Of a stretch of 64,000 bases of DNA, positions 1 through 64,000 are shown one piece after another. The number at the start of each line of letters is the position of its first letter. Position 1 is the stretch's first letter. The notes under the pieces were generated by a model. The model saw only the letters and a list, made by a program, of their open reading frames with translations, searched no databases and was not told where the DNA came from. Position numbers and translations under genes: made by a program. The stretch covers positions 8,062 through 72,061 of IMG/VR virus record IMGVR_UViG_3300021335_000011. One strand, written 5' to 3'. The DNA comes from a virus.

Positions 1-120
1 TTTGCTAATCCAATAGTCGAGCGGTATAACGCGGTTAAGCCAGTAAACGACTTTAAATTTAAGACGCTGGTGGGAAATTATAGAGCGCCCTCATTAGAAA
101 GACTCACCTTATTGGAGTAA
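1..120 (+). CDS. C-terminal fragment of a hypothetical protein (runs in from window edge)
   Basis: Open frame FANPIVERYNAVKP...RLTLLE* ending TAA at 118-120, just before the next ATG. Confidence 0.6.
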   Translation, partial: FANPIVERYNAVKPVNDFKFKTLVGNYRAPSLERLTLLE

Positions 121-122
121 TT

Positions 123-905
123 ATGAGTTGGAATAAAGCAGGTTTTGATCGAGGTAAATCTCTCGATATTGAATACGGTACTGGAAAACCTATTCGTGCG
201 TTATACAGTAACAATCATGAAAAGATGCGGTGGATGGCAACTTACACAAAGGAACCAGACACTTTATGGTGGATTTCACAGTTTGAAAAAAATAAAGTAT
301 TCTATGATATAGGAGCAAATATTGGATTATTCAGTTTTGTAGCTGCAAAGCATGGTGTTAAAGTAATAGCTTTTGAACCCGAAAGCCAGAACTTTGCATC
401 TCTACAAAGAAATATACATGCCAATCCAACGTATGATATTACGGCCTATTGCATAGGAGTTACAAATGAGAGATCTTTTTCTACGCTTTATTGTTCTAGT
501 ATGGGTGCTGGCTCTTCTTATCATGAGTTAGGTGTAAAAAATAAAAGAACAACATACAAACAAGGTAGTTATGGATTATCTCTTGATGAAATAACAAAGA
601 GTTTACCAGTTCCTAATTACATCAAAATAGATGTTGACGGTATTGAGAGATTAGTAATAGACGGATATTCTCATTGGGATCAATTAGATTCGTTTTTAGT
701 GGAAATGAATGACGATAAAGATAAAACATATATTACTCAAAAAATTTTACCATTAGGATTTAAAAATGTTTCTGTTAGCAATAATGTTATCTTTTATAAA
801 AAGGGATTTGATGCATCATTCTTAACTGTAAAAAATTATGCACGTGGTACCGCAGCCCAACAGATGTACAAAATAATAAATAAAGATGGGTTGGTCGCCA
901 AATAG
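123..905 (+). CDS. FkbM-family SAM-dependent methyltransferase
   Basis: FYDIGANIGLFS, AFEP and YIKIDVDG motifs typical of FkbM/Methyltransf_21. Confidence 0.85.
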   Translation: MSWNKAGFDRGKSLDIEYGTGKPIRALYSNNHEKMRWMATYTKEPDTLWWISQFEKNKVFYDIGANIGLFSFVAAKHGVKVIAFEPESQNFASLQRNIHANPTYDITAYCIGVTNERSFSTLYCSSMGAGSSYHELGVKNKRTTYKQGSYGLSLDEITKSLPVPNYIKIDVDGIERLVIDGYSHWDQLDSFLVEMNDDKDKTYITQKILPLGFKNVSVSNNVIFYKKGFDASFLTVKNYARGTAAQQMYKIINKDGLVAK

Positions 906-1010
906 ACCCGCAAGTCCTTACTGTTAGGGACTATAACAAAGGAGAACCGCATCCAGCAATTATAAGTTGGCTCTGCTTTATAAGGGAGAGGTAATATATT
1001 GCCTCTCCTA
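886..1010 (+). ncRNA. Candidate structured RNA (four consecutive hairpins)
   Basis: GGTC/GACC stem; GTCCTTA-ctgt-TAGGGAC (914-931); CCAGC/GTTGG (953-970); GGAGAGGTAA-tata-TTGCCTCTCC (985-1008). Preceded by late-promoter-like AATAAATA (875-882). Confidence 0.4.
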
Positions 1011-1024
1011 CTTAAAGGATTTAA

Positions 1025-1168
1025 ATGTTAAAATGGTATGACCATATTATGGTTTCAATGTTTGCTTGGGTTATATCTCAAGGATTAATTCATAATCTTT
1101 TTTGGGCTGTATTAGGTTATGCGGTATTTGTAAATTATATGGCACAAAGGAGAGATGGAAATGTCTGA
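1025..1168 (+). CDS. Small membrane protein (47 aa)
   Basis: AAGGA RBS; MLKWYDHIMVSMFAWVISQGLIHNLFWAVLGYAVFVNY... is hydrophobic; overlaps the next start. Confidence 0.6.
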   Translation: MLKWYDHIMVSMFAWVISQGLIHNLFWAVLGYAVFVNYMAQRRDGNV

Positions 1169-1424
1169 TGATTTCTTTGATTTCGGTTTTACAGCTGTAG
1201 ATGAAACAGAACTACAAGCCGTGCAAGATGCAGAAAAGGCAAAAGGAGATGTCGAAGTAAAGGCTAATACTAATCAAGAAAAACTCGATAAGTTATACAA
1301 TGCTATTACTCCTCTGCTTAATAATCTAAAGAAAAATCCTGAAAAAGATTATATTTTATGGCCAAATCGTGTAGAAAAGGTAGATCAGTTCGAAGATATG
1401 CTTCGCAAAATCTATCAGTCTTAA
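1161..1424 (+). CDS. Conserved hypothetical protein of T4-like marine phages
   Basis: MSDDFFDFGFTAVDE...PLLNNLKKNPEKDYILWPNR; AGGAG upstream (start could be 1155). Confidence 0.75.
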   Translation: MSDDFFDFGFTAVDETELQAVQDAEKAKGDVEVKANTNQEKLDKLYNAITPLLNNLKKNPEKDYILWPNRVEKVDQFEDMLRKIYQS

Positions 1425-1450
1425 AAATTATTTTAAAAAAAATGACAAGC

Positions 1451-1485
1451 CTTTGTTTTTATTCGAAAACAAAGTGCGTTTTTTT
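1451..1485 (+). terminator. Possible intrinsic terminator or operator upstream of an early promoter
   Basis: CTTTGTTTT-tattcg-AAAACAAAG inverted repeat followed by a T-run. Confidence 0.4.
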
Positions 1486-1486
1486 G

Positions 1487-1515
1487 TGTACAAACCTAAA
1501 AAAACAGGGTATAAT
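1487..1515 (+). promoter_or_regulatory. Early sigma70-type phage promoter
   Basis: TGTACA-17 nt-TATAAT; same architecture recurs at 4768, 5307, 6955 and 43096 (minus). Confidence 0.8.
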
Positions 1516-1550
1516 AGATCTATAAAATGAAGAAAGCTGAGGAGCAAAAA

Positions 1551-1823
1551 ATGTTTTTAAAGAATCTTACAAAGTTAGAACAGAACCTTTGGAAGTCTCA
1601 CGTTGAATTTATGGGCGTTGACAACGATATGGCTGAAATGTATGCTGAAGATCGCAATGATGTCATAGAAGCTAAGTATCGTTTCAACAAAGGTCATATG
1701 GGTTCACTTCGTCACTTCATCGATCGTATGGATACACATCCGCGCGAAGGTGTGGTAATGGCTTTTGCTGCTGATCTTGGTGAAGATTGGGTTTATGATA
1801 ATCTTGGTTATGAGGTACGCTAA
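1551..1823 (+). CDS. Hypothetical early protein
   Basis: GAGGAG RBS precedes ATG 1551, so the ORF-track start at 1527 lies in the promoter leader. Confidence 0.75.
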   Translation: MFLKNLTKLEQNLWKSHVEFMGVDNDMAEMYAEDRNDVIEAKYRFNKGHMGSLRHFIDRMDTHPREGVVMAFAADLGEDWVYDNLGYEVR

Positions 1824-1824
1824 T

Positions 1825-2043
1825 ATGGGTAAGATGAAAGCATTAGCAATGGATTTTGAAGAGCAACTGTTCGAGCTCGTAAACATCGAAGAGATCATCG
1901 GTGAGTGTGAAGACTTTGGTCAGTTCAGCCACAAACTAATAATGGCACCAGGTGTGTTGGCTTGGTGGACTGATGTTGGTACACACAACGGTCGTTATAT
2001 TGTATCAAATATTTGGAATGAGTATTGGGGAGCATACGTATGA
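1825..2043 (+). CDS. Hypothetical early protein
   Basis: GAGG RBS then MGKMKALAMDFEEQL; N-terminus resembles that of 2174-2380. Confidence 0.7.
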   Translation: MGKMKALAMDFEEQLFELVNIEEIIGECEDFGQFSHKLIMAPGVLAWWTDVGTHNGRYIVSNIWNEYWGAYV

Positions 2044-2174
2044 GAGTAGTACAAGATGGAGTTGGATTTGAGTTTGAAGGTATTTGGATTGAAAATCCTT
2101 ATTTGTCAGAGTGTGGTCGGTTTGAAGTAGATCCAAAAGAATATTATGGAATTGATGTAGAGGAGTCAGAATAA
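2040..2174 (+). CDS. Small acidic hypothetical protein (44 aa)
   Basis: GGAG RBS, ATGA overlap; MRVVQDGVGFEFEGIWIENPYLSECGRFEVDPKEYYG...; TAATG coupling to the next gene. Confidence 0.7.
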   Translation: MRVVQDGVGFEFEGIWIENPYLSECGRFEVDPKEYYGIDVEESE

Positions 2175-2380
2175 TGGGTATGTCAAGTTATGTTATGGAT
2201 ATTGAAGAGCAGTTTATTGATAAGTGTGCTGATATTGCAATTGATTCAGAATCATTCGAAGAGTATGCTAAGAGAACAGTGAAAGTTCTCAATATGGTAC
2301 CACATCTAAGTGGTCAAGAAATCTCTGATATTATCGATGACGTTTGGTATGAAATGACTGTGCAATTGGGAGGAAATTAA
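2174..2380 (+). CDS. Hypothetical early protein
   Basis: GAGGAG RBS; MGMSSYVMDIEEQF. Confidence 0.7.
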   Translation: MGMSSYVMDIEEQFIDKCADIAIDSESFEEYAKRTVKVLNMVPHLSGQEISDIIDDVWYEMTVQLGGN

Positions 2381-2381
2381 T

Positions 2382-2627
2382 ATGGGTATTGTTATTACTA
2401 AAGAGTCGACTTATGAAGAGCGTATGGATGCTATCCGCGCAGCATCAAAAAGATTGGCTGCATTGAAGAAGCGTGAAGCTTATTACACTCGCCAAGAAGT
2501 CGAACCTAAAAAAGGTCAAGATCTTGATGAGAACTATAACCACTGGCAAGATGCGCCACAATATGCGGAGAAATATTATGGCGATAAGATGCGCGATACT
2601 GTTGCTATGGATAACGATTGGAACTAG
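2382..2627 (+). CDS. Hypothetical protein
   Basis: GGAGG RBS, 81-aa ORF in a contiguous operon. Confidence 0.7.
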   Translation: MGIVITKESTYEERMDAIRAASKRLAALKKREAYYTRQEVEPKKGQDLDENYNHWQDAPQYAEKYYGDKMRDTVAMDNDWN

Positions 2628-2856
2628 TGCTTATGCGCAAGATTGTTTCTATTCGCAGCAGACAACATATTCTGATGGATCGGTTATCAATGATATTAAG
2701 AGGTATGATTGCAAATCACCTCCAAAAACAATTATCATTGAAAAAGAAGTTCCATCAAAAGATCGTGGTTTAGGAGAATTTTTATTTGGTGCTGAAGAAA
2801 ACAATCAAAGTATCAGTAAGTTGTTTGAAGTAGTGCTAAGTTTAGGAGTTTTGTAA
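2578..2856 (+). CDS. Putative secreted protein
   Basis: GGAG upstream of ATG 2578; MAIRCAILLLWITIGTSAYA is signal-peptide-like with an AxA cleavage site. Confidence 0.6.
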   Translation: MAIRCAILLLWITIGTSAYAQDCFYSQQTTYSDGSVINDIKRYDCKSPPKTIIIEKEVPSKDRGLGEFLFGAEENNQSISKLFEVVLSLGVL

Positions 2857-2981
2857 TGTTTAATATTGGTTTAGGAATTGTTATAGGTATAGGTATGACA
2901 GTATTTTTTCCAGATATGCAGAACCTATTTGTAGATTCTGGTTTAAGAGATATTATTGTTGAAAGATTGAATGGAGTATAA
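2856..2981 (+). CDS. Small membrane protein (41 aa)
   Basis: AGGAG RBS, TAATG coupling; MFNIGLGIVIGIGMTVFFP is hydrophobic. Confidence 0.65.
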   Translation: MFNIGLGIVIGIGMTVFFPDMQNLFVDSGLRDIIVERLNGV

Positions 2982-2982
2982 A

Positions 2983-3606
2983 ATGAGAAGTGTTGTGTTA
3001 ATGGCAGGTGTATTAGGTCTCTCTGCATGTAGTGATAAGTTGCCACCAAATTTGGCAATGTCTGAAAAAGAATTTGAATATCGTACTGAACAAGTCGAAA
3101 AACAAATTGATGATATGCCTAAGTGGTATACAAATATCCCAAAAGAAGATGATGCTGTATACGCAGTTGGCACTGCAGTCACACCAGATCTTCAACTCGC
3201 GGTAGATATCGCAGTACTATCAGCTAAGACTACTCTGGCCGATCGTGTTGATAGCCGCATTCGATCTCAACTGAAAACCTTTAAGTCTAAGTTAGGTTCT
3301 ACTGATTTTGATTCAAACGTTGCTGTTGAGTTTGAACAAGTTACGCGTAATCTTATTGCAGATGCAGATGTAGCTGGGTACACAGTTAAAGAAAATGTCA
3401 TTGTCCAGAATGGTACGCAATATCGATCATACGTTTTGCTTGAGTATAAAAACGAAGTAGCTAATCGAGTGATTCAAACTCGACTTGCCAAGAATAATGT
3501 ACTGTTGTCTAAGTTTAAGTCTACGAAAGCATGGAAAGAACTTGATACAAACGTTGAAGCTCAACAACAAGCAGAAGTAGATACACTAAAGGCATTAGCC
3601 GAATGA
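2983..3606 (+). CDS. Lipoprotein, LPP20-like
   Basis: Lipobox LSAC after a hydrophobic signal; PKWY...YAVGTA...A pattern. Confidence 0.7.
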   Translation: MRSVVLMAGVLGLSACSDKLPPNLAMSEKEFEYRTEQVEKQIDDMPKWYTNIPKEDDAVYAVGTAVTPDLQLAVDIAVLSAKTTLADRVDSRIRSQLKTFKSKLGSTDFDSNVAVEFEQVTRNLIADADVAGYTVKENVIVQNGTQYRSYVLLEYKNEVANRVIQTRLAKNNVLLSKFKSTKAWKELDTNVEAQQQAEVDTLKALAE

Positions 3607-4763
3607 TAAAAAGAGTTGCCGTAACTGGTATTGGAATGATCGATGCATGTGGTAATAATACTACCATGTGCTTCGATAACGTTTTAAGTAATGAGGACTT
3701 TGCAAAGCCAGTTTCTGATTTCTTTACGGCAGTTGATCATTTCTCAGATAAAATAAAAGCAGATGCATGTCGATCACCAATCGGATTAGCACCAGACGAA
3801 GATTGGATAAACATATCTGATGCTCATAAAACGAAGTATATGCCACGTTATATGCGCTATGGTATTCATGCTGTAGAACAAGCATTAGAAATGTCTGGTG
3901 TGTCTATTACACCAAATGTTGGTGTCTTTATATCTAATATTACACACAATGAGAATGAATACAACGATTTAATGCAATATAGAATATCGCCATTAAAAGC
4001 TGTGAATATTCCACATGACGCTCTATGCGGTTATATCTCTCAACATTATGGATACACTGGACAAAATATGAGTTTCCAAGCTGCGTGTGCAACAGGTTTG
4101 GCAACGATTGATTATGGAATGAAAGTTATTGATCAATATGATTATGTAATCGTAGGTGGAGCAGATGCTGGCATTAATCAAATTGATATGGGATTATTTT
4201 CTTTCTTGCGCGCGCTTGGCACCGAGTCAAAACCATTTGATGAAAATAGAGATGGCTTTATTATGGGTGAAGGTTCTGGTGTATTAATTTTAGAGTCTGA
4301 AGAAAAAGCGCGTAAGAGAGGGGCAAATGTAATAGCATGGTTGCACGAAGCTGGACATGCCTCAGATGCATGGAATAGAACAGCTCCGTCAGGTGAAGGT
4401 GCTAAAACTGCAATGTATGATGCTATCTACGCTGGAGGTTTTCCTGATGTTGTAAATGCGCATGGTACTAGTACTCCAGCTGGCGATGAGGTAGAACATA
4501 GAAGCATACGTGAAGTGACAGCTGCTGACATCTACTCAGTTAAAGGTAAAATTGGACATACATTTGCTGCAGCTGGCATTTTAGAAACGATTTACTCTAT
4601 CCTATCAATGCAAAACGGAGTAATCCCACCCTGTCACAACACGCGTGTACCTGCATTCGATGTTGTAACGAAGCCTACGAGGGGTGAGTTTAAGAAGACA
4701 TTGAACAATTCTTTTGGCTTTGGTGGTAAATGTATTTCACAAATGATCACAATTGGTAAATAA
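3603..4763 (+). CDS. fabF: Beta-ketoacyl-ACP synthase (FabF/FabB family)
   Basis: RVAVTGIG, AACATG (catalytic Cys), PFDENRDGFIMGEG, NAHGTST (His), KGKIGHT (His), NSFGFGG. Confidence 0.9.
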   Translation: MIKRVAVTGIGMIDACGNNTTMCFDNVLSNEDFAKPVSDFFTAVDHFSDKIKADACRSPIGLAPDEDWINISDAHKTKYMPRYMRYGIHAVEQALEMSGVSITPNVGVFISNITHNENEYNDLMQYRISPLKAVNIPHDALCGYISQHYGYTGQNMSFQAACATGLATIDYGMKVIDQYDYVIVGGADAGINQIDMGLFSFLRALGTESKPFDENRDGFIMGEGSGVLILESEEKARKRGANVIAWLHEAGHASDAWNRTAPSGEGAKTAMYDAIYAGGFPDVVNAHGTSTPAGDEVEHRSIREVTAADIYSVKGKIGHTFAAAGILETIYSILSMQNGVIPPCHNTRVPAFDVVTKPTRGEFKKTLNNSFGFGGKCISQMITIGK

Positions 4764-4767
4764 AACA

Positions 4768-4796
4768 TGTACAAATGCAAAAAACTATGGTAGAAT
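4768..4796 (+). promoter_or_regulatory. Early sigma70-type phage promoter
   Basis: TGTACA-17 nt-TAGAAT followed by AGATCTA, as at 1487 and 5307. Confidence 0.75.
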
Positions 4797-4819
4797 AGAT
4801 CTAGAATAAAGGAGTGATT

Positions 4820-4987
4820 ATGGAACTTTCTGATAAAGAACGCATTACTCTTCTTGAACAAAACGTTGCAGAATTACAAGAATCTTTGTATGCTGCATAT
4901 AAAAGGATAGGAGAACTAAATGAGTGGAATGCATATGATTCGGGGGATGTCAAGTCTCAACAAAAAACAGTCAAAGAAGAATCGTAA
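4820..4987 (+). CDS. Small coiled-coil hypothetical protein (55 aa)
   Basis: AAGGAG RBS; MELSDKERITLLEQNVAELQESLYAAYKRIGELN. Confidence 0.65.
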   Translation: MELSDKERITLLEQNVAELQESLYAAYKRIGELNEWNAYDSGDVKSQQKTVKEES

Positions 4988-5282
4988 ACCTGGCTGGGAA
5001 AAAGCCAAAACAGAACATGATAAGTGGTTGATGGCACGAGGTGTTCATCCTACTCAACTCAAACAGAAAGAGAAAGTCCATGTCACGTCACTTCCGAGCT
5101 ATTCAACAGAATGTACGTCAGTCCCAACGTCGGACGTCGTCGTTCCAATCGCTGGCAAAAGAGCGGCAAATGAATACTCAGGAGACTACATCGTCGGACT
5201 TGCCACTCTCCACAAATCAAACACAGTCCCAGTTGGCAAAGGTGATTCCCCTGAAGAATACGCCAAAATGAGACGAAATTAA
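4920..5282 (+). CDS. Basic hypothetical protein of T4-like phages
   Basis: AGGAG RBS; C-terminal GLATLHKSNTVPV...AKMRRN. Confidence 0.7.
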   Translation: MSGMHMIRGMSSLNKKQSKKNRKPGWEKAKTEHDKWLMARGVHPTQLKQKEKVHVTSLPSYSTECTSVPTSDVVVPIAGKRAANEYSGDYIVGLATLHKSNTVPVGKGDSPEEYAKMRRN

Positions 5283-5306
5283 TTTTAATAAAACGCGTTT
5301 TAGGCA

Positions 5307-5335
5307 TGTACAAACGGCTAAAACTGTGGTAGAAT
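5307..5335 (+). promoter_or_regulatory. Early sigma70-type phage promoter
   Basis: TGTACA-17 nt-TAGAAT; leader nearly identical to that at 1516-1545. Confidence 0.8.
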
Positions 5336-5371
5336 AGATCTATAAAATGAAAAAAGCTGAGGAGCTACAAA

Positions 5372-5566
5372 ATGTCTATTACAAAATCACATGCTTACAA
5401 ATATGGTGAATTAAAAGTTGCAGCTGAGACTGCAGCTAATGCCATGTTAAATTTTAAACATCTCAATGATCGTCTTCTTAGCGACTTCGAAATTGAATTC
5501 CTTGAGAGTCGTGCACAATCTGTGCTTAATTTAATTAAAGAACAAGACGAGCGAGGTGCAGCATAA
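5372..5566 (+). CDS. Hypothetical early protein
   Basis: GAGGAG RBS; 64-aa ORF coupled to the next gene. Confidence 0.7.
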   Translation: MSITKSHAYKYGELKVAAETAANAMLNFKHLNDRLLSDFEIEFLESRAQSVLNLIKEQDERGAA

Positions 5567-6699
5567 TGGCTATGCGTAAAAAACAAAAGAAGTTACCTCG
5601 TCGTAATCGGACAGGACTAGCAGCTGCGCCTCTTGAAAAAGGGTTTGAAGCGGTGCAGTCCTACTTCCAAACAGAAGTATCGAATGCTGATATTTCGAAG
5701 GTACTCAAAACTTTTATTCGAGATAAGTTTAAGAATTCAATCAATAAAGATTATGTTCTTGCTTGTCCTGAATATAAGTTTACAGCTGTGCCATATCAAG
5801 CAGCAACAGCTTTTTGGTTGACCCACACTACGAGAAAGGACGATGATTATCGTTCGCGAAGTTATTCAGATGCTTTGACAAAATATTTATCTCAACTCAT
5901 TGCAATGGGTAAAGATCTTTATTTTGAGAAGCAGGCTAAACTAAAAGATTCTGCTGCTGTAAGATCTATTTCTCCTATGGAAAGACTACAGCGTAAGATT
6001 AGTAATACTATCATGCAAGATCTTCTTGATCTTGAAGATAAATGGATCGAAGGTGAAGATGCTACCTTAGATCTATATCAAGAGTTTAAGCGTCATGGTC
6101 TACCATCTTCTGCTACTAAAGCTGTTCGCAATGTAGTAGATGGTTGGTTACAAGATTATAATGACGCTTATACGAAGGCGTGTCCAGATGCAGTTGAGGG
6201 TTATTCACACTTAAGTCGCGTGCAATTACGCAAACGTGTACAAGCATGTGAATCAATGCTCGCTGATCTTGATCGTCTTCAGTCTGCTGCGAAAGCAACA
6301 CGCAAATCCCGCGTAAAACAACCAAAAGCAGCAGACAAGCAAGTTGCAAAACTTCAGTATAAGAAAGAGGATAATGACTACAAGATCGTATCTGTAGCTC
6401 CTCTCTCGATGATCGGTGGTCATCGCCTCTTTACCTTCAATGTGAAAACACGGGTAATTACTGAGTTTGTAACTTCATCCGCAAAAGGCTTCGAAGTCAG
6501 TGGTACTACTTTGAAAAATATTGATACATTATTGAGTAGGTCTACTCGACTTCGAAAGCCCGATGCATTTCTTCCTGTTGTCTTAAAAAAGACTCCTAAA
6601 CAAATTGATAAGGAATGGAAGACACTCACAACTAAAGCGACTGTGCCAAACGGTCGAATTAACAAAGACACAGTCTTACTAAGGGTTATTGATAAATGA
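5566..6699 (+). CDS. Conserved hypothetical protein upstream of gp33
   Basis: 377-aa basic ORF ending LRKP...NGRINKDTVLLRV; position next to gp33. Confidence 0.75.
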   Translation: MAMRKKQKKLPRRNRTGLAAAPLEKGFEAVQSYFQTEVSNADISKVLKTFIRDKFKNSINKDYVLACPEYKFTAVPYQAATAFWLTHTTRKDDDYRSRSYSDALTKYLSQLIAMGKDLYFEKQAKLKDSAAVRSISPMERLQRKISNTIMQDLLDLEDKWIEGEDATLDLYQEFKRHGLPSSATKAVRNVVDGWLQDYNDAYTKACPDAVEGYSHLSRVQLRKRVQACESMLADLDRLQSAAKATRKSRVKQPKAADKQVAKLQYKKEDNDYKIVSVAPLSMIGGHRLFTFNVKTRVITEFVTSSAKGFEVSGTTLKNIDTLLSRSTRLRKPDAFLPVVLKKTPKQIDKEWKTLTTKATVPNGRINKDTVLLRVIDK

Positions 6700-6938
6700 C
6701 AGTTGAAACACAATTTCTAAACAAATCTCGGTTCTCTAAACTCATTGAATCTACAGTCTCTGAATTAAAGATTAGTTATATGGAAGCTATCTTATATTTG
6801 TGTGACAAGAATGAGATTGAACCAGAAGATATGAAGAAGTTTGTATCTCCTATTATTAAAGATAAACTAGAGGCCGAAGCAATGGCTCTTAACTTCTTGC
6901 CAAAAACCAATAGTATAGACTCATCTCTTTTTGAATGA
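6696..6938 (+). CDS. gp33: Late transcription coactivator gp33
   Basis: FSKLIE...ISYMEAILYLCDKNEIEPE...IKDKLEAEAMALNFL. Confidence 0.85.
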   Translation: MTVETQFLNKSRFSKLIESTVSELKISYMEAILYLCDKNEIEPEDMKKFVSPIIKDKLEAEAMALNFLPKTNSIDSSLFE

Positions 6939-6954
6939 GATGATTATATATAGA

Positions 6955-6983
6955 TTTACATTACAGCAATACTGTGGTATAAT
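6955..6983 (+). promoter_or_regulatory. Sigma70-type promoter for gp32
   Basis: TTTACA-17 nt-TATAAT with extended -10 TG. Confidence 0.75.
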
Positions 6984-7016
6984 ACAGCAATATTTCAGCA
7001 ATACAAGGAAACAAAA

Positions 7017-7919
7017 ATGTCATTTGAAAATATGAAACGCAATCGCGATCAAATCTCTAAACTCGTTCAAGCTGCCGAATCAGTCGGTGGTGGTGAAAAG
7101 AAAAACTATGATGATGATCGAGTTTGGAAACCAACTGTAGATAAAGCGGGAAATGGATATGCAGTCTTACGATTCCTTCCAGCAAAAGAAGGTGAAGATC
7201 TACCATGGGTACGATACTGGGACCATGGCTTCAAAGGTCCTACAGGTCAATGGTATATCGAGAACAGCCTTACTTCTATTGGTCAACCTGACCCTGTTGG
7301 CGAACTCAACTCAAGACTGTGGAATTCTGGGGTTGAAGCCGACAAAGAAAAAGCACGATCACAAAAGCGACGTCTGCATTATGTAGTAAACGCTCTTGTT
7401 GTGCAAGATCCATCTGCACCGCATAACGAAGGCCGTGTAGTTCTATATAAATTTGGTAAGAAAATCTTTGATAAGATTATGGACGTTATGCAGCCTCAAT
7501 TTGCAGACGAACAGCCAGTAAATCCTTTTGATTTCTGGGAAGGTGCTGACTTTAAATTGAAGATTCGTCAAGTTGAAGGTTATCGTAACTATGACAAATC
7601 AGAATTTGCAAGTCCTTCTGCTATGTCTGATGATGAAGCACGTCTTGAAGGTGTGTATAATCAACTGCATTCTCTTTCAGAGTTTACTGAACCAAAAAAT
7701 TACAAATCATATGATGAGCTAAAAGCCAAGCTATCACGTGTTCTTGGAGAAGATGCAGGATTTGGTTCACCATTGATGGCAGAAGAGCGCATGATGAATA
7801 CACCTGTTCTGCAACCTGAAATCCCAGTTGCAGAACCAGTTACAGCAGAACAAGTAACTAATACTGATGATATGGATGATACGATGTCTTACTTTGCTAA
7901 ATTGGCAAACGACGACTAA
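7017..7919 (+). CDS. gp32: Single-stranded DNA-binding protein gp32
   Basis: DKAGNGYAVLRFLPA, WYIENSLT, YKFGKKIFDKI, NPFDFWEGADFKLKIR, acidic tail. Confidence 0.95.
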   Translation: MSFENMKRNRDQISKLVQAAESVGGGEKKNYDDDRVWKPTVDKAGNGYAVLRFLPAKEGEDLPWVRYWDHGFKGPTGQWYIENSLTSIGQPDPVGELNSRLWNSGVEADKEKARSQKRRLHYVVNALVVQDPSAPHNEGRVVLYKFGKKIFDKIMDVMQPQFADEQPVNPFDFWEGADFKLKIRQVEGYRNYDKSEFASPSAMSDDEARLEGVYNQLHSLSEFTEPKNYKSYDELKAKLSRVLGEDAGFGSPLMAEERMMNTPVLQPEIPVAEPVTAEQVTNTDDMDDTMSYFAKLANDD

Positions 7920-9541
7920 GGGCTTAAAAACATATTGTCTGTTGCATCAACAGAATGTGTAAAGCCTGTAACTAAACCTTGATTCGTTGACGCATCGACA
8001 TTTGTATTTGTCGGTGCGTTGACTATTTGAGTTCCAGCCGCTTGAGCTCCCATTGCATGATATGCTGCAGCGTCAGACATTGCTGCACCAGATTGAGGAG
8101 TTGCACGACTTACTGTAGATCGACTAGACGGAGTAGATGATACAAAATCTGGTACACCTGGTGAAGATGTTCCTAAACTTTGCGCTGGTGTTGCAGTACC
8201 TTCTCCGTTTAAAGCATCATTTACTATCTCAGGAAACGCATCAACATTTTGGCCAAGTAAGTATTGTGCTAAGCCTTTAGCAATCATATCACCAAAGAAG
8301 TAACCTCCCATACCACCGAGTGCACCTAATAGTGGAGACATTACAACTGCAGCAGGACCTGTCAGTCCACCAAGTGCCAAACCAGCTATACCACCTAAAG
8401 TACTACCACCTAAACCACCTAATATACCAGACATGCCAGCAACTTTATCGGTTACAGAACCAGGACTTGTTAGAAGCTGGAAGAGATCTAATGCTGCAAA
8501 TGCTTGTGCTATACCAGGAACACGCAATAAGTTTTTCAATTTAGGAAACTTTTTGCCTATTTCAGTGACATCTGCTGCCTTTACCATTTTACCTTTATCA
8601 GTGTGAAATCTACCAGTTTTTTTGTTAAATGTTACTTTAGTTCCATCTTTTAGTTTTCCTTGTGAGCCTGCAGGACCTTTAGGATCTTTAGTAAGAGCAT
8701 TTACATCTGTTTTATTTTTACCTAGCATAGCCATTATACCAGCTTTTGCCGCAGTAAATGGCAACATAAGACCACGCAATGCTAAGGAGATTGCTTTACC
8801 AGGAGCGAATAACGTAAATAATCCTGCCATTGCAATAGCTACACTATCAATCTCTCCAAGAAAACCGTCAAAGTCACCTTGCAATAATGCATCAATACCA
8901 TCAAGTGCACTACCTACAGTAGTTGTAATACTTGTTAATATATCTTCTATACTTGGTAATTGTATATTAAACATTGTAAAAAATTTAGTAGATAGAACAC
9001 CAAAGCTATCTCCAATTTTCTTGATCTTTTCAATATTATCGTCAGACAGTACAGCACCAAGTACTGCACCGATAGCAGCAAACTTTGCACCAAATATTAA
9101 TCCAAGACCACCAATTGATAATGATCTTTCGACCACATCTCGCATATTTTTACTTACACCGTCTACATTATCAAATACAAAATCAGCGATTTCATCGGCT
9201 AGCATAGTAATAATTAAACCTGGAATACCACGCTTCAATAATGCACCACCAATACCAGAAAGTGCTCCCATCATACCAGCGCCTGTAAGTCCACCTAAAA
9301 ATGGTAAACTAAATCCCTTTGACTCTCCGCCTCGAGCTGTTGATACATTATCTTTTCTTTGTGCTTCTTGCGCTTGGTTACGACCCTCAATATCAGCTTC
9401 AAGCGATTCTGATTCTACTTCTCTCAACTCTTGAAAGAATTTGTCAAAGCGACGATCAAGTCGTTTTAGCACCCGAGTTTGCGCCTCGTTGCCAGCTTGT
9501 TGATCTTCTAAAGATTTATTAATATCAGCTAAAGTTGCCAT
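7916..9541 (-). CDS. Tape-measure-like / baseplate hub protein (gp29 position)
   Basis: 541 aa, Gly/Ala/Leu-rich amphipathic segments; lies downstream of gp54-gp26-gp51. Confidence 0.6.
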   Translation of the reverse strand: MATLADINKSLEDQQAGNEAQTRVLKRLDRRFDKFFQELREVESESLEADIEGRNQAQEAQRKDNVSTARGGESKGFSLPFLGGLTGAGMMGALSGIGGALLKRGIPGLIITMLADEIADFVFDNVDGVSKNMRDVVERSLSIGGLGLIFGAKFAAIGAVLGAVLSDDNIEKIKKIGDSFGVLSTKFFTMFNIQLPSIEDILTSITTTVGSALDGIDALLQGDFDGFLGEIDSVAIAMAGLFTLFAPGKAISLALRGLMLPFTAAKAGIMAMLGKNKTDVNALTKDPKGPAGSQGKLKDGTKVTFNKKTGRFHTDKGKMVKAADVTEIGKKFPKLKNLLRVPGIAQAFAALDLFQLLTSPGSVTDKVAGMSGILGGLGGSTLGGIAGLALGGLTGPAAVVMSPLLGALGGMGGYFFGDMIAKGLAQYLLGQNVDAFPEIVNDALNGEGTATPAQSLGTSSPGVPDFVSSTPSSRSTVSRATPQSGAAMSDAAAYHAMGAQAAGTQIVNAPTNTNVDASTNQGLVTGFTHSVDATDNMFLSP

Positions 9542-9542
9542 A

Positions 9543-9728
9543 TTATCCTCGTTGTTGCTGAGCTTGTAATTCTTTTTCTTTCAATTCGTCGAGTAGCATA
9601 GTAATGTAGATTTCCCTCTCCCACGGAATCATAGTGTCAAGATCATATAACGAATAATGGAAATTCTGTAATAACTGGTAGTTTACTCTATAAAAATTCT
9701 CGAGACTATCGTGTGAGAGGTTTATTAA
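9543..9728 (-). CDS. gp51: gp51-like baseplate hub assembly ORF with no proper start, probably reached by -1 frameshift from gp26
   Basis: Open frame LINLSHDSLENFYRVNYQLLQNFHYSLYDLDTMIPWEREIYITMLLDELKE...; the M.PWEREIY motif; first ATG only at codon 33. Confidence 0.75.
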   Translation of the reverse strand, partial: LINLSHDSLENFYRVNYQLLQNFHYSLYDLDTMIPWEREIYITMLLDELKEKELQAQQQRG

Positions 9729-10438
9729 AAAAAATCATCAAGTCCTTTCAATGTTCGTTTGTTAACTGCTTCACATGATTTACATTTAAATTCTATATCT
9801 TGAGTCACTGTTGGCATAGCCTCAACCCAAGTTGTAATAGCCTCAAACTGCGAAGTAGTTAATGAATCTAAAAACCTTTGTACTTCTTCAATTGGTTCAT
9901 CACTAATTTTAATAGCTTCTTCTTCAGTATAAACTGTATCAATGCATGCAATAATAAGATCCATTAATACGTCTGTTCTTGATTTGTTATCATCAAAGAA
10001 TGTGCCACGATTCATAAAGAAAGAATATGTAGGATGCCTCAATTTTATCGAGATCTCATCAGTAATTTTAACAGTGTTTTTATCTTCAGTTTGTAGAACT
10101 TCGATTTTGTCAAGATTTACTGTTACTTCATTTGATTCTTCACATTCTTGGCAAGCAATCATAATGTTTGCTGCTTCACCAACAGACTTAGATCTAATTT
10201 TAGTAAAAATATAATCTACGTCATACGTTGTTAACTTATTTAATTCATAATCACCTATTACACATGTGTCAATAGTATTCATAATAGAATTTACAATTTC
10301 TTTTTTATTCTGTGATTCGTATGCTAACATCAATACTTTTTGTTCTTTAACTAAGAATGGTCTGTATTTAACTTGATTGTTTGTTGATGGAATAACTAAA
10401 TCATATTGTGGATTGTCATTCAAACGTGGTAGTGCCAT
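9725..10438 (-). CDS. gp26: Baseplate hub subunit / tail assembly chaperone gp26-like
   Basis: MALPRL..P.Y.L.IPS, KYRPFLVKEQKVL, IRSKSVGE, two CxxC pairs, ends GLDDFF. Confidence 0.85.
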   Translation of the reverse strand: MALPRLNDNPQYDLVIPSTNNQVKYRPFLVKEQKVLMLAYESQNKKEIVNSIMNTIDTCVIGDYELNKLTTYDVDYIFTKIRSKSVGEAANIMIACQECEESNEVTVNLDKIEVLQTEDKNTVKITDEISIKLRHPTYSFFMNRGTFFDDNKSRTDVLMDLIIACIDTVYTEEEAIKISDEPIEEVQRFLDSLTTSQFEAITTWVEAMPTVTQDIEFKCKSCEAVNKRTLKGLDDFF

Positions 10439-10447
10439 TTATTTCTC

Positions 10448-11116
10448 CTATAAACCCAAAGATCCCAACCCGGCTGAAGCTGAAATCCATCCTTGGCCAC
10501 TCGATGTATTTTGCCAATTAGTATAAGCTATCGTAACTGATACTTGTACTAATCCATCAAGTTCATTATTTAATTCGATTGTTGATACATTAATTGGAAA
10601 TGCGTCAATAAGTTCTACTGAATATACACTTCCTCCGCCTAATCCCAGATTTACTCGAATAGGTCCAAGGTTTGCACCTGCACCTATTAACGGTTTTCTT
10701 AGTTGATGTATCTTAATACTACGTGCATAATCTTTTTTGTAATTTGCTTCACCAGGTGTTTCACTAATTGTTATAGAACGCCATTCATCAAAATACTTTA
10801 CAATTCCATAATCATTCAAACAATAAAAGGTAAGAGTTACATCATCAACCGCATAGCCATATGCTACTCTTTGGTTTTCAGCACCAATAGCTCTATCGTG
10901 TGTTAATACTCTTTTACCTGGTAATTCAGCTGAAGCACAGATAATATTCATATCTGCTCCACCTAATAAATTTGACAGTTGTGTAAGTACACCTACTAGA
11001 CCACCGAGTTGTGGTTTACCTCCAAGATTTGATGGTAGCTGCACCAAGAACTGATTATTACGGGCGAAACCCATCTTTAATGAAGCTGCTGACTTTAGCT
11101 GGTCAATTGATGTCAT
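10448..11116 (-). CDS. gp54: Tail tube-fold baseplate protein (gp54-like initiator)
   Basis: ARNNQFLV, CASAELPG, VTLTF...YFDEW, L.DAFP..V..IEL, V.V.IAY..W. Confidence 0.7.
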   Translation of the reverse strand: MTSIDQLKSAASLKMGFARNNQFLVQLPSNLGGKPQLGGLVGVLTQLSNLLGGADMNIICASAELPGKRVLTHDRAIGAENQRVAYGYAVDDVTLTFYCLNDYGIVKYFDEWRSITISETPGEANYKKDYARSIKIHQLRKPLIGAGANLGPIRVNLGLGGGSVYSVELIDAFPINVSTIELNNELDGLVQVSVTIAYTNWQNTSSGQGWISASAGLGSLGL

Positions 11117-11697
11117 ACCATACTCCTACTATTTTTATATACTTGAGCTTGATTAGATTTTTGCCAATCAGCTGTAGGTAAGAATGTAGCAATCTCCCAT
11201 TCAGGTGCATGTACTCTTGCAAATCGACTTTTAACATGCGCAGTAAGATAGTGTTTATAGCAAGGTTTAAAATATCGCATCTTACTTGAAGCATTTAATA
11301 ATTTATAATTTAATTGAAATTTCGTAGTTTCATCATATGATTTATTATTAGTAATATCAAGTAATGTATCTAAAAATTTTGCACGTAAGACTGGAGGTAG
11401 ATAATGTAAATTCAAACCAAAAAAACCACCAGGTGCAGGGCCAACTACAATAGCTAGAGGAAACTTATCATAGAATGGTAGAGTGTCTTTATGTTTTGGA
11501 TCATAAAAAAACATATTCATTGATCCAACTAGCTGACGATTAGTAAGTTTAGTCTGATCGTCTTGCATAAGCTCAAGTCTATTAACACGACTTAGACTTT
11601 GTGCTTTCTTACGAAACCAATCACGGGCCTCTTGACTACGTGGATTAATACCTGCACGAAATGCTTCGTATCCAATTTTTTGAAATAGATTACTCAT
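11113..11697 (-). CDS. gp2: DNA end protector protein gp2
   Basis: FFYDPKHKDTLPFYDKFPL, GLNLHYLPP, PCYKHYL..HVKSRF, WEIATFLP. Confidence 0.9.
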   Translation of the reverse strand: MSNLFQKIGYEAFRAGINPRSQEARDWFRKKAQSLSRVNRLELMQDDQTKLTNRQLVGSMNMFFYDPKHKDTLPFYDKFPLAIVVGPAPGGFFGLNLHYLPPVLRAKFLDTLLDITNNKSYDETTKFQLNYKLLNASSKMRYFKPCYKHYLTAHVKSRFARVHAPEWEIATFLPTADWQKSNQAQVYKNSRSMV

Positions 11698-11702
11698 GAG
11701 TC

Positions 11703-11710
11703 TATTTATA
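11703..11710 (-). promoter_or_regulatory. T4-type late promoter
   Basis: TATAAATA on the minus strand immediately upstream of gp2. Confidence 0.75.
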
Positions 11711-12208
11711 TCATTTTTTCTTGTTTTTACGATAAGGAGCTAGAGGTTTAAGTGGTTTCAATTTACCAGGTTGGGCTTTAGGCATGATACCATTTTCACG
11801 CAATGTGTTTTCTGTCCAGATTTGGAATTCCCAACCTCTATCCTTTGCATATTTATTTGCAGCTTCCCACTTATTCATATTCTTGACATATGTTAGTGAT
11901 TCTGAAATATATTTTTTAGTACGTTTAGTTCCTGTCGGCGGTGAAGTTTCTTTATTAGGCTTTATCTCTACAAGCACAGTTTTACCATTCTGAAATGTAA
12001 TTTTCAGATCTACAAAATATCTATGGTATCTCTTATCGACGTCGTAGTAATATGGTACTACAGTCTCTTCAGATGACCATGATTTTACTTCAGGCGTTTT
12101 ATCGCACCACATAAAGGCATATTTTTCCCACATAGATCGATAAACGACCTTGTCAGGATTGCCTTTATACTTTTTAATGTTAGGTCGGTATCTTCCAGAA
12201 TATGCCAT
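11711..12208 (-). CDS. gp4: Head completion nuclease gp4
   Basis: MAYSGRY.P...KY.G, YRSMWE, WSSEE, HRYFVD, VEIKP, KWEAA..YA..RGW.F.I.TE; start reassigned to 12208. Confidence 0.9.
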   Translation of the reverse strand: MAYSGRYRPNIKKYKGNPDKVVYRSMWEKYAFMWCDKTPEVKSWSSEETVVPYYYDVDKRYHRYFVDLKITFQNGKTVLVEIKPNKETSPPTGTKRTKKYISESLTYVKNMNKWEAANKYAKDRGWEFQIWTENTLRENGIMPKAQPGKLKPLKPLAPYRKNKKK

Positions 12209-12215
12209 TTTTTGA

Positions 12216-12251
12216 TATAAATAGGTTGTAAGGTGTTCCATGATATTTATA
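12216..12251. promoter_or_regulatory. Overlapping pair of oppositely oriented late promoters serving gp48 and gp4
   Basis: TATAAATA on + at 12216-12223 (gp48) and on - at 12244-12251 (gp4). Confidence 0.8.
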
Positions 12252-12261
12252 AGGATAGGAC

Positions 12262-13500
12262 ATGGCAGAACAACAATATAAAATGGTGAAGGCTAAAAAC
12301 GGAAATTGGAAATCTAAGGATTATAGTCAGCCAATTCCTAGTGATGGCGATGCACCATCTGCAGCCGGTACAACTACATCAGTAAAAATTGCTGACCCAT
12401 CTAGTTTGTTTAATCAATTAGGTACAAACGGAGGTAATACTAAAGGAGCAATGGGACCACCATTAGTATTAAGATACCCATTAGAAAATCAAGACTATTA
12501 TAAAGCAGCAATTAAATTTGCATTATATAGTGTCAATCCATATGATATTGATGCACAAGCAGCCAAAAATATTATCGATGCACCTTTTTTAGTCAACACA
12601 TTTGCTGGTAAGAAGGTAACAGAAAATGCCTCAGATCAATCGCGATTGGCTGCAGAAGCGGACAATGACGGTGCTATTGGATATGAAGGACAAGATCTAA
12701 TACCGTCAGATGTTAAAGGTAAAGAACAGCAAGAGGCATCATTTACTGGAACTAATATTGATTTAAGTCTTGATCCAACAGCTTTAAACAAAAATATTAT
12801 ATTGTATTTCCCTCCAGGTGTACAACTTAATGATGCAGTTGTCTATGATACTAATACAAATTTAGGACCTGGCGGTGCAACTGCCCTTGCAGCTTTGCGT
12901 AATGGTGAATCATTAGCTGGTTCTGTAGGCACTGGAGTTATGGAAGGTATCGCAAACTTATTTAGTTTGTTGAAAGGTGATATTATGAATCAAGAAGCTG
13001 CGCAAGTTGCAGCTACTCGAGCATTTAATAAAATGCCTTCTGGCGGTGTACAAAATATGACTCGTATTGCTTTGCAAAAAATGATTAATCCTAATACACG
13101 AACTATGTTTCAGGGTGTACCAATTCGTGAATTTGCATTTACATTCCGTATGGTTGCAACTTCTGCATCTGAAGCACGAGAGATAGAAAAAATTATAAAA
13201 GAATTTAGAACAGAATTATATCCAGAAGCGGTACAGGCTGGAGGATTGCCTGTTGGCTATAAATTCCCTAATTTATTTAAAATTAATTTTATGTACAACG
13301 GAACTACTAATAAAGCAATGCCACAACCTCTTTTGTGCTACTTAAGATCAGTACAAACTTCATACAATCCAGGTAATATGGTTTTTCATGCTGATGGCCA
13401 ACCGACAGAGATTGATCTATCATTAAGCTTTGCAGAATTCAGAGCACTTACAAAACAAGATATTTTAAAGGGATCATCTGCTTCAGGAGGACCACATTAA
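12262..13500 (+). CDS. gp48: Baseplate tail-tube cap gp48
   Basis: LRYP, INP...MFQG...REF.FTF, P.LF.I, C.L.SV..SY.P, G.P.EIDLSLSF.E. Confidence 0.8.
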   Translation: MAEQQYKMVKAKNGNWKSKDYSQPIPSDGDAPSAAGTTTSVKIADPSSLFNQLGTNGGNTKGAMGPPLVLRYPLENQDYYKAAIKFALYSVNPYDIDAQAAKNIIDAPFLVNTFAGKKVTENASDQSRLAAEADNDGAIGYEGQDLIPSDVKGKEQQEASFTGTNIDLSLDPTALNKNIILYFPPGVQLNDAVVYDTNTNLGPGGATALAALRNGESLAGSVGTGVMEGIANLFSLLKGDIMNQEAAQVAATRAFNKMPSGGVQNMTRIALQKMINPNTRTMFQGVPIREFAFTFRMVATSASEAREIEKIIKEFRTELYPEAVQAGGLPVGYKFPNLFKINFMYNGTTNKAMPQPLLCYLRSVQTSYNPGNMVFHADGQPTEIDLSLSFAEFRALTKQDILKGSSASGGPH

Positions 13501-14255
13501 TGGATTATTTTAAATATTTTCCATACACTCGATATGTGTTTGGCAATGAAGCCGAAGAAATTGGCACAGGTAAAGTTATTACTGAGGTAGTACAAGACAT
13601 ATCACGTTATGTCGATGTAATTGATGAAGTAAAGAGAAGTAAAGCATTTTCTACTCAATACTATATTCAAGAGAATGAACGACCTGATAATGTTTCTCAG
13701 TTACTTTATGGTAATCCATCATATCATTGGACATTTTGGTTAATGAATGACCATATTAGAGAGCAAGGTTGGCCACTTACATATAGGCAAATGCAGAAAC
13801 AATTGGACAGAGATTTTCCTGGTTATGTTGCAATCACTACAACAGATCTTACTGGTCACTATGTTCCTGGTGAGATAGTAACAGGATCTACATCTGGTGC
13901 ACGTGCTGAAGTAGTGCGTAGAAGACTTGATTTTGGAGCTATACATCTAAAAATGATTGGCGATCGAAAATTTAATAGCTATGAACGTATAGTCTCAAAA
14001 TCTCTAAGTGCATTGCAAACACAAGCGGTTAACGCCAATATAATGCTTGAGTATAAGTCGCCACACCATTATGTCAATGGTTCTGGTGATAGGGTTGATA
14101 TCGATCCGTCATCTGGACCAGGTGCTTTAGTGACTGAGGTTACTATTGAAGACTATTATCATATACAAAACGATAAACTCAAAGAGATAAACGTTATTAA
14201 ACCTGATAGCATTGTTGAAGTAGCTAGTCTTTATAGGGAAGCAATTAGCAGTTAA
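13500..14255 (+). CDS. gp53: Baseplate wedge subunit gp53
   Basis: YFKYFP, YYIQENERPDNVSQLLYG...YHWTFWLMN, WPL. Confidence 0.85.
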   Translation: MDYFKYFPYTRYVFGNEAEEIGTGKVITEVVQDISRYVDVIDEVKRSKAFSTQYYIQENERPDNVSQLLYGNPSYHWTFWLMNDHIREQGWPLTYRQMQKQLDRDFPGYVAITTTDLTGHYVPGEIVTGSTSGARAEVVRRRLDFGAIHLKMIGDRKFNSYERIVSKSLSALQTQAVNANIMLEYKSPHHYVNGSGDRVDIDPSSGPGALVTEVTIEDYYHIQNDKLKEINVIKPDSIVEVASLYREAISS

Positions 14256-15607
14256 TGTCAAATCAATCTTTTCAAAATGATGTAGCTTCATCTGATGTTA
14301 TTTTTGAAGCGTTAAGTATTTTTTCTTCAAGAATGATAGAAGCAGTTGACGTGCGGGATTTTAGTCCTGGTTTGCAAATCTTCGAGCATCTTGATAAACC
14401 ATACTTAACTGGCACATTAGTTATAGCAGACACTACTCGAATATACGATAGAATGGATTTTCAAGGTGCAGAATATCTTGAAGTAAAACTAAAAAGAAGT
14501 CCATCTTCACCAACTTATGTAAAAATGTTTAACATAACTGAAGTAACAAATACACGAAAAACTAATGACCAGTCAGAAGTTATTACTCTACAAATTGTAG
14601 AAGATCTAGCTTATAAGGCAAAGTTACATAATATCAATAAACATTATTATGGCAAACCTTCGAAGATTATAGAATCTATTGCTAAAGAGTATCTCTATAA
14701 AAGTTTAATTACTTCAGAAGAAGCAGATTATCAAGGAGATATGAATGTTATTATTCCTAATTTAAATCCTATTGAGACTATGATATGGTTAAAGGAACGT
14801 ATGACAAATATAGAAGGATTTCCATATTTTCTGTATTCTACTATAGGGAAACGTGAATTATTTTTTATAAATTTAGCTGATATGCTTTCTGCACCTGCTA
14901 TTAACAAAAAAACTCCATTTGTATATTCACAGGCACCTACTTCAGTAGAAAATAAAAATAGATTTTTTAATATACAAGATTATAAACATCATAAATCAGA
15001 AAACATGTTAAATCTTATATCAAAGGGTTTAGTCGGTGGTGTGCATAATTTTTATAATACTATGGATGCAAAATATGAAGAAGTTACTTTTGATATAATT
15101 AAAGAACTAAATGAAGCTGTATCAACTAAAAACTCAAATCAAAAAACAATGGATATTGCAGATGACTTTGAGATTGACGGCGATAAGTTACATAATTATA
15201 GGTCAAGATACATATACAGATTAAGCTCGTCAGGTGCATATAGTATTCTCGAAGGATCCGCTAAAAGTTATGACGAAGAATACAATGTTGGAGATCATAA
15301 GAAAAAAATTATTAAAGCTGCTTTAAAACAATTGTTAGCTAGAAGTGCTATAGAAATACGTGTATCAGGTAAAGAATTTTTAGCTGCAGATGGAAGTATG
15401 CCTGAACATTATACAATAGGTAATTCAATAAGAATACAATTTATGGGAAATGGACCAAATCAAGAAAAGCCATTTCTTGATCCAAAAAAATCAGGTGATT
15501 ATATTATTTTTGCAGCAAATCATAGTATGTCTGCTGAAAGATATGATATAACTTTCTTATGCGTTAAAATAGCAAATATTAATAACGCTGAAATTATAGG
15601 TGAGTAA
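14255..15607 (+). CDS. Putative baseplate hub protein (gp27-like)
   Basis: IFEHLDKPYLTG.L.I.D, IIPN..P, SGDYII...H; sits between gp53 and gp5. Confidence 0.6.
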   Translation: MSNQSFQNDVASSDVIFEALSIFSSRMIEAVDVRDFSPGLQIFEHLDKPYLTGTLVIADTTRIYDRMDFQGAEYLEVKLKRSPSSPTYVKMFNITEVTNTRKTNDQSEVITLQIVEDLAYKAKLHNINKHYYGKPSKIIESIAKEYLYKSLITSEEADYQGDMNVIIPNLNPIETMIWLKERMTNIEGFPYFLYSTIGKRELFFINLADMLSAPAINKKTPFVYSQAPTSVENKNRFFNIQDYKHHKSENMLNLISKGLVGGVHNFYNTMDAKYEEVTFDIIKELNEAVSTKNSNQKTMDIADDFEIDGDKLHNYRSRYIYRLSSSGAYSILEGSAKSYDEEYNVGDHKKKIIKAALKQLLARSAIEIRVSGKEFLAADGSMPEHYTIGNSIRIQFMGNGPNQEKPFLDPKKSGDYIIFAANHSMSAERYDITFLCVKIANINNAEIIGE

Positions 15608-16485
15608 TGATACCAAATAGCAATATTGATTATTATGGAGATCAAACTCGATGGTTTATTGGTACAGCTATTGATATTAATGATCCATTAGAAATGGGTA
15701 GAGTTAAAGTGCGGGTCTATGGTATTCATAGCTCTGATACTGGAGACATACCACTTGGCGCATTACCATGGGCTCAAGTAGTATCTCCTATTACTGAAGG
15801 TGGTAGTAGTGGTATAGGTGCAAATACTGGTATAAAACCGATGGCTCAAGTATATGGCATATTTTTAGATGGTAAAAATTCACAGTTACCATTAATTTTA
15901 GGATCTATACCTAAATTTGAGCCTGTGCATATTAATCAAGTAGAATCGAACTTTTCAAGAGACGAGATTCCTAGTCGACCTGATGGAAGTCCAGCAACTC
16001 GCAACGTGATAGCAGCATCTATTATCGATGATGAAAAATTAATTGGTAGTGATAATAAAGAAAAGTGTTTTAATTTCTTTATATCAGATGAAGTACCTGA
16101 AAGATTTCTATCGCATCAAGCTGCAGGTATTGTAGGTAATTTAATTGTAGAGAGTGGCAATACAGTAAATCCACTCGCTAAAAATAAAGGTGAAGGATCA
16201 TTTGGTATTGCGCAATGGAATCCAGCAACCGAAAGATTAACAAATTTATATTCATTTGCCCGAAGAAATAATTTACCACCTGAAAGCTTATATGTACAAC
16301 TTCAGTATATAATACATGAATTATATAAACATTCATATTTTGGTTTGGCCAAATTACGGGCCGCAGAAGATGTACAAACTGCATCAAATGTATTTGAACA
16401 ATATTACGAAAGACCAGCTAAAGGCAGTTCATCTCGAAGAGTTGCTGCATCAAGAGAACTATTAGCTAAGATGGATACAGTATGA
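15607..16485 (+). CDS. gp5: gp5 N-terminal OB-fold fused to a phage-tail-lysozyme domain
   Basis: WFIG...DPLEMGRVKVRVYGIH, LPWA, G.FLDG...Q.P.ILG; C-terminal AAGIVGNL..ESG, GIAQW, QL.YI..EL, F...YERP. Confidence 0.8.
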   Translation: MIPNSNIDYYGDQTRWFIGTAIDINDPLEMGRVKVRVYGIHSSDTGDIPLGALPWAQVVSPITEGGSSGIGANTGIKPMAQVYGIFLDGKNSQLPLILGSIPKFEPVHINQVESNFSRDEIPSRPDGSPATRNVIAASIIDDEKLIGSDNKEKCFNFFISDEVPERFLSHQAAGIVGNLIVESGNTVNPLAKNKGEGSFGIAQWNPATERLTNLYSFARRNNLPPESLYVQLQYIIHELYKHSYFGLAKLRAAEDVQTASNVFEQYYERPAKGSSSRRVAASRELLAKMDTV

Positions 16486-17003
16486 CAGTTAATAAAGAAG
16501 AAATGAAGGCACAAGCTGCACAGGCTATTAATGCGCTACAATCAACAGGTTTACTTCCTGCTGAATCAGCCTTAATTTTAAGTGCAATGGCTACAACAAC
16601 TATTGAAATCGCTGCTGATCTTGAAGAGAAAGGCGGATTCAAAAAACTTGGTGCACAAGGCGTAACAGGAGAAACTGTTACTGATGGGCCAATGGTTGCT
16701 AGACTTACAAATAATGGGCCAGCAAATATCGAAAAAACAAATACGAAAGTGCAAAGTCAGTCAGATATTACTGGTAAATCTGGTGGCAACGGGCAACTTA
16801 CAGTTGCTATTAGTCAAGCTACACCAAAGGCACAAAAGAAGGTATTAGAAGATGTTGTTAAAGCACCAAAGGATGTTATTGATAAAGTAAACAAAGAAAC
16901 TTCAACAGCTCCAGATGTTGTAAATGAAGAAATCAAAAAAGATCCAAAGGCTGAACTAGGTAAGTTTATTAAGGCTGCTAAAAAAGCAGAAAACATTGCA
17001 TAG
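16482..17003 (+). CDS. Hypothetical baseplate-associated protein (possibly the 5' half of a frameshifted gene)
   Basis: 173-aa ORF with ATGA overlap; the -1 frame is open from 16982 into the next ORF. Confidence 0.65.
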   Translation: MTVNKEEMKAQAAQAINALQSTGLLPAESALILSAMATTTIEIAADLEEKGGFKKLGAQGVTGETVTDGPMVARLTNNGPANIEKTNTKVQSQSDITGKSGGNGQLTVAISQATPKAQKKVLEDVVKAPKDVIDKVNKETSTAPDVVNEEIKKDPKAELGKFIKAAKKAENIA

Positions 17004-17065
17004 ATAATCCTATTGGTTCTCAGAATAATGAGCTCGGTTCTATCGGTGCCAAGTTTGGCAATTTA

Positions 17066-18298
17066 ATGGGAACTCTTGCATCTCTTACTCAAGGCACGGG
17101 TTCATTTAAAGAAGTTGGAACAGCTATCGCAGATGTAGGTTCTGAAGCTACAGATCCGGCAACCGGTGAAAAATTCTATACACAAAATGTTGTTGAGAAT
17201 AATGGTAATACCAACATTGCTAGATCAGTAACTAAAGGTTCGTCAATCGGAGATCTTGTTTCATCATTCGAATCAATGAATCTTAATCTACTTGCTAAAG
17301 GATTTGCCGGAAGACATACGAATACACGATCATATAAATTCGAGCCAATCTCAACTCAAGAAGAATTTGAATTAGAGATTACTAATAGTACTCGAGAACT
17401 ACAAAATATGGTTATTGGTTGGTTAGGAAATGCTGCAGATGTTTCATTTACTGTAAAAGAACTGCATCTTAAATTAGCTAACAGTATACCAACCGATGTT
17501 GAAGCTATACAATCAGGTATTCAACATCACTATATACTAATGCCTGATGGACAGTTAATACGTGGTCGTCCAATTGGATATGAAATGGGCAGTTTTCATG
17601 ATGAAGCAATTCGAGTTGGTGCATGTAATATCCAAATTATGGCAGGATCTACAGAAAGTAAATCAAATCCAAAATGGAAAAGTTATTATAGCGCCAATAG
17701 TATAACTCCTGAACAGTGGGAATCAATTGATATGTTAGTACAAAGTTGGTTTAGAACTAAACCAGGTGGGGAAGTATTAACTATACAAGATATTCAAGCT
17801 GGTAAACTCGAGCCAGGATTTAGTGGTATTGAGTATGTAAAGAAATTTAATAAAGAAAGCATATATCAAGATTTTACTGCATTTTCTAATGTGCCACAAA
17901 AAAGAACAGATGGTACAACACTTGATGTAAAAACTACTACAGCAGAAGTTGCAGAGTCTCCTGCACCAGCTAACGTTCAAGGAGTACCCGATCCAACTGT
18001 TCCTACATCATTATCTGATTTGAAAAAGAAAGTTATACCAGAAAAAGTAGATCCTGCTGCTGATCAAGCAAAATTTGATAAAGCTATTGCTGATATGAAA
18101 AATGGTAAAGCAGATCTTGATTCTAAGATAGGAGAAGCATCAAAGATAGGTACAGGTTTATTTGGTAATTTTGCAAATAATATTAAAAGCTCGAACAATA
18201 TATTTGAAGCTGCAGCTAAGACTGCAAGTGGAACGAGACAAAAGCTGTTAGATAATGGTTACACGTATGATCCTAAAACAAAAGGTTGGAATAAATGA
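17066..18298 (+). CDS. Protein with a degenerate N-acetylmuramoyl-L-alanine amidase-like domain
   Basis: GIQHHYILMPDGQLIRGRP, ITPEQWESI resemble the Amidase_2 fold; frame open upstream to 16982. Confidence 0.55.
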   Translation: MGTLASLTQGTGSFKEVGTAIADVGSEATDPATGEKFYTQNVVENNGNTNIARSVTKGSSIGDLVSSFESMNLNLLAKGFAGRHTNTRSYKFEPISTQEEFELEITNSTRELQNMVIGWLGNAADVSFTVKELHLKLANSIPTDVEAIQSGIQHHYILMPDGQLIRGRPIGYEMGSFHDEAIRVGACNIQIMAGSTESKSNPKWKSYYSANSITPEQWESIDMLVQSWFRTKPGGEVLTIQDIQAGKLEPGFSGIEYVKKFNKESIYQDFTAFSNVPQKRTDGTTLDVKTTTAEVAESPAPANVQGVPDPTVPTSLSDLKKKVIPEKVDPAADQAKFDKAIADMKNGKADLDSKIGEASKIGTGLFGNFANNIKSSNNIFEAAAKTASGTRQKLLDNGYTYDPKTKGWNK

Positions 18299-19824
18299 GT
18301 TACGAAATAGATTTAGACGAAAATTCTGGCACAATAGAGAATGATGGTTTTAAAGATCCTAAAAAAGTCTTTCCTCGTAAAGAGTATATGGGTCAAGCTA
18401 CTACTAACTTTGCAGCCCGTGGTATAAAAAGAAATAATCTCTATATTGGTGGAGGCCACGTTGCATTAGATTTAGGATTACGTGAAGGTCCAATATCGCA
18501 ATATCCTCTTAATCAGGTAAGAGAATCTATTAGTGGACATGTGACAGAAATTGATGATACTCCAGGTAATGAGCGTATGTTGTTTAAACATAAGACTGGT
18601 GCAGGAGTCGAATTCCGTGCTGACGGCACAGTAATTGTTTCATCAGTCAATAACACAATTAGAGTTTCTGGTGGTGATGAAAAAGTAATTATTGAAGGTA
18701 ATGGAGAACTTTTCTATAATGGTAATTTAAAATTAAATGTAGCCGGTGATTTTGATTTAAATGTTGGCGGTAATTATAATATTACTACAGGCGGAGATAA
18801 AGTCGAGAATGTTAAAGGTGGTGTACGGCAAACAGTAACTAAAAACCTTGAGTCAACTATTATTAAAAATAAAACAGAATATGTAGCAGGAAGTATGTCA
18901 GAAACTATATTAAAAGATAAGACTTCTATTACTAAAGGTGCATCTTCTGAATATGTAGAAGGCAATAAAGAAATCTTTGTAGGATATAAAGATCCTGATG
19001 ACGGCAGTGGCGATCTCGTTGGAGATTTTATTATTACAACTGCAAATACATTTACAACAACATCAGATAATATCAATGTGTTAGCAAGAGATTTAACAGC
19101 TGTTGGGGATGAAGGTATTATTGGTGGAACTAATATTATTATGCATAACTATAACATGTACACTGGACATTCAATAGATGCTGGTGATAATATTACAGTT
19201 CCAACCATTTATAACGATACACAAGTAACAACTGGACATATGAATATTCCTGTTGTATATGGCGATTTGCAGGGTACTGCGCATCAGGCAATTACGGCTG
19301 ACATAACAAATTCTCAGAATTATGCTGATCCATCTTCTCCTGGTGGAGGTGTAGGTGCTCCTCAGGGTTACACTGTTACTCAAAATAGTAATGCTGATAT
19401 ACCTGTCGATGCGACAACTCGTGTACTCGATGGAACAAATTCAACTACTGCAGTAACACGAGTTGATACTGATGGTGCTGATGCATATTTACATCAAGGC
19501 GATTTAGGTATTCGTAATGTACGTATTGATATTAGCGATGATTTAAAAGATGCAATTGATAAAACAACTCCCTATGGAAACTTATCATCTCGTAAGCTGA
19601 GCACACCCGAGATCAGAGCTAAATTAAGAGATGCAGCAAATATGAAAAATACAGACTTCACAACTGCACAAAGTAACGAAGGAAAATTATCTGCATCATA
19701 TGCAGTTCAAACGCCAGATCCCTTTGAAGTTGGAAGAGCTATAAATGAAAACGATACCAAAGTACGCGGTGTATATGGCTTTCCAAACGCTAAGGGTGTT
19801 GGAGTAAAGACGGTGACAAAGTAA
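18295..19824 (+). CDS. gp5 C-terminal-like spike (beta-helix) protein
   Basis: YP.NQV.ES.SGHV.EIDDTPG.ER....HKTG, followed by V.G..../G 8-residue repeats. Confidence 0.75.
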   Translation: MSYEIDLDENSGTIENDGFKDPKKVFPRKEYMGQATTNFAARGIKRNNLYIGGGHVALDLGLREGPISQYPLNQVRESISGHVTEIDDTPGNERMLFKHKTGAGVEFRADGTVIVSSVNNTIRVSGGDEKVIIEGNGELFYNGNLKLNVAGDFDLNVGGNYNITTGGDKVENVKGGVRQTVTKNLESTIIKNKTEYVAGSMSETILKDKTSITKGASSEYVEGNKEIFVGYKDPDDGSGDLVGDFIITTANTFTTTSDNINVLARDLTAVGDEGIIGGTNIIMHNYNMYTGHSIDAGDNITVPTIYNDTQVTTGHMNIPVVYGDLQGTAHQAITADITNSQNYADPSSPGGGVGAPQGYTVTQNSNADIPVDATTRVLDGTNSTTAVTRVDTDGADAYLHQGDLGIRNVRIDISDDLKDAIDKTTPYGNLSSRKLSTPEIRAKLRDAANMKNTDFTTAQSNEGKLSASYAVQTPDPFEVGRAINENDTKVRGVYGFPNAKGVGVKTVTK

Positions 19825-20417
19825 TGGCAACTTTTAATATTGATCCAGCTTATAATCCAGAACGAGCAGGTAAGATAACTCCGTTTACAAAGCTTGCACC
19901 AGGAATTACAATGGCTAAATTTCTTGGTGGATATGGTTCTGCAGGCAACATGAATCATTTAACTGATGATACTGATAGATTAGAATTAGCTAAAAATTAT
20001 TCTATACATGCAAGTCTTATGCGTAAGATACAAACAAATCAACATACTTTTAATAATCATAGGATGGTTGTAGTAGAAGGTTTATATAAGCCTGCCGATA
20101 ATGAAGAAATGACTATTGACGATATTAATTTTTTAAAATCAAAAGGAAGAGCAGTCGTATATGAACTACGCGGTTTAGATGGTCTTATATCACAAGAGAA
20201 AACATTTGACGCTGCAGTTTATCTCAAATCAAATACAGAGTTTGAAAAACTTATTTTAGGTTATGATAGATTCAATACTGATGGTAGTATGACTACACAA
20301 TTGACTATTATAACACCTGTTATTATACCGTCATGGGAAGTAACTTATAAAAATGCATTAGAAACGAGATACAATCATAGCGTTTTAACTACCGGCGAGC
20401 TGCAAGAATTATTATAA
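19824..20417 (+). CDS. Hypothetical baseplate protein (possible degenerate peptidase M15 fold)
   Basis: TKLAPGITMAKF, VEGLYKP, KGRAVVY weakly echo M15 motifs. Confidence 0.5.
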   Translation: MATFNIDPAYNPERAGKITPFTKLAPGITMAKFLGGYGSAGNMNHLTDDTDRLELAKNYSIHASLMRKIQTNQHTFNNHRMVVVEGLYKPADNEEMTIDDINFLKSKGRAVVYELRGLDGLISQEKTFDAAVYLKSNTEFEKLILGYDRFNTDGSMTTQLTIITPVIIPSWEVTYKNALETRYNHSVLTTGELQELL

Positions 20418-20420
20418 ATA
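20413..20420 (+). promoter_or_regulatory. T4-type late promoter
   Basis: TATAAATA upstream of gp25. Confidence 0.75.
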
Positions 20421-20442
20421 GGTCTATTAGTTAGGAAATAAG

Positions 20443-20886
20443 ATGGCCAACAGAGCATATTCAATAGAAGATGGTAATACAACTAGAAGAACTATAAATC
20501 AGGCGATTGGTAGATCTTATAGTGATATCGATCTAACATTTCAGAATAAGCCATCTGGTGACATATATAAAAAATTAGAAGTTGCTGCAGTTAAACAAGC
20601 TGTAAAAAATATTCTTATGACTTCAAATTCAGAAAGGCCATTTCAACCAGCATTTGGTGCTAATTTAGGTGCAGCATTATTTGAGTTAGATACTGATTAT
20701 GATCCTGAATTAATGGCAGAATTAATTGCAAGTTCTATTAAAAGGTATGAACCAAGGGCGAGGGTTCTTAATATTGATTTTACTACATTTCCAGATAGAA
20801 ACGAATTACGCGCAACAATAAAATTCGAAGTACAAAACGTCGGTGAAGTTGTATCTCTCGACGTAGATTTAGCGAGGCTTAGATAA
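20443..20886 (+). CDS. gp25: Baseplate wedge subunit gp25
   Basis: YSDIDLTF, AVKQAVKNI..T...ERPFQP.FG, LFE, I..YEPR. Confidence 0.9.
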   Translation: MANRAYSIEDGNTTRRTINQAIGRSYSDIDLTFQNKPSGDIYKKLEVAAVKQAVKNILMTSNSERPFQPAFGANLGAALFELDTDYDPELMAELIASSIKRYEPRARVLNIDFTTFPDRNELRATIKFEVQNVGEVVSLDVDLARLR

Positions 20887-22728
20887 ATGGCTACTACAAT
20901 TAAATCATCAGATTTAGACTTTGAAAATATTAAAGGAAGGTTAAAAACCTATTTTCAGGCTAAACCCGAATATGCTGATTATGATTTTAATGCGGCTGGT
21001 CTAAATAATATCTTAGACGTTCTAGCCTATAATACTCATGTAAATGGACTTACAGCCAACTTTGCATTGAATGAAGCTTTCCTTAATACAGCTCAATTAA
21101 GAAGTTCAGTTGTATCTCATGCTGAGGCTTTAGGTTATGATGTTCGATCGAAGGTTGCATCACGAGCTTTACTTACAATAACATTCAATTTAACTGGTGT
21201 TACAAATAGGCCAACTACTGTTTTAGTTCCTCGCGGATTAACATTTAGTACACAAATTGATAGTATCTCATATACGTTTAGAACGTTAGAAACGTACACA
21301 GCTAGAGATGATGGCACTGGAAATTATACTCTTGAGACTTCTACTGGATCAACTGATATTCCAGTGTTCGAAGGTAAAGAAATGACAAAAACATTTCTTG
21401 TAGGAGAAAAAGAAGAACGTCAGATCTACGTCATACCTGATGAAAATATGGATAAATCTACAGCAATTATTGAGGTATACGATACTGCAAGTTCGTCGAA
21501 CTTTACTAGCTATTCACCAGTAAAAGATGCAGTACGCATTACACCTGATTCTGAATTATTTACTATTCGTGAATCACCTAATGGATATTATGAAGTAAAC
21601 TTCGGTGATGGTATTTCTTTTGGTAAATCACCAGAACCTGGTAATAAAATTGTTATTACTTATCTCTCATCTGGTGGACCAACTGGTAACGATGGCGCAG
21701 TATTTACACCTACTAGCACTGTCACTGTATTAGGGGTTGTGTATCCTACATCTTGTGTAACAGTATCAGTATCAACGGGTGGGGCTGAAAAGCAATCAAT
21801 TGAATCAATTAAAAACTTAGCACCATATGCATATGCTACACAACAACGACTAGTTACATCGCTTGATTACAAAGCTACAATACAAAGTAATTATACAGAT
21901 ATTAAAGATGTGACTGTATGGAGCGGAGATCAAAACGTACCGATTGATTATGGCGCAGCGTATGTCTCTATTAAATATAGTACTGGAACACCACAAAGCA
22001 CAAAGACACAAATACAAAATAGCATTGTAAATAACTTTACAGACAATCTATCAGTGATGTCTATTACTACTAAATTTGTTGAACCTATTGAAGTATTTTT
22101 AGAATTAAATACTGTGTTTAACTTTGATCCTGCATTAACTGGAAGAACTTTGGCTTCTGTGGAACAAGATATATACAATTTCCAAACTAGTTATTTCGCA
22201 AATAATCTAGGAACATTTGATGCTGTTTTCCGTAGATCAAATATGCTCACAGAAATTGATGCATTTAATGCTGCAATCTTGTCATCTCGATCTGATGTAC
22301 GGGCGCAATTAAGATTTGTTCCTACAGTAGGTCAAGTTACATCTCATCAACTTAAATTCCCTATGCGTATTGCAGATCCCGATGATGTTGAAGCTCAAAT
22401 AATTAGTGACACATTCCAGTTTAGAGGAGTAGTTGCTCAGCTACGTAATAAATTAAGTGATACAAAATTGCAAATATATGATCTTTCTGGTAATGTACTT
22501 GCTGATAACGTTGGCCAATATAATGCTGCAACAGGCGTAGTATCTATTATTGGATTTAATCCGCAAAAGCTTTTATTTGGATATAACTATATTAAAGTAT
22601 CTGTTTATCCAGAGAATCAAAGCTTTGTAAAACCGCTACGTAACTATGTTCTTGGCCTTGATCCTAATAATTCTTCTGCATCTGCAATTATTGATAGACA
22701 AACAACGACACTTGAAGTTGATAACTAA
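20887..22728 (+). CDS. gp6: Baseplate wedge subunit gp6
   Basis: LDFENIK..LK, DYDF...GL..ILDVLAYNTH, NEAFL.TAQLRSSVVSHA..LGY, FGDG..GK, Q.RLVT..DY. Confidence 0.9.
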   Translation: MATTIKSSDLDFENIKGRLKTYFQAKPEYADYDFNAAGLNNILDVLAYNTHVNGLTANFALNEAFLNTAQLRSSVVSHAEALGYDVRSKVASRALLTITFNLTGVTNRPTTVLVPRGLTFSTQIDSISYTFRTLETYTARDDGTGNYTLETSTGSTDIPVFEGKEMTKTFLVGEKEERQIYVIPDENMDKSTAIIEVYDTASSSNFTSYSPVKDAVRITPDSELFTIRESPNGYYEVNFGDGISFGKSPEPGNKIVITYLSSGGPTGNDGAVFTPTSTVTVLGVVYPTSCVTVSVSTGGAEKQSIESIKNLAPYAYATQQRLVTSLDYKATIQSNYTDIKDVTVWSGDQNVPIDYGAAYVSIKYSTGTPQSTKTQIQNSIVNNFTDNLSVMSITTKFVEPIEVFLELNTVFNFDPALTGRTLASVEQDIYNFQTSYFANNLGTFDAVFRRSNMLTEIDAFNAAILSSRSDVRAQLRFVPTVGQVTSHQLKFPMRIADPDDVEAQIISDTFQFRGVVAQLRNKLSDTKLQIYDLSGNVLADNVGQYNAATGVVSIIGFNPQKLLFGYNYIKVSVYPENQSFVKPLRNYVLGLDPNNSSASAIIDRQTTTLEVDN

Positions 22729-23813
22729 TGGCATCTAACGAATCCCAAAAACACTACGATAGGATTGGTATCAATTTTAGGCGTGGTCTTATAGATGAAG
22801 TATTACCTGAATATTTCCTCGAAGACTATCCTAATTTAGTTACATTTCTAGAAGGTTACTACGAGTTTTTAGATTCAGATACTAACTTTGATGGGATTAT
22901 ACACGAACTTAATACGATTAAAGATGTTGAAGATGCAAGCCTAGCTCGTCTTGATCAGATGTTTGATACCCTTGCCCTTGGAATATCAGCTGGTCGGTTT
23001 AAGTTTCCTCGTGAAGCTATACGAAACTTTGGTAATTTTTTTAGAGTTAAAGGATCCCAATATTCTGGTGAAGGTTTCTTTAGAGCTTTCTTTGATGCTG
23101 AAGTCGAAATTAAATTTCCTAAAGATGAATTATTTAATGTAGGCGAATCTTTTATTGGTACTGAATACAATAAAAGAATTCAAGACGGTGGCGTGTATCA
23201 AATATTTTCTATTCTTATCAAAGGTCCTTTATCATTTAAAGATTGGGAACAGTTGTGGAGAAAGTATGTCCATCCTACTGGATTCCATCTTGCCAATGAG
23301 GTATCAATTGAAGGCATAGATACCATTAAAATGGTGACTGATGAATCTATACCAGATCCATTTAAAAATATTTTCTTTGTTATTGACAGCGCTGCAGCAA
23401 TTCAAATTCATAGTCCGCCTCAGGCCCAAGGCGAAGTATCTCATCTTAATAATACCAGTTATGGACCTAAAGCTCTTATTCAAAATAAGTTTCTTATCAA
23501 TGATCCGCAGTTTAGAACAAATCCATATCGACTTATTAATATGTTTGCAGATTCTGATGCTGCAGTTGCGGTTGGTAGTAAGCTATACCCAACAATTCAA
23601 GATGTTATGGGTGTTTATAAGAATCTTAAAGAATGGTCAGATTGGGGTGTAACTTATGATAACCTCGATTCGGCTACTGTAGCTATTACGTTTGATAATA
23701 CTTTTGAAACATATGATATGAGAAAGTTCGATACATATAGAAGAATATATATCGAAGAAGATTACGTAGCCCGCGGTTACCACGTAGATAATAAACTACC
23801 GTCAAATGTCTAA
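22728..23813 (+). CDS. Baseplate wedge protein, gp7-like (short)
   Basis: LPEYF..DYP.LV.FL..YYEFL, F..KG......FFR, YQ.FS.LIK, VHP.GF; follows gp6. Confidence 0.65.
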   Translation: MASNESQKHYDRIGINFRRGLIDEVLPEYFLEDYPNLVTFLEGYYEFLDSDTNFDGIIHELNTIKDVEDASLARLDQMFDTLALGISAGRFKFPREAIRNFGNFFRVKGSQYSGEGFFRAFFDAEVEIKFPKDELFNVGESFIGTEYNKRIQDGGVYQIFSILIKGPLSFKDWEQLWRKYVHPTGFHLANEVSIEGIDTIKMVTDESIPDPFKNIFFVIDSAAAIQIHSPPQAQGEVSHLNNTSYGPKALIQNKFLINDPQFRTNPYRLINMFADSDAAVAVGSKLYPTIQDVMGVYKNLKEWSDWGVTYDNLDSATVAITFDNTFETYDMRKFDTYRRIYIEEDYVARGYHVDNKLPSNV

Positions 23814-23830
23814 TTAATTAGATCAACTTA

Positions 23831-23838
23831 TATAAATA
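23831..23838 (+). promoter_or_regulatory. T4-type late promoter
   Basis: TATAAATA upstream of 23864. Confidence 0.75.
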
Positions 23839-23863
23839 AGAATAATCGATTTGTAGGAAAAAA

Positions 23864-25693
23864 ATGGCACAGCAAACAGTAAATACAGGTACAGTTGGTA
23901 ACGATGGTCTCGGTGACGATCTTCGAACTGGTGCTACTAAAATCAATGCTAACTTTACTGAAATCTATTCTAATATCACTGCTTTATCGCTGCAGCTAAA
24001 TTTAGCGAGTGTTAATAGTAACGGTATTGGTTTTGGTGGTGATGGTATTCTTTTTGATGGAGCTACTAAAGATTCATTTACAACTGTCACTCGCCTTGTT
24101 CCTGAGGATCCTACACAAATTAATGTTGTTACCATACCAGATAGTACAGGTACATTATCTTTAATTAGTGATATTAAAAATGTGGCAGATAGAGACTATG
24201 TCTTAGGAATTCGTGGTTTAGGAACTGCACTATTAGATTCTGCTACTGCTATTCAAACAATGTTCGCAAGAGGATTTCTTGATTCTGCTCGTATGGTAAG
24301 AATTTCACTAGACTCTGCAGATGTAACAGCCTATATCGATAGCGATTATGTCCAACAACGGCAAGCCGGTGGATTAGATTCTGCTCGTGCTTTAAATCTA
24401 TTTTTAACTCCTATACAAATTGATTCTAATATTGATTCAAATTTTGCGCGGGACATTGCTTCTCGTGATGTACGATTAGACAATCTAGATTCGTCTCTCA
24501 CTCTAATTACTAATTTTAAAACTGATAATATTCCAGAAGATTCTGCACTCTCAAACGGTGGTTCAGGACCAGGTAATTTATACTTCACAACAACAAGAGC
24601 TAATACAGCAATTGATAATAGAGTTGATATAAACTTTATTAACAATTTGAATGTAGATGCTGAAACACTTGGTGGTCAAACTTTAGCTAATATTCAAGCA
24701 GATTATCAAGATGCTACTGAAGTACAAACCATAATTAATAATAACTTTGATGCAGTTAGTAGAGATTTTGTACCAGCCACTGACGAAACATACGATCTTG
24801 GTACAGCTACTAAAAAATGGAAAGACTTGCATCTTAGCGGTACTACTATCTTCCTTGGTGGTGGTGAGCTTAAATTTGAAAACAGTGAATTTAGATTTGG
24901 TGGTGGTACATTAGGTATTAATGATGCTGTTGTCCTTGATCCAACGCAAAGGCTCTTCTTTGATTCTGCGGCTGGTGCACCAAATATTACTAAGTCAGAT
25001 GCCGTACAACCAAACGGTTTGGTAATTAGCGCTAATGCTCTTTCATTACGAACAGTAGACGATGTAAGTGCAGATTGGTTTGTAAGAACAAATACACCAG
25101 CAGGTGGTACAATGTCTCGCTTCGGTGAAGGTGGTTTGGTTATGCTACCGCATAACACTGATACCGAGAGAACGCAATATCACACAAATGCATTTTATAA
25201 TACAACATACCGTAAAGGTGCAATGCACTATAATACGGATCAAAACAAATTTGAATTTGCAGACTCAGATGGTTGGTATGCAATTGATCGAGCTGCTGTA
25301 GCTTCGGCTGCAGTAAACGCCCAATATTTACAGTTTGGATTAAATGGAACTGTTAGTGGAGCCTCAAGTGCTGTAGACTTAGTAGGTGCAAATGGAGCTT
25401 CGATGTTAAGCGGCGTTGTTATGCCAGTTGCAGGTACTATATTAAGAATTACTATGTCTTCAAATGCAGCTGCACATAGTTCTGGCAGCTTGACACATCA
25501 AATAAATATATACAAGAATGGCTCATCAGTTGCAACTCCATCAGTCGAAGTAACATCAACTGGAGAAATAACTCTAAACTCTGCATTAAGTATAGCCTTT
25601 GCAGCAGGCGATAGATTAAAAATAGCAGTTGATAATGATACTGGTCTTGATACTGAAGACCATAATGTTGTAGTCAGATTTGTAGAAAGTTAA
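23864..25693 (+). CDS. Baseplate/fibre connector with gp9/gp10-like N-terminus; Asp-Ser rich
   Basis: N.G...NDG.GD.LR.G..KIN.NF.EIY; 13 DS motifs counted by eye. Confidence 0.7.
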   Translation: MAQQTVNTGTVGNDGLGDDLRTGATKINANFTEIYSNITALSLQLNLASVNSNGIGFGGDGILFDGATKDSFTTVTRLVPEDPTQINVVTIPDSTGTLSLISDIKNVADRDYVLGIRGLGTALLDSATAIQTMFARGFLDSARMVRISLDSADVTAYIDSDYVQQRQAGGLDSARALNLFLTPIQIDSNIDSNFARDIASRDVRLDNLDSSLTLITNFKTDNIPEDSALSNGGSGPGNLYFTTTRANTAIDNRVDINFINNLNVDAETLGGQTLANIQADYQDATEVQTIINNNFDAVSRDFVPATDETYDLGTATKKWKDLHLSGTTIFLGGGELKFENSEFRFGGGTLGINDAVVLDPTQRLFFDSAAGAPNITKSDAVQPNGLVISANALSLRTVDDVSADWFVRTNTPAGGTMSRFGEGGLVMLPHNTDTERTQYHTNAFYNTTYRKGAMHYNTDQNKFEFADSDGWYAIDRAAVASAAVNAQYLQFGLNGTVSGASSAVDLVGANGASMLSGVVMPVAGTILRITMSSNAAAHSSGSLTHQINIYKNGSSVATPSVEVTSTGEITLNSALSIAFAAGDRLKIAVDNDTGLDTEDHNVVVRFVES

Positions 25694-25703
25694 GGAATAA
25701 ACT

Positions 25704-27056
25704 ATGCCAGCTATTGTAACCGACGCACTTAGAACCCTACTTGCTAGACAATTTTTTGATCAGTTTGCTAATCAAACTGCACGCTACTATATCGGTATTG
25801 GTAGATCAGAAATTTGGGATAGCTCTGATGCAGTTCCTACACCTCAAAATACACCAGGTGAAGTAGCAGCTGCCCGTGCACAAATGCAATCAGTTAAGAA
25901 AGTGCAAGCTACATCTCTAGTTGTTCCGCGCAATAACTGGTCAAACGGTACACTCTATTCACAATATGACAATACTGTGTCAGGTTACCCAACTGAACCA
26001 TATTATGTTATGAATGATAACAACAACGTTTATATTTGCCTAGAAACTGGCAGAAATAATGCTGGTGTTGCTGTAGCATCAACTGTAGAACCAACTGGAT
26101 CAAATAATGATTCATTTAGACTTTCTGATGGCTATGTATGGAAATTCTTATTTACTGTAAGTGCATCTCGTGCAAATAGCTTTATGTCTTCTAACTTCTT
26201 GCCAGTTAAAAAGCAAGATCCTACAGATTCATCGTCTACTGGTATTCAATTAAAACAAGAAGAAATTCAAGACACCGCATTGGTTGGCGCAGTCACATCA
26301 GTAATTATTACTAATGTTGGTTCTGGTTACACCTCAAATCCTAATGTACAAATTATTGGTGCAGGTGGATTAGGTACTGGTGCAGCTGCTAGAACAAGAA
26401 TTGATTCAGCAACAGGCACATTAGCTTATATCAAAATGGTTGATAGTGGTACAACTCAAAAACTTGGTAGTGGATATACTCGCGCTGAAGTTGTAATTAG
26501 TGGTGGCGGAGGTAATGGAGCCAAAGCAAGAGCAGTACTTGGACCAGACTCTGGTGTTGGTGCTGATGCACGTGTTGATTTAAAATCAGCAGCTATCATG
26601 TTCCATTCGAGAATTGAAGGCACAGATAGTAACTTTATTATTGATCAGGACTTTAGACAAGTAACACTTATTAAAGATATTAAAGATAACAACGGTGTTA
26701 TTTTTACTGGTACTACTGGTAATACTCTTTCTAAAATGACCCTTGCAAGTACAGTACAAGCATTTACTAAAGACAAGATCATTCGTGGACAAATTACGCT
26801 TGCTGAAGCCTATATCGATAATATTGATTCAAACGAAATTTATTATCATCAAACTAGTGAAACAGGATTCACAGCTTTCCAAGATGGAGAAGTAATTAAC
26901 GAAACTAATGGTGTTGGTCAAGGTATTGTTGATTCTGCAGTAATTCCGCCTGAAGTTGATCCAAATACCGGTGATATATTATACATAGATAATAGAGCTG
27001 CTGTTGCTCGATCTAACGTACAAGCAGAAGATGTAAAAGTTATCATTCAGTTCTAA
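25704..27056 (+). CDS. gp8: Baseplate wedge subunit gp8
   Basis: Y.GIGRS..W, VVPR.NW..G, YYVMN....VYICL, DGYVWKFLF, DFRQV.LI, GDILYIDNR...R...Q.EDVK.IIQF. Confidence 0.9.
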   Translation: MPAIVTDALRTLLARQFFDQFANQTARYYIGIGRSEIWDSSDAVPTPQNTPGEVAAARAQMQSVKKVQATSLVVPRNNWSNGTLYSQYDNTVSGYPTEPYYVMNDNNNVYICLETGRNNAGVAVASTVEPTGSNNDSFRLSDGYVWKFLFTVSASRANSFMSSNFLPVKKQDPTDSSSTGIQLKQEEIQDTALVGAVTSVIITNVGSGYTSNPNVQIIGAGGLGTGAAARTRIDSATGTLAYIKMVDSGTTQKLGSGYTRAEVVISGGGGNGAKARAVLGPDSGVGADARVDLKSAAIMFHSRIEGTDSNFIIDQDFRQVTLIKDIKDNNGVIFTGTTGNTLSKMTLASTVQAFTKDKIIRGQITLAEAYIDNIDSNEIYYHQTSETGFTAFQDGEVINETNGVGQGIVDSAVIPPEVDPNTGDILYIDNRAAVARSNVQAEDVKVIIQF

Positions 27057-27065
27057 GGATACGAA

Positions 27066-30000
27066 ATGCCTAATACGTTCACTACTAGCTCATTTGCTAC
27101 TACATATAAAGACGATTTTAAAGATAGTGATCACTATCATCGTATCTTATTTAATAGCGGTAAACAACTGCAAGCGCGTGAACTTACGCAGATGCAGACT
27201 ATTATACAAAAAGAAATTGAAAGATTCGGCCGTAACATCTTTAGAGAAGGAGCTTCAGTTGTACCAGGTGGTATGACTGTTAATAATAAGTACGAATTTA
27301 TTAAGATCGCTGCATCTACCAATTTACCATCTGACACATCATCAATGATTGGTGATACATTTACAGGTCAAACTTCAGGAGTTGCGTGTAAAATCCTAGA
27401 AGTTATAGCAGCTACTGGTAGTGATCCTGCAACTATTTATGTTCAGTACACAAATCGTAGTTCAGTCGCAATCAGTGGTGCTGCTATTCGTATGTCACCT
27501 GCAGAAAACATTGTTGGTGCATCGAGCGGCGTAACACTTACTGTACAAGCTACTAACACATCTTCTAATAGAGCAATTGGTCGTGGTACCAAAGCATCTA
27601 TGCAAACAGGAACATTCTTTACTCAAGGTCATTTTGTGCAAGCAGATGAACAAGAAGTAATGATTTCTAAATATGATTCTGCACCAGACGAAAATGTTGG
27701 GTTTGTAGTTAATCAAGATATTGTCACAGTATCAGACACTTTAGCACTATATGATAATCAAGGTACATTACCCAATCTTACTGCACCTGGTGCCGATAGA
27801 TATCGTATTCAATTGACTCTTACTACTGAATCAGAAAAAGATGCTGCAGACACATTCGTATTCTATGGTAAGATACGTGATGGATTATTGATTGAAACCG
27901 TTACAGGTACAGATGAATATAATAAAATTGCTCAATTCGATGCTATCAAAACGAAGGAAATTAACGGTGACTTTATTAAGAAGCCGTTTAAGATCCATTA
28001 TGATTCTGCTTCAGGTACCGAATTTAATATTAATATTTCTCCTGGTACAGCTTATGTAAATGGATACAGAGCTAATAAATCAGATCCAACAGTTATTAAA
28101 GTTGACAAAGCTTTAACCGCAGTTACTTTGCAAAATGAGCCTATCTCAGCTGAATTTGGTAACTATGTTATTATTAATGAGGTTAATGGTCTACCTAATA
28201 TTGAAGACTTTGAGAGTCAAGATTTGCGGGATGATAGCGGATTTGGTGGAGCTACTATTGGTACAGCACGAGTAAAATCTGTAGAAGAAGACGGTGCTAA
28301 TTGGCGGTATTATTTGATGGACATTCAAATGAATGCTGGCGAAAACTTTAGAAATGTTAAATCACTTGGAACATCGGCTACTGCATTTGGTAATCTTGAA
28401 CTTGAAAATACTATTGCTGTAATTAAAGATGCTGCAAATAATAATTTGCTCTTCGGTTTTCCACAATCTCGTGTAAAAAGTATTTCTGATGTTGTACTAA
28501 CAACTCAACGGCGATTGACTGCAACTGCCGATAATAATGGTAATGCAACATTTCCTGGACTTGGAACTAACGAAGCGTTCGAAAATAGTAATCAGTGGGT
28601 ATTTTCTCGTGTGGCTGGTGGATCATTTTCTCCAACTAGTATTACTGGTAACGGTACACAAGCAGCATCTATCACAGGAGCGCCTGCTAATACTGCTATC
28701 GAAGTTATTGCACAAGTTCAGAAAACTGGTATTTTACGAAATAAAGTATTAACAGAAACAACTATAACATCTACAGTGAATACTCCTGCTACAGGCGCGC
28801 CATTCGTTAGTTTAGGAAAGGCAGATGTTTATTCAGTAGATCGTATTCGCGCAGTTGATTCTGACGGTGCTGATTTATTTGCGGACTTCCTTGCTGATAA
28901 TGGAGCTAGAGATAATTTCTATGATGTTGGTAAGATTATTCTAAAATCAAATGCAAAAAGCCCAGTTGGTAATATCTTTGTACGATTTAAATATTTTGAT
29001 CATACCACACCTGGACATTATTTTGCAGCCAACTCATACACAGGTCAACTTGATTACGGAGATATTCCAACCCATACCTTAGCTGATGGTGTTACTAGAA
29101 TTCCATTAACTGACGTAATTGATTTTAGATCTCGTAAAGATGACGCTGGAGTAGGATTTAGCGCAGGTACAGCCCGCGTAAATGAATTACCTGTAAATAC
29201 AAGCCTTATTACAATTGATGCCGAATACTATATGCCTCGGTTTGATAAACTGGTTGTTGATCAAGAAGCAAATCTTAGTATTGTTACTGGTGCACCGTCG
29301 CTTACTCCACAGTATGCACCTACACCTCAAAACACCTTAGAGCTTTATCGAATTGAAATGAATGCAGGCTCAAAGGATGAAGAAGACATGGTAATGCGGA
29401 ATATTGAATCCAAGGGATTCACAATGTCCGATATTCAGCGTCTCGAAGAAAGAGTAGATCGATTAGAAGAAGCAACAGCTCTTAGCTTGCTAGAAGTTGA
29501 TGTTAATAACTTGGCAGTATTTGACTCTGCAGGAAATGATCGTTCAAAGTCAGGATTCTTGGTCGATAACTTTAGTGACCACTCATCATCATTTACTAAT
29601 AATCCTGAGTTTAGATCATCAATTGATCCGCTAGATCGTGTATTGCGACCAACATTTAACGAAGAAAATGTTAGACTTATTTACGATTCAGATCTTTCGA
29701 CTAATGCTATTCTAAAAGGTGATAACGTCTATATTAAATACACTGAACAAACGTTTATCGATCAGCCAGAAGTATCACAGACAATTAATATTAATCCATT
29801 TGCGGTCATTACACATCAAGGAAACTTGACACTTTCACCGTCATCTGATGAATGGAAAGAAACAGTATACATTGCACCACGAGTTATCAATGGTGGTATA
29901 CGACTTAATACTAACCAAGCCTTCTTGTTTAACAACTGGAATTGGGCATGGCAAGGCAATAACGTAAATAACTTACGATTAGGTCAAGTTACAAATTCTC

Positions 30001-32111
30001 GTACTACACGAGCTGGTAACCGTATTACTACTCAGCGTAATAGAGTTGTACAAGACGAAACTATCCGTCAAGTAATTGGCGATCGTGTAGTTAACATCGC
30101 TATCATTCCATTCATGAGATCTAAAAAGATCTTCTTTAAAGCAGAAGGTTTAGCACCTAATGTTCAGATGTGGGCAAGATTTGATGGTGTACCTGTAAAT
30201 GACTGGGTACGTGCAGAATCTTTCCAAAGGTTTGCAGCTACAGAAGCAGAATACGGTAATAGAACTAATAACATTACTCAACACCCTGAAAATCCATCTA
30301 CATTATTTAGTAATGCTAATGGAGTCTTAGAAGGTTCATTCTTTATTCCATCTCAGAGAACTGGACTAAGATTTAGAACTGGTGAACGTGAGTTCAAGCT
30401 TATGGATATTACTGGTATAAATGAGCGTGATGCGCTGTCAATTGCAAAAGAAACATTTGAAGCAAATGGCGTAATTGAAACACGTCAACGTGATATTTTA
30501 TCAACTCGTCATATTACTGTACGTGGCCAAACATCAGTACGTATTCACGATCCAGTTGCTCAGTCATTCTTTGTAGATAAGAAAGATGGTATCTATTTAA
30601 CTCGACTAAGGTTATTCTTTGCATCAAAAGATAGCACAGTTCCTGTTCAAGTAGAAATTCGGCCTATGGTTAATGGACATCCATCATCTGATACTGTGTT
30701 GCCTGGTTCAATTAAATTTATGAATCCAGCAAATATTATTACTACTAATGATGCAACTAGTCCATCAGATTTTGTATTTGACGAGCCAGTATTCTTACAA
30801 CCATTTACTGAGTACGCATTTGTTGTAAAAGCTGAATCAACTAATTATAACATTTACATCGCTGAGACAGAGCAGTTCTTCTTAAATTCAACTGAAAAGA
30901 AAATTACTAAACAGCCTACACTCGGTTCATTGTTCTTATCGCAAAATTCTACTACATGGGAACCAGCACAAACAAAAGATGCTATGTTCAGACTTTTCCA
31001 TGCACAGTTCGATACATCTGGTGCAACTGTAGTATTAGAAAATGCTCCAATATCTACTAAGCTCGCACCGACTAATCCAGTTATTTTTGATTCATCGAGC
31101 AGTCGTATTATTATTAATCAACCGAATCACGGCTTTACAGCTGGCGACGAAGTTTCTATAACTGGACTTGATTCTGCTACAAACTACGGACAGAATCTAT
31201 TAGGTGAAGATGTAATGGGTGCAAGAACAATCATTGATGTTGATGAGGATAACTTTACATTTACCGCTGGCGGAAGTAAATCAAACAACGCTGGAAGATT
31301 CGCATTTGGTGGTAACGACGTAATCACAACTCGCAATATAATGTTTGAAACAGTTGTACCGTTCCTTGAGCCGCTACAGCCGCAGAATACTGGGATTTCT
31401 CTTGCTGGTAAATTTACTTCTGGTAAATCCCATGCTGGCACAGAAACTCCATTCTTAAAAGATGTAGTTGATGTAGATTTAGAATTAAGAGAAAATAACA
31501 TATTTACAGTTCCAAAAATGATAGGAAATCGTGGTCTTGAAATTAGCAATTTGGGAGCAGCGGTTAAATCTGCTACATTATCTGTAGGATTATCAACAGC
31601 AAATCCAGATGTGTGTCCAATGCTTGATATGCAAAGAGCTTCAATGTTCTTAATTCATAACCATATTGATCAGCAAGATTCAGCAAATGCACCAGTTAGT
31701 GCACCACCACATAATACACCAATCTTCTTTGGAGATGAAACAACTGTTACTTCTGGTAGCCATATTGGTAAACACGTAGTGCGACCAGTTACTCTCGAAG
31801 AAGCTGCTATTGGTTTAAAAATTCTTATCGGCGCGCATCGGCCATCAGTAGCAGATTTTGATCTTTACTACAAAGTTGCTAACGATGGAGAAAACTTCAA
31901 CGATATTGTGTGGACAGAAATTGCTAAAGAAGAAAGTTTACCATCTGATGAGAATCCTAATGTGTTTAGGGATTATAGATATTTAGTTGGTGGACAAAAT
32001 GGTCTATCAGCATCATTTACTCGATTTACGATTAAGATTGTAATGAAGTCATTAAGCTCGGCAAAACCACCGATATTTAGAGATTTGCGAATCATCGCGA
32101 TGGCGGTATAA
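27066..32111 (+). CDS. Large virion structural protein, VrlC/DUF4815-like
   Basis: Y.DDF......RILF..G..LQARELTQMQTI.Q, APGADRY, KSGFLVDNF, DPVAQSFFV, GSLFLSQN..TW. Confidence 0.8.
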   Translation: MPNTFTTSSFATTYKDDFKDSDHYHRILFNSGKQLQARELTQMQTIIQKEIERFGRNIFREGASVVPGGMTVNNKYEFIKIAASTNLPSDTSSMIGDTFTGQTSGVACKILEVIAATGSDPATIYVQYTNRSSVAISGAAIRMSPAENIVGASSGVTLTVQATNTSSNRAIGRGTKASMQTGTFFTQGHFVQADEQEVMISKYDSAPDENVGFVVNQDIVTVSDTLALYDNQGTLPNLTAPGADRYRIQLTLTTESEKDAADTFVFYGKIRDGLLIETVTGTDEYNKIAQFDAIKTKEINGDFIKKPFKIHYDSASGTEFNINISPGTAYVNGYRANKSDPTVIKVDKALTAVTLQNEPISAEFGNYVIINEVNGLPNIEDFESQDLRDDSGFGGATIGTARVKSVEEDGANWRYYLMDIQMNAGENFRNVKSLGTSATAFGNLELENTIAVIKDAANNNLLFGFPQSRVKSISDVVLTTQRRLTATADNNGNATFPGLGTNEAFENSNQWVFSRVAGGSFSPTSITGNGTQAASITGAPANTAIEVIAQVQKTGILRNKVLTETTITSTVNTPATGAPFVSLGKADVYSVDRIRAVDSDGADLFADFLADNGARDNFYDVGKIILKSNAKSPVGNIFVRFKYFDHTTPGHYFAANSYTGQLDYGDIPTHTLADGVTRIPLTDVIDFRSRKDDAGVGFSAGTARVNELPVNTSLITIDAEYYMPRFDKLVVDQEANLSIVTGAPSLTPQYAPTPQNTLELYRIEMNAGSKDEEDMVMRNIESKGFTMSDIQRLEERVDRLEEATALSLLEVDVNNLAVFDSAGNDRSKSGFLVDNFSDHSSSFTNNPEFRSSIDPLDRVLRPTFNEENVRLIYDSDLSTNAILKGDNVYIKYTEQTFIDQPEVSQTININPFAVITHQGNLTLSPSSDEWKETVYIAPRVINGGIRLNTNQAFLFNNWNWAWQGNNVNNLRLGQVTNSRTTRAGNRITTQRNRVVQDETIRQVIGDRVVNIAIIPFMRSKKIFFKAEGLAPNVQMWARFDGVPVNDWVRAESFQRFAATEAEYGNRTNNITQHPENPSTLFSNANGVLEGSFFIPSQRTGLRFRTGEREFKLMDITGINERDALSIAKETFEANGVIETRQRDILSTRHITVRGQTSVRIHDPVAQSFFVDKKDGIYLTRLRLFFASKDSTVPVQVEIRPMVNGHPSSDTVLPGSIKFMNPANIITTNDATSPSDFVFDEPVFLQPFTEYAFVVKAESTNYNIYIAETEQFFLNSTEKKITKQPTLGSLFLSQNSTTWEPAQTKDAMFRLFHAQFDTSGATVVLENAPISTKLAPTNPVIFDSSSSRIIINQPNHGFTAGDEVSITGLDSATNYGQNLLGEDVMGARTIIDVDEDNFTFTAGGSKSNNAGRFAFGGNDVITTRNIMFETVVPFLEPLQPQNTGISLAGKFTSGKSHAGTETPFLKDVVDVDLELRENNIFTVPKMIGNRGLEISNLGAAVKSATLSVGLSTANPDVCPMLDMQRASMFLIHNHIDQQDSANAPVSAPPHNTPIFFGDETTVTSGSHIGKHVVRPVTLEEAAIGLKILIGAHRPSVADFDLYYKVANDGENFNDIVWTEIAKEESLPSDENPNVFRDYRYLVGGQNGLSASFTRFTIKIVMKSLSSAKPPIFRDLRIIAMAV

Positions 32112-32317
32112 TGAGAAAGTTTGCAAAGGTAGAAGGATCACAGACTTTAGTAAGAGACCTAAATACAGGTGCTATACTAAATACAGATAAATCTACTCTC
32201 GACAAAGCAAGGGAAGCAAAAGCTTTAAGGCAAAAGAAAAATCAAGAATTTGACGAACTTAAAGGTGAAGTCAAAGAAATGAAAGAAATGTTAACTAAAC
32301 TGATAGAGAAACTATAA
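32111..32317 (+). CDS. Small conserved hypothetical protein
   Basis: KVEG...LVRD..TGAILN plus a C-terminal coiled coil. Confidence 0.75.
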   Translation: MRKFAKVEGSQTLVRDLNTGAILNTDKSTLDKAREAKALRQKKNQEFDELKGEVKEMKEMLTKLIEKL

Positions 32318-32871
32318 TGGCACGTTTTATACAAGTCAGCTTAACTAATCCTATAGGAACATGGGTTCAAAAGACAAATGCACTAAGCGGATTTGTAGGT
32401 GATCTTGATGATCTAAATCCAGCAATTAGACAAATTGTTCCAGCTGTTGACTCCAATGTAGTTACAGTTTTAAACTACCTTGATTCATCTCTTTCACAGA
32501 TGCAAGATAGTGTGAATATGGAATATATGAAACTGGATTCAGGTGATTTCGGTTTAATTCGGGTTGATAGCGCTATTATTGGTTACTTGCAAGTAGATAG
32601 CGGATACTTTGGGTATCTACAAGCTAACAGCGCAGACATCACTTATCTTACTGCAGATAGCGCAACAATTAATGGTGAATTAAGAGTAGAGCGATTAGTT
32701 GTATTTGGCACAGATTCTAACAATTCTGTAGTTTTACCGTATGGTGCTATAGATAGTGCAGAGATCCATGATAGCGCTGTAAGATCTAGACATTTCCAGA
32801 ACTTAGTAACGACTCTTATTCTAGATTCTCAAGGACAAACATTAAAGACAATATTCTCACCAGGTAAATAG
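32317..32871 (+). CDS. Asp-Ser repeat structural protein (probable beta-helix)
   Basis: 10-residue periodic xDS repeats; 11 of 16 Asp residues are followed by Ser. Confidence 0.7.
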   Translation: MARFIQVSLTNPIGTWVQKTNALSGFVGDLDDLNPAIRQIVPAVDSNVVTVLNYLDSSLSQMQDSVNMEYMKLDSGDFGLIRVDSAIIGYLQVDSGYFGYLQANSADITYLTADSATINGELRVERLVVFGTDSNNSVVLPYGAIDSAEIHDSAVRSRHFQNLVTTLILDSQGQTLKTIFSPGK

Positions 32872-32874
32872 ATT

Positions 32875-34131
32875 ATGACATTACGAAGACCTTTATATTA
32901 TACTGATAGCGGCAATATCAAAGAAATGAGTGATATTGAATTAGCTGATGTGCATGCTGAAGCAAAAAGATTCTATTTGAACAATCCACCAGTACAATTA
33001 ACAGTTGTTAATAGCGGAGGTAATCTAGGCGGCATTAACCAACGTCAAGTTATTGCTGGCGCGGCCACGAATAATTCAAGGCGTTTTTCTAGTAATAGTC
33101 CTGGAAATATTAGTGTTCAAACAATGACATATTCTAGGATTCATGAAACTAAAGCTACGCCACCGTTTGGAGCTAATGGAAATTTTGATCTTACTACACT
33201 TAAAGGTAATTTAGGTACTAATTGGCCTGTATATTATAATGATAGCGGTAATTTTGAACCATTTACTGATTCAGATTTTATAGATACGTTTGCAAACCCT
33301 GTTATCCAAGAGCTTGGTGCAGCTAATACTGATCCATTATATGTTATTGGAGAAAGTTCTGGCGTTGTTAGTGGTAGATATACTAAAGTTTCTAATACTC
33401 CAGTATACACAGATCTTATTGCAAATATAGCAGCGTATACTTCAGGTTCTTTACCAGAAACTAAAAAACAAAGTATAACAGTTCAAAACTGGTATTTGTG
33501 GAAATTAAAAAGTAATAGAACAGGTCAAGTGTTTATCGATGTTGCTTATAGAGATTCAGCATATAATAGGCCAGTTTTAGGTACAGGCTTTGAGGTTGAT
33601 TTAGAAAAAAGACCAGGTAGTACTTACATACATTCTATTAGATCTCCAGGTAGTGGATATGTAATCTCAGATAATTTTATTGTTACTGGCAATAAACTAG
33701 GTGGTAAATCACCTGAAAATGATTGGCATTATTATGTTGATGCAATTGATTCTTTTGGTGGTGTAACTAATTTATTACCTCATCCATTTAATAATGGTAT
33801 AGGTAATCGCTATAATCAACCGTTAACTCATACAGATAGTAGTAGTACACCTCTTGGAGTTCATCTTAGATCTATGAAGAAAACTGATTTTGAAACAATG
33901 GTAAATAGTGCTTTGACACATCAAGCAACGACAGAACCAGGCCAAATGATAGAATTTAAATGGAATCAGGGTGCACAAGTTGGAACTACTATCATTGACA
34001 CACGTTATACTAATGCGACATCAAATCAACGAGATGAACAAGATGCCGATAACTATAGGTCACAGAGAGTGCCAACAGGTGGAAACTTACAAGACGTAGA
34101 CACGCATTACTTAGGAGTACGAATATTATGA
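32875..34131 (+). CDS. Putative structural protein
   Basis: 418 aa, repeated P.YY.DSGN motif, in the late operon. Confidence 0.65.
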   Translation: MTLRRPLYYTDSGNIKEMSDIELADVHAEAKRFYLNNPPVQLTVVNSGGNLGGINQRQVIAGAATNNSRRFSSNSPGNISVQTMTYSRIHETKATPPFGANGNFDLTTLKGNLGTNWPVYYNDSGNFEPFTDSDFIDTFANPVIQELGAANTDPLYVIGESSGVVSGRYTKVSNTPVYTDLIANIAAYTSGSLPETKKQSITVQNWYLWKLKSNRTGQVFIDVAYRDSAYNRPVLGTGFEVDLEKRPGSTYIHSIRSPGSGYVISDNFIVTGNKLGGKSPENDWHYYVDAIDSFGGVTNLLPHPFNNGIGNRYNQPLTHTDSSSTPLGVHLRSMKKTDFETMVNSALTHQATTEPGQMIEFKWNQGAQVGTTIIDTRYTNATSNQRDEQDADNYRSQRVPTGGNLQDVDTHYLGVRIL

Positions 34132-34628
34132 GTATTCAAATTACAGAAGCTAACTTAGTTAGCGCAGTATTTATGGATGATGAAGGCAGTTTAATACAAG
34201 CAGTTGTTTTAGGTGAAGACGGCTCAAATAATTCATTAATTATTAGAACAGATCCTGAAGATTATTTGTTTCAACAATTAATGTTGGTATGTTCAGTGGA
34301 TCAAATTAATGAATGGTCAGATGAATTTTATGCAATACAAAGACAGGACATTGAAAATTATCAGCTAAGATTAATAGAAGCTGGTGATGTAAGTTATATG
34401 CGGGCAACTGGTGCCGACGACAATGCTAGACTTATGTCAGAAGTTGCAACTATGCTATTTCAATATGACACTATTAATACCGAACATATTGAAAAGTTAT
34501 TTAATCTTAAATTAGAAATGTTTGAATTAGCTGCAGTTACCAATGCAACAGATGAACAGCGAGAAAGCCTTCGTGAAGCTGAAACTCCTATGGCTGCTAT
34601 TCATATACTACATGGTATAATGCAGTAA
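34128..34628 (+). CDS. Hypothetical acidic protein
   Basis: AGGAG RBS, ATGA overlap; LF.LKL..FE motif. Confidence 0.65.
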   Translation: MSIQITEANLVSAVFMDDEGSLIQAVVLGEDGSNNSLIIRTDPEDYLFQQLMLVCSVDQINEWSDEFYAIQRQDIENYQLRLIEAGDVSYMRATGADDNARLMSEVATMLFQYDTINTEHIEKLFNLKLEMFELAAVTNATDEQRESLREAETPMAAIHILHGIMQ

Positions 34629-35216
34629 TTTAACATCTGGATTAAATCCATCTAAATAAAAATATTTTCCTGGGTATTTAAGGTTTATTTGAGCTAACCA
34701 ATCTTTGGTTGGTTCATCTACCCATCTGCCTGTCCAAGTATCAGGTACAAATTTAAGATCTAAGTGTTTTTTAACCATGTATTCTACATAGTTTTCTTCT
34801 CCGTTTACTGGACCAGGTTTTGCGCCAATATCTATCCAATGATTTTCGTATTTTTGTTTATTAGCTATAAACTCATCGTAAATATATTTAGTATCTGAAG
34901 GATAAAACTTATAAAAACCCCCGTTTAATTCACATTGCGAATCTTCCCACCAAGATCTTATACTTAGAAATTCTCCTCTTTTAATTGGGTATTCTAATAA
35001 TTCCATATAGTTGTTTATTAAATCAATATCAATATCAAGTACAATAATTGGTTCATCAGACTTTTCTTTAAAAAAATTTAATTTATTCCATTGGAGTTTT
35101 AGACCATTATTTTCAGTATGTAGTACATGTAATCGATCAATCTTTTCAATAAGATTTATTTCATAATCAAATCCATACTTATCACCAATGCGACACGTGT
35201 ATACATCTAAACCCAT
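34608..35216 (-). CDS. Glycosyltransferase-like protein (GT-A fold)
   Basis: RIGDKYG..Y, QWNKL.FF, LDIDID (DxD), NGGFYKF, GEENYV, LLH. Confidence 0.65.
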   Translation of the reverse strand: MGLDVYTCRIGDKYGFDYEINLIEKIDRLHVLHTENNGLKLQWNKLNFFKEKSDEPIIVLDIDIDLINNYMELLEYPIKRGEFLSIRSWWEDSQCELNGGFYKFYPSDTKYIYDEFIANKQKYENHWIDIGAKPGPVNGEENYVEYMVKKHLDLKFVPDTWTGRWVDEPTKDWLAQINLKYPGKYFYLDGFNPDVKLLHYTM

Positions 35217-35977
35217 AGTTTTTTTACCTGCTCAAATAGCTTTGCTGCATCATGTAATTCAAAATTAGTTGCGTCGTACTGATCAGTATTAAATACACAC
35301 ATAATTTTATCTTCTCTAATTTTATGTTTCGTTAAGTCATCAGGCCATTCACATCCTCTATTAAAACTATAGTACATTGAAGATGGTACGAAGTCAAACA
35401 AATCTAAATGCCTTTGACTAATAAAATTGTCTGTACCACCAGTAAATAAATGGTATATACGTTCGGCATATATCAGTGCGTCAATCCATATAAGTGCTAA
35501 TTGCTTATCTTCCCACATATAGAATCCGCCATTATTATGCGCTCCTCTTCTATGTTTCCAATCAGGCCGTTTTTCGTATTCTCTATTATGCCACCACGAT
35601 CTGCCAGTTAGGGGTTTATCGAATAAGTCGAGTAAGGGAGTCATATCATTATGTATGATCATATCTAGATCTAGCGCGATTCTCGTTCCTTTTAACCCCC
35701 AACCGTTAGGTTTAAAGTAATTAAGTTTTGGCCTATCCCATAATCTTGGTAGACCATTTCTCCAATTATTAGATGCAAACATTTCTTGCGGAGTAGATTC
35801 TGGTAAGTCGGTTAAAAAAGGTAAAACTTCAATATCACTATCAAGACCATGAGTATTTTCAGTCTGACAATAAAACTTATGTTTTGTTGGTAAGTGCCGT
35901 TTAACCATAGTCTTTAATCTATTAGCATATTCAGGGCCGTACTTATCACCCCACTTACTACATAAAACATGAATCAT
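35207..35977 (-). CDS. Glycosyltransferase-like protein (GT-A fold)
   Basis: CSKWGDKYGPEYANRLK.MV.RHL....F.C.T, DLDMII (DxD). Confidence 0.7.
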   Translation of the reverse strand: MIHVLCSKWGDKYGPEYANRLKTMVKRHLPTKHKFYCQTENTHGLDSDIEVLPFLTDLPESTPQEMFASNNWRNGLPRLWDRPKLNYFKPNGWGLKGTRIALDLDMIIHNDMTPLLDLFDKPLTGRSWWHNREYEKRPDWKHRRGAHNNGGFYMWEDKQLALIWIDALIYAERIYHLFTGGTDNFISQRHLDLFDFVPSSMYYSFNRGCEWPDDLTKHKIREDKIMCVFNTDQYDATNFELHDAAKLFEQVKKLWV

Positions 35978-36594
35978 TGTCGACCTATAATCATAAATCT
36001 TTTACAGTCATTATAATTATCAAATGGTTTTTCACCCTGATAATACACATCAGTAATAGCAGTTTGTTCTTTAAATTCTTCTAAGCTATGTGCACAATTT
36101 ACGTGTGCATCTTCTTGAGTAAAATCATTTGATTGAAATGCGCATAAGCCTTCAAAGTTTATATCTTTCATATGCCACATATGTTCGCATGAAGTATTGA
36201 TTATAATATCTGCTTTCATATCTCTTATATCAAAACTAATATCTTTTACTTCAGTCGTAATATCTTTATTCATCCATTTTGCTATTTTCATAGCTTCGAT
36301 ATCGTAGTCAATAAGATGTATATTTGATATATCAGTTAAATAATATTTTAATAACGGTACTAAAACGGTGCCATACCATGATCCTAAAACTACAATCTTT
36401 TTATTTTTAATAGATGCAGCTGGAGACATAGATAATTGTTCTACTAACCATGATTTAGCCATAACTTGATTTTGAGAAAATGATTTCGCAAAGTCTTTTA
36501 TCCTATGTGGATAATAATGATTTATATGTAGCATTGCATTTGAAAATTCCCAAAACGGAATAGGAAATTTATGCATTGTTCGTGTAGTACTCAA
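35974..36594 (-). CDS. Class I SAM-dependent methyltransferase-like protein
   Basis: K.WL, VVLGSWYG, IDYD, INTSCEHM, QSN....HVNC. Confidence 0.65.
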   Translation of the reverse strand: MSTTRTMHKFPIPFWEFSNAMLHINHYYPHRIKDFAKSFSQNQVMAKSWLVEQLSMSPAASIKNKKIVVLGSWYGTVLVPLLKYYLTDISNIHLIDYDIEAMKIAKWMNKDITTEVKDISFDIRDMKADIIINTSCEHMWHMKDINFEGLCAFQSNDFTQEDAHVNCAHSLEEFKEQTAITDVYYQGEKPFDNYNDCKRFMIIGRQ

Positions 36595-37339
36595 AACTTT
36601 CTTTTCCTAATACTTGACCATTTACATTACAACTTAAACACGGACTCATATCTCTACGATTTTTAGCTAACATATTTCGATATGAGTTCATATAACTAGA
36701 TTCCCAAATTTTATGTATAGGTTCTCTGTTTACATTACCCATAACTTTAGATACATTCCAATCATTACTACATAACCCGACATCGCCATTCCAATTTATA
36801 AACATTTTGTAAAACGGTAAAAAACATGCTTTGTTAATTTTTAATGATTTTGGTTTTTTCCATAAATCATTTCTATTAACTTCAACTTCTGTAGGCAGTC
36901 CATCATAATAATGTTTATAGATTCTTTCTATATCATATTGTTGTAAAAAAGACTCATAATGTTCTGTCATATCTGCATCATACATTGATACTTTTATGCA
37001 ATTTATACCCGCGTTGACAAGCCCGCGACTTAAATTAGGTGTTAAATAATCACCATTAGTTATAAGTTTTATCTGTTTAAATTGTACACTATTTTTAAGA
37101 GTTTGTACATAGTTAATTATCTTTTTATGCAATAAAGGTTCTCCAAAACCAGCTAAGGTTATGGTTCCTGTATAATTAATTTCTCTAAGTGCTGATGAAA
37201 TAGAGTCAATTGTTTTATGACTCATTTGATTTTTTGTATTTTCGAAACCTACTCCGCGAGGGCAAAAACTGCAGGTACGATTGCATATATCAATGAGATT
37301 AAGTTCTACTGAAGAAAGCGTGTTCTTTGTCAAGTGCAC
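36569..37339 (-). CDS. Radical SAM protein with SPASM/twitch domain
   Basis: CNRTCSFC, GFGEPLL, TNGD, C..PF..MFI.W.G.V.LC.ND, GNV....I..IW, C..C. Confidence 0.9.
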   Translation of the reverse strand: MHLTKNTLSSVELNLIDICNRTCSFCPRGVGFENTKNQMSHKTIDSISSALREINYTGTITLAGFGEPLLHKKIINYVQTLKNSVQFKQIKLITNGDYLTPNLSRGLVNAGINCIKVSMYDADMTEHYESFLQQYDIERIYKHYYDGLPTEVEVNRNDLWKKPKSLKINKACFLPFYKMFINWNGDVGLCSNDWNVSKVMGNVNREPIHKIWESSYMNSYRNMLAKNRRDMSPCLSCNVNGQVLGKESFEYYTNNA

Positions 37340-38177
37340 TTTTTGTTACCATACTACGATTTATCAATGACATCCGAGCATGATCATCAAACTCTTTTAG
37401 ATGATAATGTCGAATAAACTTTTCATAATTTTTTATCAACACGTAATTAGAGTGTGACTCTATACAATTATAATTCTTTTCTATATATGCTTTAGTTTGA
37501 TTCATTCTTTTTACATGATGTGGTATTTCATCGAGTATAGAAACTAAGTTGCGAGTCATACCACCTATGCATACTTGTGCGGGTCTCAAGTTTTGTATTT
37601 CATTTATAATAGGCTCATGACCAATGGCCCATCCGAATCGAGCTCCAGGTAATGCAATAGATTTACTTAACGTTTTTAATATAAGTAATTTACTTGAACC
37701 TAGTTTTCTCTCGGGCATATCACAAAAATCGCCATAGGCTTCATCAACGATAACTAATTTGTGTTTATCTAATAATTTATCGTATGATTCTAATCTTGTA
37801 CCATTAGTGCCGTGCGGGTTACTTACATAACAGACATCATCACCATGCGGTATGTTATATAATTTTTGTATCATATGGATTGGTTTCCATGAATTATGAT
37901 GTGATGTCATAGATAATCCGCGTTCTTTGATGATTAAACCAATACGCATTATTAATTCACTTAATCCTAAACCAATTGCAATTTGACGAGTATTTACTGA
38001 ATGATAGTCTGCTAATATATTATAACATCTACTAGTATCAACATAGCTATTTAAGTCAAATTCCCATATAGGGTTTGCTGCATCAAAACATACATTTGTT
38101 GATAAATCAATCTTATAATCGTGATGATATTGATCTTCATCCCAAGCTGGTCTTAAGCCCAGATTTTTTGTATCCAT
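37299..38177 (-). CDS. PLP-dependent class I/II aminotransferase or decarboxylase (HisC/CobD-like)
   Basis: DLSTN, SNPHG.NG, VDEAYGDF, KTLSK...LPGARFG. Confidence 0.8.
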   Translation of the reverse strand: MDTKNLGLRPAWDEDQYHHDYKIDLSTNVCFDAANPIWEFDLNSYVDTSRCYNILADYHSVNTRQIAIGLGLSELIMRIGLIIKERGLSMTSHHNSWKPIHMIQKLYNIPHGDDVCYVSNPHGTNGTRLESYDKLLDKHKLVIVDEAYGDFCDMPERKLGSSKLLILKTLSKSIALPGARFGWAIGHEPIINEIQNLRPAQVCIGGMTRNLVSILDEIPHHVKRMNQTKAYIEKNYNCIESHSNYVLIKNYEKFIRHYHLKEFDDHARMSLINRSMVTKSALDKEHAFFSRT

Positions 38178-38767
38178 TTTTCTTCTCTTAATTCATCTTG
38201 CTTCTTTTCTAAGAATATATGAATTTGATCTAATGGTTTATCATAGAGTAAGAAATCTTTTGGAAACCTGTGTTCTATGAATGAATCAATACCAGTAAAA
38301 ATACTCGTTATTTTTTCTTTGTTGTTTATAAAATATTCCCATATATGGTGTCGCTGTGTATCTTTATTCCACATTAATACCGAAGAATTAATAGAACAAT
38401 AACGTTGAGTATTGCCAATTGTATCTTTTTTTAACTGACTTAAATCTACCCAATCTGTGTGTATAAATTTCATATGTTTACCAGGATTGTAAAAATTGTT
38501 TATATCACCTTTAACAAGAATATCTAAATCAAAAAATATACCTGATTCTATAAAACTTTCGTCAAATAAAACCATTTTTGCCCACCATTTTTCTAATCCA
38601 TAGTCAGGCATTTTAATAGTACGTATATACGAGGGCAATGTAGAAGTATCATCAGTGATACAATATAATTTGTAATGTCTGTCATAGCATTGAGAGATCA
38701 TACTCTCTAACTTAATTACAAATTCATCAGTATACCGAGTGCCTACCTTCACGCAATAAAAATTCAT
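38153..38767 (-). CDS. Glycosyltransferase-like protein (GT-A fold)
   Basis: CVKVG.RY, YCITDD, WWAKM.LF, FFDLD (DxD), INSSVL.W, GIDSFI. Confidence 0.7.
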   Translation of the reverse strand: MNFYCVKVGTRYTDEFVIKLESMISQCYDRHYKLYCITDDTSTLPSYIRTIKMPDYGLEKWWAKMVLFDESFIESGIFFDLDILVKGDINNFYNPGKHMKFIHTDWVDLSQLKKDTIGNTQRYCSINSSVLMWNKDTQRHHIWEYFINNKEKITSIFTGIDSFIEHRFPKDFLLYDKPLDQIHIFLEKKQDELREEKWIQKIWA

Positions 38768-39365
38768 ATCTGTCTAACCATAAATCTGAGTGTTTAGTAT
38801 TGCTATATTTATCGTGTAGTGGAACTCCATCTGTAAAATGAATACCTTTAGGATTATTGAAATCATAATAACCCTCGAGCGTATTCCATTCTAAAGGCAA
38901 ATTGCCAATGTGTTTATCATCTAACCAACGGAATTGATGAAAAAATAGTGGATCTTCGGTACTTAAAGTATACGGAGTTAAAACTTTATTTGCAGGATGA
39001 GAACAATTCCATAGCATTAATGATGACCAATTCTTTCTTTTATACGTGGTCTGCTCTTGGCCAACCATTTTAAGTTTAGATTTCGGTCTATAGTTAGGAT
39101 GTTTTGCTACACACACTGCATATTTTGAATCTGCATAATGTAATAGTTTTCTCAGATCATCTGTAAAATAAAAGTCTGAGTCACAAAATACATGCCAGCC
39201 GTCGTACTTCATCATATATGGAACCATGAATCGTGACATAGTAAAGGCTGTAGAACCTTTTCTTAAAAACATATTTTGTGTTGGTATAGATTCAACTGAC
39301 ACTGTTGATTCACATACAAGATATTGATCTACGAGATCATCATCCCATCCGATTACGCATTTCAT
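38727..39365 (-). CDS. Glycosyltransferase, GT8-like
   Basis: STAFT.SRF.VP, FCDSDF (DxD), Y.RKNWSSLMLWNC.H, LP.EWN.L.G.Y, HFT.G.P. Confidence 0.8.
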   Translation of the reverse strand: MKCVIGWDDDLVDQYLVCESTVSVESIPTQNMFLRKGSTAFTMSRFMVPYMMKYDGWHVFCDSDFYFTDDLRKLLHYADSKYAVCVAKHPNYRPKSKLKMVGQEQTTYKRKNWSSLMLWNCSHPANKVLTPYTLSTEDPLFFHQFRWLDDKHIGNLPLEWNTLEGYYDFNNPKGIHFTDGVPLHDKYSNTKHSDLWLDRYEFLLREGRHSVY

Positions 39366-40134
39366 CTTTTAAATCACCTGTATCAATGTTTGTTACACCA
39401 GTAAAATATTTTTGTACTATCTTATTATCTTCATAGTGACTAACGTTATATGTTAATCCTAAATTTCCATTACCTAATAGTACTGGTCTCATTTCGTTCC
39501 CTAAAAACATTTCTAATTTTGGTTTCGAAACAAGTAATATCGGTGTACCTGTTAATATTGCTAAACACATAAGCGTAGTTCTTTCGGTAACTACAAACTT
39601 AGCATGTATCATACAATTAACTATATCTTCCCATTTATCGCTATAGCTAAATTCTCTAATATTGTGCTCGTTAATACCATCAAGCTGGATACCTCTTACT
39701 TGAGCAGTATATTGATCGAACCCCTTAGACTCTGCTTTATATACAGCAATATAGTCTTTATCACCTTTCCATTGTTTTTTAAATGGCCAAATGGATGTCC
39801 ATGTTTCTATATCAGAAAATGGGACATTATCTACTTCAAAGATTGTATAATCAACTACGAAATCTGGTTTAGTAAAACTATTAATTAAGTATACTAATCT
39901 TTCTAGATTTGTTTCTTTATCTTTATCTTTGAATTTACCAAGTTTTTTTGAATCTACAATTATACGTATAGACCAAACGCTGATTTTAGAAATTTCATTT
40001 AACTTTTGGGCTTTAGTTAGTGATGCAGATAATTGGCCTGCAGAAACATTAAGATCCCACAGTTCTCGCATAATAATTGTGTCGTGATAAGGAGCGTGCG
40101 AAGGGTGGTAATTAACTGAGTAAATTTTCTTCAT
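39340..40134 (-). CDS. Hypothetical protein (possibly a GT-B fragment)
   Basis: 264-aa ORF in the cassette; AKFVV...T.MCLA...GTP.L resembles the GT9-like C-terminal motif. Confidence 0.5.
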   Translation of the reverse strand: MKKIYSVNYHPSHAPYHDTIIMRELWDLNVSAGQLSASLTKAQKLNEISKISVWSIRIIVDSKKLGKFKDKDKETNLERLVYLINSFTKPDFVVDYTIFEVDNVPFSDIETWTSIWPFKKQWKGDKDYIAVYKAESKGFDQYTAQVRGIQLDGINEHNIREFSYSDKWEDIVNCMIHAKFVVTERTTLMCLAILTGTPILLVSKPKLEMFLGNEMRPVLLGNGNLGLTYNVSHYEDNKIVQKYFTGVTNIDTGDLKDEMRNRMG

Positions 40135-40723
40135 TTAGTACCTGATCAATTGCTGCATAATATTGGTTTATATCTCCATCATTGTGTATATGGTAGTCGA
40201 CAGTATCTCTTAGTTGATCTATGAATTTTTCTCTAGCGTCTAACTCTTTTTCAATTTCAGGCTTGACCAAATACATGTAATTACTTTTTCCTGCAATTCT
40301 TGGATCTGATTCAGAATATTGTGCTACTAATCTTTCAATTTGCGTTTCACGAGGAGCTGTAATAAGAACATAAGTATTATCATGATCAGGAAATGTGTTT
40401 TGAATATGAACTGTTGTACCAGGACACGGAAAATTACATACTTTAAAAAAAGGTCGATCATACATTTTTTCATACGCAAGTTGATTATTAGGCTGTAACA
40501 TAGCAACATATTCCCTTGAAAACTCAGCATCTAGTTCAGCATGCGCTTCAGCTTCACCCATTAAATCTGTTGTAGTTCGACTTGGACCTAATGGCCTTTC
40601 GTATGACTCATTAAGTGTTGGGTACTCAAAGTCAAATATATTTTGTGTCGGAACACCGCGAGCAAGTGATCTTTGTAAAAAAGTTTTAACTCCTACTCCT
40701 TGTAGACCAGTTAATACAAGCAT
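40112..40723 (-). CDS. P-loop kinase-like protein (NMP/dephospho-CoA kinase-like)
   Basis: LTGLQGVGVKT atypical Walker A; ITAP.E..IERL; DY.I.NDG. Confidence 0.55.
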   Translation of the reverse strand: MLVLTGLQGVGVKTFLQRSLARGVPTQNIFDFEYPTLNESYERPLGPSRTTTDLMGEAEAHAELDAEFSREYVAMLQPNNQLAYEKMYDRPFFKVCNFPCPGTTVHIQNTFPDHDNTYVLITAPRETQIERLVAQYSESDPRIAGKSNYMYLVKPEIEKELDAREKFIDQLRDTVDYHIHNDGDINQYYAAIDQVLNEENLLS

Positions 40724-41448
40724 TAAATTCTCCTAGACATCATAGTGTCGTATGCTGAAATTTTTAATCCTATAAAGAATTGATATATGTTATTACCAAT
40801 AGCATGTGCCTCATGAACCAAGGACGAATCAAAAATATAAATTTTACCAGGTTTTATGTTATTTATAATTTTATCGTCCATTTTTAATTGCATTTCTGTT
40901 GAAGTTGTTCCCCATAATCTTAAATTAGGAGACGGCACTATAACATCTACATGCTTTTTAAAATGGCCCATTGCATCCCAACGCAATATAGCACTGCGAC
41001 AAAGGTGCTCATCAAAAACTTCAATTAATGGTTTTAAAGATGGTAAGCTACATAATTCAGTTTTTACATCAATTTCATGGTCAAATAGTATGTTATCAAT
41101 ATTTTGATGTTCCATAAAGTGCTCATCTAAAGGCATTCTTGATGGATCGTTTTCTTCATCTAATTTACCGGTAAGATTAACTAAAGGAATTCCGTACCGC
41201 GGAAAATGTTTATGTGTATCACCCCAATGACTAAAATTATTTTTATAAGTTTCTATTTCTTGTAAGAAATTATCTACATCAATTTCAATGTCGGTTTCTA
41301 CTATTGGTGCAGTATGTAATTCATTATACTCTGCTGCTTCAATTGCTGGTTGAGAAATATATTTAAAGATAAATGCCATGAGCTTATCTTCTGGTTGTCC
41401 CTTCAAATGCGGGTGAGTAGAAAATAATATGTCTAATGCTTCTTTCAT
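40723..41448 (-). CDS. 2OG-Fe(II) oxygenase-like (AspH-like) protein
   Basis: RS.IL.W...G.F..HVD ... PG.IY.FD....H (HxD...H triad). Confidence 0.6.
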   Translation of the reverse strand: MKEALDILFSTHPHLKGQPEDKLMAFIFKYISQPAIEAAEYNELHTAPIVETDIEIDVDNFLQEIETYKNNFSHWGDTHKHFPRYGIPLVNLTGKLDEENDPSRMPLDEHFMEHQNIDNILFDHEIDVKTELCSLPSLKPLIEVFDEHLCRSAILRWDAMGHFKKHVDVIVPSPNLRLWGTTSTEMQLKMDDKIINNIKPGKIYIFDSSLVHEAHAIGNNIYQFFIGLKISAYDTMMSRRI

Positions 41449-41972
41449 TGCACCATCCTTTTGTAAAAATTTGTCAAATCGCTACCGCCACGAAGACAAA
41501 CTGTAAAATGCAATCGTTCTTCTTTACCAAGATTTATAGCTGTGTGCTTAAGTGTAGTTTTTAGGCGATACGTACAACCAATATCTGACATGCGAAGTAC
41601 ATTATCTTCAACTAAGAAAATCGCATCTTCATTTGTTTGTATAGGAATATGAATTCTATCTGTAAGATCGTAGTGATATGAGTAACCTCTAAATTCACTT
41701 CCTAACCACATAAATCTTCCACGACAAACGCCATATAAATTATCAAGGTCGTTATAGACTTCTTCAACATAAGTATTTTTAAATAAACGATTGACCTTTG
41801 TAAAATCATTCTGATCTAGCTTTTGTTTAAACAAATCGCCAGTCGGTAATTCATAAGTTTCTCCGTCTGGAGAACTAGTATGAATTTGTTGCGCTTTTAG
41901 TTTTGAATCTAATAGACAATGTAAAAGTTTCTTAGAATCATATCGTTGTTCTAATTTTTCAAGCATTCGCAT
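41445..41972 (-). CDS. Aspartyl/asparaginyl beta-hydroxylase-like 2OG-Fe(II) oxygenase
   Basis: R.RFM, HYD...RIHIPIQTN, HTAIN.G.EERLH. Confidence 0.75.
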   Translation of the reverse strand: MRMLEKLEQRYDSKKLLHCLLDSKLKAQQIHTSSPDGETYELPTGDLFKQKLDQNDFTKVNRLFKNTYVEEVYNDLDNLYGVCRGRFMWLGSEFRGYSYHYDLTDRIHIPIQTNEDAIFLVEDNVLRMSDIGCTYRLKTTLKHTAINLGKEERLHFTVCLRGGSDLTNFYKRMVQ

Positions 41973-42412
41973 ACTTCCTCATAACTAATATCAAAAAAAG
42001 ATATTTTGAATAAGTATCTATCTTTCTTCCCAAGATTCATAACACCATGTTTAATTGTAGTATTTAATACTGCTGTCGTGTATTTAAAGTCACCTATTCC
42101 TGGAAATGATACAGGAGCTGGATTATCACTTAATACGTGGTTGATGGAACATGTGGTATTATAATCAATATGTGGTAATAATACACTATTTTCTTTTAAA
42201 ATATAATATCGTGGTTTACCAAGTGGCAAAGAATATACATTGCAGAAGTGTTCCATTTCTGCAGTGGCCACATCTAATTTTTCATTTGCTATTTTCCAAT
42301 TATCTGTTGTACCATGTTTAGGATCAGAATAGCTATTTTGTTTTTGATTAAATAATTCTGACAATAATAATTCATTATCAAAATCATAATCTATGTTGCA
42401 AACGGGTTTCAT
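41951..42412 (-). CDS. 2OG-Fe(II) oxygenase-like (AspH-like) protein
   Basis: PRYY...L.PHID, LNT...HGV.N...DR. Confidence 0.65.
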   Translation of the reverse strand: MKPVCNIDYDFDNELLLSELFNQKQNSYSDPKHGTTDNWKIANEKLDVATAEMEHFCNVYSLPLGKPRYYILKENSVLLPHIDYNTTCSINHVLSDNPAPVSFPGIGDFKYTTAVLNTTIKHGVMNLGKKDRYLFKISFFDISYEEVCECLKN

Positions 42413-43031
42413 AATCCATCCTTAATGCATGTTCGTCATATGACATAACTTTAGGGTTCCAATCTTCGAATTTGTAATCTCCTCTTGTGTAATACATCAT
42501 ATTTTGGTAACAACTTGTTTCTTCACAATTGGCTACTTGCACTAAACCTTTATCATAGTTTATCCATTCAATATTGTGAAATTCACTCATTAGTTTTACT
42601 ACAGCTTTCCACCATAGTTGTTGTTTAGCTCTTTTATTTCTTTGTTGCATGCTTATAAAAATAAGCTTATGATCAACATTTTCTAAAGTAAATTTTAAAA
42701 AATCAGAAAATCCATCCATTAGTTCTTTAGAAAACATTGGCGGTTTTGCTTGATATTTTCTAGTATTTGGAAATGTGTAATGCCGGTTGCAATATCGTAA
42801 TATATCTTTGTTATATTCTTTTACTCCCGTCATGATAATAGGATTTCCATCATGACCATACAAAACACAATAAAAAATGTGGTCAGAGATCTTAAGATTT
42901 TCTTTGGTGTAATTATCTCTTAACCAATTATTTTTATCTGACAAACAAAGCTCGCGCACTCTTTCGAACTCTTTATTATCGTAATCGAAAATCCAAACTG
43001 TACCTGCGTTTATTTTAATCTCTCTATCCAT
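42384..43031 (-). CDS. Hypothetical protein, first gene of the cassette
   Basis: AAGGA RBS; 215 aa; downstream of minus-strand promoters. Confidence 0.65.
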   Translation of the reverse strand: MDREIKINAGTVWIFDYDNKEFERVRELCLSDKNNWLRDNYTKENLKISDHIFYCVLYGHDGNPIIMTGVKEYNKDILRYCNRHYTFPNTRKYQAKPPMFSKELMDGFSDFLKFTLENVDHKLIFISMQQRNKRAKQQLWWKAVVKLMSEFHNIEWINYDKGLVQVANCEETSCYQNMMYYTRGDYKFEDWNPKVMSYDEHALRMDYETRLQHRL

Positions 43032-43067
43032 ATGGGTCCTTTATCCCCTTTTAACTTAATACTACTT

Positions 43068-43096
43068 ATTATACCATATTTTGAGCTGATTGTACA
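43068..43096 (-). promoter_or_regulatory. Sigma70-type promoter driving the enzyme cassette
   Basis: Minus-strand TGTACA-17 nt-TATAAT, same family as the early promoters. Confidence 0.75.
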
Positions 43097-43098
43097 TG

Positions 43099-43141
43099 TA
43101 TAAATAGAGTAATAACTCTTAAACAGTTTTATTTATAAATA
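43099..43141. promoter_or_regulatory. Late promoter cluster, bidirectional
   Basis: TATAAATA on + at 43099 and 43134; palindrome TATTTATAAATA (43130-43141) also gives a minus-strand copy. Confidence 0.7.
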
Positions 43142-43168
43142 GAACAGAAACATTTGCACGAGTGAACA

Positions 43169-43522
43169 ATGGCACAATACGAGTACTTTACATTTGATCA
43201 AGGTTCAGACATCGCAGTTGAGCTTCATCTGCAAGATGCATCAGGAAATAAGAAAAATTTAACTAATTACTCAGGCGCTGCCACTATGAAGCGAAGTTAT
43301 AGTAGCGATAGCGCGGATACGCAATTCTTCGACTTTGCAATTCAAGCCCCTCCTACAGATGGCATTGTTACTTTATCGCTGACTAATGCTCAAACTGATG
43401 CTATGGAAGCTGGAAAATATGTGTATGACGTAGAGATTTCTTATGTAGATAGTAACAGTAATACTATTATCGAAAGAATTTTAGAAGGCAAAATAGACCT
43501 TACACCTTCTGTAACAACATAA
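43169..43522 (+). CDS. Small structural protein (BppU-N/Ig-like adaptor)
   Basis: DQG.D, LT.YS....M, G..TLSLT..QT.....G.Y.YDVEI, R.LEG...L.P.VT. Confidence 0.65.
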   Translation: MAQYEYFTFDQGSDIAVELHLQDASGNKKNLTNYSGAATMKRSYSSDSADTQFFDFAIQAPPTDGIVTLSLTNAQTDAMEAGKYVYDVEISYVDSNSNTIIERILEGKIDLTPSVTT

Positions 43523-43531
43523 GGATCACTT

Positions 43532-43783
43532 ATGGCTCAACAAACCTTCGTATCTAGAATTACGGTCAACGAAGACGTAGGACAAACTATTGTCAAAAAG
43601 GTAATAGTTGGCTCTCCGATTCGTCGTGTCACAGGTACATCAGCTCAAGAATTATGTGATCTTATCGACGTAGTTTGTACCGGAAAAGAAGATGGGGATA
43701 TAGTTGAATTTGATCTTGTAACAGAAAAGTTTTATATAAGAAGAGACCCTCGATTACTGATAATTAGAGGGGGTACATTTTAA
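43532..43783 (+). CDS. Small hypothetical structural protein
   Basis: AAGGA RBS; L.DL.DV...DG and terminal GGTF typical of fibre-associated ORFs. Confidence 0.6.
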   Translation: MAQQTFVSRITVNEDVGQTIVKKVIVGSPIRRVTGTSAQELCDLIDVVCTGKEDGDIVEFDLVTEKFYIRRDPRLLIIRGGTF

Positions 43784-45933
43784 TGCAGACCACTGGTCAC
43801 AATAACAGAATACTTATAAAAACCTCTGCTACAACTCCTAATATTGCGGTATCTGATAATACTTTAATGGTAGGAGAGCTCGGCTATTCATATGCTGGTG
43901 CTAATTCAGATGGAGGAGGTAGACTCTTTATAGGTGTATCTCTTGTAGAAGGCGATAGCGATTTTGCTACTGCCATTCATGAGATTGGTGGCAAATATTA
44001 TACAGACATGATGGATCATGATCGTGGTCATGTTGTAGCCAATTCTGTTCTTATTACCGACAGCGCAAATAAAATAGATTTCTTACAAGTCGATAATCTA
44101 ATTTTTGATGGTAATACCATAGAGAATGATAATAGTGGGATTACAATCGACGGATTTGGCAATGTTACGCTTATAACAAATGGCGCAGGTCATATTGATG
44201 TCGATAGTAATCGAATTATAAATGTCGCTAATCCAGTCAATCCTATGGATGCGGTTAATAAAAGATTTTTTGTAGATGCAGTAACTAATGTGCGTGCTGA
44301 CAATAGACAAAGTCAGTGGAATATATTTGATGCGAATGACGAATTACATCTTATCGGTGGTAAAAATATTACCACATCTATGGAAGTGCCTAATGCAGGA
44401 AATCTTGATGTAACAGTTAAGCTGAATGATAGTGTAGATGGCCTTACAAGTATTACTATTGATAATGTTAAAATTGATGGTAACACAATTAAGAGCTTAG
44501 TTGGTAATTTAGTTATCGACCCTACCCCTGACGGATCAAGCGGCACACTAGTAGTTCAAGGAAATTTACAAGTTGAAGGTACAACAACTACCATTAATTC
44601 AACTGAATTAACTATTAACGATAAAAATATTGTATTAGGTGATGGAGCTGCAGACTCAGCACAAGCAGATGGCGGCGGTATTACTCTTGACGGAGCTGAT
44701 GCTACAATCATATATAATGCATCGACAGATGCATGGGTATTTAATAAAGATATAACTGCTCCCAATCTTGATGTTACTGGTGATTTTACATCTACCACAT
44801 TAACTGGTAAATATCTTGGATTTGATTCTGACCTCCTTAATTCTACAACTGATGGTTTACCTGAAGGCAATACTAATCTATATTATACACAAGCCCGGTT
44901 TGATTCAGCCTTTAGTGGAAAAACTACATCTGATTTAGCCGAAGGTTCAAATTTATACTATACAACTGCTAGAGCAGACAGCGATGCACGTAGCGCATTA
45001 TCAGTTGCAAATCCATCTGGATTTGGTACTTTATCGTACGATTCAGCTACAGGTAAATTTACATTTACTGGAGTTTCAACACCTCAGATACGAGCACAAT
45101 TCTCAGCTGGTGGAGATATTACCTATAATGAATCAACTGGAACATTTAGTCTTGATGTAGAACAAATTTATACGGCTGATAACTTTGATTCCGATTTTAG
45201 AGATAGGTTACAAACCACAACTACTGATTCGATTGGTGAAGGAACATCGAATCTTTACTATACAAAAACCCGAGTAGATTCAGATTTTGATTCTAAGCTT
45301 TTACTAAAAACAACTGACGATCTAGCCGAAGGCTCGACAAACCTTTATTATACTACAACTCGGGCTGATAGCGATGCACGACATTCAATTAGTGTTGTAG
45401 ACGGCGGTGGTCCAGGTTCACTTGATTATAATAACAATACTGGTGTTATTACTTACATAGGTCCTAGTCCAGCAGAATTAGCTGTAAATATTCGTCCTCA
45501 GTTTTCAGCTGAAGGTGATTTGAACTATAATGAATCAACCGGTGTATTTAGTATTGATGTTGAGGTTGCATATACAAAGGTTAATTTTGATTCTGACTTA
45601 GGCACAGCATCTACAACAGATCTACCAGAAGGCACCAACTTATATTATACACAAGGTCGTTTCGATAGTGCACTAGGAGATAAATCTACTGATGATGTAA
45701 CCGAAGGTACTAATCAATACTTCACAAACGAAAGAGTAGATGACCGAGTAAATGATCTCTTAGTTGCTGGCCAAGCGATTGACTTAGTTTATTCTGATGT
45801 GTTAAATACTCTTGCTATTGGGGCTGAAATAGCAACAACAACCAATTTTGGTGTTTCAAGATATGATTCAGTTGACTTTAGTGTAACTGCAGGAATGGTT
45901 GAAATAAACACTATCGATTGCGGTACATATTGA
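43783..45933 (+). CDS. Tail-fibre-like repeat protein
   Basis: GELGYS...LFIG, GNL.V.GTTTTINST...I.DK, repeated T..L.EG..NLYYT..R.DS. Confidence 0.75.
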   Translation: MQTTGHNNRILIKTSATTPNIAVSDNTLMVGELGYSYAGANSDGGGRLFIGVSLVEGDSDFATAIHEIGGKYYTDMMDHDRGHVVANSVLITDSANKIDFLQVDNLIFDGNTIENDNSGITIDGFGNVTLITNGAGHIDVDSNRIINVANPVNPMDAVNKRFFVDAVTNVRADNRQSQWNIFDANDELHLIGGKNITTSMEVPNAGNLDVTVKLNDSVDGLTSITIDNVKIDGNTIKSLVGNLVIDPTPDGSSGTLVVQGNLQVEGTTTTINSTELTINDKNIVLGDGAADSAQADGGGITLDGADATIIYNASTDAWVFNKDITAPNLDVTGDFTSTTLTGKYLGFDSDLLNSTTDGLPEGNTNLYYTQARFDSAFSGKTTSDLAEGSNLYYTTARADSDARSALSVANPSGFGTLSYDSATGKFTFTGVSTPQIRAQFSAGGDITYNESTGTFSLDVEQIYTADNFDSDFRDRLQTTTTDSIGEGTSNLYYTKTRVDSDFDSKLLLKTTDDLAEGSTNLYYTTTRADSDARHSISVVDGGGPGSLDYNNNTGVITYIGPSPAELAVNIRPQFSAEGDLNYNESTGVFSIDVEVAYTKVNFDSDLGTASTTDLPEGTNLYYTQGRFDSALGDKSTDDVTEGTNQYFTNERVDDRVNDLLVAGQAIDLVYSDVLNTLAIGAEIATTTNFGVSRYDSVDFSVTAGMVEINTIDCGTY

Positions 45934-45941
45934 TATAAATA
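45934..45941 (+). promoter_or_regulatory. T4-type late promoter
   Basis: TATAAATA upstream of the 2780-aa gene. Confidence 0.75.
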
Positions 45942-45987
45942 GAATCAAGGTTTTTATCTTGATTACTCATCCTTATTAGGAAGCACT

Positions 45988-48900
45988 ATGACTACACCAA
46001 AGGTCCTATTAAAACGTTCATCCGTAGTTGGTCGAGTCCCTCAATCAGGAGATCTCGATTACGGCGAACTGGCCATCAATTTCGCAGATGGCAAAATATA
46101 TTATAAAGATAACTCAAATACTATTAAGGCATTTATAGATTCAGCACGAACGCAGTCATTAATTGATGCTGTGAATCAAGCTGCAGAGAATCAACTTGAT
46201 TCTGCAGAAGTAATAGATCTTATTGACTCAGCATATGTACAACTAAGACAGTCATATAACGCTTTAACGTTAGGTGGTGATAGTGGTGATTATTATAGGA
46301 ATTACCATAACCTATATAACAAACCATTAATTTTAGATATCGTCGATATACAAAACATTATCGATAATTATGTAAATCAAACCTTTGTCGATAATCTAAA
46401 TGTAGATGCAGATACTTTAGATGGCCTAAATTCAACTCAATTCTTGCGTAGTGATTCTGATACTAGACTAACAGCCGATTTGATAATTGATTCAAACCTT
46501 ACGGTTGGTGGTGATGCAACATTCAATAATAATGTAACACTAAGTGGCAACCTATATGGTCCAGCTACAATGTACATTGATCCAGCAGCGCATGATAGTG
46601 ATACTGGTCGAGTAATTATTCGTGGTGATCTTCAAGTTGATGGTACACAAACAATTGTCAACTCAACGACTGTAAGTATAAATGATAAAAATATTGTTTT
46701 AGCTGATAGCGCAACAAATGCTGCTGAAGCTGATGGAGCTGGTATTACAGTTAACGGCGCAAATGCTAATATAACGTATAATGCAGCCGAAGACGAATGG
46801 CAATTTAACAAAAAAACACAAACTCCTAATTTGGAAGTTACGAATGTAATTGATGCCACTACTGTTAATACAACAAATATTACAGCCACAACTATTAATA
46901 CAACTAATATTACTGGTAACTACACAAATTTTGATTCAGACTTTGATTCTGCATTAGGTACTAAAACTACTACTGATGTTGCAGAAGGTACAAATCTATA
47001 TTATACAACTACTCGAGCTGATTCTGATTTTGATGTTCGTATTACTACAAAAACTACTAATAATCTAACTGAAGGTGACAACCTTTATTATACGACCGCA
47101 AGAGCAGATAGTGATGCTCGTAGTGCACTCAGCGCAAATAAAGTTAGTGGATTTGGTAATCTAACATATGACTCTGCTGCAGGCAAGTTTTCATACACAG
47201 GTATTTCTACTCAAGAAATACGTAATCGATTTGCTGCACAAGGTGATTTGTCATATGACTCTGCAACAGGTGTATTTAGTATTGATGTTGAAAATGTTTA
47301 TACAAAAACAAATTTTGATTCTGATTTAGGAGATGCTAGTACTACTGATTTGCCAGAAGGTAGTAACTTATACTATACAAAAACCCGTGTAGATTCAGAT
47401 TTTGATGCTAGATTCGCAGGAAAATCTACTGATAATCTTGCAGAAGGAAATACTAATCTATATTATACTACAACTCGCCACGATAGTGATACACGAGTTT
47501 TAGTTGATTCTGCTTATGTACAAGCAAGAGTTGATTCATCATTTATAGCAACAATTGCCGATCTAACATTCTTAGATTCTGGAGATGCATTACAATTAAT
47601 CGATAGCTCTCATGTCCAATTAAAAGCTAAAGGCCTAGATTATAATGTACTGAGTAATAAGCCTGCATTAATTGACTCTACGTTAGTAACACAACTTATT
47701 GATTCAACTTATATTAGAGTAACAATCGATTCTGCGCATATTGAAAATGTTATTAACAATTCAACAACTGTTTTTGTTAATAATGTCGATAGCGCATATG
47801 TCCAATTAAAAGCTAAAAACTTAGATTATAATGTTCTTTCTAATAAACCAAATCTTATTGATTCGGGTTTAGTCGAAGGTTTAGTTGATAGCGCATATGT
47901 ACAACTACACGCTAAAGGATTAAACTATAACGTATTAAGCAATAAGCCGAATGTACTTGATTCATCAGATATTGTAAGCATTATTGTATCAGAAACTTTA
48001 GACTCTGATCTTATTATAAATCTTGTTGACTCTGCATATATTCAATTGCGCGATAGATTCCAAGACTCTGCAGGTGTAAAAGCTGTTATTGATTCTGCTT
48101 ATGTAAGAGCGCGAGTAAAAACAAACCAAGACTTACGTACAACTGATAGTGTTACTTTTGCTGGAATTAATGTTTTAGCTAATAGTATTACCTTTGGTGA
48201 ATCTGATGCTACAATGACATATTTGCCTGACAGCGATATGATTCAATTTAATAAGCCAGTAAAGGGTGATAATGTAGAATTTACTGGAGCTACTATTCAA
48301 AGTGACTCAAGTACATTTAATGGTTTATATGTATATGACAATAGATTAGGTCAAAAAGATTGGGTTGCAAGATTCTCACGAAGACAAAACGAATATAGCT
48401 CTCCAGCTGTCGTTCTAATTTCTACAGACGCAGAAGAAAGAAGCGATATTGCATTTGAGATACGTGGTAATGCAAACTCAAATCTCTTAGGTCCAGAATT
48501 TGATGATAAATTCCATGATGACAGCAATACAAAATTTGCTATTTACGGATCTGGTCATACACTTATTGGTTATTCTAATTTACCAGGCGGAGTTGGCGCA
48601 CTATATCCGTATAGTATGCTATCAGGTGATAATAATGTAAAACTGCAAGTTAACTATGGTATATCTGTTGATTCTAATTTAGTTTTCCATGAAGGCAATT
48701 ATAAGACTTATATTGATTCTGCATATATTGAAGCACGGCGACCTGCTGAAACAATATTTTCTGTTGGTGGTGATGGATCAAATTATGTGTTTAGCGGAGA
48801 TGGTTTCCCATCAAATGCGAATGATCCAACATTATACTTAACTCGTGGTAAAACATATAAATTTACTAATATTTCTTCTAGCCATCCATTTGAAATTAGA

Positions 48901-51900
48901 TTATCAAATGGTGGAGCAGCTTATAGCGATGGTGTAACAAATAACGGAGGTTCGGGTACAGTAGAATTTACAGTACCTATGAATGCTCCAACATCCCTAG
49001 TTTATCAGTGTACAGTTCACGGTGGAATGGTTGGCGATATTGTTATTAATGCTGCAGCTGGTCTTGATTCTGCACAAATTATTAATTTAATTGATAGCGC
49101 CTATGTTCAGCTTCGCGACTCTTCTAGTAGTGGTGGCGGCGGTGGTGGTGGAGGCGTTGATTCGGCCACAACAATTGCACTTATTGATTCTGCTTATGTT
49201 AAAGCAAGAGTCGATCACAATGCTAACGAAGTATTAATTTTTGGTGATGACCAACAAGTCGCTGGTACACTTGCACAATCTAACACTTCAGTAGTTTCAT
49301 TCTTTAATAGTATTTATCCTGATGGTCAATTTATAGCATCTTACAATTATGCTAGTGGTGGCTTGCCTATTGGTCAATGGTTGTATGCTTATTATTGGGT
49401 CAATTCTGGTCATGGTTATTTCCAAGTAGTAAGTAAAACAGATCTTGGAAATGGCACATACAGATATTACTGTGAAAATTCAGCAGGAAATCCAGCACCT
49501 AACTGGGCCGGCGGTTGGACAAACTACGTTGTTATAGCAAGTACAGTAGGTGCTAAAGACAAAGCTTTACGAATTAGTCACCAAACAAACGGTGATTACC
49601 TTTTCTTTGACGGTCGTAGAAACTTCTATTTCTCACAGAATGATAGCGATCAAAGAAACTTTAAGATCGAACTTACTGGAACCTCAGCCCTTGAAATGGT
49701 TGGCGGTAAACATATACATTACGGAAATAGTTATGATAGTGATGGTGATTTTCCAAATGCTTCAGTGTTTAAAGGTATGGTTGCACATGCTAAGAATAAT
49801 GATGCTTTGTATTATGCGAATGATTCTGGTGTATGGACAACAATTGCTGGAACAGGTGCACAAGCATTCCAAGATTCTGCGGTTGTTGTTGGGTTAATCG
49901 ATTCGGATTATATTCTCAATAAGAAGTTTGTACCTGGTGATGCTGAAAGACGATGGAATATTACATCAGCGGCACCTGCTGGAGCACAGGCTGTCGCTGT
50001 TGGAGATTATTGGCTTGATCGTGATACCGAAGTTTTATATAAACTTACTACTGATACAAATTGGACAACTACTTTACCTGCAGGGACCTTTACTGCAGAA
50101 GCAGGATTAACATCAAATAATTGGTTTGCAAATGGAGTTGGTGGTGATCCAGCCACAATTAATCAGGGTCCTCCTGGTCCAGTTGGTACATTTAACAGAA
50201 CTTTCTTGATGGGTACTAGCCCATATAATTCTGGTGGTCGATACACATTTACACAACCAGTTAATTTTGGATATTTTCAGATTGGTAATCTAGCCTCTGG
50301 ACATATTTACTCTGTCGGATATACCGATGGCTCGTACATGGTTTCAAACACTGGTATCAATGGTTCTAAAACCGCAACGCCAAGTTCATATACTTGGTAT
50401 GACGCAAACGGTGTTTCTTTAGGTCAAACAGTGGCGGCTGGTAGTGGTTTTAGAAACTATAGTCATCCAAACGGCACATTAGCAACATATATCGTTATTG
50501 GTAGAAATAACTATGGTACTCGTGGCTATAGTTGCTATATGTTCTTTTCTGGAGCAAGTAGTTGGCAGCGGATAGGTGAAATTTATGATTCAGGTGATAT
50601 TAAAAATGTTATCGATTCTGCGTATGTTACTGGTATTTCTGGCAGTGGCGGTAGCGGCAGTGGATTAGATTCAGCTGCAGTCACCACTCTTATCGATTCA
50701 GCATATGTACAAGCGAGACAAACAGCTGGTGGTGGAGGCACAGACTCTGCAGCAGTACAAACTCTAATTAATGCTGCTATTGATTCTGGTGCTGTACCAT
50801 TCACCCAAAATTACTTTCATTTTACATCAGATTCTGGACATAAAATATATAGTGGATTCGATGATGATAGTGATAGTTTAACCTACACAACTGGAGCATT
50901 AACTGTTTACCTTAACGGTATTTTGCTTGTAGATTCAGTAGACTATACTGCAACTAATGGAACATCTATTGTATTGACTGATTCTGCAGAATTGGGAGAT
51001 ATTCTTACAGTACAAACATTTGCTGGCAATAGCCTTGGACTAGACTCAGCAAAAGCAATCAACTTAATTGACAGTGCATATATCGCTGCAAGAACAACAG
51101 CAGGTACAGACTCTGCTGCCATTATCAACCTTATTGATAGTGCGTATGTTCAAGCTCGGCAAGCAGCTGCTTCTAGCGGTGTTGATTCTGCTGTTGTTAT
51201 AAGTCTTATAGACAGTGCGTATGTTAATCAAAGGGTTTCCTTTACAGGACCATCATCATCTAGAACTTCTCTTGGATTAACCGGTGTAACAACCGGATCA
51301 AATAATGCAACTTGGACATTTAACACTGATGCATCTGCCGAGAACTTTAAGTTATTAATTGACGGCGTGTATTTAGCAAGCAGCGCCACAGGTAGCGTAT
51401 TAGGATTTAAAGATGCTGGTGGAAAATACTTCTCTGTTGGAGACAATTACAATAGCCATAATTTTACCAGATCAGTTGTTGCTGTTAGAACCAATAATGC
51501 AGTAACTCTTAGTTGGTCTGGTGGACTTGCATATAGTTGGGCTAACTTTACAGATTATAGCGGTGGATTTAGTGCTGCATTCACAGCAAATGGTGGCACA
51601 TTACCTTTAGTTTCTGTGTATTCACCAAAAATAACAAATGGCCAGCCTGGATCATTTACTACTCCATATGTTGTTGGCGATGCAACAACTGGTAATGGAG
51701 CTGGTGTATTTGGTACAAACACAACAAACTATGGTGCACTAGTAACAGTTGCCGCCTCAGCAACATATTTGTCATTAACAAATGTCATTGATTCTGCTTA
51801 TGTAGAAGCTCGCGTAAATGCTTTGGATTCAGCAGAAGCAATTAACCTTATTGATTCCGCTTATGTAAGAGCTAGACAAAACTTTGCGTATAGCGCACTT

Positions 51901-54330
51901 ACTAGTACACCAACAGATCTTAGTGACTTTGATAATGATGTAGGTTATATTACCGATGCATCATTTGATGACTTTGAATCAAGAGAATTTATTGGTAATC
52001 AAGGTGGGTTAACAGATAAAGTATATTCATTTATTGTCCCGGTTGGAGTTACAACTATTTCTGCTGTCGCCATTGCTGGTGGTGGTGGAGGTGGTGAGGC
52101 AGCATCTGGCACAGATGGTGTAGGTGGCGGTGGTGGTCTATCGTACGATACTTCTCTTGCTGTTACTCCAGGTGAAACACTTACAATTACAGTTGGCCAT
52201 AGCGGCAATGGCGGTATGGCACCTAGCGATCCACCTAATTCTATCGGTACCGGTGACACGGCTAATAACACGACTATTAAAAGAGGTTCTACTGTATTAT
52301 TGCAAGCCAATGGTGGTACAGGTGGTAGTGGAGGTACTAATGGTACCGGTGGATCTGGTGGTACAACTTTATCATACGATGGTGGTGGTAATGGTGGAGT
52401 TCGTGGAGCAGGTCAATATACTGGTAACGGTGGATCTTCAGGATCTGCGAGTCTCTTAGGAACATCAAGTACAGATTATTTGTATGGTGAAGGTGGTGCA
52501 GGCTACAGCCATGGCCAAAAGGGTGCAGTAAGAATTATTTGGGGCACTGGTAGATCTTATCCAGATACAAATATTGTACAAACGTTCTTGAACGTATATA
52601 GTAGTGGAATTGATTCAGCTGCTGTTATAAGTCTTATTGACTCAAATTATGTAAGACAAAGAGTTACTAAATCTGATCTCGATATGGAAGGGAATAAAGT
52701 TCTCTTTGCAAATGTTTATGATTCAACCGGAGCTTTGCCAAGTGCAACCACTTATCATGGCATGTTTGCTCATGTTCATGCCACTGGTGCAGGATATTTT
52801 GCTCACGCTGGTAACTGGACAAGATTAGCTAATCAATCGGAAGTAAGTTCATACGATTCAACAAATACTATCGGCATAATAGATTCTGCATATGTTCAAG
52901 CTAGACAAACATCTGGTGGTGGTGGAACAGTCGATAGTGCAGATATTATTGCGATTGTTGATAGTGCATATGTTCAAGCTAGACAAACATCTGGTGGCGG
53001 AGGCGGAGGCGGAGGCCTAGATTCTGCTCTCGTATCACAATTAATTGATTCAGATTATATTGCTACAAAGGTAGACTTTACTCGTGGAGAATTTACTACA
53101 CAAAGATCGCAGTATACAGCGACAGCATCGCAAACAGTATTTAATCATAGCTCAATTGATGCTACTCATCTTGACGTCTATCTTAATGGTATCTTGCAAG
53201 TGGTCAATGATGATTACACTGCCAATACATCCGCCGTTACCTTCACAACAGGTGTCGACAGCGGATACAGCGTCTCAATTATTGAAAGGCGTGGACGTGT
53301 CGCTACCCAACGAGGACTAGTTGAAAGTAAATATTACTTTACTACACCGACACCAATCACATCAATTACCGGTGTTGATGATAATGGTGTTACACTTGAT
53401 TACTCAAATGGAAATTTAGATGTCTACTTGAATGGTATTCTTCTAAAAGATTCAGATGATTATTCTACCAATGCTGGTACTACAGTAACTCTTATATCTG
53501 CCACAGATTCAAATGATCTTGTTACTCTTATCAATCGTAAGGGTGTAGTCGTAACACCAAATGTAGAGAATTATGAATTTACTGCTACCGCTAATCAAAC
53601 GGTGTTTAGCGGTTCAGACATTAATGGTAATACTTTATCATATGCACCTGGTGCAATTCAAGTTTATATGAATGGTATTCTGCTTCGAGCTGTTGATTAC
53701 ACGTCAACAACTGGTTCTAGTATTATACTTGCTACAGCAGCTGCAGCTAATGATGAAGTTGTTGTATCAGCATTTAGTAATCCTGGTCAGAATATGGAGC
53801 TGTATAAGTTTACCGCAGATTCTGGTCAAACCATTTTTAGCGGTAATGATATTGTAGGTGCTTCACTTGCATATCAGCCTGGTAACATTCAGGTATTCAT
53901 GAATGGCTTGTTATTAAATGATTCAGATGATTACAACGCCTTAAACGGTATGTCAGTTGTTCTAACATCTGGCGCCGATGCAAGCGATGAAATTAAAGTT
54001 GCATCTTTTGTATCGAATACAAATGCAATTAGAACAAATGCATGGACTGCGCCAAGCGGAACACCGGTTGCAGCATCTGCTGGTGATAAGTTATTCATTG
54101 ATGTTTCATCTTCTGCAAAGACTGTGACACTTCCATCATCTGCAAGTATGGGTGATGAGATTCGAATCATTGATGTGACAGGAAATGCAGCAACAAACAA
54201 TATTACAGTCGCACGAAATGGACATAATATTCAGGGTTCATCAAGCGATCTAACTATTAACATTAACAGAGCTGGTATCGGATTGGTTTATTACAATTCC
54301 GCTCAAGGTTGGGTACTGATAGAGAACTAA
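45988..54330 (+). CDS. Giant (2780 aa) tail fibre/adhesin with IDSAYV repeats
   Basis: KRSS..G.VP...L..GELAIN..DGK, EG.NLYYT repeats, IDSAYV..R repeats, cupredoxin-like HPF...YQC..H module, Gly-rich domain, YLNGILL repeats. Confidence 0.8.
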   Translation: MTTPKVLLKRSSVVGRVPQSGDLDYGELAINFADGKIYYKDNSNTIKAFIDSARTQSLIDAVNQAAENQLDSAEVIDLIDSAYVQLRQSYNALTLGGDSGDYYRNYHNLYNKPLILDIVDIQNIIDNYVNQTFVDNLNVDADTLDGLNSTQFLRSDSDTRLTADLIIDSNLTVGGDATFNNNVTLSGNLYGPATMYIDPAAHDSDTGRVIIRGDLQVDGTQTIVNSTTVSINDKNIVLADSATNAAEADGAGITVNGANANITYNAAEDEWQFNKKTQTPNLEVTNVIDATTVNTTNITATTINTTNITGNYTNFDSDFDSALGTKTTTDVAEGTNLYYTTTRADSDFDVRITTKTTNNLTEGDNLYYTTARADSDARSALSANKVSGFGNLTYDSAAGKFSYTGISTQEIRNRFAAQGDLSYDSATGVFSIDVENVYTKTNFDSDLGDASTTDLPEGSNLYYTKTRVDSDFDARFAGKSTDNLAEGNTNLYYTTTRHDSDTRVLVDSAYVQARVDSSFIATIADLTFLDSGDALQLIDSSHVQLKAKGLDYNVLSNKPALIDSTLVTQLIDSTYIRVTIDSAHIENVINNSTTVFVNNVDSAYVQLKAKNLDYNVLSNKPNLIDSGLVEGLVDSAYVQLHAKGLNYNVLSNKPNVLDSSDIVSIIVSETLDSDLIINLVDSAYIQLRDRFQDSAGVKAVIDSAYVRARVKTNQDLRTTDSVTFAGINVLANSITFGESDATMTYLPDSDMIQFNKPVKGDNVEFTGATIQSDSSTFNGLYVYDNRLGQKDWVARFSRRQNEYSSPAVVLISTDAEERSDIAFEIRGNANSNLLGPEFDDKFHDDSNTKFAIYGSGHTLIGYSNLPGGVGALYPYSMLSGDNNVKLQVNYGISVDSNLVFHEGNYKTYIDSAYIEARRPAETIFSVGGDGSNYVFSGDGFPSNANDPTLYLTRGKTYKFTNISSSHPFEIRLSNGGAAYSDGVTNNGGSGTVEFTVPMNAPTSLVYQCTVHGGMVGDIVINAAAGLDSAQIINLIDSAYVQLRDSSSSGGGGGGGGVDSATTIALIDSAYVKARVDHNANEVLIFGDDQQVAGTLAQSNTSVVSFFNSIYPDGQFIASYNYASGGLPIGQWLYAYYWVNSGHGYFQVVSKTDLGNGTYRYYCENSAGNPAPNWAGGWTNYVVIASTVGAKDKALRISHQTNGDYLFFDGRRNFYFSQNDSDQRNFKIELTGTSALEMVGGKHIHYGNSYDSDGDFPNASVFKGMVAHAKNNDALYYANDSGVWTTIAGTGAQAFQDSAVVVGLIDSDYILNKKFVPGDAERRWNITSAAPAGAQAVAVGDYWLDRDTEVLYKLTTDTNWTTTLPAGTFTAEAGLTSNNWFANGVGGDPATINQGPPGPVGTFNRTFLMGTSPYNSGGRYTFTQPVNFGYFQIGNLASGHIYSVGYTDGSYMVSNTGINGSKTATPSSYTWYDANGVSLGQTVAAGSGFRNYSHPNGTLATYIVIGRNNYGTRGYSCYMFFSGASSWQRIGEIYDSGDIKNVIDSAYVTGISGSGGSGSGLDSAAVTTLIDSAYVQARQTAGGGGTDSAAVQTLINAAIDSGAVPFTQNYFHFTSDSGHKIYSGFDDDSDSLTYTTGALTVYLNGILLVDSVDYTATNGTSIVLTDSAELGDILTVQTFAGNSLGLDSAKAINLIDSAYIAARTTAGTDSAAIINLIDSAYVQARQAAASSGVDSAVVISLIDSAYVNQRVSFTGPSSSRTSLGLTGVTTGSNNATWTFNTDASAENFKLLIDGVYLASSATGSVLGFKDAGGKYFSVGDNYNSHNFTRSVVAVRTNNAVTLSWSGGLAYSWANFTDYSGGFSAAFTANGGTLPLVSVYSPKITNGQPGSFTTPYVVGDATTGNGAGVFGTNTTNYGALVTVAASATYLSLTNVIDSAYVEARVNALDSAEAINLIDSAYVRARQNFAYSALTSTPTDLSDFDNDVGYITDASFDDFESREFIGNQGGLTDKVYSFIVPVGVTTISAVAIAGGGGGGEAASGTDGVGGGGGLSYDTSLAVTPGETLTITVGHSGNGGMAPSDPPNSIGTGDTANNTTIKRGSTVLLQANGGTGGSGGTNGTGGSGGTTLSYDGGGNGGVRGAGQYTGNGGSSGSASLLGTSSTDYLYGEGGAGYSHGQKGAVRIIWGTGRSYPDTNIVQTFLNVYSSGIDSAAVISLIDSNYVRQRVTKSDLDMEGNKVLFANVYDSTGALPSATTYHGMFAHVHATGAGYFAHAGNWTRLANQSEVSSYDSTNTIGIIDSAYVQARQTSGGGGTVDSADIIAIVDSAYVQARQTSGGGGGGGGLDSALVSQLIDSDYIATKVDFTRGEFTTQRSQYTATASQTVFNHSSIDATHLDVYLNGILQVVNDDYTANTSAVTFTTGVDSGYSVSIIERRGRVATQRGLVESKYYFTTPTPITSITGVDDNGVTLDYSNGNLDVYLNGILLKDSDDYSTNAGTTVTLISATDSNDLVTLINRKGVVVTPNVENYEFTATANQTVFSGSDINGNTLSYAPGAIQVYMNGILLRAVDYTSTTGSSIILATAAAANDEVVVSAFSNPGQNMELYKFTADSGQTIFSGNDIVGASLAYQPGNIQVFMNGLLLNDSDDYNALNGMSVVLTSGADASDEIKVASFVSNTNAIRTNAWTAPSGTPVAASAGDKLFIDVSSSAKTVTLPSSASMGDEIRIIDVTGNAATNNITVARNGHNIQGSSSDLTININRAGIGLVYYNSAQGWVLIEN
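51100..51138 (+). repeat. 39-bp exact repeat shared with 56929-56967
   Basis: GCAGGTACAGACTCTGCTGCCATTATCAACCTTATTGAT occurs in two different fibre genes. Confidence 0.85.
52887..52997 (+). repeat. 33-bp direct repeat within the giant fibre gene
   Basis: TGCATATGTTCAAGCTAGACAAACATCTGGTGG at 52887 and 52965. Confidence 0.85.
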
Positions 54331-54331
54331 T

Positions 54332-56773
54332 ATGACAAATTTAACTGACATTAGAAGTAATGCAATATCAGCGGCAGGTGCCGGATTAACTGTATATGCA
54401 ACAAAAGAAGATCTACCATCAAGTGGATTAACTTCTGGTGATCAGGCTTATGTGACTGCTAACTCTCGTCTGTATGTTTCAAACGGTTCTGGTTGGTATA
54501 ACATTGCACTGATTAACGCAACTCCGTCTCTGTCAATTGATCCTACTGGTGTTATAGCACTTGCGAAAGATGGTTCAACACCAACAGTAATTACTCTTAC
54601 AGCTACTGACTCTGATAATGCTGTATCTGGATTAACATTTACCGTTGATTCAGATGGAAGCTTTGGCGGTATGGCCACGATTAGCCAAGATTCGAGTGTA
54701 TTTACTATCACACCGTTAAGTGAAGATAGCGCCACGACTTCATCAGCAACGTTGACATTCAAGGCATCAGATGGTATTAACTTTGGATCTGGTGATAGAA
54801 CACTTACTCTACTTTTTGAAATTCCTAATTCCCAATATACTACCTTTTTACTTCAAACTGATGCATCTCAATCAGATACACAAATCGATGCTTCTACTAA
54901 TGCACATACACTAACACAATATAATAATGTAACTTCTGATGCATTTACTCCATATCATCCTGGTGGATACGCAACGTATTTTGGCTCAGCTACAGATGGT
55001 ATCACAACAGATCTTTCTCCAGCAACTGGAGATTGGACAATAGAAGGATGGGTTTGTCACACAGCAAACACCGGTACAGGAAATCAAAATAGAATATTTG
55101 GCGCTGGTACGAATGATCCACTTTTGAATAACACAGGTTTAAATGGTCATAATTTTACAATCGGAAATAACCAGAAATTCAGTGTAAGTCAAAATTTTGC
55201 TATCGGTCAATGGTATCATTTTGCCATTGTAAGAACCATATCAGATACGACAATAAGATTTTATGTTGATGGAGTAGAAAAGGCATCACATACTGCTGCA
55301 AGTGGCCATGATATACCAACTAAATCGGCATTTTCTGTAGGTCGTGATAATGGATTTACTAGTTATGGAATGACAGGCCTTATTAAAGATTTTAGATATG
55401 TAATTGGCACTGCAGTATATACATCAGCATTTACTCCGCCAACTCAGCCTTTAACTGCGATTAGTGGAACAGATCTACTATTATGTAGTTTGCCCTATAT
55501 AGCTGACGCGTCTGGTAATGATAATGCAATTACACAAACAAGTTCAGTATTTACGCAAGTCAGCACCCCATATCCATTAGGATCTGCATACAATAGAGAT
55601 ACACACCTTGGTTCTACAATATTTGATGGAACTGATGATTATATCGAAGGTCCTTCTGTAGACTTAATGGGAGATGGCGCATTTACAGTTGAATGTTGGA
55701 CAAAAGTGAATTCAAGTGGTGGCACTTATACAGATGCATTCTTAGCACAATACCAAACAAATAATAAATTTATCTTAGGTGTAAAATCAAATGTCACTCG
55801 AGTTTGGATGGGTGGATCTGAGGTTAGAGTAGGTACTACTAACATTGTTGGTGGAGATTGGAATCATATTGCATTAGTTAGAAATGCAAGTAACTCATGT
55901 CAACTTTATGTTAATGGTAAGGCTGATGGCGCAGCATTTACCAATACGACAGATTTTTCTGCTTCTTTAGAAAATTTTGAAATCGGAAGTTGGGATGGTG
56001 GAACAGGCAGTGATTTAGATGGTCGTATAAGCAACTTAAGAGTTGTAAAAGGAACTGCAGTATACACTGGAGATTTTACTCCACCGACAGGCAAGCTGCC
56101 TGCGATTAGTGGAACAACATTACTAACTTGTACCAACAATAATACTATATGGGATGCTAGTGGTAATTATCAAACAATAACTGTTGCTGGAACAGCCGCT
56201 GCATCAAATACTCAAAGGAAATTTACTGGTAGTTCTTCATTATTCTTAGATGGTAATAGTGACTATTTACAGTTTGCACATCCTTCAAATACCCCTGATG
56301 CATTTAATTTTGGCACTGAAGATTTTACTATGGAAACATGGGTTTATCCTCAAGCAACTGGGAATAATTACCCATCATTTTTTAGCAGCGTGACTGGATG
56401 GAGTAGTGGAGCTAGTGGCCATAGATTTGATAATACAGGAAGATCTGGCAAATATACCTTCCATTTGAACGGTGCATCTCCAGGAGATCCATTCTTAGAA
56501 AGCTCTAATACATTCTCACACGATACTTGGACGCATTATGCTTTGACACGCGAAGGAAATACCTTTAGAATGTTTGTTAATGGTGCTTTAGAAGCAAGTG
56601 GAACTTTCACTGGTTCTTATAATGCCGCATATGGCGGGTTTAGAATTGGATGGGCTGGATGGGATGGAGGTAACGGATATTTTTATGGATATTTACAGGA
56701 TGTGCGAATTACAAAAAGATTAGCTAGATACACAGCTGCGTTTACTCCACCAACTTCATTACTTGAAGGATAA
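54332..56773 (+). CDS. Virion protein with three LamG/concanavalin-A-like domains
   Basis: Three copies of (W/F)T.E.W...W.H.A..R......(Y/F)V.G...G.I...R......YT..FTPPT. Confidence 0.8.
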   Translation: MTNLTDIRSNAISAAGAGLTVYATKEDLPSSGLTSGDQAYVTANSRLYVSNGSGWYNIALINATPSLSIDPTGVIALAKDGSTPTVITLTATDSDNAVSGLTFTVDSDGSFGGMATISQDSSVFTITPLSEDSATTSSATLTFKASDGINFGSGDRTLTLLFEIPNSQYTTFLLQTDASQSDTQIDASTNAHTLTQYNNVTSDAFTPYHPGGYATYFGSATDGITTDLSPATGDWTIEGWVCHTANTGTGNQNRIFGAGTNDPLLNNTGLNGHNFTIGNNQKFSVSQNFAIGQWYHFAIVRTISDTTIRFYVDGVEKASHTAASGHDIPTKSAFSVGRDNGFTSYGMTGLIKDFRYVIGTAVYTSAFTPPTQPLTAISGTDLLLCSLPYIADASGNDNAITQTSSVFTQVSTPYPLGSAYNRDTHLGSTIFDGTDDYIEGPSVDLMGDGAFTVECWTKVNSSGGTYTDAFLAQYQTNNKFILGVKSNVTRVWMGGSEVRVGTTNIVGGDWNHIALVRNASNSCQLYVNGKADGAAFTNTTDFSASLENFEIGSWDGGTGSDLDGRISNLRVVKGTAVYTGDFTPPTGKLPAISGTTLLTCTNNNTIWDASGNYQTITVAGTAAASNTQRKFTGSSSLFLDGNSDYLQFAHPSNTPDAFNFGTEDFTMETWVYPQATGNNYPSFFSSVTGWSSGASGHRFDNTGRSGKYTFHLNGASPGDPFLESSNTFSHDTWTHYALTREGNTFRMFVNGALEASGTFTGSYNAAYGGFRIGWAGWDGGNGYFYGYLQDVRITKRLARYTAAFTPPTSLLEG

Positions 56774-56781
56774 ATAGTAGC

Positions 56782-59700
56782 ATGGCACGTAAGACATTTA
56801 CATCCAGAAATAGAGCGTTCGCTGCGCTAGTTCGCGGCGTCGATAATGTTATTGTCAACAACGCGGTTGACTCTGCTGGAGCTGTAGAGGATATTGTAGA
56901 TTCGGCATACATTGCTGCTCGATCAACTGCAGGTACAGACTCTGCTGCCATTATCAACCTTATTGATTCTGCATATGTTTCTGCCCGCGCAGGCGGGGGC
57001 GGGGGTGGAGGTACAATTACCGAAGTTACCGATAGTTCTACACGAGAAGCAATATCATCTCCATTAGAAGGTGATGTAGCAGTACAATTCCAAATAGGAC
57101 CAGGTAGAAATACTGGTGTTACTCATAACTTTGGTGGTGCTACAATTGTATCATGGTCTGTTGGAGCAAACTACTCAGGTGCAGAATTAACACTTAATAA
57201 CTCAACATTTGCTGCAGCTGCCCAACCAGGTGATGTTATTGTAGTTTCGTCTGGTACAGTTCAAAGATATAATAGTTATCATACGGTTAATGCTTGGCAA
57301 ACGCAACAAACCGGTAATCTTATTGTAGCTGTTAAATCTATCACTGATGCTAACAACCTTAAGGTTATGCTTGCGGTACCAGTATATTGGACTAGTCAAA
57401 ATACTACTGGTTATATGAATACCAATCTAAAAGCGTATTTTGATAATGCTGCAAATCCAAGAGGCGAAATACCATCAAATGCTACAGTAGCTTATTCAAA
57501 CGATCCTAACGTTAATGGTACAACAGGAAGTCAAAAACTTACTGGTGGCACTGCAACGTTATATAGAATGTTTGAAAAGACTATTAAGTCAACTTGGGAT
57601 ACTTCTGGTATTACAAGTTCGCCAGTCAACACATCAGACAATTACCAAGGCGAAGTTACAGCATTAACAAATTCTAATCCTCTTATTTGGTTTAGAAATG
57701 ATTCGGCTTGGAAACCTTATGTTAATGATCAAATTACTGGTACAGTTGATTCTGCATATACAAGAAATCTAATTGATTCAGCTTATATAAGTAGCCTAAA
57801 ATTTATTCAAAATACAACTATTACTGAAGTTTCAGATAGCGATCAAAGAGTAGCAATTTCATCTCCTATAGAAGGCGATGTTGCTATACAATTTAGAGGC
57901 GGAACTGGAACTAGTACAGGTATTTCTTATGACTTTAGCGGTGGCCAACTTTGGTCTAAAACAGTTTATCTAGCTAGCGGAACTAATAGTCTTTCATATA
58001 CATCAGCAAATGATGTTGGTAATGGTAGGTTTAAATGGTCGCATTCAACTTTTGATGATCATGTTCAAAAAGGTGATGTGATTGTAGTTGAAAATGCTAC
58101 GGTAACTACAAGTCCAGGTGTTAACCCATGGGCCAGTAAATCTGGCACATTTATGTTTGCTTGTCACACACCTAAAGTTGGATCAACTGCACCTTGGTAT
58201 AATATAGTAGCTTATTTTTATGATGTTCCAAACGGTAGTTCTGGATACCTGAATACTGATTTAGGTAGTTATTTTAGTGGTACTGATGGAGTAGCTACTA
58301 CAACAAATCCTAGAGGATCTATACCTGCTGCAGCAGTAATGGTGCACTCATATGGTAATGTTAATAATAGTTCTGCTACTACAACTCTTGTTGGTGGTGT
58401 TGCAACTCTGTATCGTATGTTTGATGGCACAACATATCAAGATGCTTATGATACATCTGGCGGTGGAGGTGGAACCGCATACACAGATCAAACAGGTACA
58501 GTAAATGCAATCGGTGGTCTAAAACCATTAGTATATCACTATAATGATGCTGCATTTAAACCATATGTACAAAATAATATTTTAGGAACTGTTGATTCTG
58601 CATATATTAATGCAAGAGTTGATCCATTCGATTCTTCGCATGTCTTAGGACTTGTTGATAGTGCATATATCCAATTAAGAGATCGATTCCAAGATTCATC
58701 TGGTATAGTGGCTATTGTTGATAGCTCGTATATTCAATCAAGACAAAATTCAATAGTTGATTCTGCTACTACCCTTACACTTATTAGTTCATTACTTGAT
58801 AGCGCTGCTCCATCAAGAGCATTCACATATACCTTTACAGCATCCGCTGGTCAAACAACATTTACTGGAGCAGATACCAATAATAATGTTTTAGGATATT
58901 CAGCTGGTAATATTATTACGTTCTTAAATGGTATTTTACTTATTGATTCTGATGATTATGTAGCATCTAGTGGAACATCTATTGTACTTAATTCTGCTGC
59001 ATCATTAAATGACGTAGTTAATGTTGTTAAATTCTCAGCTGAGGGTATAAATCTATCTCATCAACAATTTAAATATACTGTTTCATCTCCTACAACCACA
59101 TTTAGCGGTAATGACGATAACAACAATAGTTTATCGTATGAAGCTGGTGAATTGCAAGTATTCTTAAATGGTATCCTGCTTATTGATTCACAAGACTATA
59201 CAGCGACAAATGGAGCAAGTGTTGTATTAACTGCCGCAACTGATTCATCTGCTGTTCTTGCAATTAGTAAATACAGCGGATCAGGCTTAAGACAAACTGC
59301 AACTAGAGCTAAGCATTTTGTTTATACTTTACCAGTTCCTACAACTACAATAACTGGAGCTGATGATAATAATTCGACACTTTCCTATATCCAAGATCAA
59401 ATTCAAGTATTTCAAAATGGAATATTACTTATTGATTCTGCTGATTATACTGCAACCGATGGTACATCAATTGTATTAGGAACTGCATCAGATTCGGCTG
59501 ACACGATTGTAGTTACTGCACTTAGAGGTTCACTAACTGGTGGACTTGACTCTGCGAATGTTTTAGCACTTGCTGGTGGATTAGACTCTGCAAAAGTTAC
59601 TCAATTAATAGATTCTGCATATGTGGGCGCAATAATCGATTCTGCATATGTGACCGCGCGCTCAGGCGGTGGTGGAGGTGGAGGTGGCACTGACTCTGCT

Positions 59701-59871
59701 ACAGTTATTGCACTTAGCGGTCAATTAAAAGGCGGCATGTTCAGAATTAACCCTCAATCTCTTAGTATAAATACCACTATAGACAGTGCTGAGAATGCGC
59801 ATGTTGCTGGACCAATATCATTTGATAGCGGTGTAGTGCTAACAATCAACGGTAATTTGGTGATAAGCTAA
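56782..59871 (+). CDS. Asp-Ser-rich fibre protein with an internal tandem duplication
   Basis: IDSAYV repeats, two ITEV.DS..R.AISSP.EGDVA.QF modules, three F.NGILLIDS.DY modules. Confidence 0.75.
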   Translation: MARKTFTSRNRAFAALVRGVDNVIVNNAVDSAGAVEDIVDSAYIAARSTAGTDSAAIINLIDSAYVSARAGGGGGGGTITEVTDSSTREAISSPLEGDVAVQFQIGPGRNTGVTHNFGGATIVSWSVGANYSGAELTLNNSTFAAAAQPGDVIVVSSGTVQRYNSYHTVNAWQTQQTGNLIVAVKSITDANNLKVMLAVPVYWTSQNTTGYMNTNLKAYFDNAANPRGEIPSNATVAYSNDPNVNGTTGSQKLTGGTATLYRMFEKTIKSTWDTSGITSSPVNTSDNYQGEVTALTNSNPLIWFRNDSAWKPYVNDQITGTVDSAYTRNLIDSAYISSLKFIQNTTITEVSDSDQRVAISSPIEGDVAIQFRGGTGTSTGISYDFSGGQLWSKTVYLASGTNSLSYTSANDVGNGRFKWSHSTFDDHVQKGDVIVVENATVTTSPGVNPWASKSGTFMFACHTPKVGSTAPWYNIVAYFYDVPNGSSGYLNTDLGSYFSGTDGVATTTNPRGSIPAAAVMVHSYGNVNNSSATTTLVGGVATLYRMFDGTTYQDAYDTSGGGGGTAYTDQTGTVNAIGGLKPLVYHYNDAAFKPYVQNNILGTVDSAYINARVDPFDSSHVLGLVDSAYIQLRDRFQDSSGIVAIVDSSYIQSRQNSIVDSATTLTLISSLLDSAAPSRAFTYTFTASAGQTTFTGADTNNNVLGYSAGNIITFLNGILLIDSDDYVASSGTSIVLNSAASLNDVVNVVKFSAEGINLSHQQFKYTVSSPTTTFSGNDDNNNSLSYEAGELQVFLNGILLIDSQDYTATNGASVVLTAATDSSAVLAISKYSGSGLRQTATRAKHFVYTLPVPTTTITGADDNNSTLSYIQDQIQVFQNGILLIDSADYTATDGTSIVLGTASDSADTIVVTALRGSLTGGLDSANVLALAGGLDSAKVTQLIDSAYVGAIIDSAYVTARSGGGGGGGGTDSATVIALSGQLKGGMFRINPQSLSINTTIDSAENAHVAGPISFDSGVVLTINGNLVIS

Positions 59872-61661
59872 TGAGTAGAAATTCAGACATAGCCAAAATA
59901 CTGGGAAGGACTGAAGCAGCAAATGCTTCTAATACTGCATTGGGTACTGGATCTGGTGGAGTAACAGTTTATGATTCAACTGGTGAATTGCCAAGTACAG
60001 GTTTAACTTCGGGCGATCAAGCATTTGTAGAATCAGCCGGTGCATCTGGACAAAGTAGATTATATATTTCAAATGGATCTGGTTGGTATAACGTAGCACT
60101 CATTAATGCTACACCTAGATTAACACTGAGTAGTGAAGGTACAATTGCTTTGGCATCTGATGGTACTGCCACTACTATTACTATGACTGCTTTAGACTCT
60201 GATAATGCAAGTGCTAATTTGACTCTATCAATAGAGTCCGGTGGAGATCTATTTAAGTTTGCAACAGTATCACAAGATTCAAGTGTGGTAACAATAACAC
60301 CAAGAACAGAAGATTCCGCAGTAGCACTAGGCTATGATGGATCAGCTACTTTAACATTCAAGGCAAGTGATGGTATTAACCAAGCTACGGTACAAAATAC
60401 TTTCACATTAGCATTTACTATTGATTGGGCTACAGCTTCTACTACTTTAACCGTTATTGACGGTTTTGATAATAATGATAAATTTGGTAAAGGCCATTCT
60501 GGTCTTAACACAGATGGAACATATTTTGTTGTAGGTGCCGATGGAGATGATACTGATTATGGCCAACGAGGTGTAGCTAACGTTTATTATTATAATGGCA
60601 GCAGTTGGGGACTACAAACTGCATTGGCTCCACCTAATGCTGATAAAAAAGCAAATTTGAATTTTGGGTCATGTTGTGATATAGATGGTGATGGAGATAC
60701 GGCAGTTGTTTCAGCATCAAATTATGGCACATATCAAGGTGCAGTTTATGTTTATACAAGGTCTGGTACTACTTGGACTTATCGAACTAGATTAACTGCT
60801 TCTGATGGTGCAAACTATGATCAATTGGGCGGTGACAATAATAGTAGAGGTACTGCAATTAGTAAAGATGGAACATACATTATTGCTGGAGCTCGTCAAG
60901 ATGATGATGGTGGTAGTAACCATGGATCCGCATACATATATACTGGCTCCGGAGCTTCGTGGTCACAACAACAAAGAATAGCACCTTCGTCTTATAGTGG
61001 ATCTAGTAACCAGTTTGGCTTTGCTGTGGATATTAATAACGATGGTACTTATTGCGCAGTTTCTGCAAACCGCTGGGGCTCGCCTGATGTTGGTAAGGTG
61101 TTTATTTTCACTAGATCCGGATCAACTTGGTCAGAACAAGCATCTGTTACAGCGTCGGATGCAGCGTCAGCCGACAATTTTGGATGGCATATTTCAATGA
61201 ATGGCGCTGGAGATAGATTATTAGTTTACGCTAAGTATGACGATGACAATTACGATAGTTCTGGATCAATTTATGTTTATACAAGATCAGGTAGTACTTG
61301 GACACAAACAGCTAAGCTTGTCAAAGGTGATCCAACAACAAGTGGTTTTTATTATGATTACTGGGGAAAATGTACTTTAAATGAAGCTGGAGACATATTT
61401 GTTACACACGGACATGGCCCTGGAGACACAACGGCAGGAGCTGGTAGATGTTATGTATGGAAAGATAATTCATCTGGTACCGATGGTACGTCATGGTCAT
61501 TAATAAAAACTTTAACTACAACAGTAAGTGAAACTTATGGACTAGGTGCACATGACGGTTTTACAATGATAAGTAGAGATGGGAGCGTTATTGCAAATAC
61601 TTCTGGTAGAGCTCCAAACAACGATGAACAAGGTAAAGCTTACATATTTAATGTTTCTTAG
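59871..61661 (+). CDS. Virion protein with an FG-GAP-like beta-propeller
   Basis: Repeated FG......DG....V.A....G.(A/V)Y(V/I)(Y/F)TRSG.TW. Confidence 0.8.
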   Translation: MSRNSDIAKILGRTEAANASNTALGTGSGGVTVYDSTGELPSTGLTSGDQAFVESAGASGQSRLYISNGSGWYNVALINATPRLTLSSEGTIALASDGTATTITMTALDSDNASANLTLSIESGGDLFKFATVSQDSSVVTITPRTEDSAVALGYDGSATLTFKASDGINQATVQNTFTLAFTIDWATASTTLTVIDGFDNNDKFGKGHSGLNTDGTYFVVGADGDDTDYGQRGVANVYYYNGSSWGLQTALAPPNADKKANLNFGSCCDIDGDGDTAVVSASNYGTYQGAVYVYTRSGTTWTYRTRLTASDGANYDQLGGDNNSRGTAISKDGTYIIAGARQDDDGGSNHGSAYIYTGSGASWSQQQRIAPSSYSGSSNQFGFAVDINNDGTYCAVSANRWGSPDVGKVFIFTRSGSTWSEQASVTASDAASADNFGWHISMNGAGDRLLVYAKYDDDNYDSSGSIYVYTRSGSTWTQTAKLVKGDPTTSGFYYDYWGKCTLNEAGDIFVTHGHGPGDTTAGAGRCYVWKDNSSGTDGTSWSLIKTLTTTVSETYGLGAHDGFTMISRDGSVIANTSGRAPNNDEQGKAYIFNVS

Positions 61662-61670
61662 AGGATAAAA

Positions 61671-62915
61671 ATGCCAGTAAGTAAAAATAGAGATATTGCA
61701 ACAATGCTAGGAAAAACAGAAACACAAAATTCTGCTAACCTTGCTTTGTCTGTAGCAGATGGTGCAGGAGGAGGTTCTCTTACTGTGCATGATTCTATTG
61801 GTGCTCTTCCTTTATCTACTGCTACAGAAGGAAATATGGCATTTGTAAACTCAAATAGTCGTATGTATGTCTATAATGGTAATGGATGGTATTCGGCTAC
61901 AATTGTTAATACAACCCCGACATGGGCTGATAGTATTGGTGGCACCAATGGTGAACCTGCTGCATCTTATTCAATTGACGATAGTGCTACACCTTTAGTT
62001 GTTACTGTAGGAGCTACTGATCCAGAAGGTATACCAATTAGGTATCTTGGTACTGCATCAGATTCCGCTGATCCACTTATGCAAAGCATAATAGTAGATT
62101 CAGATGTTGGAACTGTTACATTTACACCAAATTCTTCTGCGACAGTATGGAGTAACGTTGCAGCTGGATTGCATAATGATTCTGCTGGTGGAGTATTTAC
62201 ATACACATTTAAAGCAACAGACGGTATTAATATTTTATCAAAAGATGTAACAATTAACTATATTGGATTAGCGGGTGGAGTTGTAAAACCTGAAACGCAG
62301 GGTACTGCATGGCAGAATGCCACAGTTACAATGACAGATGCGTACGGCGATGGTGGTACCTTCTCTACGAATTATGATACTAGTGCTTATCAGTGGAATA
62401 TGACTACACACTCAAACCTATTTGATGGTATGTTAGTACAACCTAAAACAATGGCATTGCCAGATGGTGAATTCCTAGCGATATATTGGTTCAAGGGACT
62501 TAGCGGAAATTCAAATCACAGAGGCGCCGGTGGATTTAGAGTGTATGCCGCAGATGATACCTTATTAGATTATGTGGCACTGAACAGTCGTAATGGAGAT
62601 AATGCTAGTGGTGTGACTACTTCTGGTTCGAATCCTGGAACAAAAACTACAAATGGTGCTAGTGCGTTTGGTGGATTAAGCAATTTTTATGTTGCATATC
62701 GTTATAGCCCGACAGCAGGATCAAAAATGTGGGTAAAATCTAACGGAACAAGTCCTGGTACCGGAGCAAACACTTGGATTCATGTAACAAGTAACACAAG
62801 TGCTACTGCTCCAGCATATCTCGGCGGCAGCATTAATAATAGGACAGCAACATCTGGTACCGTATCTATTCAAATGATAGATGCAACTAGCGAATTTAAC
62901 AATTTAACTTTCTAA
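61671..62915 (+). CDS. Virion accessory protein sharing its N-terminal module with 54332 and 59871
   Basis: TV.DS.G.LP, SR.Y..NG.GWY, TFKA.DGIN. Confidence 0.7.
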   Translation: MPVSKNRDIATMLGKTETQNSANLALSVADGAGGGSLTVHDSIGALPLSTATEGNMAFVNSNSRMYVYNGNGWYSATIVNTTPTWADSIGGTNGEPAASYSIDDSATPLVVTVGATDPEGIPIRYLGTASDSADPLMQSIIVDSDVGTVTFTPNSSATVWSNVAAGLHNDSAGGVFTYTFKATDGINILSKDVTINYIGLAGGVVKPETQGTAWQNATVTMTDAYGDGGTFSTNYDTSAYQWNMTTHSNLFDGMLVQPKTMALPDGEFLAIYWFKGLSGNSNHRGAGGFRVYAADDTLLDYVALNSRNGDNASGVTTSGSNPGTKTTNGASAFGGLSNFYVAYRYSPTAGSKMWVKSNGTSPGTGANTWIHVTSNTSATAPAYLGGSINNRTATSGTVSIQMIDATSEFNNLTF

Positions 62916-62925
62916 GAAGACAGCA

Positions 62926-63309
62926 ATGGCAAGCGAACTCAGAGTAACAACATTATCAAATGCAACTGGTGACGGGCCAGCAGCACTGACAAAGCAAGTT
63001 GCGGCGAAACATTGGACCAGTTGGAACCAAAGTGGCACATTAACAGTTGCTGGTAGCTTTAATCAAAGCAGTCTGACCGATGAACAATCTGCATATACAA
63101 CAGTTGCTTTTACTAGCAACATGAGCAATGACGATTATGCATATAGTGGATGTTGTCAAGGATCTAACCATGGCCAAACAATTTTTTGTGAATATTTGAC
63201 ATCTAATAAATTAACTAGTGCGACTCAAGTTCGAACGATGCATAACACAGACAATTCCGCTCAAAACCCTGATGACGTGATGATGCACACACACGGAGAC
63301 CTTGCATGA
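62926..63309 (+). CDS. Small fibre-associated protein
   Basis: MASELRV..L, AK.W, SFN.SSLTD, F..NM..DDY, terminal GDLA. Confidence 0.65.
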   Translation: MASELRVTTLSNATGDGPAALTKQVAAKHWTSWNQSGTLTVAGSFNQSSLTDEQSAYTTVAFTSNMSNDDYAYSGCCQGSNHGQTIFCEYLTSNKLTSATQVRTMHNTDNSAQNPDDVMMHTHGDLA

Positions 63310-64000
63310 GTAGAAATCTTTTATTAGCTACATTAGTTCAAGATTCTTCTGGTGATATTGCAGCAGATCGTTTTGATAAGCTTGTTGATAATACAATTGA
63401 ACCAGAAACATTAAACATGGCGGTTGATGTTGATTCTGCTGGGCATGGTGCTGACTGGAAATGGTCATGGAAGCCTACTACTTTACCATACGCTCGAGAA
63501 AATATTACAATGCTGGCACAAAATGAAGTACCTGTTTATAAAAGTGGTACATATTCTCTTATTAATTTTACTGCCTTTCGAATGCGAGATTCTGCAACTC
63601 AAACACATAAAATGTATTTAAAATGGATTGATGAACCTGGATTAAGTAATCTTGTAGATTGGGTTACGTACGACAGTGGAAATTTTACATTTGAAGGAGT
63701 AACTGGAGATTCAGCAACTCGTGCACAACGATTGAGATGGACTGTTCCATCATCTTATACTATACCAACTTTAAATACGAGTACTACTAATTATAATATA
63801 GGAGCTGTTTCTGGAGCGTATGTACATACAGGTACTCAGGTGGGCCAAAACGCGGCAATTCAATTACGTAGAGGAAATACTTATAATTTTGTTTTAGATG
63901 CTACTACAGTTGGCCATCCATTTTATTTATCAACTGATGATGGTTCAGGGTTTATTACTAATACATATGTTAATGAATATTTACACGGTGTTACAAACTC
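63306..64000 (+). CDS. Virion structural protein, truncated by the window end
   Basis: ATGA overlap; open frame MSRNLLLATLVQDSSGD...L.RG.TYNF...GHPFYLST to the end. Confidence 0.75.
   Translation, partial: MSRNLLLATLVQDSSGDIAADRFDKLVDNTIEPETLNMAVDVDSAGHGADWKWSWKPTTLPYARENITMLAQNEVPVYKSGTYSLINFTAFRMRDSATQTHKMYLKWIDEPGLSNLVDWVTYDSGNFTFEGVTGDSATRAQRLRWTVPSSYTIPTLNTSTTNYNIGAVSGAYVHTGTQVGQNAAIQLRRGNTYNFVLDATTVGHPFYLSTDDGSGFITNTYVNEYLHGVTN

Follow-up and report, generated by a model that had tools for sequence, protein, structure and literature searches.

Asp-Ser dipeptide enrichment in the outer baseplate and fibre proteins of an uncultured marine T4-like phage and its clade

Gene content of the window

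The window, the whole 64,000-nt stretch analysed, derives from an uncultured marine T4-like phage and carries outer baseplate and fibre genes on the plus strand, with an island of 13 minus-strand ORFs (34608..43031) set among them (Table 1). The GC content of the island is 0.31, against 0.34-0.40 in the adjacent 4-kb blocks. The 166-aa protein at its left border has homologues at the equivalent place in relatives L018, L019, L022 and L042, and homologues of the 117-aa assembly-factor-like protein form the right border in G001, G007 and G009. The C-terminus of the 2780-aa fibre (residues 2699-2778) is tailspike-domain-like (PDB 7rfv, E 2.7e-7).

Table 1. Features of the window, with the evidence for each and the Asp-Ser (DS) pairs observed/expected
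Feature	Position	Strand	Evidence	DS obs./exp.
gp7-like baseplate wedge protein, 361 aa	22728..23813	+	PF23786, E 1.5e-14	4/1.7
gp9/10-like baseplate-fibre connector, 609 aa	23864..25693	+	PF07880, E 5e-7	13/4.4
gp8 baseplate wedge protein, 450 aa	25704..27056	+	phrog_438, E 2e-81	9/2.5
DUF4815 giant structural protein, 1681 aa	27066..32111	+	PF16075, E 7e-55	11/8.2
Fibre-like protein, 184 aa	32317..32871	+	DS count, repeat, aligned homologues	11/1.7
Structural protein, 418 aa	32875..34131	+	adjoins 184-aa gene, also in relatives	6/2.0
166-aa protein	34128..34628	+	island's left border in relatives	
Two GT-A-like paralogues, 202 + 256 aa	34608..35977	-	paralogy by blastp	
Methyltransferase-fold protein, 206 aa, spermidine-synthase-like	35974..36594	-	profile vs PDB, E 0.004	
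Radical SAM/SPASM protein, 256 aa	36569..37339	-	PF04055 37 bits, PF13186 54 bits	
HisC/CobD-like PLP enzyme, 292 aa	37299..38177	-	PF00155, E 4e-13	
Third GT-A-like paralogue, 204 aa	38153..38767	-	phrog_1962 'glycosyltransferase', E 5e-10	
phrog_28018 protein, 212 aa	within 38153..39365	-	weak GT2 match PF00535, E 0.056	
Two proteins, 264 + 203 aa	39340..40723	-	no family found (Pfam, phrog, NCBIfam)	
Three small cupin-like ORFs	40723..42412	-	PF05118, E 0.003, under cut-off	
Island's first gene, 215 aa	42384..43031	-	no family found (Pfam, phrog, NCBIfam)	
Sigma-70-like promoter match	43068..43096	-	TGTACA, 17 bases, TATAAT	
Tail-fibre-assembly-factor-like protein, 117 aa	43169..43522	+	phrog_3304, E 1e-16	
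Fibre protein, 716 aa	43783..45933	+	made of NLYYTxxRx-DS modules	17/6.4
Fibre, 2780 aa	45988..54330	+	DS doublets, NLYYT modules, NGILL-x-DS-x-DY modules	82/22.6
Protein with three LamG-like domains, 813 aa	54332..56773	+	PF13385, E 2e-52	4/5.3
Fibre protein, 1029 aa	56782..59871	+	DS-rich	28/7.8
FG-GAP repeat protein, 596 aa	59871..61661	+	PF14312, E 1.6e-32	5/6.0
Three distal structural ORFs, 414/127/231 aa	61671..63998 (61671-62915, 62926-63309, 63306-63998)	+	127-aa ORF matches phrog_11355 'tail fiber'; 231-aa ORF incomplete, cut by window end	6/2.5, 0/0.9, 5/1.2

The minus-strand enzyme island

Both Asp residues of the DxD motif are invariant in the alignment of the GT-A-like family; since no Pfam or NCBIfam family was found for it and a PDB search gave no significant relative, its glycosyltransferase activity is putative. 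GT-like and methyltransferase-fold genes are adjacent in G001, G004, L090 and L022 as well, and in G007 they are fused in a single 401-aa ORF. The radical SAM/SPASM protein, for which both Pfam matches are above cut-off and no NCBIfam cut-off is reached, is 27-30% identical to BtrN- or SPASM-annotated genes of Campylobacter phages and S-SCSM2R; the PLP enzyme is shorter than the models (TIGR01141 E 1e-19, under cut-off), and the 264-aa protein at 39340 has a 26%-identical relative inside the G007 island. Two of the cupin-like ORFs, 41445-41972 and 41951-42412, are mutually paralogous (E 6e-4) and AspH-like, 29 of 30 nearest named clusters in the Atlas falling in the PF05118 family set (score 0.97); the third, 40723-41448, is weakly similar to them (hhalign probability 1%). 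A sequence-only reading of this DNA had counted four GT-like and three AspH-like enzymes here: the four GT-like assignments stand on weak evidence, two of the AspH-like ones stand and the third is weak, and the radical SAM/SPASM, PLP and methyltransferase-fold genes had been missed.

The promoter match, directly upstream of the island, is the best of the scanned region (10 of 12 positions, with TG preceding the second hexamer), and is a positional pointer only, since the total of matches in the region is not above that in shuffles. No clear membrane segment was found in any of the 13 island proteins, the sole hydropathy window over the 1.6 threshold being in the PLP enzyme.

The island is a hypervariable set of soluble cytoplasmic enzymes at a fixed position among fibre genes. 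Clade members repeatedly carry a GT-A-like and a methyltransferase-fold gene there, in most cases alongside one for a radical SAM protein; no AspH-like gene, PLP enzyme or BtrN-like radical SAM gene was found outside close relatives. G001, as DS-rich as the window, lacks the BtrN-like gene and carries a different radical SAM gene and a carbamoyltransferase. Hypervariable islands of marine T4-like phages are similarly low in GC and hold variable small enzymes (2OG oxygenases, glycosyltransferases, carbamoyltransferase), but the present one differs in its recurrent GT-like and methyltransferase-fold pair and in its fixed place between DS-rich fibre genes, seen in the window, G005, G001 and G009 and held down to 45% gp8 identity.

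Distribution and context of the Asp-Ser pair

Throughout the clade, this phage included, outer baseplate and fibre proteins have Asp-Ser (DS) pairs at about 3-6 times chance expectation. Nine peripheral virion proteins of the window together hold 177 against 51.1 expected (z 17.6), DS being their most enriched dipeptide; the remaining structural proteins hold 26 against 25.6, everything else in the window 23 against 40.1, and the 13 island ORFs, with 10 against 11.6, are not enriched. Asp-Thr (DT) is depleted in the same nine (22 against 55.5, z -4.5; 0 against 9.5 in the 716-aa fibre protein). In residue shuffles, 5000 per protein and 1000 for the 2780-aa fibre, the observed DS count was equalled 0-1 times in 5000 for five proteins (once for the gp9/10-like protein), never for the 2780-aa fibre, and 21-136 times in 5000 for the three weakest. 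The DUF4815, LamG and FG-GAP proteins, also at the virion periphery, are not enriched, the DUF4815 count being equalled by 183 of 1000 shuffles. There are no DS pairs in gp32 (1.6 expected) or the gp5-C-like protein (18295-19824; 2.4 expected) and two in gp6 (3.4 expected); the inner baseplate proteins together (ORFs 12262-20886) have 2 against 12.1. Within DS, Asp and Ser codons are used as in the background, and each of the six Ser codons occurs. Every DS count of the sequence-only reading (2780-aa fibre, 184-aa protein, gp9/10-like, gp8, gp32, gp5-C and gp6) was reproduced, and the pair is, as it proposed, enriched over composition, selected at the protein level, spread over unrelated folds and carried by genes that bracket the island; the 418-, 716-, 1029-, 414- and 231-aa proteins are DS-rich in addition.

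The context of the pair extends well past a three-residue sequon. Position -1 is I, V, L or F at 101 of the 177 sites and +2 is A at 82, followed by enrichment of Y at +3, V or I at +4, A at +6 and L, R or I at +7. Against a background frequency of 0.30, 111 sites have a hydrophobic residue at -1, 97 have one at +4 and 70 have the two together; hydrophobic residues flanking an N-cap at these positions form the hydrophobic staple pattern. About a third of the sites lie in a widespread 9-10-residue fibre repeat, [ILV]-D-S-A-Y-V-Q-A-[RL]-[IV], and removal of the 62 repeat-like sites leaves 115, to be set against an expectation of 51.1 that covers every site. The 2780-aa fibre carries LDSAxVxxLIDSAYVQARQ doublets, and its DS spacing is periodic, with a 9-residue gap in 21 of 81 cases; among the modules of the window, DS is present in 9 of 11 copies of NLYYTxxRA-DS and 6 of 8 of NGILL-x-DS-x-DY. 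In the 184-aa protein (AF2 model unreliable, pLDDT 54.9) 11 of the 16 Asp are in DS, and residues ~73-118 form a 10-residue repeat, h-[DN]-S-[AG]-x-h-x-x-h-x. A 226-aa fibre piece used as query matched 309 clusters at 50% identity; the best 150 of these, pooled, have 6554 DS against 1932.6 expected, a count that is partly circular because the query is itself DS-rich, and show an identical consensus at every position and the 9-residue gap 1429 times.

Among gp8 orthologues from IMG/VR, DS reaches at least twice expectation in all 26 that are close (58% identity or more) and in 35 of the 46 distant ones (41-47%). The gp9/10-like orthologues at 58% gp8 identity or above, pooled, have 388 against 101.3, and enrichment in the gp7-like orthologues is stronger in the more distant ones (pooled 2.57x at 41-47% gp8 identity). 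Across the clade gp6 is DS-depleted (20 against 76.8 and 52 against 108). Outgroup baseplates are also low in DS, at about 0.5-0.6x. No enrichment was found in the structural proteins of Melnitz, S-CAM1 and most of C48C1. In C48C1, gp8 is of the same family and fold and has none of the window's nine DS sites, and the fibre modules read NLYFTxARA-KT/RA/RG and NGVLLHQGIDY, with DS absent; the pair is therefore independent of the fold. In G007 no visible protein is enriched (gp8 4/3.1, gp9/10-like 2/1.9, observed/expected).

The AF2 model of the window's gp8 is confident (pLDDT 87.4) and matches T4 gp8 in Foldseek (1n7z, E 1.3e-11). On this model three of the nine sites end a strand before a turn, five lie in coil, and a helix is capped at none of the nine. 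In 72 aligned sequences reaching down to 41% identity, six DS columns are conserved, each in 35-67 of them. Where Ser is replaced it is mainly by A or G and rarely by T, as a need for a small residue at that position would predict. In several loops most orthologues carry DS, but offset by 1-3 columns.

Possible roles of the Asp-Ser pair

The Asp-Ser pair is a real motif, selected at the protein level and specific to the peripheral virion proteins of this clade. It is best read, at a little below an even chance, as a structural turn or cap element. Asp after a hydrophobic residue would cap the backbone, in an Asx-turn or helix N-cap, with the small Ser next to it, and the two residues would terminate a strand or initiate a short helix. 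Within the fibre repeat the pair occupies one fixed position, and in gp8 it is placed in loops and at strand ends. In favour of this reading are the wide sequence context, the nine-residue spacing, the large size of the repeat family, the conserved gp8 columns with their strand-end and coil sites, the replacement of Ser by A or G, and the absence of an island enzyme that tracks DS. Several observations fit less easily: the same folds do without DS in C48C1, outgroup structural proteins are not enriched, the sites outside the repeat still exceed expectation, no gp8 site caps a helix, DS drifts within gp8 loops, DS is scarce in gp6 and the inner baseplate, DT is halved, and the position of the island between DS-rich fibre genes is conserved.

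The island itself may well have nothing to do with DS, a view to which we give an even chance, and may instead hypermodify phage DNA or remodel the nucleotide sugars or surface glycans of the host, the kind of target commonly assumed for islands of this type in marine T4-like phages. Its hypervariability, low GC, opposite strand and promoter match all agree with this, the GT-like, radical SAM and PLP enzymes and the G001 carbamoyltransferase would suit sugar or nucleotide chemistry, and the DS-poor cyanophage S-CAM1 has an annotated carbamoyltransferase and 2OG oxygenases. Glycosylation of DNA by viral glycosyltransferases is established (Pyle 2024, as cited in PMC12619734). Against it, the island has no membrane-bound glycan-assembly proteins. 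Five genomes that are 35-58% complete gave no hydroxymethylase of the thymidylate-synthase family. The view leaves the DS enrichment unexplained and therefore complements the structural reading instead of competing with it. Among the relatives compared, no island enzyme tracks the enrichment: the GT-like family is present in the DS-poor complete genome C48C1, at another location, and in G007, and AspH-like genes are confined to close relatives. From this we infer that the island and the pair are not linked.

It is possible, but rather unlikely, that DS, or a hydrophobic residue followed by DS, is a site for covalent modification by the soluble island enzymes, through O-glycosylation of Ser or otherwise. 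The conserved GT-A-like and methyltransferase-fold pair would attach and trim a group while the fibres are still unassembled, or being assembled, in the cytoplasm, with its diversity supplied by the variable island genes. DS is laid over at least four unrelated scaffolds (gp8 loops, NLYYT modules, NGILL modules and the DSAYVQAR repeat), all without it in outgroups; Thr seldom substitutes for Ser and DT is depleted, the pair is retained per loop as its position moves, and gp6 and the inner baseplate are depleted. The flanking of the island by DS-rich fibre genes, with GT-like and methyltransferase-fold genes adjacent, its proteins without a clear membrane segment, and C48C1, which has neither an island at the equivalent place nor the enrichment, point the same way. 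The putative nature of the glycosyltransferase activity counts against it, as do the GT-like genes of C48C1 and G007, the mildly DS-rich fibres of G008, whose 31 kb contain neither an island nor a GT-like gene, the unenriched LamG, FG-GAP and DUF4815 proteins, and a promoter match that fits early, not late, expression; co-occurrence at clade level amounts to one evolutionary event.

Known systems offer partial parallels. Staphylococcal SdgA and SdgB are soluble glycosyltransferases acting on Ser beside Asp in Ser-Asp repeats, their substrates being long unbroken SD runs in cell-wall adhesins, unlike the isolated phage pairs in hydrophobic context. Mycobacteriophage virions are glycosylated by phage-encoded glycosyltransferases (Freeman 2023, as cited in PMC12619734), a precedent for phage enzymes acting on the phage's own virion proteins; in that account the glycans decorate the C-terminal ends of capsid and tail-tube subunits, with no dipeptide motif over baseplate or fibre proteins described (PMC12619734). 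In the Bacteroidota sequon, as reported, Asp is followed by Ser or Thr and then A, L, V, I, M or T (PMC8550257; PMC12871550), motif excess over chance in one protein class is a genomic signature, and in B. fragilis an engineered Gly after Asp-Ser/Thr abolished glycosylation (PMC12871550). The phage motif shares the Asp directly before a hydroxyl residue and Ala as the commonest next residue, but avoids Thr, and at 81 of its 177 sites the +2 residue (D, G, S, N and others) is outside the accepted set. Bacteroidota glycans are made on an undecaprenyl phosphate carrier and, once flipped into the periplasm, attached to exported proteins, whereas the proteins of this phage are assembled in the cytoplasm and its enzymes are soluble. 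Of the earlier proposal that DS is an enzyme sequon the premises stand, and its Bacteroidota form does not fit (DT depleted, 96 of 177 sites conforming, no clear membrane segment). The proposal in its specific form is further disfavoured by the restriction of the AspH-like, PLP and BtrN-like genes to close relatives, by the GT-like family in DS-poor C48C1 and G007, and by the fixed place that roughly one site in three has within a longer conserved repeat.

A non-covalent surface site, with carboxylate-hydroxyl pairs for Ca2+/Mg2+ or host-glycan binding, for example, or with clade-specific baseplate-fibre contacts, is improbable: enrichment limited to peripheral proteins, gp8 loops that keep a pair at shifting positions, and the same folds without DS in other phages would suit it, but no known metal-binding pattern was recognised around DS, and its main context (hydrophobic -1 and +4, Ala +2) resembles packing and not ligand binding.

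A partial parallel for the DS repeat is given by nonad alpha/beta coiled coils and beta-layers, which, as described in PMC4786415, occur in trimeric fibres including phage tail fibres and spikes and in fibrous proteins related to those of phages, with a similar nine-residue periodicity in which each following helix is capped by a short stretch that is not helical; in sequence, the beta-layer consensus published there is [aliphatic]-A-T-K-[polar]-[DE], against [ILV]-D-S-A-Y-V-Q-A-[RL]-[IV] here. The 9-10-residue DS repeat probably builds trimeric shafts.

Asp-Ser enrichment in the peripheral virion proteins

The dipeptide Asp-Ser (DS) is strongly enriched in nine baseplate and fibre proteins of the window when its expected number is derived from each protein's own composition; pooled, 177 DS are observed against 51.1 expected (z 17.6). 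The sequence-only reading had counted DS by eye and proposed that it is favoured at the protein level and not simply spread by duplication of DNA. All of its counts were reproduced and the excess over composition was borne out; since the usage of both Ser and Asp codons within DS equals the background, a DNA-level repeat effect does not account for it. Residue shuffles reached the observed number in 0-1 of 5000 trials for five of the proteins, in 0 of 1000 for the 2780-aa fibre and in 21-136 of 5000 for the three weakest. In the same pooled set no other dipeptide comes near the enrichment of DS; SA and ID, parts of the same longer motif, are next, and DT is the most depleted (22 observed, 55.5 expected, z -4.5). 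The 716-aa fibre protein has 78 Asp and not a single DT, where 9.5 would be expected. The other structural proteins have 26 DS for 25.6 expected and the rest of the window 23 for 40.1. An active avoidance of DS in non-virion proteins was considered and rejected: the signal is weak because the enzymes of the cassette are not depleted (10/11.6, summed over rows) and the baseplates of the outgroup phages likewise lie below expectation.

Features of the window, with Asp-Ser counts (observed/expected) where these were obtained
Feature	Position	Strand	DS	Remarks
FkbM-family methyltransferase	123-905	+		weak RfbT-like match, below cut-off
Beta-ketoacyl synthase	3603-4763	+		PF00109 E 1.7e-30, PF02801 E 9e-23
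176-aa ORF among baseplate genes	11711-12241	-		TnsA-like endonuclease N-terminal domain, PF08722 E 1.8e-17
gp6	20887-22728		2/3.4	
gp8			9/2.5	enriched
gp9/10-like protein			13/4.4	enriched
gp32			0/1.6	
gp5-C-like protein			0/2.4	
184-aa protein	32317-32871		11/1.7	enriched; 11 of 16 Asp in DS
Peripheral virion protein	32875-34131		6/2.0	enriched
Enzyme island	34608-43031	-		13 ORFs; GC 0.31 (0.34-0.40 in neighbouring blocks)
Proposed AspH-like	40723-41448	-		hhalign probability 1%, weakly similar
AspH-like	41445-41972	-		PF05118, 17.8 bits, below cut-off 22.6
AspH-like	41951-42412	-		paralogue of 41445-41972 (E 6e-4)
Two TATAAATA motifs	43099-43141	+		late-promoter-like; upstream of assembly-factor-like gene
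716-aa fibre protein	43783-45933		17/6.4	enriched
2780-aa fibre	45988-54330		82/22.6	enriched; Gly_rich_2 (PF21722) at residues 2012-2179
Peripheral virion protein	56782-59871		28/7.8	enriched
Peripheral virion protein	61671-62915		6/2.5	enriched
Peripheral virion protein	63306-63998		5/1.2	enriched

Conservation of DS in the clade and its outgroups

The window covers 64 kb of a viral contig that is 72 kb long, and its T4-like baseplate/fibre module includes gp25, gp6, gp7-like, gp9/10-like and gp8 proteins, a giant DUF4815 protein and several fibre proteins. Among cultured phages, Phage C48C1 (OQ984149) has the most similar gp6 (40% identity); those of Methylophilales phage Melnitz and Pelagibacter phage HTVC008M come next, with about 30%. 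No match to the cassette region (megablast), nor to the 184-aa protein or a DS-repeat fragment (tblastn), was found in the phage collection. The beta-ketoacyl synthase is unusual for a T4-like phage; its matches, FabF-like genes of assorted bacteria at only 31-34% identity, allowed no inference of the host. Methylation of sugars or of O-antigen has been associated with the FkbM family, whose member here adds a second gene of sugar chemistry at a distance of about 30 kb from the cassette.

Relatives were collected as IMG/VR loci with gp8 orthologues of 41-98% identity, the best 80 of at least 575. DS in gp8 stands at 2.95x expectation in 26 distinct proteins with at least 58% gp8 identity, all 26 of them at 2x or more, and at 2.37x in 46 proteins with 41-47% identity, 35 of them at 2x or more. 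The corresponding values for the closer and the more distant relatives are 3.83x and 1.88x for the gp9/10-like protein, 1.73x and 2.57x for the gp7-like protein, and 1.40x and 1.09x, near expectation, for DUF4815. Depletion was seen clade-wide in gp6, counted in the window and in orthologues from the fetched loci L015-L094 (20/76.8, 0.26x, and 52/108, 0.48x); in the outgroups gp6 lies nearer to expectation (2/4.2, 4/3.9 and 2/3.1). Six columns of the gp8 alignment have DS in 35-67 of 72 sequences, and in several gp8 loops DS is almost always there, shifted by 1-3 columns, to which alignment uncertainty may contribute.

The gp8 of C48C1 has none of the nine DS sites of the window's gp8, and DS is as frequent as expected in most structural proteins of this phage, with mild enrichment in a 1568-aa gp10-like protein (31/17.7); the structural proteins of Melnitz and of cyanophage S-CAM1 are at expectation as well. 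The homologous fibre modules of C48C1 read NLYFTxARA-KT/RA/RG and NGVLLHQGIDY, and in the window DS occurs in 9 of 11 copies of the first (NLYYT) and 6 of 8 copies of the second (NGILL). Since these outgroups have the same folds without DS, the dipeptide is not required by the folds of gp8 or of the fibre modules, and it is an overlay specific to the window's clade. The enrichment itself is real, strong, conserved in the clade and independent of fold.

Motif context, fibre repeats and structural placement

The residue before DS is I, V, L or F at 101 of the 177 sites, and position +2 is Ala at 82, Asp at 30 and Gly at 17; further along, the over-represented residues are Tyr (+3), V/I (+4), Ala (+6) and L/R/I (+7). 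Sorted by context in a simple way, 62 sites are repeat-like, 9 follow NLYYTxxRx, 6 fall within NGILL-x-DS-x-DY and 100 are in other contexts; without the repeat-like sites there are still 115 DS, the expectation for the full set being 51.1. The recurring unit of the fibres is LDSAxVxxLIDSAYVQARQ, and 21 of the 81 gaps between DS in the 2780-aa fibre are of nine residues; the repeat period in the 184-aa protein is 10. Runs of 5-9 Gly stand between DS repeat doublets in the 2780-aa fibre and in the 56782-59871 protein.

In a search of 1.84 billion representative proteins, a 226-aa piece of the fibre matched at least 309 clusters (50% identity), most of them with proteins of 1000-2800 aa and many matched stretches each. 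In the best 150 of the 309, the consensus is [ILV]-D-S-A-Y-V-Q-A-[RL]-[IV], the nine-residue gap is the commonest (1429 times), and the pooled counts are 6554/1932.6 for DS and 947/1906.9 for DT, the DS excess being partly circular because the set was picked with a DS-rich query. No Pfam model, PDB relative or relevant match in a literature text search was found for the DSAYVQAR-type repeat. None of the DS modules matched a solved structure; the 716-aa protein matches nothing in the PDB, and only the C-terminal 80 residues of the 2780-aa fibre resemble a solved tailspike domain (7rfv). Nonad alpha/beta coiled coils have been described for trimeric fibres, including those of phages, with a beta-layer consensus of [aliphatic]-A-T-K-[polar]-[DE] (PMC4786415). 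The fibre repeat shares the nine-residue periodicity but has its own consensus in place of the beta-layer one, and a homotrimer is putative.

The window's gp8 belongs to the T4 gp8 family and has its fold (phrog_438, E 2e-81; Foldseek 1n7z_A, E 1.3e-11, probability 1.0), and 70 orthologues went into a confident model of it (pLDDT 87.4). In this model, coil accounts for five of the nine DS sites, strand ends just ahead of a turn for three and the interior of a strand for one; as none is at the start of a helix, helix N-capping is ruled out as the sole explanation for gp8, though for the fibre repeats it is plausible. The AF2 model of the 184-aa protein is unreliable (pLDDT 54.9) and hints at DS in two-residue corners between short strands, with one at a helix start.

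The most economical reading, which we favour tentatively, is that DS would be a structural turn or cap element used heavily in the window's clade; its amplification would come from the large fibre-repeat family, in which DS would be one of about nine conserved positions. Several observations are left unexplained by it: the same folds dispense with DS elsewhere, Thr is disfavoured, the position of DS within loops moves, and an enzyme island whose core is conserved keeps its place among these genes. On account of these points, a modification sequon and a non-covalent surface function are also to be weighed; we consider the latter quite improbable.

The enzyme island and the readings of DS

The sequence-only reading had described the cassette as holding four GT-like enzymes and three AspH-like hydroxylases. 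Three of the four are putative GT-A-like paralogues (one with phrog_1962, E 5e-10), and the fourth is a phrog_28018 protein with a weak GT2 match. Both Asp of the DLD motif (DxD) are invariant in 14 sequences of the GT-A-like family; its 120 homologues, all unannotated, showed no Pfam domain, no NCBIfam model matched, and nothing in the PDB was significant (best glycosyltransferase match E 0.37); leads from the Atlas are GT8 (13% of members) and PF03407 (22%). Two of the three AspH-like assignments are supported, 40723-41448 being only weakly similar: for 41445-41972, 29 of the 30 nearest named Atlas clusters have the PF05118 family set (80-89% of members in the top three). Candidate HxD...H iron-binding residues, read by eye, are HYD...KHTAIN, PHID...KHGVMN and KHVD...HEAHA.

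The remaining ORFs encode a methyltransferase-fold protein with similarity to spermidine synthases (E 0.004), a HisC/CobD-like PLP enzyme, a radical SAM/SPASM protein and three proteins that received no family assignment. The radical SAM/SPASM protein scores 37.0 bits against a cut-off of 29.5 (Radical_SAM) and 54.2 against 21.5 (SPASM), with CNRTCSFC (CxxxCxxC) in its translation; it stays below the cut-off of every NCBIfam model. Genes of Campylobacter phages and of S-SCSM2R that are annotated BtrN or SPASM share 27-30% identity with it, and the protein's sole link to BtrN is the 27% identity to phage genes so annotated by their depositors. No clear membrane segment was found in the 13 proteins, the single 19-residue segment with a hydropathy above 1.6 being in the PLP enzyme. 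Directly upstream of the island's first gene is the strongest match to a sigma-70-like promoter in the region scanned, with the total of matches not exceeding that in shuffles. Late promoters were rejected as a signal, TATAAATA being no commoner than in shuffles; a minus-strand copy near the island mirrors a plus-strand copy that overlaps a palindrome.

Gene order is kept down to 45% gp8 identity: DUF4815, a small DS-rich fibre protein and homologues of the genes at 32875 and 34128 precede the opposite-strand island, and an assembly-factor-like gene and giant DS-rich fibres follow it. The fibres of the related contig G001 (gp8 62% identical) have DS at 49/14.4, 27/8.0, 29/6.4 and 16/3.1, and that of G009 (gp8 45%) at 30/11.3. 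A GT-like gene adjoining a methyltransferase-fold gene recurs as a core in the window, in the contigs G005, G001, G004 and G009 and in locus L090; in G007 both domains lie in a single 401-aa ORF (L104:1-1205, minus strand), which points to functional coupling of the two. The G001 island lacks the window's radical SAM gene and has a different, twitch-type radical SAM protein and a carbamoyltransferase. The latter is of NodU/CmcH type (L096:13504-14985, plus strand; PF16861, E 6e-65), and an annotated carbamoyltransferase is also present in the DS-poor S-CAM1. Among the loci in hand, the PLP enzyme is found in close relatives and G005, and the AspH-like and several other island genes only in close relatives.

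The expected co-occurrence of DS enrichment and the cassette is partial. All strongly DS-rich contigs that reach far enough have the island, and C48C1 has neither an island at this place nor DS enrichment; but GT-like genes also occur in the DS-poor C48C1, elsewhere in the genome (E 1.8e-8), and in G007. There a large island with the fused ORF is present, yet DS is not enriched in the visible proteins, at 4/3.1 (gp8), 2/1.9 (gp9/10-like), 5/3.2 (gp7-like) and 6/3.9 (a 492-aa protein); the contig ends before the large fibres. In the 31 kb of G008 the fibres are mildly DS-rich, but no island separates them and a GT-like gene is absent. The island thus tracks DS only loosely, in contigs that are fragments (15-58% complete) and in a clade-level pattern that amounts to one evolutionary event.

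In a large uncultured marine T4-like clade, the soluble enzymes of the island may modify the phages' own fibres and the periphery of the baseplate, with h-D-S (h, hydrophobic) as a sequon of two residues; we regard this reading as rather unlikely. The modifying set would then have the GT-A-like and methyltransferase-fold proteins as its core, to which individual lineages would add radical SAM, PLP, AspH-like or carbamoyltransferase enzymes. No thymidylate-synthase-family gene, as a sign of DNA hypermodification, was found in five partial genomes. The Bacteroidota O-glycosylation sequon, cited in the sequence-only reading, does not fit. Virion proteins assemble in the cytoplasm. The Bacteroidota sequon is D-(S/T)-(A/I/L/V/M/T) (PMC8550257), and its system acts on non-cytoplasmic targets with an undecaprenyl-phosphate glycan that is flipped and transferred in the periplasm, Gly engineered after the acceptor having abolished glycosylation in B. 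fragilis (PMC12871550). An Asp directly precedes the acceptor at all 177 DS sites, by definition, but Thr is avoided here and the proteins of the island are all soluble. At +2, 96 sites conform and the other 81 have D, G, S, N, F, Q or K.

The choice among these readings lies beyond sequence analysis alone. If the sequon is real, it would be the first case in which a phage of Gram-negative bacteria modifies its virion proteins by a sequon-directed system, and the coat of the virion surface would differ between lineages. Decoration of the tail fibres at DS by phage-encoded enzymes would bear on host range, protease resistance and the persistence of virions in the sea, and the variable island would be a new layer of phage surface diversity. 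If DS is only structural, it defines a large fibre-repeat family of at least 309 clusters, for which the literature search found no description, and shows a clade-specific way to build turns in baseplate proteins, which would aid the annotation and modelling of marine phage fibres. Either way, DS enrichment provides a simple genomic marker of the clade and defines specific sites at which mass spectrometry can be aimed.
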